Origin: Ophelia neglecta | Lineage: Eukaryota | DNA: 64,000 nucleotides | Direction: 5' to 3' | Assembly: GCA_965285935.1 (NCBI GenBank) | Contig: OZ260664.1 | Span: 85,994,001 to 86,058,000, forward strand | In this document: positions 1-64,000 of the stretch, piece after piece | Numbering within the stretch: the stretch's first letter is position 1 | Layout: each line of letters starts with the position of its first letter | Position numbers and translations under genes: made by a program | Notes under the pieces: generated by a model | Database searches by the model: none | Told to the model about the DNA's origin: nothing | The model's input: the letters and a program-made list of their open reading frames with translations, nothing else

Positions 1-3000
1 AGACCAGGTGACCTAATAAGCAACTGTCAAAGTCCCGTTGTTTAAAATTAAATGCATGATTGGCTCTGCGCTATTAGAAAAATTAAGCCGCTGTCTTGAG
101 CTTATATTGTTGTTGCATTTGTATTTAAACGATGGATTCAAGATGGACTCAAGAAATACTCGTAGTCCTATTTAACATTTCTTTAATTCCGGATAATACT
201 TGAACCGATGAAACATAGTGGATCCTTTGTGCAACTTGGCAGCTTAGGTGGTTTTTTTGGCGAATCTGAGTTGAACGTATGAAGCCAAGAGCAGGCACAT
301 GGATATGGAGACAAGTGCCACTTCATTTTTCCATAAATCCCAACTGGACCCGTAGTCGATTTCCTGATGGCGTAAGTATTCATTTCCTGCGTGAGCATTG
401 GGTTTGCTATAGAATAAATTATGATCAACGTAAATAAATTACTGATAGTATATTTAACCTAATAGTGAAACGTAACGTGGGTGGTGAAATCAACTTGATG
501 CAAGTTATATCAGAGAGGATGAACCCTGAATCAAATAATGTGTGGTCAATAATCCTTCACAAAACTATAAACTGTATTTAAAACTACATGGATAATAGTA
601 TATACAGCAAGTATATCGTAATGTCAACGATTTTCCTTAGCATAAACGTTTATGTATTACAACTTATCATTTTATGCACTGGTAATTTTCATCGGAGTTG
701 GAACCTGACTAATCACTGTTTTCTTACCATGAACATTTGACGCTTTTAATAGAAGTTTGATTCATATTGAGAGGCTACACTTACTTGCTGAGTAAACAAT
801 CATTTGACTAAAACCTGCCTGAAAGACCATCTATATTCAGACGGCTTGTGAATTCAACCATTAATACGAAAATTATCTTCCACCCTTTCAATGTTATATA
901 ATCTGTCGAAACAAACAACCTCCATAATCAGCAATTTGCAGTCCATCCGTTGCTTCCAAGTTTCAATTTATAATTTATAATAAGCATGTGTCCCCATGTA
1001 CACTTACCAATACGATGTTCCGTTTGTATAGTTACAAAACGCCAAGTTTTCCATTTCATTGATCAGGAGAGCCTGCAGAAAATGTGTTCATGTTATTACT
1101 TAAAAAGGTAAGGTATTCTGTATATATTCCCATAAACTATAACTTGTTACGGAGAACAGTATCACCATCTGTACGTAAATCATGTAATTTTTTTTTACTT
1201 TTTACGGCATGAATTGAACCCAATACACGGATGTTAGGTGGTAAAACACGGTAATTTTCAAAAAAGGGAGTAAATAGCGTACTTATTAATTAGTAATAGT
1301 TTATTCAGAAGGTCATTTAGTTCTATTTCGCAATTGTTCCCATAAGAAAACATTATGGTATACGCGATTACACATGGGAATGTGAAGATAAATATATCTG
1401 AGAGGGTTGTCCTATTGTAGCCTTTCATATATTTTCAAACTTACGTTAATGCTGTATCTGAAAATACTGATATATGACACCAATCGAATCCACCATCCTA
1501 CTGAAGACAGTTTGACGAGTGTTCCACCAAATACCTGAATGTGGACGGATATTCTATATATTTGGCTAAGGCACTCTACAGTTTATCATTACATTATGTT
1601 TTCTATTACCAACTTATAACCTTTAACAAATCCATCGAAACTTATAAATGACTGAAAGAGGATATGGAGGAAGAATTACTCAAGGATATGATATAAATCT
1701 GCAAGCAAAGACACATATAGAGCTTCAAGCCGCGTGTAGCGCTGTTTTAGAGCTAAATATATCCCTAATAGTAACGATATGAATGCAAACTGATTGCCAC
1801 CGGGATCATATCTGTACTAATAACGTAATTCGTGTGTTCCAAAAGCCTGAACCGGATCGGGACCCAAATTAGGGTAATTATAACATTGTGATTCTCGCGC
1901 CACAGCCGTATGCTGGTCTTTAATCAGGTTTCTCCAAACACTTTGTTTTAAAATGCATTTAATTATTAAGATAGTTAAAACCATAAAGCCAATATATAGC
2001 ATATTGACGTATAAAATTTGGTTTCAATACTTGGCAAACCATGGCATGACCCCGTCTTGACCATTTCATACTGTGCTTGCCTCTCTTGCCCCACAACGCA
2101 CTCACCATCATAAAAACGAATATCAGTGCCACCAGCAGATCGGCAATCTCAAACCGTTTGATTCTAGCGCTCACACAGAAACTAACCGACGAGGCTCCAA
2201 GAGTAGTCAAGAAAATGGTGAGAAAGTACACGAAGAACTTAGCTGCGTTCATTCGGAAACCTATGAATATTCAATTGCCACTTGTATTAAAAGCATGAAC
2301 GAACAGTTATAACAGATACTCAATTTATGTTGTTTGGTGTTTGGCGTAAACAACGCCAAGATATAGATTAAAAAAATTTACCTATCATGAAGTATGAGAT
2401 TAAAGAAAACAGTAAAGTTGGCTGCAGTCGCATCGGTATAATGTCGCATACAACTTTGGAAACGAAATATGCAAAACATCCATAAAAGCCAGCCGATTGT
2501 TCATGCCTAAATAATAAAAAAGTTGAACAAATTAATGAATGACTTGATTGAAAATTATGTGTTTGACTGACAAGAGTATTCACAGAAGTGATTACACATT
2601 ACAAAGTAAATCCAGGGAATCATACTTAAAGACAACTCGTTCCCGAATAAACACTCCTACCGCTGACAAGTTTTGAAAAGTCTCAGTCATAACGATGAAG
2701 AAGACGGCTCCAGCCCTTTAATAAAAATACTATCTAGTTAAAATAAACAACCTAACGTAATTATGAAGTATTTGGTCGAACGCAGGCATTTTGTGTCGGC
2801 TTTATGGCCACGATTGTTGTGAAAGTAGTCTTTTCCGGTAGCATTGATATCTCACCTATTTGGAATTCCATGTATTATGGTGTCGTCCAATTGAAAGTAA
2901 ATTCCCCCTGACAGCAGGGCAAACACAATAACAACACATAACTGAAAGTAATTCAATATACCACGTGAGAGCACCAATAAAACAGCCAGGGAGAATAATG

Positions 3001-4139
3001 ATGTATTAACAGGTAAAATAAAGAAAGTATAAAGGTTTTGGTTAGTAAGCTTTCTGACCTCATAACAATAAATACTGACCAATTTACTTAAAACCTTTGA
3101 GATGGCAAATAGCAGGAGCTAATATCACGGGTATGGTCCAGTAGGTAGTAAAAAGACTATATTAGAAAATAAAGTTGGAATCAGTAGCGAGATATTTCGA
3201 TCAGTCATCACAATTTGCTGATAGAGAACATTAAAAAACATAATATCTGTTGATCAATATCTTCTCAACTGCGGATTCCTTTTGTGTTAGGTCCAAAATA
3301 ATGGAAGATTCCTAATTATTGATTGCCGTGGTCTGCAGAAATAAATGTAGATCTTAAACTTGTAAAAACAAGTTCATACCTACTTTTTTGTATTTGCAAT
3401 ACACTGCAATAACCTATATCAAATAGATAATGGGTATCCCATAAATCGGTGCATTGGTCATGTGTCAGTTTTAAATACCAAGTAGCCAGGGGTAGAATGT
3501 TCATCTGTATAAAGGTTCTGCTTACCACAATAAGAAGTTAATTAATAGTGTGTACACACCTGTGTAATGTATGCTGAACGATTTCGGAAGATATTCTGTA
3601 AAATTCGCTTGGAAATATATTTGACCTAGAATGAGAAACGAAAGTCTATGGAAGGTGCCATGTGATAAGATTAAAAACACAATATAACACCATGAATTGT
3701 TATGGTACCAAATTTAAACGTTTTACACACAAGAAGTTATATTCCAACTGAAACATAGTGGGCCAATTTGAGTCCACACACCTGCGTGCCGAATGATTCT
3801 TTTTTCTGCCTTTTTCTGAGAACTTTCTCTTTCGATATTATTTCAGAGTTCTCAAAAATGCGATCCAACTGGTCTTTTTGCCTGTAGTACAATAAGAACG
3901 TTGATCTTTAACCTGTCTTCACTTTTAACTTCACTCGCTGAAAATTATATTTTCAGTTTACTATGTTCCCAGTCTCCCATGACTCTAGTCTATTCTGTCA
4001 GTTACACCTACCCCAGTTTTACAACAAACGTTTATAGAGCGCCCCAGCCTTGATATTCTAGTCCTTGAGAGTTCCGGTCAAGTATTTATTGTTTACTGCA
4101 TCCCTCGGTCTCACCCTACTAGTACGTATAGTCGCCGGA

Positions 4140-4388
4140 ATGATTTTTATACGAAAGGCCTGTTTCGGTCTTAACTCGTATCTCAGATTAAAATTGGATT
4201 TAAGTATTTATGATGTATTTACTTTCAAAGCAGGCTTTCTGGAAGCAGGATTTGGTCTTAAACCTAGCTATGCTAGTCTTAAACTTAGGCTTGGTCAATG
4301 GAAACACCGCTTAACGCCATCTCAGCTAATCGGTAATAGGCTAATATAATCCGCATACTTAAAACCACTTCAAGAAACTGGGCCCTGG
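4140..4388. mobile_element. Inverted, diverged copy of the 11746-11984 MITE-like element in an ABCG-A intron
   Basis: 4290-4350 (CTCAGCTAATCGGTAATAGGCT) is the near reverse complement of 11790-11812 (AGCCTGTTACCGATTAACTGAG). It ends with AAACTGGGCCCTGG. Confidence 0.6.
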
Positions 4389-7300
4389 AGTTTTGAGTAA
4401 GGTCGCGCAGTAGTCCCATACTACTGGTTAACAAGCACTGAGCTAGTTCATACCAAAATTGACATAATGGTTGTCTTGCCTGTAATACATTTGTGAGTTC
4501 TTGAAAGTTTCCTCCAGGGTGTCGGCAGTGTTGGCACGTTCGATTTCGCATGACCTTTCCAACTGCTTGTAGGCAGATATCGCCGGTATTTCCAGATTTA
4601 CTGCAGATGATGGTGAAGTTGGATAGGCTTCAGACTGACCTGATGGCAATATCAAATTCAAGAGTTTCAGGATATAATAATGGCACTTCTCAAGACGATC
4701 GTTCAAAACAACATCGGCTTGTCTTTCATTTTATGTTTCCCTTAAGACATGGGTTGCAAGATATAAAACAAGGATTACAGCATACATACCGGCAAATAAA
4801 TATAATTAAGCCGAAGCTATTATGCCATTTGATGTTGTAAATAATAGTGTTGCCCGATCCAACATTCTATATTATTCCTGAATTTATTTGATTAAAACGG
4901 ATCATTGACCATGCTTTAAATGCTTACCTCCGTTGTTACTATATTGTACTATTATGTCATGATGTAATTCTATTTATTAAATGTTAAACAATTGGATGCA
5001 ATATTCAACATTTATGGCTATATGACAAAGAAATGAAGATATTATTTAACTTTCGTTAGTAGTCTCCGTAACCATTTACTCATATCGCTTATCATAAACC
5101 AAAAAAAAATGTTGGTCTTCTTCTTACCCGCCCCGATTGCAGTCGCATTTGGCTTGTTAATGATGTCAAGATAAAAATCTGCCGGGTTGTCATGTTCCTC
5201 ACATTCATATCCTTTAAAAAAGAAACCAATACAATTCAAGATATATGCAATTTGGCCTTAACATTAACTTTATATACCTGCCCAAATTTAGTGCTTTGTA
5301 ATCATGGCAAAGTTAAGGCCGACCCTGTAACACTACTCCAGAAAACAGATAATTTCAAAGAGGGACATGATATAAAAACTGGGCATAAGGGTTCGGGATA
5401 ACCCATGAATATTTGCCCTTCTTTTGAAATTTCTCCTATCTTTTACAATTGAATTTTTTTGTTTAATGACCACTGGCGACTACACTAACTGTTGCGAGGG
5501 AGTATACCCACTGGTATGGGGGGGGGGGGGTCTACCCATATGTTGCATAGTTGGCTAAATCCCTACTTATGCATTGTCTTAGTATGAACAAAAACTATTC
5601 TTAGTCAAAGTAATCACATATCATGACACAAAAAGACACCAGTACGTAGCATGCACGCCTTCCGTAAAATAAAGGAATGTCTATGAATGTCTATATAATG
5701 TCTATATAATTAAACGTAATCATTAACTGAAAAAAATAGGCCAGGTAACGCATATTGTTTTTTCTTGGTTGAAAGTGGTAAACATGCCAAATTCATAATA
5801 TGTTTTGTAAATAAACAATAAGAAATATTAAGTCATATTTACCATTATCTTTGAAGTATGCTATGCTTTCATCTGCAGGCCCATGATATGTTAACTTTCC
5901 CATAGACAACAGTGTGATTTGATCAAATAATTTGAAGATGGAATAACGTGGTTGGTGGATAGAGAGAATGATCGTATGTCCAGCATTCGCTAGTCTGAAA
6001 TGAAAAATTGAAATATACCTTAAATAGGATAGATGCATATTTATATACAGGCTTAAAACTCGGACAGCCAAAAGAAACGATTTGTTCGTGGATGATGTGG
6101 CGGAATAAGCTAGAATAATTTTTTTTAGTAACAATTAGCCTGGAAGATGGTGGTACGGCACCTTTACAGTGTATGACTATAAAGAGCAAAGTTGCAACAT
6201 CCCTACGTCTTAAGTGTGTTAAGCAGATCGATGGCTGTGCTAGCATCCAGGCCCGTGGTAGGTTCGTCAAGAAATATCACTTTCGGAGAAATCACGAGCT
6301 CCATGCCGATGTTCGTTCGCTTCCTCTCTCCCCCAGACACTCCGCGAACGTCAATAGAACCCACCTGACGTGATATAAAATTGTTCATAACGCTTATGAA
6401 GCTAATACGAAAAGAAACTACATATATACATGTATATATACATATAAACTACATATAAATATATTGTTTTTTATTCAGTTGGCGAAGAATACAACATTAG
6501 GATTTAATATAAATCACTTTTCAGTCCACACCTAGGGCTACTGATTAGACTTGAAGGTGCGGAACAAGTAATATTTTTTGTTGGGAACTATGAAGCCTAC
6601 AACTGTCCATAGTGCAAGAACTTGGTTTCGGGTTCATTTTATTTTTACGGAAGTGGGTAAGGCTTGTTCAGGTATACTGCTGTGTCCAAATCTTATATAT
6701 ATTACTTCCACTATACTTCCAGCAACTCCGCCTTTCGTTAGAGTCCTAACTAAGCCAAACCCTAAGACTATAAGCTTGCATAATATTGATTATATACATC
6801 ATATATATGCATTATAATTTGTATATATGCAGTGGTATTAGTGAAGAGTAGTGCTTGGCCTGAGTATATCTAAAGAGCATATTAATAATATCATCATATT
6901 AGTAAACCCCGATTATATTGATACATCAACGGTTTTCGGTTTTAATGATTCTTACTTTACCTTGGTGTCTTTGCAATTTCTTAATCCCAGGTCATGAAGA
7001 GTTTTTTTCACCAGTTCGTTTTTCTTTGGTTTTGATATATCTGGTCCTAGTCGTAGATTTGCAGAAAATGCTAAGTTTTCCTTCACCGTCAAGGTTTCAT
7101 AAAGGAAATCATCCTAAAAACGAGAAGTTTGGATGCCACAGATGCACATTAGTTTCTTTGCATTGCGTTATTTGCCTTAGTAATGCTTTTAAACCAAACA
7201 TATCTGTCGATTCTCATATCTAATTGAAGGTGAATTTCTCACCTGCACAACATATCCAATGCGACGTCGAAAATAATCTGCACGAGGTTTTCCATCAACC

Positions 7301-7422
7301 AATATTGTGCCCTTCTGTCCACTTGGGTGCTTTCGACCCGCAATAATGTCAAGTAGCCTGTTAAATTTAATAAAAGTCGATGAAAAAACTTGTTTACAAA
7401 AATCCTAAATGGCCAATGAAAC

Positions 7423-7425
<3 letters not shown>

Positions 7426-7476
<51 letters not shown>

Positions 7477-7478
7477 TA
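7426..7478. repeat. (TA)n microsatellite in an ABCG-A intron
   Basis: TATATA run of about 40 nt with an imperfect extension. Confidence 0.95.
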
Positions 7479-9129
7479 ATACTTCCCTTAACAATTTGCA
7501 GTTATCAAGAGTAGGATTTTGAGGGCCCTGGAGGCATATCCTGTTTAATTTTGGGAGCATAAGGGAAGGTACATAATCCTTATGCTCTGGCTTTAACCTT
7601 GAATAAGCTAAATTGTTATTTTTTATTAATTTACTCAATAGCTTATTGTCATAACTTACGACGTCTTTCCGCATCCCGTTGGCCCCAGAATCGCATTCAA
7701 ACCACATGGAAACCTGCAGCTACAAATCAGATGGAAAAGAAGAAAATTAGAATGCAATGGGATTTGAATCCATCAAGAGTAGTATTCGACGCCAGGACAA
7801 GTGGAAAAAACCGCATGAAAACCCAAAAACCCGTACGTGTTTTTAAAGCAATAGAATTTCATTTGTTTTCAATTTCAGTGTTTCATCGCCACAAACATAG
7901 TTATTATAATACAAACTGTCTATATCAGTTAGGGTTTGACAACATGTGCTTTATTTGCACTCATTAGTTTAGACAAAATAAAGGAAATATTAATATTATT
8001 TCCTCCCTCTATGTTCAGCGACGTTTAAATTTCATTTCCGCTGGATAATAAGCATTACAATGCACAGTTCCAATCGTTTACCCAGCCCCGTGCATGTTTT
8101 GTTTCAAACAACAAGTACTTTGTCAGGTCGATAACAGACTTATTCTTTGCTTGAGTCTAAGGTTACACGCCGCATCTACATATTTTATCATCCAATGTTA
8201 ATGCTAAACATCCTTAGGGTTAACCGCCCGTTAAAAAAATAAGGGCAAATACAAACCAATGTTTTGGTAGGAAATCGGTGTAAATGATGATGGATTGGGT
8301 ATGCATTTCCATACCATTAAGTTCAATATACCCATCACTCAATAATATTTTCACGTGCACCCTATGTATCAAATACCTCTGAATATTGTAAGTGCCTACC
8401 TGATATTTTCCAATATCATTTTCCTCGATTTATTCTTGCCAATTTCATATGACACGTCATGTAATGTAACTTCAGCCCCTATCGCCTCCGTGTCTTTGTG
8501 CGAAGGTGTAGCAGTCTGTATCGTCTCGGAGTATTTTTCCTGAAACAATGCCGTCTCTTCATGTGGGACCTCTTCTCCGGGAGTAGCCCCATCAAAGTGC
8601 GTCTCCGTGACTCCACGCTACATTCATCTCCTGGCAAAGCCTTAGTGTCTTCTTGTGAAGTTACTTCAGTCTCTTCGTCTACTGTCACAGGAACTTCAGC
8701 CTCGTTCGTCTCTATGGTTTGTCCCGTGGTAACTTCGATGCTTTTCGTCTCCAAGTCTTGCCCCGGAGAAAGTGCAAAGCCTTTAGTCTCCATATTGTGT
8801 CCTTTTATAACTTTTACATCAACAGTCTACGTGTCTTGGCTCACTGGCAATTCGTCGAGCGATGATGCATCGAGGCTAACAACTAGTTTATTTCAATAAC
8901 CAGCGTGACAGGGTGTCACACAAAAACTTCCCTTGGCTTGGTATGTATTATACCAGGACAAACATAGAGGTTATGCGAGGGTAGAGCCCAAAGTTTAAAA
9001 TGGCCGTAGCTTAACGACTTTTTACCAGGACGGCCATAGACTAGCCCACAATATGAACGAGCTTCTGAGATGCCATCACATGTTAAAACAATAATGTACA
9101 ATACAATTTAGAGTGGAGTAACACGATTT

Positions 9130-10420
9130 CAGACAAATACACCCTGGTCTTATACTTCAAAATTCAAATAGACTCCACTGTCTTCAAATCTGCAGGGAGA
9201 TTATTCCAAAGCCGACATCCCTGGTACGAAATGTGATCTGACCAGTTTTACCCCTACACCTAGGAAGTACCAAATCAATTAAACTACTGCTTGCTACATA
9301 TAGGTGCCTCTGTCTTAACTTATTGAAAACAGTTGATGGGTTAAGAGGGACAATATCATTCAAACACTTAAACAAGAACCAATGTGAGATGATTCACTCT
9401 GCTGTTAATTTTTAGCCAAGACCTGTGCACCATCAAGCTGGGAACCAGGCGATTGGTCCAAACCAAAACTAATAGCCTTGTTCTGATGTCTAGTGCGTAC
9501 ATATTGAGTCAATCCATAATACCAAAATTTACATTCATAATCAATGAATAGTTGCGTAAGAAAAGAACACAAAAGTTTTCTAATGACTTGATTAAGAAAA
9601 GGCTTTTTTTCCAAACAAAACTATCTGCAAGTTCTTTACAACTTGCATATCCATGAGCTCTGTCTTTAGGTTACAATCAAGAAGTCCTCCCAGATAGTTT
9701 GGAGTTGTCTGAAATTTTATGTATACACCATTCCAAATAATGTTGAAACTGACCGTTTTACCTAATTTTCTTTTCCTTACAAAATATATGCATACCGAGA
9801 TGCAGTGACAATTTGTTTTTAACTAGCCGACTGCTAATCAAATTCAATTCTGACGTTCAAGTGGCTTCAGTTTCAGCTATATCCTTCACCACCAGGGCAG
9901 AGTCCTCAGCAAACAATACAATAAACCAATTACCTGATGATACCATATCATTCACGTACACCAAGAAACGACTAGAATAGAGCTTCCAGGTACCCCAAAC
10001 TATTTTACCCCTGATCTAGTGCCAGATACATCAACACACAGTTTGACAACACAAGTAAGTACGAAATCACTGTTTACAATGGTCCTCTGCTCCAATCGCC
10101 GTTGATTTACTAATCCTTACGTTGTGTTTGACTGCTTCAAAGGCCTTTGGAGGTTCCCATCGAAGTTCCCATTTTGATTCCATGTTTGTAAATTTATGTT
10201 TTGCCGTATTTAGTAATACGTAAGTCAATGTTATTCCACATTATATCATATGTTATTGCTAGACTGTTTCTCGTACTCAAAACATGGCTTATGTTATTGC
10301 AATGGCACGTGGAACATGGGTTTTTCAGACTGGACTTAAATGCAGACATGCATAGTTGACTCTGCCCGAGGATCGCTGAAAATACGTCTATTGTGTCAAT
10401 ATTGGCCACATAATAAAATT
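9130..10420 (-). mobile_element. Degenerate non-LTR (LINE, CR1/L2-group-like) reverse transcriptase fragment
   Basis: Broken minus-strand frames give GVPGSSIL...FLVYVNDM (about 9945-9996; cf. GVPQGSILGPLLFLIYVND), LFAEDSAL (about 9893-9916; cf. YADD) and RKLLCSFLTQLFIDY, typical of the post-RT region. Many stops and frameshifts. Confidence 0.75.
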
Positions 10421-11745
10421 GGTCTGTCTTCAAAAGTAGCAATGACCCGCAATTTAGAAAGTGACATGTAAATAAGGTCGAATTGCAGATACACACGTCT
10501 TCTCGGACACTCGGTAAAAGGAGAGCGAGTGAGAGGCGAGCTAAAACTAGAACACTTTAAGGTGATGGTGTGGCGTCGGTATAGATTCATGGGGTGTACG
10601 CTCAGCCTGAGGCTAAGTCTAGGTTTTTACGACATATTTGCCTGCACCAGGACAGCAGTGCCCTACTGTGCCAAGCGACGTATAGGAGCCCTTATCAGCC
10701 AGCATCCAGCGTAACATGTCATTTGCTTGCGCATTCGACCGGCTTGAGAGAAACTAATCGTATTGGAATGTTAACTATTTTTCTTTACTGATTAGAAACG
10801 AAAGTTGCTGTGAAACCAAAGGAGAAAAAGGCAAAACCCGGTAGTGGACACCAGGTAAGTGAAATTTGTTTCGCATATCCCAATAACTGTAAAAAGAATC
10901 ATAGTACCACATCATACAATTTTGTTGCATTTTAATAGTTGCAAGACAACAACCATGGAATGTTGCTATCTTCCGGGCGGGTGGGAGGTTGGGTGGGGGT
11001 GGTGTAGAAGAAGAGAAGAGAGGGGAGGATAAGGGAGATAAACCCGATACAGTTTACAGCGCTTCTTTCATGCGTTAAATCATTGGATTGCCCCCAGTAA
11101 GATAATTTAAATTGAAGGATTAGCTCTTCCCTAAGACAGTTAAAATGTTATAATGGTTATTGAGTCACCATTTCCGAGTAAATGAGTTTTCCGGCAGAGT
11201 CAAATATTTAAAAACACAGACACTATTGTGTCTACTGAGTGCTGATTTCACATGCAACTAGGAAAGATACAGGCCTGTGTTGTTGAAATTATTGAGAGAC
11301 TGGCTTCCTATTCACTTGAAATAAGGAAAAAGGGAGGTATGAATATACTTGTAAAGTAGAATTATTTGGCTTCCAAGTTATAGTAACTGGCGTTCCCGTC
11401 AATTTGAATTTGAAATATTTGTACAGAAGAACAACACACGTATCTTGATTTGGTCTGTGTGAAGCAGTGTCTTCATCTACATCACGACTCATTCATGTTC
11501 ATGAAAAATACCCGAAAATGTTTTGCTTTTAATTTGGAAAGTAAAAACATCATACCAATGTAAACAATGGACTATAAATAAACATGAACAGTTGAAGTGG
11601 GCGGATTCCAATGGTTTAGACTAGGCGGATGTAAACATATGCTATGCTCTAGGTCGAAGTTAAGTAATCTATGTCAGTCCGCATTATTTATTCTTTGTGT
11701 TCGATTTTTGTATTAGCTGAATCATGAAGGAGAATATCCAAATAA

Positions 11746-11984
11746 CTGGGCCCGATTTCTAGAAGCCATCTTGCGTTTAACGATTTAATAAGCCTGTTAC
11801 CGATTAACTGAGACCGCTTTTTTCGTGTTTTCATTAACCAGGAAAGTTAAGAACAAAATGGCTAAGGTCAAGACCAAATTCACGTCCCAAAAATCCCGAT
11901 TAGCAAGTTAAGAATAATTTAGAACTTGAATCCTGATTTTAGTCCGAGTTAACAAGTAAGACACTTTCTTGAGACTGGGCCCTG
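11746..11984. mobile_element. MITE-like element (GGGCCC-type inverted ends)
   Basis: Ends CTGGGCCCGATTTCTAGAAG ... CTTGAGACTGGGCCCTGG are imperfect inverted repeats. The interior matches 4140-4388 in reverse complement. Confidence 0.65.
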
Positions 11985-12899
11985 GTTTCTATTGTAATTT
12001 AATTTTAATTTAACTTAACAACACACTCAATATGATCCTAGACATTTTTTGCCGATTTCGTTTTGCCTGTGGAGTATGTGCCCCCTTGTTATTTCCTATA
12101 TGTAGGTTGGGATGGTCGCGAATAATGAGCAATTATAAGCGAAAAGAAAACACTTTGCTTATTAGCGAATAATTTGTTAACATGCTGACAGACAACTCCG
12201 ACCATTTAGCGAAATGCGCACAAAATACAACCTATCAAAACAAGTTAAATGTAGATGTGTATAAACATGCTGATTTTAATTTGTTTATATCTAATCTTAG
12301 TAAACAACGTAGTTCGTTTTGGTTTAGACAACCACATGCTGATACTCTTCGATTAATAGACATGCGTTATCTTGAATGCTTAATAAAATATGTGAATTTA
12401 CCTTAACAGTGTACAAATCAGAATAATTCGAAGCTAAATTTCACTGCCTCAAAGCATGAGCTTAGCCGCCCCCCCCCCCTCCCATAAGACCTCCAAAACA
12501 CCCCAGGTCACTACGACTTGGCCCACACACTTGACCCCATTTACAACACTAGAGCGTGCGCTCACTAATAAACCAGTCTATTATTCTCAAGTTCAACCAG
12601 GGCTAAGGGAATGGCTTCTGCTTGTTCTGGATTGAAGCAACACTATGAATTGTGACATCTATGAACATTTTTACTATGTGGGTTTGAAAAAAGGAACGGA
12701 CCATTTCGAGAATTAGGCTCCCAATTTCAGACTTCCCCCCAACAAAAGCGAAAACAAATAAACTGGCGTGCGCCCCTTAAATTAAATGTCGGAAGTGAAA
12801 ACTACAAGCTATAAGTAAAAAGTCAAATGCACAGTTAAACTGTTCCAATGGATTGCTGAGAAAATATAAGGCAAACAATACAAGTCCAACAAGTGAGAC

Positions 12900-13270
12900 A
12901 ACACATATCAGGGTCTCTCGATTTGATTGTTACCAGAGCGAAATAAGTGGCAATTTTCACAAGAGCTTATCTGCTGTAAGCAGAGTATGTACTTAAGGGT
13001 ACCATACCCCAATGGTTTTAAATATCGGTTAAAACAGACCTCCAGCAAGCTGATTGTACCCGATAAAGCACAGCTGGTGGTGGATAACATAACTCCTTAC
13101 TTGTGTAGTGATAGACGACCATCTACCAAACAGGCCAAAGTTGCAAATCTAGTAAAGCAGTCAGTTAAGAAACGTGCCGTTTGAACGATGAGATCTCATT
13201 TTGAAGAAGATGCTGGCATGGATGAAGTTCAGTCCAGGCCATTGGAATGTTAACTGCTGAAATCCTTTCC
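12900..13270 (-). mobile_element. Short degenerate LINE RT N-terminal fragment
   Basis: Minus strand reads ...GLD...FLTDCF...TISLLEV...HLFRSG, resembling the SPGPDG / RPISLL / QxGFR motif series. Heavily decayed. Confidence 0.4.
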
Positions 13271-13974
13271 TTAATAAGAAAAATGTTTACATGTTACACG
13301 CAGCATACTGACCGATCGTTTGAGCTCAACTCTTTACGTAGGGTAAATGCCCGGCGCCTTGCGGGTGGTTCTGCATGACTCACGGGCGATTGGTCTTTAT
13401 TTTCCGGAGGTACCAATAGTTGAGTTCCCCCAGTTATAAACATGCCTGGTGTTTCAACCCTTCATAAATTAAGTAAAGTGAGTATTTGTTTCTGTTTCTA
13501 GACATTTGGTACCATACTGCTAATTAAAAAAAGGGCAGACTGACAGCGACATAGACTAGATTAAAGGACTTGGGGGACCAGCCAATAAACTTTACTGATT
13601 CGAAGAAAATATTAAAAATACCCATACTCCCTTAGAGCATGGATGGCACTTTGGCTTTTTTTTTTGGGGGGGGGGGGTATTTGGATGGTGGGGCATAGTA
13701 ATTGTCATTTCTTAATTCATTGTGTAACATGTAAGCAGAATTGTAAGAACCATTATATAATTTCCTGTTGAGATAAATATGCTGATTTGCTTTCTAGTCC
13801 ATTTCTCTTACCAGTTAAATAAGGCAAAGTTTGTCTGTGGTAACAAGGCTACATGACATATGCGTTTTTTTCCATCTTTTCGAGTTCCGCTTCCAACTGT
13901 TTAATCATAATGATCCAACTTGTTTACGTCAGATGGTGTACCCTTTGTGAGCAAAAGGGCCTGAACCCACGACC

Positions 13975-26121: not shown

Positions 26122-29100
26122 TTAAGTAGTTTTCTTTATCAATCTAAGTTGAATGTATGCAAGGAAAAGCATAGACGTTGATATTGCGATCAATGCTAAT
26201 TCATTCTTCCACAAACTCCAATTCGTCCCGTATTCTATTTCTTGATATTGCAAGAACTTATTTCCTGCGTCAGGATGGCTAGTCAATATAAAAGTAAATC
26301 AAATGAGCAAGTGATTCATCAACCTATTGAAGAATAAGGATCATATAAAGTGACGGGAACTAAATGTGAGTTTAATAATCAGGATTGAAATAAAGTTAAC
26401 CAAATTATCCTGGTAAAGAGATGAAGAATGTTAGAATCAAAAAATATAATACCAATTCTCCTGTAGATATAAAAAATATGCTATCACATACTCTGTCATC
26501 GTATCAGTGAAATGTATATTTGAACCTTTTTTAATTCCGTAACAACACCCCCCTTCTGCACCCCAACCCCTTGAGATTGTACATGGCCGCCACGGGCCCT
26601 TTGTAGCACATATGGACCATGATAGATATGTACCATACCTGACACTTACCAAGTTTTTGTTTCGTTGCTATTGTCACAAAACATCGTGTTTTCCATTTCA
26701 TTGACAAGAAGGGCCTACATAATACAATGATTGTGTATCAAATTGCTGGACATTTTTTAATGAAATCCATCTTTTTCTGTCAAGATGCCAGTCGTCCGGA
26801 ACACAATGTATTGTTGTGCACATGACAGCCATGTCATCTTAAGCAAAGACGAATCAGTATATTTATTCTAAGCGGTTTTGTAGCTAAAGTTGAAAATCGG
26901 TTTGTGTTCCTCGCTCAAGGTAGGACATTTTCAGAGGCTTTTGATTAAAAGCGGAGGCGCGGAGCCTTGCGGAGGTGAATCCAGAAATTAGAACAGAGTA
27001 CTAGACCTATCAAACCTGTCCCTAACCCTTCCCCTAACCCTAAAATCAACCCTCCGTCCTAACACTTTCCTTGCTGACGATTTTGCTTCATGCCACTCAG
27101 AAATACTCATGACCTCCGCCTCCGCATAGCCTCCGCACCTCCGCGTTTAATCAATAGCCTTTTCAGAACTGCTGAATATGCTGTGATTTTATCGTAAAAT
27201 GTTTTGAACAAAAACGCAACGGGGAATATAAATAACCAGTAAGATTTGAAAAGTAAATGTGTATACAATGCTTAAATATGAAACGTACGCTCATGCTGTA
27301 TTTAAAGATACTCAAGTAAGAAACCCATCTTATCCACCAACCAACCGTTGAGAGTTTGACGAGAAAACCACTAAAAACCTAAGAGATGATAGAGAAATGG
27401 AATAATATTATTTTGTATTGACCAGGTGTACAAATATTTTCTGTGCGTCAACACATGTGTTCTTTTACTCCTCAACTAAATTAACATTTATAAAAATAAC
27501 ATGTTTACTTACCATCATGAAGATAAATATAAGTGCGACAATTAGATTTGCCACTGCAAACCCATGGATGCTAGCGCTGACGCAAAAACTAACAGATAGC
27601 GATCCAAGTGTGGTCAAAAAGAGGGTCAGAAGGAAGATGAAAAACTTAGCTGTTGTCTTTTGTAAACCTAGAAATACGTCAAGTATACTTAAATTCAGAG
27701 AAATACGTTTGCGGCACCGGGAATGTACGTATTTATATGCGTCCTCCGGTTTAGCATAAACGTCTCTAGCGCTAAGTAATTTAATAGTATAACAAATAAT
27801 AATGCACATTTCGTGACATGCGTAGGTCTGGTACCATATACATATACACTTCGCTATAGGACAAATAAAATGGAGTAATACGCCACGTAAAAGAACTGAA
27901 ATAGGAATACGCGGTCATAGAGGCACCGCGATACGCTCGTTTATTCCTGTATATCACAGTATGTTTCCAATATCCGTCATTATACGGTCCTGGTTTTAGC
28001 AGGGGTTTGTAAGTAAATTGCATTGCCATATACAATTATTTATTACCTATCATGAAGTAAGAGATCGCAGAAAACAGTATAACTGGCTGTAGACGCATCG
28101 GTATGATATCGCACAGTACTTTGGACAAGAAATATGCAAAACTTCCATAAAAGCCAGCCGAATGTTCATGCCTAAATATAAGAAATACAGCGATGAAATG
28201 AATAATACGTTTGTTAAATATCATGGGTAGGGTCGATATGAATTTGATGATTACATCTAATATTAACAAGACACTCACATAAATATAGCACGTTCGCGAA
28301 TAAAAACTTCAACTGCTGACAAGTTTTGGAAAATAAGGTTCATTACGATGAAGAAGACCACACCAGCCCTTTAAAGAAAACATGAAATCAATGATGCAGA
28401 TTGCGTTCTTGCATTGGAGATGTTTGGGTATAGCAAGAATCCTAGACATCAAGTGTGATCATGCTAAATTATGGCCACGTATTGAATTTGGCTTCAAAGT
28501 GGCTTTACTCACCTCTCATTATATTTGATTGAGGAAAATATTGAATTGTTTAGTATTACATGCTGAATTTGATACCTTGTGGTTTTTTTTCAAACCACTA
28601 ACCATACGACGTACTTATGTTAGGTGTTCACTGAAACCTTGACAGACTAGTGAATAAGCAATGTTTGAGACTGTTGTTATTATTCTATGACAAATTTATT
28701 TTATTATAGTTATTAGCTATAAGTTTGGGGCATCGGGATTATTTTCACTCACTGCATACTACAACAATTCAACGTATATTGCTTGTAACGTATTGCAAAT
28801 ACACGTCTAGAGCTTTCATATAAGATATTGCCAGGTGCTAAATTCATCGATAGGTTTTTCACATACATGAAGACCTCACCTATTTGGAATTCCTCGATCG
28901 ATTGAATCATCCAATTGAAAGTAGATTCCCCCCGTCAATAAGCCAAACACAACAACAACACATATCTGGAAACAAATGTTATATACAACACTTTCAAGTT
29001 GATGTTAAACGATATGACTGGTATAAGAAACAAGAAATATGATATATAAAAAATCACCTTCCATGCCTCTAGGAACAGTTACTACAAATGTCACTTTAGC

Positions 29101-32100
29101 CATGTTGTTGTTCGCTTGAGCATGCCTAAGACTTGATTACTTTTTGAAATAGTATTAACTTGGCCACCAACTCGCATATAATGAAGATTTGTGTTTGACG
29201 GCCTGTTACAGCTCGAAATGAATTGTATTTCAGCTATACCCGGAAAACCAAATAGCAGTAATGACGCATTTATGCCATGTCTGTCCGTCCGTCCCATTTG
29301 TCCGGCGGAGTAAAGAAGTGCCGTTTAAGATGTGGTTATAAACTTGGCGTGCCTCTTCAGGGCGCCAACAGCTCGGATGGTATATTTAAACTTAATCCGG
29401 AAAAATAACAGATGACCTTCATGAAGTAATATGCGCCTTTCTGCAACTTGTGTGGTGTATTCAACAAAAACCGTTTGACATATGGTTATCTAACTCCTCA
29501 TGCATTTGAAATTATTCGACGGCTCAAATGGTATTTTGTTTCAGCATAATAAGAAAAGGAAAAGCAAGTGTCATGACCAAAGAAGCTCGTTTCCATTCAT
29601 TCTCAAATCTTTTGTCTGAAGACCGCTATAATTATTGTAATTTAATGCAAGAAACTCTCCAATGCACACAAAGCAATTAAGAAACTGTGTTTGATTATAG
29701 GAAAATGTGTTTTAAATTATTCACATTTATCACAAATAAAGCACATAGTTACTATTGTTGTTACCAATTATATGTCCTGAATATCCCATTGACTGTTACT
29801 TAGCGTGTCATGGCAATGTAATCACAATGGTTGCCTGTGTATATATATACAGGTTTGATTAACAAATAGTAGATATATTATGTTATCAAAATGTGATAGC
29901 TACAAACGAGTGATCGAAATAATTTGAGATAAATAAGCGTCTACAATCAAAAAGGATTTTTACTTCTAAATTTTCCCTTGGTCATTGACGAGGCAATTGA
30001 CGCTATAAAAGAGAAGCTGGTTATGTTCTCACTACTTGACATAAGATTCAGTATGTTTCCGATGCACAAAGAAACAAAATAAATGATTGAACACGCTTAG
30101 CCCTTGATATGACCCCAGCTTGGCTACACAAATCTTGTATTCGCCAAATCGGAAAACCAACGCTGGACACCAATTGTGGTAGGAACATTGTCAGGTCATT
30201 TGTGTATTCAAAATTGAATCTTTTTCTACTGTTACACTTACCTGTGTGACATAGGTTGCAGGATTTCGAAACGTGTTCAGTAAATTTCTTTTTGAAATAT
30301 ACTTCACCTGAAGTCACATGTAAAATGCATGAGGCAGTTAACGCCGAATTTGTAATGGCAGCTAATAGGCAAATAAAACGGGTAATCAAGATTATGTTGA
30401 TTATAACGTTCAATATCCTATCGGGATGTTAATGTTTTAACAATGGTTATATAGCTGTAAATAAAAAATGCAATTACTTGTGTGCAGAATGACGCATGAT
30501 TCCGACTGATATGGAATTTCACCTGCTCCGATTTCATAAAATTATCATATATAAGGTCCAATTCGTCCTTTTGACTATAATACGAATAGAAACATTATTC
30601 GGGGTAACACTCCTTGTAAATGTCCAGACGAACAAATACATAGATACTGTAAATATACGCATACAAATAAATTTGCTGACATGATACACATCGGGGAATT
30701 TTTGAATTTGAGTTCCAGCGTCCTCGCCATGGAGGTATGTTCTTCATTGGTATTTTTTTGTGGTTCGTCGCTTTTCTTTAATACAACGGCAGGACTAACT
30801 TCTGCTTGTACCGTTAATACTCCAGCTAAAGGTTCGGCAGACCCTTCACGAGGTGGTTCTGGTGACGAAAAAAATGGTAAAAAGGTATTACATATATTTA
30901 TATTATTAATCTAGAGATGCAGTAAAACACTCTGCGGCTAACAGTTCTATTATCACCCACCGTCTGGGTTCCTTAACTAGACACGGATCATGTTGATTTC
31001 GGGTTAAGAGTGATCCAACATATAATGTTTAAATTCTTCCATAAGTTATTTCTTTTTGAATAATGTCCCTAAGTTTTAACAATGTACCAACCACGTGATG
31101 TTAATTGACCCGTCTTGTAAATTTGCAAACGTGCTATTGTCAGTTGTTGACCACTACGCATTTCCATAATTTACCTAAAACTTTGGATTAAACTAGCAGC
31201 AAATCATTTGTTTGTTTATGATTACTGGTTTAAGCTCACTCCAAGTTCCTTTTATCGTCATAGTTTGCAATAATGTTGTTCACATATAACTACTACAACT
31301 AAGTTCTTAGTTTCTGACAGAAAATAGGACGTGGATTGATCATGATGCCCCCACAGTGATCCGTAAATGGAGTAATCCCGTTCATTTAAATGGCTTCAAA
31401 CCCCGCACCAATTGAACAAAATGTTTCATTACTACAAGAATATACTTTAAGTTCTTTAAGTTAAGTTGATAAACATTTAATTTCATTTAACATTTGAAAA
31501 GGCCGTATTGGTCAAAACCAAAACGATTTATAAAAGGATAGGATTTCGACCGACAATCTCAAATCTATTAATTAGAATTGATCAATAGAATTTGATCTAA
31601 ATGGTCTTAATGCCTCTGGAACCCACACGTATCCCTCCCATTTAACTAGAAAAAATCTATATATCAAATGCAATTACTATCTCAAATTTTTGCAATCTAT
31701 TAATCGGAATTGATCAATAAAATTTGACCTAAATGGTCTTAATTCGTCTGGAACCCACACATATCCCTTCCATTTAACTAGGAAAAAATCTCTGTCAAAT
31801 GTAATAAGTGAAGTTATCCACGAGGTGAGTCAATCCATCGAACAACAAGTGAAGAGTTGAGGTGCGAGTCCACATGTTCTTGACGAGTCTATGGACGACT
31901 TAGCTCTCTTAGTAACAAGTAGCTGTCCTACATGTTTGCAATTCCAGGGATTATCATATGTGAGCTGTATTGTCCTGATAATTGCTTGGCGTGATCACAT
32001 AATTGTTAATCAATATGCCCTGAGTTGTCGGCATTTCAGGGATAATAGTTAAATAGTATATGCTTACTATGATGTGGCCATGGAGGTATAGGGACCTATC

Positions 32101-35100
32101 TAGTGGGTTGTATTTGTCCCGCATGCCGCAAATGTCATTAATTTATCTAAATCTAATGAAAACTCTTGTTGAATGATCAGATAAAATGTAACAAACCGGC
32201 TAGATGTGTGTCACTGCATAACTACAAAACTCATTAATTTTAGGTACTTGTCAATCACCTGTTAACACGGCGCCTGAGTCTGCATTAATGATGTCAAGAA
32301 AGAAATCTGCCGGGTTATTGTGCTCCTCACAGTGAAACCCTACGAAAATAAAACAAGAATGTTACTTAGTAATTGATATATATCATTTGTAAAAGAAATT
32401 TAAACCAATACAATACATCGCAAATACTATCCTCTCCTAGCTATTCCCAATTTTTGCTTAGAATTAATACTACGACTAGGCAAACCGTCCTTCCTTGTCA
32501 TTTACTGTATAACAGACACCTGCAGTGTTATTCGTCATATATATTTAATTTGAGAATCAAGTAATGGGAGGGTATGTATGCAATCAGGGTTCCAATCCTC
32601 ATTGGTCTAAAGATATACATATTAAAATGTAATAGATCATTCTATCTATTTCTTTAAAATTTTACTTCAATATGTGAAAAAAGTCCGTGTAAATTTGTAA
32701 TTATATGTATTTTCAATGAACCAATAAACAATTTTGATTTATAATTATAGTGATTATCACTAAAGGGTTTGCTGTCATAATATAAATGATAGATGACCAC
32801 GGTGGTTTGGGAAAGCATCCGTTTCAAAACAAGCAACAACGGACTAACACAAAAAAATTGCGTAAAATATCATTAACAAAAATTGATCTGAAGACACACT
32901 AAGACGAATGAGTGTTGAAAATGTATGTGAAGAATAAGCATATAACAAATTTAAGAGTTTTAATGACAGTAAAATGGGCATATCCACCACTTGGGGCTTA
33001 TTGATCTGCCTACGTTAGTTACCAATGGCGAATAGGTGGAAAAGACATAGACACAATAAATATTATAATGTATTTCTGCAGATTTAACACCATTATGGTC
33101 GAATCGAAAGCGATTTCCAATACACACGGGGTATCCCAGTTAAAATTGCTGTATTAATTTCAAAAAAGCTAATGAATGTCATTTCTATACATCTTTTGGT
33201 ATTTGAACCTATGTATAAGAAGCATATTTGAAACATATTAGATTAATTGCTTTCTAAACTTGACTTTTTCAACTGTTGAAACAATTATGGCCACTTACCT
33301 TGGATTGAGTGGTAGCTCATGTTAATTGTAATAGGATTGTTATATGTATGTTTCGCTTTAGACTGCAGTGCCAGCTATGTGAAGGGCAGAATTAAAGTAG
33401 TAATGAATCGTCGGAGAACATGTCACCATAACACTACATCGCACAACAACTTAGGTTTTACTAGGACCAGATTTTGTATACAGCCTGCACAAAATCCTTA
33501 TCAAACATCAAAGAGTAATAAATCATTGTCCTATATCGCCATGTGTGCAAATACACAAGTTGTTCTTCCCGTCAACAACGGATGTCGTACTACATCTCAA
33601 GTGACTCAGATACAACTTCCATAGCTATTGATATTTTCGCTCGAGGGATCAGACAGTGGTATGAGAGTTAGCAATTTTAGTCGAGAACGAAATCTATTGC
33701 TGCTCTTATACGCGCGAACATTAGTCTTTAAGAAGCAACGGCACAATTATCCAAAACCATTGTATGTCATAAAGAAACCGATATATTATTAATACTAGCT
33801 CAAATCTGGGAAAAATATGAAAAGAAATCAAACATACCGATGTTTTCAAAGTACTCGATGCTTCGATTTCCAGGTCCATGATATAATAATCTTCCCAGGG
33901 ACAACAGTGTGATTTGATCAAATAATTTGAATATTGAATAACGGGGTTGGTGAATGGACAAGATAATGGTATGCCCGTGGTTGGCTAGGCTGAAAATATG
34001 CATAAAACTGTCCTTAGCTTAGGTGTGTTTTGTAATTTACTCCGAAAACTATATTAAGTATGTGCTCAGGAATATACTGTTCTCTTCACACTATTATATT
34101 AAGAAAAACATTGGCGTAAAAGAAGTGTATGCATACTTGTCCTTCTTTATTCAAATTTTGTTACATCATATACATATATTATTTAACCGGCTTTCGTCAT
34201 CTACGCGGTAAAACAGTTGATATTTTAGACATTGGCAGGAAATGTGGATATCGAAATAAGATTTATTCAGCTAGGACTAATTGAATCGATTATATCTATC
34301 GATGCTAAGATGTTTATATGCGCTACTTGGTACATTAATATTAGATAGAAATGGAAAATATACACTGCGGGAACACGTACGTTTTGAGAGTGTGCATTAT
34401 AGCGTTGGCTGTGCTGGCATCAAGACCGGTGGTAGGTTCGTCAAGGAATATCACCTTTGGAGAAATTACAAGTTCCATGCCGATGTTCGTTCGTTTTCTC
34501 TCTCCTCCAGAAACTCCCCGGATGTAAATAGTCCCCACCTGACATACAAAATATATACATCTGTCGATAGGCATTTAATGTCTCGAAACTCATACACAAC
34601 AGACATAATCGAATATTAGTTGTGTTTTGAACAGAAATGATCGAACTTACGAATGTCAGAGAGGCCAGACAGGAAATGATTGGTTGATTGCATAAATATT
34701 TTTTCTGTATGACATTGTGTACAAATAAAATGAAATACACACAATCCATTTTGAGAGTATTGAAGTTTGAGAATATATAGAAGGTCAAAAGGTACACAAA
34801 CTTGAGTACACCCGATGATGGAACCAGTTTAATTGACACCGGCGAAGATGAAGATAAGTCAGGCAAAACGTTATAGTAGTAATGTTTTTCTATATGCTGT
34901 GTCTCCTACACGCTGGATCGGTCCAATACCGAGAAGAGAAGTGTATTGTTGTGATAAAGTCAGTAGTGCGTACATTACCTTGGTATCGGCACAATGCGTC
35001 AATCCCATATCAAGAAGAATAGTGTCTACCAATCTATCTTTAACCTCTTTTGATAAATCTGTTCCTAGTCTCAGATTAGCAGAAAATGCTATATTTTCCT

Positions 35101-37251
35101 TTACTGTCAGAGTGCCATACACTGCATCTTCCTGTTGGCGAGAAGCAGTTTGTAACATGAATAAATTTACTGGTTGCGATCAGATGATTTTATACTCAGA
35201 AGTGACTGCAAAGTCGTTTCGCACCTGAACAACATATCCGATGCTTCTCCGAAAATTTTCTGGACGGCTTTTTCCATTTACCAAAACGAGGCCTGCTTGT
35301 CCATTCGGGTCCTTTCTGCCGGCAATTATGTCCAGGAGTCTAGTCAATTAAAGACTCATCAGTGAAAAGTAGTACGATTTGAATTTATTCAAAATGTATA
35401 ATGACTAACAAGTTTAGACCAGCGAAATATTAATATCACTTACGATGTCTTTCCACATCCGGTTGGTCCAAGAATCGCATTCAAACCACTGGGATACTTG
35501 CAGCTGTACACAATATTGAAATAAAGTCATGTTAATGAATCACCGCAAGTAAATTAGTTTGTACTTGATAATACCTGACAAAATATATGTGGGTGTGAGA
35601 GACTTGGACGAAACGTGGATGAGTTGTTTGTGTATTAGAATACAAATAATAATTTTGACAATGGACATAATGGGTATGGGTAACCTGGTTTTGTAGTAAA
35701 GCATGCTTATGATTGACATAACTTGAATAATACTTCAATGTGGCAGACTTCGTACAAATGTAGGCGACTTGGTTACATCATAATTATAGCTACAGTGTAT
35801 GATAATTGGCTTAAAACGGAGTGTGAGAAACGTGGTACTGGTATTCCTTTTACTTAAAATACTTGATAATAGTTGTGACTAAATATGTGGCTGTGGTGGA
35901 CTTGGATGTTGAAATGTGTGTGAATGGTTTTTGTACTTAAATACCTATGACAGTTAATATAAAAAATATAATATCTAATAAGTCTATGTTCTTGAGTCAA
36001 AAGTTGTCATAAGTCATACAAAACTATACTTAGAAATTCTTCCAATTATCAGAAGCTTTTTTTGATATTAGCCAAACATGAGGCAACGACATAGCACACG
36101 GAACTGTTGTCAAAATGTGATATCTTTGGCTAGATTTAGTACAATACAAGACAGGACAGTTCCGGCAATACAGGTAGACGGGTCCGTTGAAGGGCCGATT
36201 AATGCACTATTTGTTAATTATATTGCTTTGCCTGCCGGGTATCCACCCCCTTTTTGTATGGACTGAAGAGCATACGCCACTCCCTTCCGTTTTAATGTAT
36301 GATCAGCCTTTATAAGGGGAAAACATACCGTCTTTATAGGAGGAAAATTTATTTGAATGTTGAATATGCAATGTAAAGCAGCACTCTGATATTCACACCA
36401 ATTACTCTTACTGATCATTGAGCCATTATCTGACTACTAACAATTGCTAATGTTGCAGGGTTCTTAACGGATTAACTGTATGTAAATGAGCTTGGTAATG
36501 GGTAATGCATTGTTAAAAGTAAAAGTAACAATTAATCCCTGAGATTTAAATCCATGCCATGAACTGCTTTTTTTAAGTTGGCGGATTCAAGGTAATTAGC
36601 GAGATAATCCTGTTGTTATTCTATGTGCATTATATCCTCTGAACTCAGTTAGGTTTATATGATTCTTTGATGGAGTTTGTGGATCGAATAAACAACACAT
36701 GATTTGTTTTCCTAACATTCGTAATATTTTTCTGGATAGACAGGGACAGGTGCTAAGTATTTGATTTATTGTTCTCATATATCTTCGAAATAGGAGAAAG
36801 TGAAATCATAACGTATGTTGGGTGGGAATCTGCTTAGTGTAGATGCAGTCTGGTGAAACTCAATATTCTTTAACAATTTGCCATCAAGCATTACAAGGTC
36901 AAGCTTGAAACATCCAACCTGTTAGTTCGGGACCTTTTACTGAGTATCTTTTATTTCATTTATGTAATAATTTGAATCATAGGACATTATCATTATCATG
37001 ACAATTACTCCTTAGTTATACAGTTTAGGCAATATCCACGGTATAGTGTGAAGACGAGTTGGTTCAACTGTCTTAATATTACGCCTCTACTATGTAGTAA
37101 TTCACATTATACTGAAAATGTATGATAAATGCTTGACAAACCTAATATTTGCCAGTATATCCTTCCCTGGGGTCTTTCCGACAATTGCATATGACACATT
37201 ATGTAAAGTGACTTCAGCTCCGATCGTGTCCATGTCTTTTGGCACTGTCAT
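26122..37251 (-). CDS. ABCG2: ABCG2-like half ABC transporter, copy B (intact, 645 aa)
   Basis: Minus-strand GT-AG exons: 37142-37251 (ATG, MTVPKDMDTIGAEVTLHNVSY), 35444-35503 (GPTGCGKTS), 35225-35339, 34979-35131, 34381-34538 (VSGGERKR, LDEPTTGLD), 33838-33989 (SIHQPRY), 32259-32339 (NPADF), 30681-30858, 30478-30574, 30242-30307, 28880-28965, 28279-28368, 28047-28171, 27513-27667, 27289-27378, 26650-26714, 26122-26278. Total is 1938 nt, open, ending KKTT-stop. NBD-then-TMD order is the ABCG topology, and the motifs closely follow ABCG2. Confidence 0.93.
26936..27159. mobile_element. 224-bp MITE with terminal inverted repeats and an 8-bp target-site duplication
   Basis: Left end GGCTTTTGATTAAAAGCGGAGG matches the reverse complement of the right end, GGCTATTGATTAAACGCGGAGG. 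TTTTCAGA lies on both flanks (26928-26935 and 27160-27167). Internal CCTAACCC repeats. Confidence 0.85.
29091..29230 (-). mobile_element. Small LINE (CR1-like) fragment in an ABCG-B intron
   Basis: VNTISKSNQVLGMLKRT resembles the CR1-type post-RT motif (KAN..LG.L.R). Confidence 0.4.
31560..31805. repeat. Two-copy tandem repeat, about 110 bp matching core, period about 133 bp
   Basis: AATCTATTAAT..GAATTGATCAATA.AATTTGA.CTAAATGGTCTTAAT..TCTGGAACCCACAC... occurs at about 31562 and again at about 31695. Confidence 0.9.
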
Positions 37252-37479
37252 GTTACCGAGATGAGCTATATAGAGGCATATAGCGAAGAACTAATCATTT
37301 CTCCAATTCACAGGGCGCCTCAGAAACAAATGTACCCTTGTATATACCCAAAAATTGGGAATAGTATCGCCACCGGGAACACAATCTTGAAGATCCACAA
37401 ATGTTTGATTTGCGATCGCAACGCAAACTGGTCAACCAATGGCAATCTGTAGCAGTATGAGCACTATGAATGGTAGTCC

Positions 37480-38082
37480 ATTGCATTAACTGATCGCACG
37501 CATGATGGAGAAATACAGTTTTACATAACACTATATAGGAAGGACAGTTTCAACTATGAACTGATGTCTTTTTAAAAAAGCGTCGTATTCCGGAGAAATG
37601 TCGTAATATCGTAATTTTTTAGTGCCCACTCTGTATCCGGGTAAACTTTTCAGCAAACGAATGCCCTATGGCGTATTACAATAAATTTCGTTGGGCGCAC
37701 ATTAAAAGTGTGTCATTGGAATTTTTTGCTCCGGCACAATACTGTGTTAAAAGTTGGGACGCGTTTCTTGAAAACAGGAACCTTTTCTACATAGCGAGCC
37801 GCGGCTGTGTGGGTATATCCTGTTTACCCAGTTATATCCGCTTTACTAAGAATCGGCAGTAATCTTGCAAAAATGATATTCCTATTTGGACCCTGGATTA
37901 ACATAATAGAAACCACTGACAAGTGTGCGGGCGTCTGGTGACGTATATAAGCCTATTCAAGATAGTTAGTCCGTTATGTGCTATCATCTCCTTCCACAGA
38001 ACGTTGATCAATAGTTGCTGAATCAGCACGAATGGTCATTGCTTCGATCGACAACAGCTAACTTTGAACGGAAGAAAAAAGG
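37480..38082. promoter_or_regulatory. Candidate divergent promoter region of cassette B with a candidate non-coding first exon of PKS-B
   Basis: TGACGTATATAAGCC at 37939-37953 (TATA-like, overlapping a CRE half-site) and a + strand donor AAG|GTAAAT at about 38081. Both coding starts are preceded by splice acceptors (about 41665 on +, 37266 on -), implying upstream UTR exons. Based on motifs only. Confidence 0.3.
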
Positions 38083-39162
38083 TAAATCAATTTTATCTTT
38101 GAATGTTATTGGGAAAAACAAAATATACAACAGGAACTTATCTTCTTCTAATAGTTAGTGCTTGAAAGTAGCAACCCTGTGTTTTCATTTTTATTTGCAT
38201 TAGAATTTTATATGTTATTTGGTGGCTGATCGGTTTTGTTGACGTCAGCCCGATTTTAAAGGAATATTCTTGATTATTAATTTAACTAATTGTCAGTCGG
38301 TATGCACTACCAGCTCTTACACTTATGTGACATAATGAGGATGCTATCCCACTTCTATCATATTTCATGGCAGTCACTGGCATTTTTCATGGCGGTTCCC
38401 CATTTTTGATCTAAAATTTATAAACAAAAATTCGATGTGATTTCATAAAAAAATCTTACATTTCACAACCGTCCACTTTAGTTAGAATTATTGTATGCAG
38501 CAAGTTCATTTAGTCTGTTATATATATTTAGTTTGTTATATGCTTACCTACACTATAAATTCCATACAACTTACCTCTTCTGCCGAAGAAGAGAATTTCC
38601 TGATATATATACATGTAAATGCCCTTTGCTAAGGCGTGTCAAGTAAGCTTCTTGACAATATTTTAAGGACGGGCATAATTATGCAAAGCAATGTAACAGC
38701 GGCCAAAGTGCATTCGTTAAAAAAATGCTTGCTTTTAAGAGCTGTTTACCGCCAGACCTTTAAACTGTGACGAAATCTCTATATGTCTAATACGAACATT
38801 TAAATATTCAAACATTCAAATGGTTCCATTATCTAGACCAATATTGTGCCCCAGCAGCCATGAAAAAAACAATGTGGCTAGCACATCAAGTTTAATGAAA
38901 ACAGGCACTTGACTTGTCTTGTGAATTTGCCAGTCAGGCGCTTAGGATACCCATTTGGCGGACTTTGTACACGCCATTCATCAAGTTGAGGAATTCGAGG
39001 TCATAAGGGTCATGCGAATAAGTATTAAGACTGGCTACAAGGCAAACTGAAGGTTGATGTACTTAATATACCACCACGGTTTGCAGGCATGTACTATAGG
39101 CGACCGACAATTTGCAATGATGAGAGCGGGAAGGGAGTGGGGAGAGGGGGGGGGGGCGGCTA

Positions 39163-40776
39163 CCCTATGCTACATCGGGAAAGAGGAAGTAAAATTGAGT
39201 GTGGAAGTTTGAGTCTGGAAGTTAGTATGATATATTTCTAGAAGCATTATTATTAAGAACTATTTTGTTCCATGAAGCTTAAATCTTTGATTGATTTTGA
39301 GAAGCTAATGATTATGTCCAAGAATAGACATTCGTAACCTTCCGCCAATATTTACATATCTTAAGAGTACTGAAGATATAATTTCACCAACATGTTTTTA
39401 TAAGTGATCCGAGCCTCCCAACCCCTAACACTTCCTTTGATCGAACCAGTCTCGTCTCCAAGGGTTGTGAAATATCGTCATAAACAGTTGTTTTACCTGT
39501 AAACATTATTTTGTACAAGCTACACACAACAGAAATAAATAGGAACACGTTGCAGAACATAGTGTATAAATGAAGAAACAATAGCCGGCAACTAAACATA
39601 GTTTGTTGATCTAGTATGTTGTAAAATCAATATTTGCGTCAGATTCAATTTTCAAAGGTAAAAAGCGAAGGAGCCTGATGTAATGCAAACGGTGCCAATT
39701 CAAGTTACTGGTTTACTCTTCCCTACAGTAACAATGGTAATTTTATGTTTTGTTTATGACATTGATTTCGCTGGAAAGCATGCTAATAGTTTTCTTGTAA
39801 ATAGTGCAAATAGTCCCCCGAGTTTAGTGGCGCATTAATTGTATCGTTGCAGATCTATACAGCAATAAATATCGGTTCTTTAAACTGCTATATTTTTAAA
39901 CGAGCATATATAGTTTTTTTCTGTTTACATCAGCCTGCACGAAGTCAAATTCATTGATGAAATAATACAACAAAAGCTCGCTACTTCATACAGCATGCTG
40001 TATAGAAATCACAATAGGACGGAGTCACATCGCCTTGATATATTTCTGGAATTACTGTATTTTACTCGGAAAGAATCGATTTACTCCCAACGAGTTAGTA
40101 TGTTACAAGTTTTATATGCATCACAATAATCAATGAAAAACATGCTACAAGACACCAGTGCAAGCGAATGCTAATTATAGACAATTTGTACTGAACAAAA
40201 AAATTAAACTTCAAGAATTAAGTATGGGTTAGATCCATCTCTTGCTTTGAAAAAGACTGCTGAATATGAAGTTATCTGAAATATGACATGAACATATATG
40301 GATCGAGACATTATGCGACCATAAAACACATTAGAAGTTAGGTTATCGTGGAAAATCAACATCTATGACATATCAAGGCATCATTAAGGCCTTTTTATGA
40401 GGGCGATAGAAATGTCGTGCACAGCTAGCGATATATGTTCAAATATGACACGATTATCTAGAACGGTGGTCCAAATATTTTTCTTAGTGGTTTTCTATTT
40501 CAAATATTCATTTTACACACGCCAAGAGAATTATGTAAATCTATCAACGAAAAAAAATGTCATTCGATCTCCTCGATAGCGTAAAGTAGATTATATTCAA
40601 GCCAGCCGCCGGACACATGCATGCATAAACTTTCACATTATTCGCGGGCCTGCTTCCATAATGTTTTCAGCAATTCTGGAAAACGCTAAAATTAAAATAT
40701 CATTTTACTTCCTTATGCTACATCGGGAAAGAGGAAGTAAAATTGAGCGTGGAAGTTTGAGTGTGGAAGTTAGTAT
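39163..40776 (+). repeat. Dispersed direct repeat of about 65 bp (39163-39227 and 40711-40776)
   Basis: TATGCTACATCGGGAAAGAGGAAGTAAAATTGAG.GTGGAAGTTTGAGT.TGGAAGTTAGTAT is present at both sites. Confidence 0.9.
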
Positions 40777-41697
40777 TACATACTACGAGTTCAAAAACAA
40801 AGTCTAATCATTTAGCCCGTAGTTCACACAACCCCGGGCGCCCTGTCAAATTATTCATTTCGCATGATGACTTATCTTCTACGTCCTGCTGCATAATTTA
40901 TCCAATCCCCGTCCGGTTTGAATCCAGTTCCATTTTTTTATTCGTAATGGCTTGATATTCCGAATTCACCGAATTACTGTTGCATAGTTTTCCCCACATC
41001 TAATACTTCCCGTTCGTTCACATTTCTTTTACAATTATCGTCATTAGGCAAAAAGTTTTTTTTTCATAGACGTATTATGTCTAGAATCAAACCTCCTGAC
41101 GGCAGATCTGTGCTATATGTGTGAATATATATTCTAAACGAGAAACTGTTTTTATTTCTGGGGCAACATTTTAATAATTGCAAAACAAATAGATTAATTA
41201 AAAAAATTGGCAAGTGTGCGAAAAGTTCACAGCTGAACTTTTTAATTTAAAAAACACTTAATCTGAATAACACCGGATTGTTTTCGAGACAACTACACTA
41301 TATCTTGTTCTTAATTTCACTACCTATAAGCACAAAGACAATCAGTAATATTTCTAAACAGAAGATAAAACATTTAAACAGTCACAATGTATCTGTGACG
41401 TTTCTTAACCAGATATGTACATTATTACTCCTCCAATTGTCCCGGTATAAGGACTGGTTCATACTCGTGATTTTTACGAGAACAACACAGCGTGAGGATG
41501 AGAAGTACTAAATTTACTATGTTAATGTATAATGCCCTACATGTACGCTCTCCCCTGTAAGACGGCAGGAGCGAAACTAATGAACAATTTCCTTTTTACC
41601 GAAGAAAAATGAAATATATTAACATGTAGCATTCGCCAATGATTTACATCTATTTTTTCATCAGATGCTCTACATACAGTGAGCTGCCATTGGCATC

Positions 41698-44600
41698 ATG
41701 GACTTGAACCAGGCGGTGGCCATAGTTGGGGTCGCCTGCCGCTTTCCGGGAGGAGCCAACCTCGATGAATTCTGGAAAACGCTGGAGGAAGGGAAATGTC
41801 TTATGGAAGACATCCGGAAAGACAGATGGAGCATTGATGCTTTTTACGACCCAAACAAAGACGCCGCCGGCAAAACATACTCTAAACGGGCAGCTTTCAT
41901 TGACAAGTAGGATTTTTATATTGTCGTACAGGGGCGAATACAGTTTTAAATAGTGACAAAATGCGTGCGATGCACCATTCCACAAAAGCTACAAAGTTTA
42001 TTATCACAGCGACGTTGAGATGGTCTAAAATAATTGGTGTATTGCGCGATATATATTCGATTACAGGGTAAATTTTTAACATTTGAAGGCAGTTATGAAT
42101 AATATTTAAACAAGCATATCCGATAAAGGTGTGATTTAGTATGTTACATTGTAATTTAGATGGTAAATTATCAAACAAGTAATGTATTATTAAGTGTGTT
42201 CTTTAATAATGCCTTTTACAAGTGGTCTGACTCTAGGAGCTTGCAAAACGAATTTTATTCATACAGTATGAGCATTTATCACTATAGCCGGCTTATCTCG
42301 AGTACATGAGTCAGATCAAGGTACTTCTTGGCGGAGCCTCCCGCGGCGGCACTTGCAATAATTGAGCTTGTATTGCAAAACAACCGATTGGGATAACCGA
42401 CTAGGTATAAGTATAAGTCTGACGGGAATTGAAAATTGGCAATTTGCATTTACACCAACTCGTGAATAACAAATTACCACATGTACCTGGTTTCCTCTAG
42501 TATTAGAATAAAAGCAGGGTGTCTTATGCTGCTTTGATATTTTACACAAAGTGAGTGTCAAGCATAAGAGAAAATCTAGATCCGCTTTGGCGAAATCAAA
42601 CTGGCCTCCACTGATTTGTTATAATTAGTTCACTGAATTTTTTTCAATCTCAGACTCTCGACGAATATAGTTAACCTCATATAGCACAGAACTGAGGTGT
42701 TGTCTAATTGAATTTTTTTTAAATATTCCAAATTTAGAGAATATATAATATTACTTAATTTTTATCACACTACACATGTCTAGTTCACGGGGTCTCAGAA
42801 TCTGATCCTCACGAAGTTATTCAATTTCATTCGTCTCAGGAACGACAGAAGAAATCAAGCAGATGCCAGATTTCAGCTAGTCAAATTCCAACCTCGTTAA
42901 TTGCAACTAGTGTCAAAATGGAGACTAGAAGAGGCTGCTGTTGTAATGATTTTTTTCGTGGTTGTGCCTCGGTGTGCCCTGTTATATCAGAGTGTTTAAT
43001 CCCACAATCTTCATTCCATTGTGCACATTTCATACAAGGATCTACAGAGGCTAGGCCGTTGACTAATTTATTACTTTTATTTACTCCCTCTCAATGTTAC
43101 ACACGATTATTCTTATTATAGCCCAACGTCCGTATAACTGCTATAAATTCTAAGCCACTACTCTAGTCTAGCACATTGTTATAGGATAATCGATTAATTC
43201 AATACCTAATATGAGGTTGCAAACGTAGTGGGTAGGAGAATTCTAGACATGTACTGTTGCACCTAGGGCAGTAATCAACCAATATTTCATGATTTAGGCA
43301 CAACAGTTTATTCCAAGTTGGGTTTTTACAGGTAAACTGAATACACGGAGAGCTTTATTGGGAATATTTTATCAAAATGAGTCATTAAACCTTTAAGTAC
43401 TTTTTTAATAGAATCAAACGGGTGCAAAGATTCTGAAAGCAATTTATTACCTTTTTATATATAAAAAAACAGTATACGAGCAGAATTGTCCTTTGTTATA
43501 TTCACAATGAAGCGGATAGTCCTCGCAGTCTAAAACACACGCTTCTATTGCAGCGGAAATGCCAGGTTTAGTGTTTGGCAGCATAAGCATAAATAAGTTA
43601 AAAACACGGCGAGGCAAGGCGCCGACGTGACGTGACTTGACTGGACACGTATATTGAAAACCTTAGTGTATATAACTGTAACGCGTCTATTCGAGACCTA
43701 TAGCCTATAAGCTATAACCTATAACGCGTTTATTCCTGACCTATAGCCTATGGTACTATAACGCGTTTATTCCTGACCTATAGCCTACGGTACTAAATCG
43801 CGTCTATTCTAGACCTGACCTATAGCCTACGGTACTGTATCGCGTTTTTTCTAGAACTATAGCCTTTGGTACTGTAAGGCGGTTATTCAAGACCTAGAGC
43901 TTATGCTACTGTAAGGCGTCTAATCGAGACTTATAGCCTATGGTAGTGTTAGAGGTCTTTGCGAGACATATAGCCTTTGGTAGTGTTAGAGGTCTATTCG
44001 AGACATACAGCCTTTGGTACTGTAATGTGTCTATTTGAGACCTATAGCCAATGATATTGTAACGCGTCTATTCTGTAAATCGTCTATTCGAGATCTATAG
44101 CCTTGTGTTACATAACGCGTGTTTACGAGACCTATAGCCTATGCCACTATGAACCAAGTAACTTTTATGATACATGTATATTCATTTTCGGGATCTACGT
44201 GAAATTGATAAATAGATATTCTTGCATGATCGTCTAAATCTTGATTTAAAACCCCACAAGAGTTTCAAACCATCGGATAGAAATATAAATTGCTTACTTT
44301 CTTTCAGCTGGGACGAGTGGGACAATACCTTTTTTGAAGTCAGCGAGGCGGAGGCAGAACGAATGGATCCTCAACAAAAGATCGCGCTTGAATGCGTCTA
44401 CAAAGCGATAGAGAACGCGGGCATCAGCATTGACGACCTCTGGGGCAGTAACACCAGTGTGTATATAGGTAAGTAGTATGGTAATCACCATCCTGATAAG
44501 CAAATACGATTTGCTGTTAGCAAGACGTGTACATTTTGCTGAATACATTTCATAGTAAGGATTTTTCAATTTTGTTGCGGGGGTGGGGGGGGGGGAGATT

Positions 44601-47600
44601 ATTGTATCCGAGTGATTTCTTTACCAAATGGCTGTACATTCAGAATGCCTTTATTTCAGCCAATTTTTAAAGCAAATTCATTGACACGGTTTGCGATTGA
44701 GGCCTCCCAAAACGTTGGCCGAATTTTCAGCTTCATGGTCACAGCGATATCTCCGAAATTGAAGGCCTTCACGGACAATATCTCGGCTGCTATTCTTAAA
44801 ATATGAACGCTCGCATCTCGACTGTTCATTATCTAGCCCAATCATGTGTGTAGGTGTTGACACGTTTTTCATAACTTACCATCGCCAACTTGGAGTAGTA
44901 TTGCAGTATGGAATTGTCTACACACAGTGAGTTAATGTTACGTCATGACAAGTAGTGCAGGATCGGATCGTTTATACACCAGAATGCACTGGTTAACATT
45001 ACCTCGGGAAACCCCTTTATAATGTTATGTATCATATCAATTGAACATACATAATGAACACATTCTTAAGGCAGTATTTCTTCGTTATATTAGTACGCAT
45101 TAGAACTTGTCTTGGTAATTCAATAATATAGGTTGTAGATTTTGCCTTGTAAAAAACACTTTCTCTTCGATTTTAATTATTTACAAGTGCTTTTTAAATT
45201 AAATTAGTTTTTGCTTTTGAAGGCAGATGACCATGGCCAATTTCACTTGGACTCAATTTTCCTGCTCAAGTTCTAAGACAACATATCATGTTTGTTGTTT
45301 CTTTTGTGGTGTGCTAATTTCTGGTATTTTATTACTTTTCACCCGGGCCTCTTGAGTGATGTATTTGGCCCTTTGGCTGGTATCTCCCGATGCTGTAAGA
45401 ACTGTTAGACGGGCGGTGCTTCATTTATGATTTTGCGTTGTCAGCCGGGTATCCACTAAGGTCTTTTTTTCATCCTGATAATACTTACCTACTTTAGATT
45501 TCATCTAAAAATACTATGCATGAAAGATTAAGAATACCATATCACATAACAGATGGGAGCTGAGTCTTTGTGTGTTTATGTGTGTTGAAGCGAGGGGTGT
45601 CTTGTAAAAAGCCTTTTTGTTATGTTTCCTTTTCTTCGCAAAAGTATGTATGAATTGTTTATCTTTTAATTGGGATCAGTCTATTCCAAAATCGCCTATG
45701 TGTTCTTGTATTATTTAGAGAAAGAGAACACGGTTTGTGAGAAGGTGCTGATTCTGCCGAAAGGTGTTCATTTTCATTGAATATAGCTACCTTCAAAGAC
45801 AATGCTAATTTAAAACCACATAATACATATTTGACATTAATATTTAAAACACTAAACGTCTACATAAAACCGGATTCGGAGTTCCTTTTCATTATTGAAC
45901 CATATAAAAAGTAGTATGCTTATATTTCAGGACAAATGAATAATGATAAGGCGGGCCTGTCCGAGAGAGATTTGTCAGAGGTGTCCAGTTATACCAGTAC
46001 CGGAATCGCTCGGAGTATGCTGTCCAACCGAGTGTCTTACACCTACAATCTACAAGGCCCTTCTATGACTCTGGACACGGCCTGCTCGGCGGGACTCGTG
46101 GCGGTCCATCAGGGCATCCGCTCTATCTTGTCAGGTAAGATACATTTTGCGGGTTAGGGTATGCACTAACATCGATGTATTCAATAACAAAACTCCCTTT
46201 TAAAAAAGAAACTAAAATCTGACCTGTGTGCTAACCAGCTGGTATGTGTATATATCTGTAATGATTTTACCACGCCGGAAATATATCTTAATTGCTTAAG
46301 AGTTGATAAATTTACACTGATGCAACCTTCATCTCGATTTGGCACAGATACCTCCTTGGTAAATAGTTATATAGGCGTTTTCTACAAGAAAAATTCCGAC
46401 CATGAAATAGAACCAAATAAAATACAATATTGATACGGCTGCTTTCTGCCAAATAGCGCCATGTTTCGTTGAATTTTTTTCCAATTATATGAAGGTTACG
46501 TAACAACTCCATGGGGGCCACTGGACCATGTACACCTAAATAATCGAGTTTTTAGAAATCCAAAATATCGAGTTATTAGTTCGCAATGGTGTGCTTATAT
46601 AGATATCGTAATTTCGAGTGAAAAATGTCCCTTGATAACCTATTAGGTTCCCGTGTACTCTCGCACAAGAAATTACCTTTTAATCCAACGCGACCAAGTG
46701 GTTACCCTACGGCTGTCTGAATCAAACTATACTAAACATGTATTTCAATAAAAAATACATGCCGCCATACCTTGTTTCGGGAATTATAACCATTTTTAAT
46801 CAACCAGGTTCGTATTATGTATAAAGTGGTAATGTCCAAGTAAGATAACAAAACATAATGCATTGACATATATGAATTATAAAATGAGTTCTTTAAGCGC
46901 CCTATGCAATATCTACCAGCCAGATAATTAGGGTATGCTATCGCTGTTATCGCTGAGAGGAGACAAAGTTAAAGTGTTGGAATCCGCATTATAATAGTTG
47001 TACTAAACTTGACACCTAACACATTTTATTTGATTTGATCATTTCCAGGCGAATGCTGTGTATCAATATGTGGAGGTATTAGCCTCATACTCTCCCCATC
47101 ACCATTTGTAGGCCTAAGTAAGGCCCGCATGTCTTCAGAGACCGGAACATGTCACGCCTTCTCTGACAAGGCCGATGGTTACGCCAGAGGTGAAGGGAGC
47201 GGTGTTCTCGTGCTCAAATCAGTCAAACAGGTGGATTATTTACTGTGATACTTAGAGATATACAAGGTCCCAACGTATTAAAATGAGCACTTTTTTCCAT
47301 TTATTCTAAAGGTACATTTAAAGTAGTTCTGACTATTTTAAGGCCAAAGAAGACGGTGATTACATATGGGGTTTCATTGCATCAGCGGTCAACCAGGACG
47401 GCCACACTGTCACACCGATCACTGCACCAAGTGTTACCATGCAGGAGAAATTACTAAGAGAGCTGTATGGAAAAATACAACTCGAACCTGAGGTGGTTCA
47501 ATATGTGGAAGCACACGGTAGGCTACTTCACGCGAAGGGGCAGTATGGTGGTCTCAGGAGAAAGAAAAACGTTGCTAAAGTTGTCGTAAAAATATGTCAT

Positions 47601-50600
47601 ATTATCACATTCTGGCGGGGCACATACGCCGATACATGTCCAGCTCCCTTTACCAGTGTATAATTCTTGTTTGGTTGTGTGTAATGTCAATTGCTACCAT
47701 TATTTCCTTAAAAAGGGAAGTGTTATTCAAGTGCCATTTTATAGCAAATATCCGTCAAATATAGAATTGATATATAAAGATAAAAAAGCATCGGCAGCCG
47801 AAGTCAGAAATCAATTAGCGGGTGCCGTCACGCAAGCTTATTGTGAAAGCAAACTCCATTAAGAGGCACAATAGATTAATGCACAGCACCATTCCAGCCT
47901 TTTTGATTAGCATGGGGCCAGTTTTAGCCCCCTTGCTGCTGCGGAACATTTTGAATTACATTTTATCACTATTTGTAAGTAGTGTTTTCGTTGCCGGATC
48001 TTTCGACATATCAAAGCACAGCATTACAATTATCGTTTTGGTGTGTCTGTGAAAGTAAAGAAATATATAAATTGATCCTCAGAAATCTCGGTGAAGATGG
48101 CCCGTGCACGGTAGGTTTAGTCACTCCTATTTTCAAGGAAATTTGGTCTTAACATTGATTTTTGTTTACTTGTTTTCAATAATTAACGGATTTCTGCGGT
48201 AAACTATAGAACCTATATTCAAATGCGTGACCAAAAAACACTACTTTCATAGGTAAAACAAGGACCCATGGAAAGTACGTCCTATTGTTCGACCCATGTT
48301 TCCGTGAATCTACATTAAATGTAGTATCCTATCGATTGAAAGTGTTCAGATACTTGTTCTTTAAAATGACATTTGTTTTATTTTCCAGGGACTGGAACAC
48401 GCGCAGGCGACCCGGTAGAAGTCGGAAGTCTGGGCCGTGTTATCGGCGCCGCCCATGACAAGAAAGATCCCTGTTGGATAGGTTCTGTAAAAACCAATAT
48501 CGGTCATACAGAATCAGCGGCCGGTATTGCTGGAACAATCAAAGTTTTGCTGATGATGAGGCATGGTAAGATCGTTCCGTCTTTACACTTTGATGTGCCC
48601 AACCCGAACATTGACTGGAATTCGTCAAACCTTGCGGTACCTACGTCGGTGATGCCTTGGCAAGTAAACCCGCAGGGATTACGCATCGCTGGCATAAATT
48701 CTTTTGGTTTCGGTGGAACAAATGCGCACGCTATTCTGGTGCAAGAAGAACATTTTCCTAAAACCAGCGGTCTGGGCGATAAAGGTAATCATGACCTGAA
48801 CATAGTTACAATTTCGGGAAAGTGTCAAAATGCTTTAACACAATCTATGGCTGACCTTCTCGCTGCCATCAAATCAGGGCAAATTCAAAACAATGTTCTT
48901 TCTCTGAGCTTCACTTCAACTGCTCGACGAAGCCATTTCCGCTTTAGAAGAGCATTTACTGTTCACGACACGTTAGAACTTGCAGCGCAGTTAGAAAAGA
49001 AGGCAGAAATGCCGACCCATACTTCTTTTAGCAAAGAAAATTCCATTGTTTTTGTTTTCGGTGGCATGGGCACTCACTGGTCTGGGATGGGAATGCAACT
49101 CATTCAATGTGAGAGGGTTTTCCGTGAGAAAATGGAAGAGATTGATTCCATTATACAGCAGTGCGAAGGTTGGGGGCTCCTTAGTGCAATACAGACTGGT
49201 AGCGATCTGTCTGACCCAACCGTAGGTCAGCCAGCTATCTTTGCTATTCAGGTTTCTTTGGCCACTCTTTGGAGGTCTTGGGATGTCCTTCCCCGTGCTG
49301 TAATTGGCCTCTCCGTTGGAGAAGTTGCCGCAGCTCACATTGCGGGTAAACTTAACCTCTCCGATGCAGTCAAGGTGATCTGTACTAGAGGCAAGCTCCT
49401 CAGCCAAGTAACTGGTGGATCCATGCTTGTCATCGGGAACATGGAAGTTTCCGCTGTCAAATTGTACATTAGTCAGTTTGGTGGCACGGTTGAAATAGGT
49501 GCACAAAATAGTCCAATAACCTGCACCATATCTGGCGATGAAAAACAAATTGATGCAATCCACAACGAGCTGAATTCTTTGAAAGCGACAGAAAACCCTC
49601 GCTTGTTTCTCAGAAAACTTCCGGTCAATATCGCCTTCCATAGCCATTTTATTGATTCGATTGTACAGCCTTTAGGAGAACAACTCGCACAGCTATCCGA
49701 AGCACATCTTGAGAATTCCACCGACATCATCTCATCAGTCTCTGGTAAAAAGGCAAGTACTGGGGATTTCACTACAGCACACTATTGGCAAAAGAATGCT
49801 CGACAAGGGGCAGTGTTCTTTCAAGGGATACAAACACTTTCAAAAATGGTTAAGAGTCCTATTTTCATCGAGATTAGCCCTAAACCTGCTTTAGGACGCA
49901 ACATCACTGAAACTCTTAACGGTCATCCGCCTTTGATAGTCCCATCGATGAAAGAGAATGAAGAATCGAGTACGATTATAAAATCGCTGGCCGCGATTTA
50001 TGCAAGTGGGGTAAACATTGCATGGAAGTCATTTTGGGGTAATGTCAAAGCGGAAATATCAACTTTCCCTCGATATCAATACCAGAGAAAGAGACTGTAT
50101 AACGAAACTAAATCCGTTACAAAATGGCGATTGGGACAAAATGGATCAGATTGTCACAGTACACGTGAACATGATACTGGCTTTCTTGTGCCAGAGGGGG
50201 AGGGTTGGCTCTGTCTGATTAACAAAGAAACAACGCCTTTTGTTTACGACCATCGACGCACCGGGAAGCCATTAGTTCCCGCTGCAATGTATGCCGAGAT
50301 CGGTTTGTCAGCATGTATTGCTACTTTGCAAAACAAGACCCATTTGAAAAACAGCACCACAAATGTATCACTAGTTAACGCACTTCACCTAAATCAGGAA
50401 GATGCAGAATCCAAAATCCATGTTTTAGCTGACCAACAACCTGAGATGCCATGCAATTACTTGCGGTTCTTTATTAAAGGAGGCTCAATGCTGCTGGCAG
50501 AAGGTGATGTTCAGTTTCTCCAAGAAGAAGATACTGGTGATATATTTGACATTGAAGCCATCAAAGTAAGATGTGCTGAGTACTTTGAAGCTGAACACTT

Positions 50601-53600
50601 ATATGACCTACTGGAAACGCACAAATACACATATGGTAAACGTATGCGAGCTGTGGAAGAAGGTGTCAAAAACAAGACTGAGTGCTTGACAAAAATTGTC
50701 CTCCCTAAGGACGTCCATCATGAGAGGAGGGGTGTTATCATTCATCCAGCCATTTTGGACTCCTGCTTTCAACTGGTCGCCTTGCTGATTTCCCAGGACG
50801 CTCGGAAGTCCCTGGCTGTTCCAGTCGCGCTCCATGGACTGAAAGTACTAGGTGACCCTATGAATGCAAAATGGATTTACATGAAGGTTATTTTTAAAAC
50901 TAAATCCCAGTCAGAGTTTTCTGCGCATATCCTAGATATCAATGGCCATGAGCTTGCAAAAGCTAGTCGCATTATCATTAAATCTATCGATGAGGTTTTG
51001 CTGCAGAATCCGTCTGAACTGCGTTACATGCAAGGTTGGATACTAACGAAACGTGACGTAAAAAAGGACCAGACTAATGATTATATAGATGAATCAGCCA
51101 AGAACACTAACATATGCCATATCTATGCCAACAGTGAGTTGAACCGAGATGTGACCACATCGTTAACAGGGCAAGGGGCTTGCGTAACGCCGATTGCATG
51201 TCGTAATATCACAAGTGACATTGAGAAATGCTTCATAGAAGTTAGTCCAAAGGCCATTTTGTTTTCCATGGCTATACGCCCACAAGCTGCCACTCAGTTC
51301 ACTGAATCTGACCTGGCAGTGTCCGAGGAATGTTGCTGGTGTCTCATGAACATTTTAAAGTATTGTTTGAAACGCAAATACATCCTACCAGTATTTGTAC
51401 TGACCAAGCACGTTTATTTGCGACAAGACCAGGCACCTTGGGCTCAGCTGCATGATTTACCACAACTGAATGCCAACTCGAGTCTGATAGGCTCCGCACT
51501 GTGGGGTTTGGCCAGAACCGCTGTTCGTGAGGGTCTCCGAGTCATCTGTATTGACATGATTCGCTGTAACCTAGAAGAAATCAACAAAGTTTCTTCTCTG
51601 GTAATGAGCGACACAATGCCTTACCCTGAGTGGGTTCTCGCTGATTATTATTCATACAGAAATGAGTTTCTACCCTACATGGGACCACCCGCTCACAACC
51701 ATAGAGTCATACCCATGCGACATGACGATGTTGTACGGATTGTGTCTAAAACTAGTCATGGGAGTATAACAGTTCAACAAGATGTTGTGGAACTAAAGCA
51801 GGAAGACACACATGGACATGTTAAAGTAGTTAGTGCCAGACTCCATGATAACAGCTGGTTTCCTTCTTACTGGAATGACAATCCTCATGACGCGTGCACC
51901 ATTAATGACGAGGCTCAGACCATATTGGCTTTGGATTACACGGCAAAGATGTTGAATCCTGATAGGCAAGGCGAATTTTTCGGCTGTCAGCCCATACCAC
52001 TCGTGGAAGTGGCTCATGTAGATAGCAGAACGCTAGTTCCTGTATCGTTGCTCCCCAGCGACCAGCCAATGCTTTCCCTCTGGCTTGTTTCTTGGGATGT
52101 TTTACACAAACACGCCGCCGGAATTAATCATATTCGGGTTCACAACCTGGCTAACTGGCATATTCTGGAAAACTGCATTAAGTCTGTTGCACAAGCTCTG
52201 ACCGTTAGCGTTGAAGAAGACACGTCTGTTATTGTACCATTAGCAATAGTCTTCGCATGTAAGAACATGGCGCCCAAAGCGTTACATTCCATATTGCAAA
52301 CCTCGGAAAAGGCAATAGTTATAACATCAGATGCCAATTTGAGAGTTGTCTGTGGATCATTAATGGACGAAGGGCATTTTAGAAATGTAACTTTCTACAA
52401 CCATGTAGATTTATTTGTGCCCCATCAATTGGTTGAGCTGGTCCCAAATTTCAAAGCGTGGCTGATAAAATGCCCCCTTCCCAAAATTCCACTGCAATGC
52501 AAAGTCATTAAGCCAAAGCCAAACGAACTGCGAGAAGGCTTTGTTATTAATGGAATAAAAAACCAAGGGAACAACATTGTTATGGAATTACCACAGAGAG
52601 ACATTAGTACAATTCCAAGAATTACTTACCAAACACAAACTCTGTTCAGATCAAACGGTTGTTACATTTTGGTGGGTGCCAACAAAGGGCAGGGGTTAGC
52701 ATTTCTAAAGCAAATGGCCGCACTTGGCGCTGGTGTTCTGATTGCTTTGTCACGAACTCCACCTACGAAGGCAGTATTTGAAGAATATGAGCTCATGTCA
52801 AAAGAAAACAATGTTCAAATTCATTGGGTTCAAACCGACGCTACAGACAAGAACAGTCTCATTGAGGCATTCGTCACCATTGACAGGCTGCGCGGAAAAT
52901 GCCCTATAAGAGGGATATTCCAAGGAGCTGTAGTTCTCGCTGATGCGTTGGTGCAGAACTTAACATACGAACAATTTGTCTATGCTTACAGGGTTAAAGT
53001 GCATGGCACATTTTACCTCCACTCTCTTACACAAGATATGGAATTGGATTACTTCGTGTTGCATTCATCCATCACTGCTATATTAGGGAACATAGGACAG
53101 ACAGCGTATGGGGCTGCAAATGAATTTATGAATTGTTTTGCTAGTTACCGGCGGTCCATTGGTCTCCCTGGCCAAAGCATCAATTGGTCGCCTCTTAAGT
53201 ATGGGGTTATTCAGTGGAATACAGCTGCAAAGCGCCATTTAATGTCTGTTGGCATTGTTCCTTTAGAGAATGATGAAGTGTGGTATTGCATGAAACATGC
53301 CTTGCTAGGCGATCTTACATACGTGACCTATGGCAAATTTGACCTGGAAAAGTTGATAACTAAGGGTCACCAGGAAGCCTTTGGTATTTCAAGTAGACTG
53401 ATATTTCTTGCCACAACTGCCTCTCTAAAAAGGAACGATCCCATAGACTCGCAAATTATGCCTATCAATCTGTCCAAAATGGCTTCTGAAGCACAAGCGT
53501 CCAAATCAAAATCACAGTGTTATATTGAAGACATTATATCTGAACAGTTGTCAATCAGTTCACAAGAACTTGCTGGTAGCCACGCATTACCATTGGCCGA

Positions 53601-55128
53601 TTTGGGATTCAATTCAATGGATGCGGTATATGTTGCTAGTAAAATTCAGCAAGATTTCAACATCCACATTGATACCGATGGAAACTCTAGTATCGATAGT
53701 ATGACAACTGATTTGTGGTCTAAGTTTGAAGGTTTGCAGACAGAGTCAACTGATGCTAAACCGTTTGGGCCATTTGAACAGCGAATATTGCAACTTGTTC
53801 AGAACTCGACCATGTATCGCCGTCACATGTCAAGCTTCTTGACGTTAGAGATTACAAACTGTTTTTTGAGCCCAGACTCCTTGGTAGATATGATGAAGGG
53901 CATCATTGAAAAGCTACCACATTTGAGGACTTCCACCAGAATTAACCATGAAGGCCGAGTTACCTTGATCAGGAGAAGTGTAGACAGTATTAACGTTCAA
54001 GCTGCGAGCGTAACAACTATATCCTTGGCTAAGATGCGAAACCATCTTATTTTTCTTGCAAACGATCTCAACGTCTCGACGGAAACACCTTTTAAAGTCC
54101 AGGTTCATAACAGTTATGACAATCACCAGAGTATGTTCCTGGGAATGGTGTTTCACCGGGTTGTGGATGATTGCCACACAATTCACCAGATCTTGAGTTT
54201 ACTGATCAACGCCATGCAGCGCAAACCCCAACCTCTACCATTATACATGGTCAAGGAAGATGCTTATCGAATCCAGGAAATAGTTGCTGAAAGATATTCA
54301 GAAAACTTTTGGCGCCACGTCCTTCCAGATATGTATGAGATGGTTAAAATGCCGCAATGCTTTTTCCATTCATCTGATAATAGTGAGAAATTTGACGGTA
54401 GCATGTTCAAAGTGCTGCTTGATGGTCGCAGCCATGAAAGCGCGTTAGATGCCTCAATGACTGCAGAAGTCAGCTTGAATCAGTATGTGTTGGCTTTGTT
54501 CCAGCTGTACATTCATTTCTGTTCTGACGCAAAAGTTGTTATAGTTGAAATGACTATTGATATGCGTGAAATTTTACCTAAGGATTTCCGCGATTACTCC
54601 GGAAACTTGGACAACGAACTGCTTGTTGTTTCAACAATTGATCCCTCTATTAATTGTCAAACAAGACTATTGCAGGAACAGGTAATTGAACAGTGCAAAC
54701 ATATTCAAAAATGTGTCCAACATGGACTTTTCCCAACCCAATCAATGCTTGATATGATCAAATTTCCAGGCAGTAATTCAGGTAAATCGGTCCAATTCGC
54801 CTTTGAGTATCGCCAAGGCCACGAAACATGCGATGCAACTGAACTAATGGACATGGCTGTGAGAGTGGTGGAAATTATACCTTCCTCTTTTGGAAAACAA
54901 ACTCTGAAGTTGTATGTTGTTGAGAACAAGTCAGCTAAACAGCTTGAGCTTTATCTATTATCTGGCCCAGGCTATTTTTCAGAGTATGGTGTCAAAGCCT
55001 TTGCCACAGGTTTCCAGGCATTTTTAAATAACTGCTCGCTAAGTATGCAGCGTCCACTCAAAGAATTCAGTGTAGCTGTGGAGAAAGAACATGGAGGTGT
55101 TTTGACAGTGACAACTGACACCATTTAA
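41698..55128 (+). CDS. Type I iterative-type polyketide synthase copy B, KS-AT-DH-psiKR-degenerate ER-KR-ACP-C (intact, 2556 aa)
   Basis: Exons 41698-41906, 44308-44468, 45931-46134, 47049-47230, 47343-47517, 48389-55128; total 7671 nt, open. KS triad: DTACS, EAHGTGT, KTNIGHTE. AT: GLSVG (49306-49320), conserved Arg and IAFHS. DH: HRRTGKPLVP (50251-50280) and HPAILDSCFQ. KR: GANKGQG, VLAD, GQTAYGAAN. ACP: GFNS (53605-53616). C-like tail: HLRTS, FHRVVDD (54151-54171), FWR, GNLDNEL, HGLFP. Confidence 0.95.
43675..44150. repeat. 37-bp minisatellite, about 12-13 diverged units, in the first coding-region intron of PKS-B
   Basis: A unit like CTATAGCCTATGGTACTATAACGCGTTTATTCCTGAC repeats head-to-tail with no unique spacers. 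Confidence 0.92.
53760..55100 (+). other. C-terminal condensation-like domain of PKS-B (counterpart in PKS-A at about 22975-24290)
   Basis: About 440 aa after the ACP, with ordered NRPS C-domain-like motifs: KLPHLRTS (cf. RHxxLRT), PFKVQV (cf. PLFR), FHRVVDD (cf. HHxxxDG), FWR, ALFQLYIH, IDMR...GNLDNEL (cf. R...GxFvN), HGLFP (cf. HQxxP). No GxSxG thioesterase motif seen. Confidence 0.8.
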
Positions 55129-55144
55129 TTTACTACACGATGGC

Positions 55145-55150
55145 AATAAA
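55145..55150 (+). promoter_or_regulatory. Candidate polyadenylation signal for PKS-B
   Basis: AATAAA 17 nt after the stop codon, with another at about 55338. The AT-rich context makes this weak evidence. Confidence 0.3.
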
Positions 55151-58100
55151 GCCTAAGAAAAAGTTTAGTTTGAGTAATACATTATATTCCATTAAAGGAA
55201 CTTTGTTTGGTATATGTTTATTTAAGCAAAGCAATTATGATAGATACATTAGGCATTGAATACAGTTCAAGGCAAACGTGCTTGTGTTCCAACACGCTTT
55301 GTGTTTAACAGTTTAAATTATAATCTAGAGAACTTAAAATAAAGTTTTTACGGTTCAACCCATGACACACATCGGATCATGATACTGTGGTGCTAAGATC
55401 CTGCATTTCAATGCCCAGCATATTTGTATGGATAGAATAACTGACCAAGGACGCTAAAAATGGCTGGATGTGTTCTGCGCGCCGCCCTCGCATTTACTTA
55501 TATAAACCTATAATAATATAATTGATTATCGTGTTTGCTAATATGAGAGTTTGCACGTGGGAATAACAATCATTTTTATTTACTTTATTTAGAGTCTTTT
55601 TTACACTATTTATTCCTTTCTTTTGACTCCTTTATATATTTTACAATCTAATGCTATATAATAAATAGAAAAAGTCAACCTATTGTAACAATGGAAAATG
55701 GCATTAAAGTCAAGAGTGTTGACTTTTTGGTGTTTATGTTTTTTGATGAAGTGTATGGCTTTAACATCATTACCTCATACACTTTAACAGTTTGTATCGG
55801 GAATAATTTTCTCCCTTCAGCACAATTTTTCCAGTAAACATTATAATTGTATCATTTATTTTGTATATTATTCTTGATAAATATTACAAAAAATCTTGTT
55901 AAACCAAATATGTCACATTTTTGTTCCTTATCTCGATGTTGTATTCGTGTATAATGGTATTAGCCTCAACATAGCAGTATCTTCAGCAAAACGTTCATAA
56001 ACCATTTTGCATTTTTTCTGCACATCATGTCTTATTATATTATACCTATCAACATTAAAGTAGAGCTATTTTGCTAATTTGAATAGCATGCTATGGAAAA
56101 AGAAAGCCGAATAAATGTCGATATTTGTATAACCACAGAAGTGGTACATTTATATCTGAATATTAGTTATTAGTCTTACAAGGCATGCTCTCGACGAAAC
56201 AAATGAACCATAAGCTCATACAGCGCCATCTATGTTATGCTCTATCAATGTTAAATCGACAATATTGTATATTGTTGTCTTATTGATCAATAAAATGATA
56301 TTTAACCCTTATTTTGTCTTTTCCTTATCTTATGATGACTAAAATCGCCATTATATTACTAGGTTGAATAAAACGCATATTTTGAAAGGTGTTTTCTGAA
56401 ATATATCTGAGAACATAAAGCCAGAATTATGGATTTTCACATTTGATATCGAAAGTGTAACCTAGAGTAGTTCATGGCTCCATGAATTTCATAGGTTGCG
56501 AAACTATTTTTCGGTCGCTGCCAAAGTATAAGTTGTAAACGGTATAGAGTTATGAGAGGTTCCAAATGAAAATGCCCGTGAATTAAAGTCATAATTGGAA
56601 CCTTAACGAATGTTTTCTTCTGTGATGCTGATATTTTTATAGTTTGTAAAATGGGGATGAAATACCGCCAGACACTCAAAATTCAGTTATCCAAACTTGT
56701 TTTTTAAAATTGGTCAAAAGTTAGGGAAACCGTCACCAGCAGACCAACAAGTTTTCTGTGGTTCATAATTGATTCCCAGATTTGTGATATTCAATACGAT
56801 TGTGACGATAAGATTAAATAAAAGTAAAGAAACATAAAACTGTTTACTTGAATCGTTAAATAAAGTTTCCCATGACTATAATTTATTTACCAATGGGTGA
56901 GCACCTCGTACAGAGCTGCATTTAAACACTACTTGAACCCTTTCGATTAAAGGTGTTTAATGTTTTAATGTCTTGGTAACATTCGGCTCTTGCTTCACCT
57001 TATCCGTAATTCCGGAATTAATTTTAAAAAAGTGCCTGAATAGTACACTGGGTCAGTAATATATCTATGTTAAGGAGCGGGAAGGTAATCAATGGCGTCA
57101 CAATGCTATATGACATCAGTGGTATTTTTGAACTCTGTAAGCTGGAATAGATATTTAATAATAATCCTATATCAATAAACCGCTTCAATAAAACGTTCAA
57201 TAAGTAAAATTTTCCTTTTTAAATGACCACTGAAACTTTTATTTCACAAATTCACAATGCACATGACCGTACCGAATTCCCATCGCCGAATCCACCCTTC
57301 CTTTCTATGTACCACCTTCGAATGAAATAATTCAATCTTTGCATAAATATGTTCAATTAAAAGCATTCTTACAGAAGTGAAAGTCCAATTGTTAGGTGTG
57401 AGCAATCATCGGACTGGCAGACGTACTGGAAATTAATAGGGCAGAGGCTTCTTCTGCCATGAATGAGGTGGACGGTTAGAATTTGCTAACTAATCAGGCC
57501 AGAGGTGTGTTTCGTACATACATCTCGGGCCCCTCTACAGTATCACTTGGGTTAGGCTCACCTTGCACCCACCCCTCTCCCCTCTACCCAAGATCCTTCC
57601 ATGAGGGTAATTTTGGGCCTATAGTGTATGCTGTACAGTTAATTGCCTGTCAACTTACAAAGCTGCTTCTATTAAACTATTAATATTTTTGTACTTTTTC
57701 TCTTTATTTTCTTGTTGAAATCTCCTTTTTGGAGGAATAAAAGACAATAAACAAACAAACAAGAAAAAAATGTAAAAATTGATTTTTTTTTACTTTGGAC
57801 CTGCTTTTTTCACTCAAAACACAAGGGAGCCCCTAAGTTTCGCTGTGGACACCGAAATGAGACATTTGTAGATTATGGCAATTTTGCAGCTACTACTACT
57901 TTGCCCAAATTCAATATAAATTTTATTTTACACAAAGAAAAAATATATTGTTTTGTTGCAATTTTATCGATCTGATTATTAAAGAAAAGGAGTCGTTTTG
58001 AGTCTTTGGGCCTATTTTTCCGGAATGATGCTCAATTTATCATTCTGAAATACAGCCGATATTATTATACTCTGATAATAAAAGTACAATTTTAGCCATG

Positions 58101-59099
58101 TTTCAGGTGACGATTGGTAAAATCTCTGCTGCTGTACTATTTTCCTTTTATTAGGTGCAAAACTAATCTGGATTACAGAATTATGTGTTCCAATAGGACC
58201 TACTATATCTCGGGATGGAACACATGCTGACTCTACGCTTGGAAGAAATATGGCGAAAAGTGGTATAATTAATCAAGCAACAATAAAGCCAAGGGCAACG
58301 ATTTAAACCCGCCTGCCGCTCTTCTCCTCCTTCCTCCCGCACTCTTTACTCGACAAATAAGTCCACGCCCTACCCCCGGGTACATACCAGCATCTCATTA
58401 AAATGACCTCGCAAAAAACAGTTATCATAGCTCATTTTGAATCATTTGAACCATTTGCTGCCTATATCTCTGTTTTCACTGTGTAACTTTATGTCGCCGA
58501 TCATAATTCCACTCTGATAGCCTTGAAATAAATCCTCTCCAAGTAATGCTCTCTTTGGCCCATAGCTAAAGAGAGTAACCCATGGAAAGGAGGGTTCACT
58601 TCAAGGCTCTCAAATTCAAATTATGATTCGTGGATTCTAATCAACTTTTACATCACATTCAGTGAAAGGAAGCAATACTACTAAGGCCAATAAATTAATC
58701 TTACTGTGTTTCGCAAATTTTGAATCATCACATGTCAATGTAAAAACGCTATATCAGAGATTTCGTCCATGAAAACAATAGTAGAATCACTTTTCACTTT
58801 TCATGTGTATACTGTGTACAACCCTAACTATATGAAGGGCACTACAGACAGTGTGTCAAACATTATGAATATACAGTATGAGTTAGATCAATGGCTAGGG
58901 CTTAATAAGGGTCTTAATAATCCCCGTTTTAATTGACAAGGTGGCCGATTCTTCAGCGAGGTGCGCGACAGTGTTAGAATTGAGTAGTTTGTAGTAGTCC
59001 GCCTATTTACACACACTATGTAAAGCGAAATTAGCAGCTCCGTTCATCGTCATCGGCCGTGGTCTGGTATTCATCTCGTGGCACCGTGTTCATCGTTGT

Positions 59100-60860
59100 C
59101 ACTTCGGCTTTTTTTCTACAATGTATAAATTAGCATAACATGGTGTCAGATTGTGGATAAAAACTTGTTCGAAAGAGACAGCAAAACATGGAGATTTAAA
59201 AGGAACTGGAGCAGATTAGTTTCAAAAAAATAATTCAAAAAAATGGAAAAAAAAGATATAGGATGACTGTACCAGAGGGCATCTGGGCTGAAAGCAAGTG
59301 TACAAGAAAAATTATTGCTGAACGAGATAGTGGAAGAAGCCACTAAACAAATTGGATCCTTCACATTGGCAGAAGCAAGGAACAATGAAAGTATGAGGCA
59401 GTTGTAAAGAAATTCACAGAATATTGTACAAGCAAAAGGAATGTAGCACTAGAACTTTCAACTTTAATAAAATAAACCAGGAAACCGATGAATATTGTGA
59501 TCATTTTGTGTCTAAAAAGAATACCAAACAGCCAAATGTGAATTTGAGAATTAAAAGATTCTCTGATGCTATAGTTTTCTACTACGAAAAGTCAGGGACG
59601 AGCCTACCAGAAAAAAGATTGCTACGCATAGCAGGTGGAAAAGACTTGACGTTTGACAATAGGCTGAAAATAACAAAAGCAGCGGAAGTTACAATATATC
59701 AATTAAAGCCCCTCAAGGAGAAGAAATAAAAAGGCACAATTCCAGTACCCCTCCCGCAACATCTCAATAGCATGTAGATTAAGGACTAATTACATGAAGT
59801 CGGGAGGTCATAAAGTATAAAAAGACACAAATGTGGCAGGTGAGGAACAGAACACGCCTCTGGCAACTGTCCGGTATACGGAAAAAGAAGTGTGCACTAT
59901 CCTGGTCAATGGTGTAATCATAAAAATGAAACTGAACATAAGTTTGAAGAGAGTCATACTACCAACAATCCATGAAACTCTCAGAGGATACACTGGAGAT
60001 AAAATTGTACTACTAGGGAAATGTGTCTTATCACGTAGCTACGAAGGAAAAAAGACAAAGTCACTGTTCTATGTATGTAAAGGAGCGTCGATAAGACTAC
60101 TGGGTAGATATCCTTGTATATACTATTACTGTTTTAGATGAAAATTATTGTTAGCAATTAAAGCGTCAGCTGAGCAATAGAATGAAATACACATGGACTG
60201 GGAACAATTAATACAAAATATAATCATATCTTTAAAGTATAAGTTGAACTACAAGAAGAGCATCATATATAAATTGATCTAAATATAACCCAAGTAAGGC
60301 ATGCATGTAGGGAAATTCCATTCCCCCAGCAAAAAAATCCACAAATTAAATAGACAGAATGGAACACACGGGAGTTATAGACAAAAGTAAACTCATAGCC
60401 TCGGGTTCACAGCGATTGTAGAAAAACCTGATGGAACGCTAAGAGTATGTCAAGTCCCAAGGGTCTTAAATCCTGCTATCAAGACCCTTAATCAAGTTGC
60501 TAGTAGAGAGAAAGTCATGGCAACAACCGCTGATGCTAAAGTTTTCACGAAACTAGATGCCTCTTGGAATTTTGGGCAAATGAAGCTGAATGAGTAGACC
60601 AGTTATTTAACATTTAACACCCCTTTTGGAAGATATCGGTACAAACGCCTACCATGCCGAATAAAATCAGCCCTGGAAGTTTGCCAAAAGACAATCAACC
60701 AAATGCTTGATGACATGCCCAAAGCCGACACATCAATGGATGACATTGTAATACATGCTAAAAACCATGAAGTGCATTATAGGGCAGTATAAGAAGTGGT
60801 GAATAGTACTAGATATATCAGCTAAAACTTAATCTAGATAAATGTCAATTTGAGCAGATC
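59100..60860 (+). mobile_element. Decayed Ty3/Gypsy LTR retrotransposon (gag-like, protease and RT remnants)
   Basis: Protease-region remnant LRGYTGDKIVLLGKC...LLGR (59833-60141). RT motifs IVEKPDGTLRVC, FTKLDAS (60544-60564), TFNTPFGRYRYKRLP, SMDDIVI (60733-60753) and LKLNLDKCQF. Multiple stops and frameshifts; LTRs not identified. Confidence 0.85.
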
Positions 60861-63800
60861 ACTTTATCAAATACACGCTGTTGATGTGCCTAAAAAGCCG
60901 CTTTATCAAGTTTTTACTTTCTCACGTCAATAGCAAAGGCGAAGCTTCATACTGTGCAGTCTGATTGTAAAGTTTATTCAGTCTATTTTAATGGTACAAT
61001 ACTATACAATTGGACCGATTTAGGGCGTCAAATTTGACTTTCTTCTTTGAGAAGTGAGACTTTATATTATCCTTCCCAGATGCAGAGATTTGAATAATAA
61101 AGTCTCATTGTAATAGTAGGAGGTAGCGTATGATGCACGTTTCCATAAACATTACATTGATGAATAATACAGCAATGTTGGGACGGTCTAAGATAATTGG
61201 TATATTCCGAGTGGTTTAACTCTAGAAGTGTACTTATCTATCAAATTTTAGTAAAAATACTGTCGCTATAATGGTCGGTTCGAAAAGTAGAGTGGTACAT
61301 CAGTCAGCTTCGGTAGTGTTTCCGACGGGAGATGAATAAAGTCACAATTCAACTTTCAAGTTTTATTTCAGGACTGCAATTTGGCAGACGTGACATGAGT
61401 CAGCCAATAAAATTCTGGGTTTGTCAATCAGTGGCATAAGTTGCGCCAGCAAGTCTGAAGGCTAGAGGCGGCTGCTCCTGTCAGTGTACCGCTTCTAAGT
61501 CTCTTAATATACTGGCATATCTAAAGGCTATCTTAATATTGTCACATGATACAACATAAGGTCAGTGTAGTTTTGTTGCCCCTGTGAATAGTAGTCTCCT
61601 ATGAATTCATGATATAGAAGCAAATTTAGAATCACAATGTCTTTCTTATGGTATGTGACCCTAAAAAAATATCTTGATCAAGTTATTAATAGAACGGCAT
61701 TTATTCAAGGTATTTTAATAGATTATTTCTTATGGAAATATAATCATCTGCGGAGAAATGTTCATTTGATCTTACTGACCGTAATCTAGTTATTTTTGTT
61801 TTTGTTTCCTTTTTATTTATTTTTTTTCTCAATTTTTTTGGGGGGTGTAACATGACAGCTTAATTAAGAAGTGGATGCGATATCGTTTTGGCGTGGAATA
61901 GTTTGATTTTCCTGTAGGTTTTTCATGTGTTAATAAACTCGGTATGGTACACGATAAGTTAATTCTGACACTCTCAGGATTAGGCGATTGGGTATGACTC
62001 TAGAACAGCCATTCTCACTTTTTATTTTTGTTTTTAAAGCACAAATAAAGTCCCAAAAATTATTTCTTCATACTATTGGTATTACATCTGCCAGAAATGA
62101 TTCTTACCCCACCATGAAATAGGAGTTTTCTACCTTCCAGGTAAACCGTATCTTCGGTTCCTCACCACCAACGATATACTACCAACGACGCCACTGACAC
62201 AGCAAACAAAATTAACATTATTTGCGTAAATGTTTTAATTTTAACTCGTGATTAGCATGAAGATTCTTGCCCATACACATGCATTAATATTATACATAAT
62301 ATTGTTAGCAAACAAAAGAAATTAAACACACCTGGTTCAGGTGCTTTGTTCTACCATCATCATATTTCTTGCAATACTATCATATCAAATGTATTTGTAT
62401 TATTATCGATTGTGCATCATTTTGATAAACATGTGACTATTAGTATATTTTGTTGTAAATAGTAGGCTATGTCACAAATATTGTGTTACAATGGGTCTTT
62501 CATTTTCTTTAATCACCATTTTTTGGACTACTATATTAAGTATACTTATTATTGTCTTAACATGTCGCATCATATCGCTCCCTGCCTACTTGCCAGTTTC
62601 CTGTGTGTTTTGGACTTAGTGACATAGCAGATAAATCGCACCTAATATCAGTTAAGTATAAGTATGGTAACTCCCTCATCCCATGCCATCATCTAACTTT
62701 TTATCCCACGCATATTTGTAAAAATTGTCTCAATGATTTATTTGAAAATTACCTCTTTTAAACCCTGGCTTCTGTAAAATCCACATTATGTAAATAAATA
62801 TGTTAAAACAAAATTCAACGAAGTAAAGATAAGTCTAGAAGCATCACCAAATTAATAAATATCAGATGGATGCGAGTAACCGCCTGCAAACTTATAAACA
62901 AAACCTCTCAGTAAAAAAATGTTATGACTCCCCCTGTCAGGGCATCCCCAAGTTCACAGCAAAATTAAATTTGATATCAAAATATAGAAGAAATTATTTA
63001 GAATAATCTTTTGATTTTCTTATTCAGATAGGTGGAAGTGGAATTGATTATGTAGGATAAACAGAGGACAAAATGGCTGGTACAGAAAGAGTACGTTATC
63101 AATTTAATTTGTCAATGGCGCTAAAATACAATATATTATATGGCCTATAACACTGAAATATATACTGTATATCAATATCGTATTCAGCATTACCTTCACT
63201 TATTTAAACACACTGTTTTCAAGCTCAGGTGATAGATTAGTGTACTAGGCTCACTGCACTCTATCAATCTTCCTTATCACACTAAAAATAGTTTTGGTGC
63301 ATGTAAGCAGATATACTACTGTATGGAAGCCTTGGTAGGCCTGACCGTGACATGTAGATAAAATTACCCATATGGATATTTATATAAAGCATGATTTTGT
63401 TGCGGTACTACTTCATCTGCATCATTTAAATGCACAAACTATGTTCACTACATTGAGAATGTCATGAACGGTTCATGGCACAAAAGTGTCACGTGTGCGA
63501 AAAAATTTATGTTGAAGTGTTCCGCGTCAGGAAGGTTTGGGTATCGTATTCTATGGCCCACGGCACCTTATCAGGATAAACCACTTATGTGTTGAGCAAG
63601 CAATACAGATGGGTGTTCTGTATAAAATGTCAAGAACTTGTTTATGTTACCCAGTATGTCAACATTGTATTAATGTCCTAGACGTAAAAGCCCGTGTACA
63701 AACACCAAGTCGTGATTCGAATTCAAGCACAACCTTTGCGGTATCTGAAAAGGGAATGTGCTTCAAATCTTTTTCATTCATACTTGCCATGATTTTACAT

Positions 63801-64000
63801 GCAAAAAAAGTAATGATTTTATTTTAGTTATGCTGCCCAAAAATTGTTAACTGTACTTCATTGCATACGAGCTCTCATATTTTAACTTATGATTATTATA
63901 CTGCCCTATCGCCACATTCGATTTGCTTATGGCAAACTCTTTTATAAAACATGGTTTCAACTAATTCTAAATACTCCAAATTAAACACACGATCCAAAGA

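What the first reader, a model, noticed from the sequence alone, without database searches (positions are those of the whole stretch)
244..55128. Duplicated head-to-head PKS + ABCG2 exporter cassette: candidate animal biosynthetic gene cluster
Seen: the same two-gene unit (ABCG on -, PKS on +, start codons 5.2 kb and 4.4 kb apart) occurs twice. The paralogous KS and core ABCG exons have identical sizes, but the introns do not align by eye, so the duplication is not recent and the pairing was retained. Known: synthase-plus-exporter clusters are standard in bacteria and fungi but rarely described in animals, and ABCG2-family pumps export hydrophobic, pigment-like small molecules. Inference: this is a co-regulated make-and-export module for a polyketide such as a pigment, defence compound or biomineralisation signal.
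Basis: partly seen in the sequence, partly recalled or inferred. Interest (0 to 1): 0.93.

Follow-up and report, generated by a model that had tools for sequence, protein, structure and literature searches.

The report
Amplified animal PKS–ABCG2 gene pairs
An invertebrate-type animal chromosome carries at least ten back-to-back pairs of a polyketide synthase gene and an ABCG2-type pump gene that were copied and kept together, which makes a candidate "make it and pump it out" module, but no expression or chemistry data exist and one of the two pairs in this window looks broken.

Summary
The window holds two divergently arranged pairs, each an ABCG2-type half-transporter on the minus strand and a KS-AT-DH-KR-ACP-C polyketide synthase on the plus strand. 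The start codons lie 5,182 and 4,447 bases apart.

- **Age of the two pairs:** A and B have dS of about 1.0 for both genes, so they were copied as one unit. dN/dS is 0.18-0.24, which indicates purifying selection.
- **Recent triplication:** the A+B block is one of three ~120-kb tandem units that are 94-97% identical.
- **Older pairs:** four more pairs lie elsewhere on the same chromosome.
- **Pump ancestry:** all 11 PKS-linked ABCG copies form one clade (100% bootstrap), apart from three unlinked ABCG2-like loci.
- **State of the copies:** pair B is intact in all three units. In this window pair A is damaged: PKS-A has two in-frame TAA codons and ABCG-A has a 4-base deletion. These lesions rest on the assembly alone.

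The "co-regulated make-and-export module" reading stays an inference. No RNA run was found, the two spacers share no conserved sequence, and distant PKS relatives have no ABCG neighbour. The nearest precedent is co-expression of pks1 and abcg11 in sea-urchin pigment cells. The scan had also noted the neighbouring unit (s1-740729).

Verdict: a new variant of a known kind, of moderate to high interest.

The parts
244..8793 (-). ABCG-A: ABCG2-type half-transporter, 16 coding blocks, stop codon at 244-246. The open reading frame from the ATG at 8793 is broken in exon 1.
   Evidence: Blocks are co-linear with ABCG-B. Walker A, signature, Walker B and H-loop motifs are present. A splice chain with open frames exists. 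Copy A1 upstream has the same exon 1 intact.
8611..8612 (-). Site of a 4-nt deletion in ABCG-A exon 1, relative to copies A1 and A2. It shifts the frame between the ATG (8793) and the conserved NBD start.
   Evidence: Three-copy alignment. It rests on the assembly only.
8794..13974 (.). Spacer A between the two divergent start codons (5,181 nt); the presumed shared control region.
   Evidence: No ORF of note. No similarity to spacer B beyond chance.
13975..24305 (+). PKS-A: six exons (13975-14183, 15067-15227, 15512-15715, 16701-16882, 17008-17182, 17587-24305). Domains KS-AT-DH-KR-ACP-C.
   Evidence: It is 72% (AT region) to 55% (C domain) identical to PKS-B.
14083..14085 (+). In-frame TAA at codon 37 of PKS-A. 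A1 and A2 read Lys; B reads GAA.
   Evidence: The read check was inconclusive.
19335..19337 (+). In-frame TAA between the AT and DH domains of PKS-A. A1 and A2 read Leu; B reads TTG.
   Evidence: The read check was inconclusive.
26122..37251 (-). ABCG-B: intact ABCG2-type half-transporter. ATG at 37251, stop codon at 26122-26124, 16 coding blocks.
   Evidence: Pfam per exon. PDB best match is ABCG2. Intact in all three units.
37252..41697 (.). Spacer B between the divergent start codons (4,446 nt).
41698..55128 (+). PKS-B: intact gene of six exons (41698-41906, 44308-44468, 45931-46134, 47049-47230, 47343-47517, 48389-55128). The exon lengths sum to 2,556 codons.
   Evidence: Intact in all three units.
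41698..48594 (+). KS domain of PKS-B, spread over exons 1-5 and the start of exon 6. Active-site Cys (DTACSAG) and both His (EAHGTGT, NIGHTE) are present.
   Evidence: Pfam ketoacyl-synt positions 2-250 and Ketoacyl-synt_C positions 6-119 are co-linear over the exons. Motifs.
49048..49995 (+). AT domain. Active-site GLSVGE, and an IAFHS motif of the malonyl type as in fatty acid synthase.
   Evidence: Pfam Acyl_transf_1, E = 4e-52. Motifs. The specificity is inferred from general knowledge.
50218..50937 (+). DH domain, with HxxxGxxxxP and DxxxQ motifs.
50938..52656 (+). 573-residue stretch between DH and KR with no Pfam match. It is probably a structural KR half plus a degenerate enoyl reductase.
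   Evidence: No family at E <= 1. The language-model neighbours are ADH_N/ADH_zinc_N and SpnB_Rossmann clusters, scores 0.82-0.89, which is a lead only.
52657..53196 (+). KR domain, with a GxxxGxG nucleotide motif and catalytic Ser and Tyr (YGAAN).
   Evidence: Pfam KR, E = 1e-44. Motifs.
53521..53676 (+). ACP. The attachment serine sits in GFNSM.
   Evidence: Pfam PP-binding. Motif.
53866..55089 (+). C-terminal condensation-like domain. Its motif is FHRVVDD (54151-54171) in place of HHxxxDG.
   Evidence: Pfam Condensation, E = 1.8e-11. A PDB profile hit to an NRPS C domain (E = 0.0017) aligns the motif. No relative was found among 1.84 billion representatives.

Best explanation
This is a lineage-specific two-gene module that has been copied many times. 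Each unit has an iterative type I polyketide synthase (KS-AT-DH-[degenerate ER and structural KR]-KR-ACP-C) and an ABCG2-type half-transporter. The two genes are transcribed away from each other across a 4.4-5.2 kb spacer.

Shown:
- The pair arose once.
- The pair was copied as a unit, repeatedly.
- Both genes were kept under purifying selection.

Inferred:
- The synthase builds an unbranched, largely unsaturated chain from malonyl units. KR and DH look active, the ER looks degenerate, and there is no methyltransferase.
- The C-terminal condensation-like domain releases the chain onto an alcohol or amine.
- The ABCG homodimer moves this hydrophobic product out of the cytosol, across the plasma membrane or into a granule.
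- The two genes share the spacer as a control region.

In this window pair B is the working candidate. Pair A is a decaying extra copy.
For: Pairing and co-duplication:
- Ten of the twelve PKS genes of this family on contig C7 have an ABCG2-type gene upstream on the opposite strand. ABCG exon 2 lies 5-16 kb from the PKS ATG.
- The 11 linked ABCG copies form one clade with 100% bootstrap, against the unlinked ABCG2-like loci on C1, C8 and C9.
- The coarse grouping agrees with the PKS identities: {A, B, 93.9 Mb} against {16.85, 17.24, 17.47 Mb}.
- dS between A and B is 1.0-1.05 for the PKS and 1.04 for the ABCG, so the two genes duplicated together. dN/dS is 0.24 and 0.18.

Condition of the copies:
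- Pair B is intact in all three recent units, and pair A is intact in unit 1.
- In units 2 and 3 both A genes carry independent lesions. The two genes therefore seem to lose constraint together.

Motifs and gene structure:
- Catalytic motifs of KS, AT, DH, KR, ACP and the C domain are present.
- The gene structure, with introns only in the KS part, and the C-terminal C domain match the canonical mollusc PKS clade (PMC10764717).

Precedent:
- In sea urchin, abcg11 is expressed only in pks1-positive pigment cells (PMC7455242).
Against: - No expression data exist. No RNA run holds the stretch.
- The A and B spacers share no conserved sequence.
- Segmental duplication copies neighbours whether or not they work together, so co-duplication alone does not prove coupling.
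- Two family members have no ABCG nearby: the PKS at 95.91 Mb, which looks full length, and the PKS at 90.42 Mb, which is truncated.
- PKS relatives in Pecten, Mizuhopecten, Glandiceps and Owenia have no ABCG exon within 10 kb.
- No tailoring enzyme gene was found in the 120-kb unit.
- The product and the role of the C domain are inferred from motifs only.
- dN/dS between A2 and A3 is 0.28, which is low for long-dead genes.
Confidence: 0.5

Rival explanations
1. Linkage by descent only. An ABCG2-type xenobiotic pump happened to lie next to a PKS gene in a region prone to segmental duplication. Both were copied together, and each is kept for its own unrelated job.
For: All pairs lie on one chromosome and descend from one ancestral pair. 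Recent copies are whole 120-kb blocks that also carry an Ig/FN3 gene and LINEs. The spacers share no conserved element. Orphan PKS genes exist.
Against: The pair stayed intact and divergent through at least four rounds of old duplication (dS about 1 or more), with purifying selection on both genes. No linked ABCG stands without its PKS in the searches made. Both A genes decay together in units 2 and 3.
Confidence: 0.3
2. The pair is functionally coupled, but the pump is not an exporter of the end product. It may protect the producing cell, load a precursor or the acceptor molecule into an organelle, or flip a lipid-anchored product within a membrane.
For: ABCG family members do all of these (general knowledge). 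The sea-urchin abcg11 precedent is described as a homologue of the pigment-precursor transporter white (PMC7455242).
Against: The exons match ABCG2 far better than ABCG1, which is the human kin of white: E = 7.5e-17 against 1.4e-7. Nothing here tells the transport direction or the substrate.
Confidence: 0.12
3. Part of the copy number is an assembly artefact. Units 2 and 3 (dS 0.025-0.034) could be two haplotypes laid in tandem, and the lesions of pair A could be consensus errors.
For: Contigs of three runs of one sample show only the sense letter at both TAA sites. At 40 variant places they show only letters of paralogue A2 or A1.
Against: The units differ by a LINE insertion and many indels. 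One contig carries a letter private to unit 3, at 16558. Three different kinds of lesion fall in the two A pairs and none in the three B pairs. This rival would change the count of recent copies only. It would not change the A/B pair or the four old pairs.
Confidence: 0.08

Closest known systems
Sea-urchin pigment-cell battery: Pks1 with Abcg11 (Perillo et al. 2020, PMC7455242; PMC11574130)
   Same: An animal type I PKS and an ABCG half-transporter are used in the same polyketide-producing cells. Abcg11 is expressed only in gcm- and pks1-positive cells.
   Different: That case rests on co-expression, and the papers read here do not report linkage. The transporter there is called a white homologue. 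Here the link is genomic (divergent pairs, amplified), the pump is ABCG2-like, and expression is unknown.
Canonical mollusc PKS clade with a C-terminal condensation domain (Lin et al. 2024, PMC10764717)
   Same: A single module ending in a C domain, with few introns, all at the N-terminus. This matches the five small KS exons plus one 6.7-kb exon seen here.
   Different: That paper reports up to nine KS genes per species and no transporter neighbour. Here at least 12 genes of one family lie on one chromosome, and 10 are paired with a pump. Sequence identity to any database PKS is only about 27-36%.
Fungal and bacterial polyketide gene clusters with an ABC or MFS exporter
   Same: A synthase and an efflux pump sit side by side, often divergently transcribed. 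The logic is to make a hydrophobic product and remove it from the cell.
   Different: Microbial clusters usually add tailoring enzymes and a regulator, and they are single copy. Here there are two genes only, both with animal introns, and the unit is amplified tenfold.
Human ABCG2 (BCRP)
   Same: The order is NBD, then a six-helix membrane domain. It is the best solved-structure match for NBD, membrane and C-terminal exons. Both have about 16 coding exons.
   Different: The A type has an acidic N-terminal extension of about 95 residues. The Walker A reads GPTGCGKT. The substrates are unknown.
Mycobacterial PpsE and PapA5-type release by a condensation-fold domain (from general knowledge, not tested here)
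   Same: A PKS carrier domain is followed by, or served by, a condensation-fold acyltransferase that off-loads the chain onto an alcohol or amine instead of a thioesterase.
   Different: There is no detectable sequence kinship beyond the Pfam family. The motif is FHxVVDD, not HHxxxDG.
Animal biosynthetic gene clusters or 'bundles' (Kim et al. 2026, PMC12833800)
   Same: Animal-encoded specialised-metabolism genes are grouped on a chromosome.
   Different: Those bundles hold several enzymes with intervening genes. [quoted passage not shown] A synthase-plus-pump pair is not described there.

Membership tests
ABCG2-type half-transporter (ABCG subfamily) | Nucleotide-binding domain precedes the membrane domain in one polypeptide. 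| tested here: met
   Per-exon Pfam: ABC_tran in exon 5, ABC2_membrane_7 in exon 6, and ABC2_membrane positions 53-203 co-linear over exons 11-14.
ABCG2-type half-transporter (ABCG subfamily) | Intact Walker A, Q-loop, signature, Walker B and H-loop. | tested here: met
   GPTGCGKT, YVVQ, VSGGERKR, IFLDEPTTGLD and SIHQPR are present in A and B.
ABCG2-type half-transporter (ABCG subfamily) | Closer to ABCG2 than to ABCG1/4 or ABCG5/8. | tested here: met
   Exon 6 matches ABCG2 at E = 7.5e-17, against ABCG5 at 7.5e-8 and ABCG1 at 1.4e-7. The membrane and C-terminal exons hit ABCG2 only. There is no tree with named orthologues, because the joined protein was not searched.
ABCG2-type half-transporter (ABCG subfamily) | Homodimeric, ATP-driven efflux of hydrophobic substrates. 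| not testable with these tools
   Needs protein work.
Iterative type I PKS (canonical animal/mollusc PKS clade) | KS, AT and ACP in one module with catalytic Cys-His-His, the AT serine and the ACP serine. | tested here: met
   Pfam. Motifs DTACSAG, EAHGTGT, NIGHTE, GLSVGE and GFNSM.
Iterative type I PKS (canonical animal/mollusc PKS clade) | Introns few and confined to the N-terminal KS part; C-terminal condensation domain in one subtype (PMC10764717). | tested here: met
   Five small exons and one 6.7-kb exon. Condensation at E = 1.8e-11.
Iterative type I PKS (canonical animal/mollusc PKS clade) | Phylogenetic placement of the KS inside that clade. | not tested
   Only similarity lists are available. 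The best full-length matches are 26-30% identical, from animals with the same architecture: Glandiceps, Pecten and Mizuhopecten.
Condensation-domain superfamily | HHxxxDG motif with the catalytic second His. | tested here: inconclusive
   The motif reads FHRVVDD in B and FHSVVDD in A. The second His and the Asp are kept, while the first His and the Gly are replaced. It aligns to HHIISDG of an NRPS.
Condensation-domain superfamily | Two-lobed chloramphenicol-acetyltransferase-like fold. | tested here: inconclusive
   AlphaFold2 with five paralogues gave mean pLDDT 31, so no fold search was made.
Biosynthetic gene cluster | Neighbouring genes that act in one pathway and are co-regulated. | not testable with these tools
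   Adjacency, co-duplication and joint decay are shown. The pathway link and co-expression are not, because there is no RNA run.
Biosynthetic gene cluster | Linkage conserved in relatives. | tested here: inconclusive
   Linkage is conserved among 10 paralogous pairs within the genome. It is absent within 10 kb in four distant species whose PKS genes are not orthologues. No close relative was available.

The most novel reading that the evidence does not exclude
Animals have repeatedly built minimal two-gene "synthase plus lipid pump" modules. Here a PKS and an ABCG2-type pump were joined once, selected as a unit and amplified to about ten copies, perhaps for high output of a secreted polyene-like pigment or defence compound. 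Independently, a related PKS sits head-to-head with a Patched/sterol-sensing transporter in an annelid and in a hemichordate. If so, head-to-head transporter genes would be a general way to find the products and the secretory route of orphan animal PKSs.
Probability: 0.3. Interest if true: 0.8.

Novelty: new variant of a known kind. Interest (0 to 1): 0.62.

Why it matters
Most animal polyketide synthases have no known product, and animal biosynthetic clusters are few. Here a synthase and a pump were kept together through many duplications. That gives a testable handle: express PKS-B, find the compound, and ask whether ABCG-B moves it. The array of near-identical and older copies, some intact and some decaying in pairs, is also a natural experiment on whether the two genes depend on each other. 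If the link holds, neighbouring transporters could be used to mine other animal genomes for secreted polyketides.

Tried and rejected
- **Read check of the two TAA codons.** The contigs of the three runs come from one sample. They read the sense letter at both sites. All 40 differing letters match paralogue A2 or A1, so these contigs come from paralogues. The check is inconclusive. Only one letter private to unit 3 (16558) is seen in the contigs.
- **Structure of the C domain.** phmmer against 1.84 billion representatives gave no relative. The AlphaFold2 alignment therefore held only five paralogues and gave pLDDT 31. No fold search was run on it.
- **Conserved elements in the spacers.** None beyond chance.
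- **Tailoring enzymes.** None among ORFs of 55 aa or more at 55-64 kb of the window, or among ORFs of 110 aa or more in the 200 kb upstream. Small exons could be missed.
- **Synteny in relatives.** No close relative of the PKS is in the protein collection; the best matches are 26-36% identical. Two look-ups came back withheld.
- **More genome DNA.** The old PKS paralogues could therefore be compared only by identity tables, not by a tree.
- **Bacterial, fungal or contaminant origin.** Rejected: spliceosomal introns, animal ABCG2 exon structure, and the same base composition as the flanks.
- **"Stops inside" flags.** These were flagged for the copies at 17.469, 17.481 and 95.918 Mb. I do not read them as lesions, because my queries ran into intron or past the natural stop.
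- **Complex prediction.** Not used, because the report does not claim that the two proteins bind.
- **Joined spliced proteins.** Every exon was searched by reference, so no full-length ABCG search or named-orthologue tree was made.

Full report
**What is in the window.**
The window (G000 contig C7, 85,994,001-86,058,000, about 36-44% G+C, no N) holds four genes in two like units.
- Minus strand: ABCG-A at 244-8793 and ABCG-B at 26122-37251.
- Plus strand: PKS-A at 13975-24305 and PKS-B at 41698-55128.

A six-frame comparison of the two halves gives 16 co-linear ABCG blocks and all PKS exons. The divergent start codons are 5,182 nt (A) and 4,447 nt (B) apart.

Each PKS has five small exons of 209, 161, 204, 182 and 175 nt, identical in size in A and B, and one exon of about 6.7 kb. 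The exon lengths of PKS-B sum to 2,556 codons. Pfam places ketoacyl-synt positions 2-250 and Ketoacyl-synt_C positions 6-119 co-linearly over the exons. These are followed by AT, DH, KR, ACP and a Condensation domain.

The ABCG exons carry ABC_tran and then ABC2_membrane in order, with all nucleotide-binding motifs. They match human ABCG2 far better than ABCG1, ABCG5 or ABCG8. Splice chains with open frames exist for both ABCG copies.

**Age of the duplication.**
A and B align only in coding sequence (about 72% DNA identity). Their introns and spacers do not align.
- PKS large exon: dS about 1.0-1.05, dN/dS 0.24.
- 532 ABCG codons: dS 1.04, dN/dS 0.18.

The equal dS values mean the two genes were copied in one event. 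The low ratios mean both paralogues of both genes were kept under purifying selection.

**The window is part of a larger array.**
Searches of the whole assembly and 200 kb of fetched upstream DNA show three tandem units of about 120 kb. The A+B block of the window is unit 3. The units lie at 85.750-85.807, 85.870-85.932 and 85.994-86.049 Mb. They are 94-97% identical, introns and spacers included.

dS among the A copies is 0.034-0.065, and among the B copies 0.025-0.054. The branching order is (1,(2,3)) for both. Besides the four genes, each unit holds an Ig/FN3 gene, LINE elements and a UNC-93-like exon. I found no tailoring enzyme.

Four older pairs lie on the same contig:

| ABCG (strand) | PKS start (strand) |
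|---|---|
| 16.85 Mb (-) | 16.864 Mb (+) |
| 17.24 Mb (+) | 17.228 Mb (-) |
| 17.468 and 17.477 Mb (+, two copies) | 17.463 Mb (-) |
| 93.91 Mb (-) | 93.928 Mb (+) |

In every case the two genes point away from each other, with 5-16 kb between ABCG exon 2 and the PKS ATG.

Two PKS genes of the family have no ABCG exon nearby in three independent exon searches. One is at 95.906 Mb and has a full-length large exon. The other is at 90.42 Mb and is truncated before the C domain.

**One origin of the pair.**
I computed distances over per-exon alignments of ABCG exons 2-6 (210 columns). A neighbour-joining tree puts the 11 PKS-linked copies in one clade with 100% bootstrap. The unlinked ABCG2-like loci on C1, C8 and C9 fall outside it.

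Within that clade, {A, B, 93.9 Mb} group together (71%) and 16.85/17.24 are sisters (100%). This agrees with the PKS identities. A, B, 93.9 and 95.9 are about 70-72% alike in the AT region. The copies at 16.88, 17.21, 17.45 and 90.42 Mb are 62-68% alike to A and B, and the first three of these are 43-44% alike to B3 in the C domain. The PKS side therefore rests on identity tables, not on a tree.

**Condition of the copies.**
- Pair B is intact in all conserved blocks in all three units.
- Pair A is intact in unit 1. ABCG-A1 has an acidic N-terminal extension of about 95 residues that is read from the ATG.
- In the window (unit 3), PKS-A has TAA at 14083-14085, where A1 and A2 read Lys. It has a second TAA at 19335-19337, where A1 and A2 read Leu.
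- ABCG-A in the window lacks 4 nt at 8611/8612, which breaks the frame from the ATG.
- In unit 2, ABCG-A has a 22-nt and a 2-nt deletion, and PKS-A has its exon-5 donor changed from GT to TT.

The lesions differ between units 2 and 3, so they arose independently. In each unit both partners are hit. This fits joint release from constraint, but the sample is small. dN/dS between A2 and A3 is still 0.28.

The lesions rest on the assembly. The only independent data are contigs of three runs of one sample. These read the sense letter at both TAA sites. All 40 of their differing letters are those of paralogue A2 or A1, so they do not speak for unit 3. Only one letter private to unit 3 (16558) is seen in them.

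**What the synthase may make (inferred).**
- KS Cys-His-His, the AT serine, the DH motifs (HxxxGxxxxP and DxxxQ), the KR nucleotide motif with Ser and Tyr, and the ACP serine are all present.
- The AT carries an xAFHS motif of the malonyl, fatty-acid-synthase kind (general knowledge).
- The 573 residues between DH and KR match no Pfam family, even at E <= 1. A language-model search places them near enoyl-reductase (ADH_N/ADH_zinc_N) and structural-KR clusters at 0.82-0.89, which is a lead only. No methyltransferase is seen.
- This suggests an unbranched chain that keeps its double bonds.
- The C-terminal domain is a very divergent member of the condensation family. Pfam gives E = 1.8e-11. A profile hit to an NRPS C domain (E = 0.0017) aligns FHSVVDD with HHIISDG. 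phmmer finds no relative among 1.84 billion representatives.
- There is no thioesterase, so release by transfer to an alcohol or amine is the likely role of this domain.
- An AlphaFold2 model from five paralogues was useless (pLDDT 31).

**Is it a make-and-export module?**

For:
- A single origin for the pair.
- Repeated co-duplication.
- Purifying selection on both genes.
- A constant divergent layout.
- Joint decay of both A genes in units 2 and 3.
- The sea-urchin precedent, in which abcg11 is expressed only in pks1-positive pigment cells (PMC7455242, PMC11574130).

Against, or missing:
- No RNA run holds the stretch.
- The spacers share no conserved sequence.
- Two PKS genes of the family are orphans.
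- PKS relatives in Pecten, Mizuhopecten, Glandiceps and Owenia have no ABCG exon within 10 kb. These are only 26-30% identical, so they are not orthologues.
- Segmental duplication copies neighbours regardless of function.

I put functional coupling at about one half.

**Comparison with what is known.**
Lin et al. 2024 (PMC10764717) describe the canonical mollusc PKS clade, with or without a C domain and with introns only at the N-terminus. The genes here fit that description.

Kim et al. [quoted passage not shown] Full-text searches for an animal PKS with ABCG2 or an ABC transporter found no report of such a pair.

I therefore file it as a new variant of a known kind. The parts are known (an animal PKS and an ABCG2-type pump) and so is the logic (a synthase next to an exporter). 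What has not been described for animals is the arrangement and its amplification.

**Noticed in passing.**
The related PKS genes of Glandiceps talaboti and Owenia fusiformis each have a Patched/sterol-sensing gene head-to-head directly upstream. The two Patched-like proteins are 31-52% identical. The window's genome has such genes only far from its PKS loci. The pairing of an animal PKS with a lipid-type transporter may therefore have arisen more than once.

**Verdict.**
Interest is 0.62.

Noticed in passing
L002:1943-5571 (-) next to PKS 10001-26768 (+); L004:1298-4580 (-) next to PKS 10001-22626 (+): In the hemichordate Glandiceps talaboti and the annelid Owenia fusiformis, a related PKS has a Patched/sterol-sensing-domain gene head-to-head directly upstream. 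Glandiceps has a second one downstream. The two Patched-like proteins are 31-52% identical. This may be a second, independent or ancient, pairing of a PKS with a lipid transporter.
   Followed up: partly
G000:C7:85750001-85950000 (L005-L024): Two further ~120-kb units of the same A+B block lie upstream, 94-97% identical to the window including introns. Each unit also holds an Ig/FN3 gene on the minus strand, LINE RT/endonuclease ORFs and a UNC-93-like exon.
   Followed up: yes
L018:2815-6177 (+): A 1,121-aa LINE ORF (endonuclease plus reverse transcriptase) is inserted in the ABCG-A2/PKS-A2 spacer of unit 2. It is absent from the window's spacer A.
   Followed up: partly
G000:C7:95906402-95919677 (+) and C7:90419408-90427899 (-): Two PKS genes of the same family have no ABCG exon nearby. 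The first has a full-length large exon. The second is truncated before the C domain. A C-domain fragment lies at 95878185-95878799 (-).
   Followed up: partly
G000:C7:16.85-16.88 Mb and 17.21-17.24 Mb: Two PKS/ABCG pairs are in mirror orientation, and their ABCG NBD exons are 97% identical. This looks like an inverted segmental duplication about 360 kb apart.
   Followed up: no
window:43671-44073: A degenerate tandem array with a 37-nt unit (about 9.5 copies) lies in intron 1 of PKS-B. A (TA)27 run lies at 7426-7478 in an ABCG-A intron.
   Followed up: no
window:53602-55125 (+): The last 508 residues of PKS-B pass Pfam's Condensation threshold but have no phmmer relative among 1.84 billion representative proteins. 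The domain evolves fast even among paralogues (43-57% identity).
   Followed up: yes
window:13900-19899: At 40 places the public contigs of the sample show only the letter of paralogue A2 or A1, and no contig shows the window's own letter. The cause may be bubble popping or an under-represented unit 3. It is not explained.
   Followed up: partly

What the first reader, a model, noticed from the sequence alone, without database searches (positions are those of the whole stretch)
53760..55128. Animal PKS ending in a condensation-like domain with a variant FHxVVDD active site instead of a thioesterase
Seen: after the ACP both copies carry about 440 aa with the ordered C-domain motifs. The core reads FHRVVDD in B (54151-54171) and FHSVVDD in A (23364-23384), keeping the second His and the Asp of HHxxxDG but with H1>F and G>D. 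No adenylation domain or TE occurs in the window. Known: terminal C domains can release chains by amide or ester formation or cyclisation, and some PKS-terminal C domains (LovB) are non-canonical. Inference: the chain is off-loaded onto a free amine or alcohol, giving a polyene amide or ester.
Basis: partly seen in the sequence, partly recalled or inferred. Interest (0 to 1): 0.85.

Follow-up and report, generated by a model that had tools for sequence, protein, structure and literature searches.

The report
Non-canonical condensation-like tail on animal PKS
Both polyketide synthase genes in this animal window end in a real but very divergent condensation-type domain. It has probably lost the usual catalytic histidine, so it resembles the puzzling end domain of the fungal lovastatin synthase more than an enzyme that releases the product as an amide or ester.

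Summary
PKS-B (last exon 48373-55128) and PKS-A (17475-24305) read KS-AT-DH-KR-ACP, followed by about 450 aa that pass Pfam Condensation (PF00668). FHRVVDD and FHSVVDD sit exactly at the stated coordinates. The genome holds 11 full copies of this PKS-C family on one chromosome. All 11 pass PF00668, and dN/dS is about 0.3. A profile of 80 bacterial C domains matches the family at 97% probability. An AlphaFold model built with those sequences (pLDDT 85) matches solved C domains at TM 0.72-0.77, with the MokA/LovB-type CON domain among the best.

Five of six alignment approaches place H132 on the first His of HHxxxDG and R/S133 on the catalytic second His, with D137 on Asp and invariant T140 on Ser. 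The motif is then H(R/S)xxxD, as in LovB CON and glycopeptide X-domains. Other residues invariant in bacterial C domains are also replaced. Release onto a free amine or alcohol is therefore possible but not favoured. A CON-like, non-amide-forming role acting on the ACP-bound chain fits better.

Terminal C domains in animal PKSs are already noted in the literature (molluscs, amphioxus, acorn worm), but none has been characterised. No expression data could be obtained. The scan's other notes on this window concern the ABCG cassette and the ER region, not this domain.

The parts
41698..47520 (+). Upstream exons of PKS-B encoding the N-terminal part of the KS: about 41698-41900, 44300-44476, 45936-46150 and 47439-47520. 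Exon ends are approximate and the exons were not joined.
   Evidence: The ORF list shows KS-type peptides, including DTACSAGL (active-site Cys) and VEAHG.
48373..53760 (+). PKS-B large last exon, first part: KS C-terminal half, AT, DH, about 500 aa with no Pfam hit, KR and ACP (PP-binding at residues 1717-1768 of the ORF, about 53521-53676).
   Evidence: Pfam hits. The ACP Ser (GF[N/T]SMD) and the KR Ser/Tyr are conserved in all 11 paralogues.
53761..55128 (+). PKS-B terminal condensation-like domain (455 aa plus stop). The Pfam Condensation envelope spans about 53866-55089.
   Evidence: PF00668 at 43.2 bits. hhalign against 80 bacterial C domains gives Prob 97.3%, E 6e-11 over 417 columns. 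AF2 model pLDDT 85. Foldseek TM 0.72-0.77 to solved C domains.
54151..54180 (+). C3 (HHxxxDG-equivalent) motif of copy B, F131-H132-R133-V-V-D136-D137-C-H-T140. Favoured register: H132 = first His, R133 = catalytic-His position, D137 = Asp, T140 = Ser.
   Evidence: Translation. Register evidence, dissenting. F131, H132, V134, D136, D137 and T140 are invariant in 11 paralogues.
53923..53931 (+). C2 remnant L55-R56-T57 (the LRT of RHExLRT). The RHE part is replaced by K/R/T/Q-L-P.
54565..54567 (+). Invariant R269. It aligns with the Arg conserved in 96% of bacterial C domains at the start of the floor loop. I infer that it corresponds to LovB CON R337, which bridges to the motif Asp and Thr.
   Evidence: column 327. 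The LovB CON description is in PMC6260248.
54601..54621 (+). C5 motif, G281-N-L-D-N285-E-L287. Gly and Asn are retained, but the terminal Arg of the motif is replaced at 290.
54721..54735 (+). C6 motif, H321-G-L-F-P325. His and Pro are retained.
22974..24305 (+). PKS-A terminal condensation-like domain (443 aa plus stop), 53% identical to copy B. Its C3 motif FHSVVDD lies at 23364-23384.
   Evidence: BLASTP E 2e-168. PF00668 at 33.9 bits. Translation.
19335..19337 (+). In-frame TAA interrupting PKS-A between AT and DH. Copy B has Leu at this position.
   Evidence: The sister A-type copies elsewhere on the chromosome have open frames of 2252 and 2282 aa.

Best explanation
The last ~450 residues of both PKS genes form a genuine, two-lobed condensation-superfamily (CAT-fold) domain fused directly after a functional-looking ACP. 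It was already part of this PKS before the family expanded to at least 11 copies, and it is kept under purifying selection. Its core motif most likely reads H-(R/S)-V-V-D-D-x-x-T against HHxxxDGxS. The catalytic second His is therefore lost, while the first His, the Asp, the Ser/Thr and the floor-loop Arg are invariant. That makes it a non-canonical, LovB-CON-like terminal domain. Inferred mechanism: the ACP delivers the finished (probably unsaturated) chain into the donor side of the domain. The domain then acts on the tethered chain without forming a canonical peptide-type bond. It may template folding or cyclisation, or present the thioester for hydrolysis, intramolecular attack or attack by a trans-acting enzyme. 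Shown: fold membership, conservation, and loss of several canonical residues. Inferred: the register of the motif, and any role in processing or release.
For: Family and fold. PF00668 is above cut-off in 11 of 11 paralogues. All 30 ESM-feature hits are Condensation clusters at 0.99. hhalign gives Prob 97.3% over 417 columns against an independent profile of 80 bacterial C domains. Even the shallow AF2 model (pLDDT 44) hit only C-superfamily chains (189 at E<=0.001; N-lobe to CAT at Z 9.9, rmsd 3.1 A over 134 residues). The deep-MSA model (pLDDT 85, pTM 0.89) gives TM 0.72-0.77 to C domains, with MokA CON 6ad3 at 0.76/0.77 and atlas hits at 0.77-0.82. Selection. dN/dS is 0.27-0.35 on divergent pairs, against 0.16-0.27 for the adjacent KR/ACP part. 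There are 75 invariant columns, concentrated on the C1, C2, C3, C5 and C6 motifs. The trees of the C domain and of the upstream 500 aa are congruent. Register. H132 = H1 and R/S133 = H2 (20/21). Invariant D137, T140 (+3) and R269 reproduce the D192-T195-R337 network described for LovB CON (PMC6260248). Loss of canonical residues: the C1 Gln, RHE of C2, H2, Y152, G263 and R290. Precedent. In LovB-like iPKSs the HRxxxDG domain is essential, works in trans, the Arg is dispensable and the Asp is required (PMC13492342).
Against: The bacterial-profile-to-sequence alignment gives the other register (H132 = catalytic His, D136 = Asp) for 9 of 9 paralogues shown. In that register the HxxxD spacing and both residues are invariant. 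D136 is also invariant, which the favoured register does not explain. The deep AF2 model was steered by an MSA that already embodies the favoured register, so it is not independent on that point, and I could not inspect coordinates. No TE, reductase or other release enzyme was found nearby, which leaves this domain as the only candidate release catalyst in cis. No fungal CON sequences were available for a direct sequence comparison.
Confidence: 0.55

Rival explanations
1. H132 is the catalytic His (xHxxxD, as in fungal CT domains where only the first His is lost). The domain releases the chain by transfer to a free amine or alcohol (VibH, enacyloxin or truncated PKS-NRPS type) or by intramolecular cyclisation.
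For: The bacterial HMM aligns H132 to H2 and D136 to Asp in all paralogues shown, and H132 and D136 are invariant. There is no TE, A or R domain in cis or nearby, so a release function is needed. Solved chain-releasing C domains (6cgo enacyloxin, VibH 1l5a, SgcC5, CT 5dij) are among the structural matches. CT domains work with SHxxxD (PMC6260248).
Against: Five other alignment approaches give the other register. The alignment needs a 3-residue deletion at the start of the core helix and has low posterior probabilities. Residues 100% conserved in active bacterial C domains are replaced. The C2 Arg partner is not conserved (K/R/T/Q). Other animal PKSs end at the ACP and still release product (medaka OlPKS, 2051 aa, KS-AT-DH-KR-ACP, PMC4604110), so a cis release domain is not obligatory.
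Confidence: 0.25
2. The domain is a non-catalytic docking platform, like the glycopeptide X-domain (HRxxxDD). It would recruit a trans-acting tailoring or release enzyme, or the neighbouring ABCG exporter, to the ACP-bound chain.
For: X-domains share the second-His-to-Arg change and an Asp after the motif Asp (PMC6260248). X-domain structures 4tx2, 4tx3 and 6m7l are among the hits (TM 0.63-0.70). An ABCG gene lies head-to-head with each PKS (note s1-739802). Stand-alone PapA5/AATase-like acyltransferases with an intact HxxxDG motif exist in the genome.
Against: No partner enzyme gene is clustered with the PKS copies examined. The invariant positions lie on the canonical tunnel motifs rather than on an identified surface patch. 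Nothing was tested.
Confidence: 0.12
3. The domain is a decaying relic of an ancestral PKS-NRPS hybrid with no present function.
For: Many canonical residues are lost. A published mollusc PKS has SCVVFDF at the same site with no His at all (Suppl. data 11 of PMC10764717; aligned by eye). Copy A in this window carries a premature stop. There are no detectable homologues in 1.84 billion representative proteins.
Against: dN/dS of about 0.3 holds over dS up to 1.5. All 11 copies keep an open frame through the domain, with 75 invariant columns. The divergence pattern is the same as in the catalytic KR/ACP part.
Confidence: 0.08

Closest known systems
LovB-like fungal iterative PKSs (LovB, MokA, ClaE) with a C-terminal CON domain bearing HRxxxDG
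   Same: An iterative reducing PKS with KS-AT-DH-...-KR-ACP followed by a terminal condensation-like domain and no A or T domain. In the favoured register the second His is replaced by Arg, and the Asp, the Ser/Thr three residues later and the floor-loop Arg are retained. MokA CON (6ad3) is joint best by TM-score (0.76/0.77).
   Different: There is no detectable sequence similarity beyond the superfamily level. Gly after the Asp is C/R/S here. A-type copies have Ser instead of Arg. No trans-ER or trans-TE gene was seen nearby. The host is an animal. Whether the resemblance reflects shared ancestry or convergence was not tested, because no fungal sequences were available.
Animal PKSs annotated with C domains: the mollusc PKS clade (Lin et al. 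2024, PMC10764717) and amphioxus and acorn worm KS-AT-DH-KR-ACP-C-AMP (Hojo et al. 2015, PMC4604110)
   Same: An animal-clade type I PKS with introns only in the KS region and one huge exon, and a weak Condensation hit (38 bits in the published mollusc example, 38-43 bits here) after the ACP.
   Different: The deuterostome examples continue into an adenylation domain and this one stops after C. The published mollusc example reads SCVVFDF at the motif, with no His. None of these has been studied biochemically.
Glycopeptide NRPS X-domain (HRxxxDD; 4tx2, 4tx3, 6m7l)
   Same: A C-fold domain with the catalytic His replaced by Arg. It is non-catalytic and sits at the end of the assembly line (structural matches).
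   Different: The X-domain recruits P450s in an NRPS. No P450 genes or equivalents were found here.
Fungal CT macrocyclising domain (SHxxxD; 5dij) and free-nucleophile C enzymes (VibH 1l5a, enacyloxin Bamb_5915 6cgo, SgcC5 4znm)
   Same: Terminal or stand-alone C-fold enzymes that release carrier-bound chains. All are structural matches.
   Different: They keep the catalytic second His. Here that is supported by only one of six alignment approaches.
Truncated PKS-NRPS (PKS-C) making long-chain N-acyl amides in fungi (Hai & Tang 2018, JACS; cited in PMC13492342)
   Same: A PKS ending in a C domain without A-T that off-loads onto a free amine.
   Different: I know it only from the reference list and title, because the paper was not held. 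Its motif could not be compared.

Membership tests
Condensation superfamily (Pfam PF00668; CAT-like fold) | Profile HMM score above the curated cut-off over most of the model | tested here: met
   38.5-43.8 bits against a cut-off of 30.6, model positions 39-451 of 456. Met in 11 of 11 paralogues.
Condensation superfamily (Pfam PF00668; CAT-like fold) | Two CAT-like lobes forming the V-shaped pseudo-dimer fold | tested here: met
   AF2 pLDDT 85. TM 0.72-0.77 to solved C domains over about 450 columns. The N-lobe alone matches chloramphenicol acetyltransferase at rmsd 3.1 A. Caveat: the confident model used an MSA seeded with bacterial C domains.
Catalytically canonical C domain (LCL, DCL or starter type) | HHxxxDG with the second His present | tested here: inconclusive
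   The second-His position is R or S in five alignment approaches and is H132 in one. I give about 3:1 against retention.
Catalytically canonical C domain (LCL, DCL or starter type) | Other residues invariant in working C domains: the C1 Gln, RHE of C2, the Tyr after C3, the Gly before the floor loop and the C5 Arg | tested here: not met
   Q becomes K/E/R, RHE becomes (K/R/T/Q)LP, Y152 becomes L/M/V, G263 becomes E/K and R290 becomes V/I/F/N, measured against 52 bacterial C domains.
LovB-like CON domain | C-terminal position directly after the ACP of an iterative reducing PKS, with no A or T domain | tested here: met
LovB-like CON domain | HRxxxDG motif: first His and Asp kept, second His replaced by Arg | tested here: inconclusive
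   The favoured register gives HRVVDDC in 8 copies and HSVVDDC in 3. Gly is not kept, and the register is not certain.
LovB-like CON domain | Sequence or phylogenetic grouping with fungal CON domains | not tested
The only support is a structural match to MokA CON, which is not clearly better than matches to bacterial C domains.
LovB-like CON domain | Domain essential for product formation and able to act in trans | not testable with these tools
   This needs heterologous expression.
Fungal CT or VibH-type releasing C domain | Catalytic second His present and an open acceptor channel for a free or intramolecular nucleophile | tested here: inconclusive
   The His is retained only under the minority register. 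Channel geometry could not be inspected because model coordinates are not exposed.

The most novel reading that the evidence does not exclude
Animals carry their own expanded family of LovB-style synthases: a reducing iterative PKS with a dead ER and a His-less CON-type end domain. The domain would direct cyclisation (for example decalin-type) or an unprecedented His-independent chain release. It would be paired with a dedicated ABCG exporter in tandemly amplified cassettes, forming an animal biosynthetic gene cluster for an unknown secreted polyketide.
Probability: 0.15. Interest if true: 0.75.

Novelty: new variant of a known kind. Interest (0 to 1): 0.45.

Why it matters
How animal polyketide synthases let go of their products is largely unknown. 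Lin et al. 2024 say so for most animal FAS-like PKSs (AFPKs). The role of His-less terminal C domains is unresolved even in the well-studied lovastatin system. This genome offers 11 natural variants (40-98% identical) of such a domain on intact single-exon PKS bodies. Only a few residues are invariant at the motif (H132, D136, D137, T140, R269), which gives a compact mutagenesis set. If the domain proves necessary for product formation, it would link animal and fungal PKS logic and help predict products of the many uncharacterised animal PKSs. If it is dispensable, it is a well-dated example of a retained pseudo-enzyme domain. For annotation, the practical lesson is that HxxxD look-alikes can be read in two registers with opposite functional implications.

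Tried and rejected
1. Word-indexed homologue searches found nothing. I searched with the C region inside the full ORF and with the 11-sequence alignment.
2. An exhaustive phmmer of the domain against 1.84 billion representatives gave 0 hits at E<=0.001. These libraries hold few animal proteins, so this does not show that the family is unique.
3. A homologue search with the KS-AT region returned mostly multimodular bacterial PKSs and one fish PKS without a C domain. It was useful only as a source of three bona fide hybrid C domains.
4. Sequence search of the PDB gave only a marginal hit (8xjz; E 1.4 for the single sequence, 0.011 for the profile).
5. AF2 on the 11 paralogues alone gave pLDDT 44. 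I used it only to show that even a poor model hits C domains exclusively.
No expression evidence was obtained and read laying was not used.
7. A findings search by words returned nothing.
8. Hai & Tang 2018 could not be read.
9. The spliced full-length PKS-B was not assembled.
10. The idea that extra exons (A, T or TE) follow the stop codon is rejected. No such ORFs lie downstream and there are no Pfam matches in the region.
11. I did not try to identify the species.

Full report
**What is there.** The window is G000:C7:85,994,001-86,058,000 of a 762-Mb animal genome. A single open frame, 48373-55128 (+), encodes 2,251 residues. Pfam reads it as follows:
- KS C-terminal half
- AT
- DH
- about 500 residues with no hit
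- KR
- PP-binding
- Condensation (PF00668, model positions 39-451 of 456, above the curated cut-off)

The N-terminal half of the KS lies in short exons at about 41.7, 44.3, 45.9 and 47.4 kb.

Copy A occupies 17475-24305 in one frame. It has the same domain order and a single TAA at 19335-19337, where copy B has Leu. The two terminal domains are 53% identical. The strings FHRVVDD and FHSVVDD are exactly at the coordinates given. The finding's start is one base ahead of the codon boundary. Nothing coding follows the stop. No Thioesterase or AMP-binding match lies in the window or near any paralogue. An ABCG-type transporter lies head-to-head upstream of each PKS.

**Is it a real condensation-type domain?** Yes, on several independent lines.
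- The genome holds 11 full copies and one fragment of this PKS-C family, all on contig C7. All 11 pass PF00668 when scanned alone.
- Protein-language-model features place the domain among Condensation clusters in 30 of 30 hits at 0.99.
- I collected 80 bona fide bacterial C domains. A profile-profile comparison with the 11-sequence family gives 97.3% probability, E 6e-11, over 417 aligned columns.
- An AF2 model from the paralogues alone was poor (pLDDT 44). Even so, Foldseek returned only C-superfamily chains (189 at E<=0.001), and its N-lobe matched chloramphenicol acetyltransferase at 3.1 A over 134 residues.
- With 52 bacterial C domains added to the alignment, the model reached pLDDT 85 and pTM 0.89. 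It matches solved C domains at TM 0.72-0.77 and ESM-Atlas Condensation clusters at 0.77-0.82. This second model is guided by the bacterial sequences, so it confirms compatibility with the fold rather than discovering it.

**Is it maintained?** Yes.
- dN/dS is 0.27-0.35 on divergent pairs (dS 0.5-1.6), against 0.16-0.27 for the adjacent 500 residues that include KR and ACP.
- There are 75 invariant columns. They concentrate on the C1 Arg, the C2 LRT, the C3 block, the C5 G..N..L and the C6 H...P.
- The ACP serine and the KR Ser/Tyr are conserved in all copies.
- Trees of the C-like domain and of the upstream part have the same four clades. The fusion therefore predates the expansion and no domain swapping is visible.

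**The register problem.** A shift of one residue is equally gap-free. It gives H132 = first His, R/S133 = second His, D137 = Asp, C/R/S138 = Gly, H/Y139 = Trp and T140 = Ser. I tested this six ways.

The shifted register is given by:
- pairwise phmmer to an NRPS chain in the PDB and to three hybrid PKS-NRPS C domains (6 of 6)
- hhalign to one C domain
- hhalign to 80 C domains
- the family HMM scored against the 80 bacterial domains (20 of 21 alignments spanning the motif)
- a joint MAFFT alignment of 63 sequences, whose only invariant columns are H132 and D137, with a gapless block

That alignment deletes three residues at the start of the following helix and has low posterior probabilities.

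Conservation also favours the shift. T140 and R269 are invariant, and D137, T140 (+3) and R269 reproduce the Asp192-Thr195-Arg337 network described for the LovB CON domain (PMC6260248). I put the shifted register at roughly 3:1.

Independently of the register, residues that are 100% conserved in the 52 bacterial domains are replaced here: the C1 Gln, the Tyr at 152 and the Gly at 263. The same holds for RHE of C2 and the C5 Arg.

**What that implies.** PMC6260248 states that the second His is replaced by Arg in LovB CON and in the glycopeptide X-domain, and that the first His is replaced by Ser in the macrocyclising CT domain. The two registers therefore map onto two known classes with opposite behaviour.
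- The LovB-like class is described in PMC13492342. The terminal HRxxxDG domain is essential and works in trans. The Arg is dispensable and the Asp is required. The function is still unknown, and a separate TE and ER are co-expressed.
- The architecture here is a reducing iterative PKS with a terminal C-like domain and no A-T. According to another note on this window, which I did not test, it also has a degenerate ER. That is closest to the LovB-like class.
- My best reading (0.55) is a CON-like, non-amide-forming domain that acts on the ACP-tethered chain.
Its strongest argument is that no other release activity is encoded nearby.
- An X-domain-like docking role (0.12) and a functionless relic (0.08) follow.

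**Relation to the literature.** Animal PKSs with C domains are already on record.
- Lin et al. 2024 state that the mollusc PKS clade has members with and without C domains, and that introns cluster at the N-terminus. That is the gene structure seen here.
- Their supplementary GenBank file shows a C-terminal Condensation_LCL hit of 38 bits whose motif reads SCVVFDF.
- Hojo et al. 2015 tabulate KS-AT-DH-KR-ACP-C-AMP proteins in amphioxus and acorn worm.
- I found no paper that characterises such a domain in any animal.

The finding is therefore a new variant of a known kind. Its added points are the size of the family, the conserved H(R/S)VVDD..T core, and the resemblance to LovB-type CON domains.

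**Limits.** The species was not identified. No orthologues from other animals and no fungal CON sequences were available. Model coordinates could not be inspected, and the full spliced protein was not assembled.

Noticed in passing
G000:C7, loci L001-L012 (C7:16.88-17.45 Mb, 85.77-86.05 Mb, 93.94 Mb, 95.88-95.92 Mb): The PKS-C gene is an 11-copy family plus one fragment, all on one chromosome. It includes three tandem repeats of an A-type/B-type pair spaced about 30 kb apart within 280 kb. B-type copies are 94-98% identical to each other.
   Followed up: partly
window 19335-19337: PKS-A in this window has an in-frame TAA between AT and DH. The two sister A-type copies elsewhere have uninterrupted frames of 2252 and 2282 aa. 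This copy is therefore probably a young pseudogene or a nonsense allele.
   Followed up: partly
L013:1219-2697, L014:1208-2686, L015:1200-2678 (G000:C2:87.17-87.28 Mb): There are three tandem single-exon ORFs of 492 aa matching Pfam AATase (49 bits), the N-terminal part of Condensation (32 bits) and weakly PapA_C. They carry an intact RHEIIDG (HxxxDG) motif. These stand-alone PapA5-like acyltransferases could in principle take acyl chains off a PKS carrier protein.
   Followed up: partly
window about 1959-8793 (-) and about 33800-35158 (-): ABCG-type half-transporter exons (Walker B/signature peptides such as VSGGERKR...LDEPTTGLD and ILSIHQPRYSIFKLFD) lie head-to-head upstream of each PKS copy.
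   Followed up: no
window 51000-52600 (ORF residues about 880-1420 of PKS-B): About 500 residues between DH and KR give no Pfam hit at all. This is where an MT/ER-type region would sit in related synthases.
   Followed up: no
L012 (G000:C7:95878185-95878930, minus strand): A fragment covers only residues 2-249 of the C-like domain, in two frames. It lies 40 kb from the full copy L004 and is a broken duplicate.
   Followed up: no
window 53640-53660 (ACP): The phosphopantetheine site reads G-F-(N/T)-S-M-D in all 11 copies instead of the usual G-x-D-S-L. The Ser is kept, but the preceding Asp is Asn or Thr.
   Followed up: no
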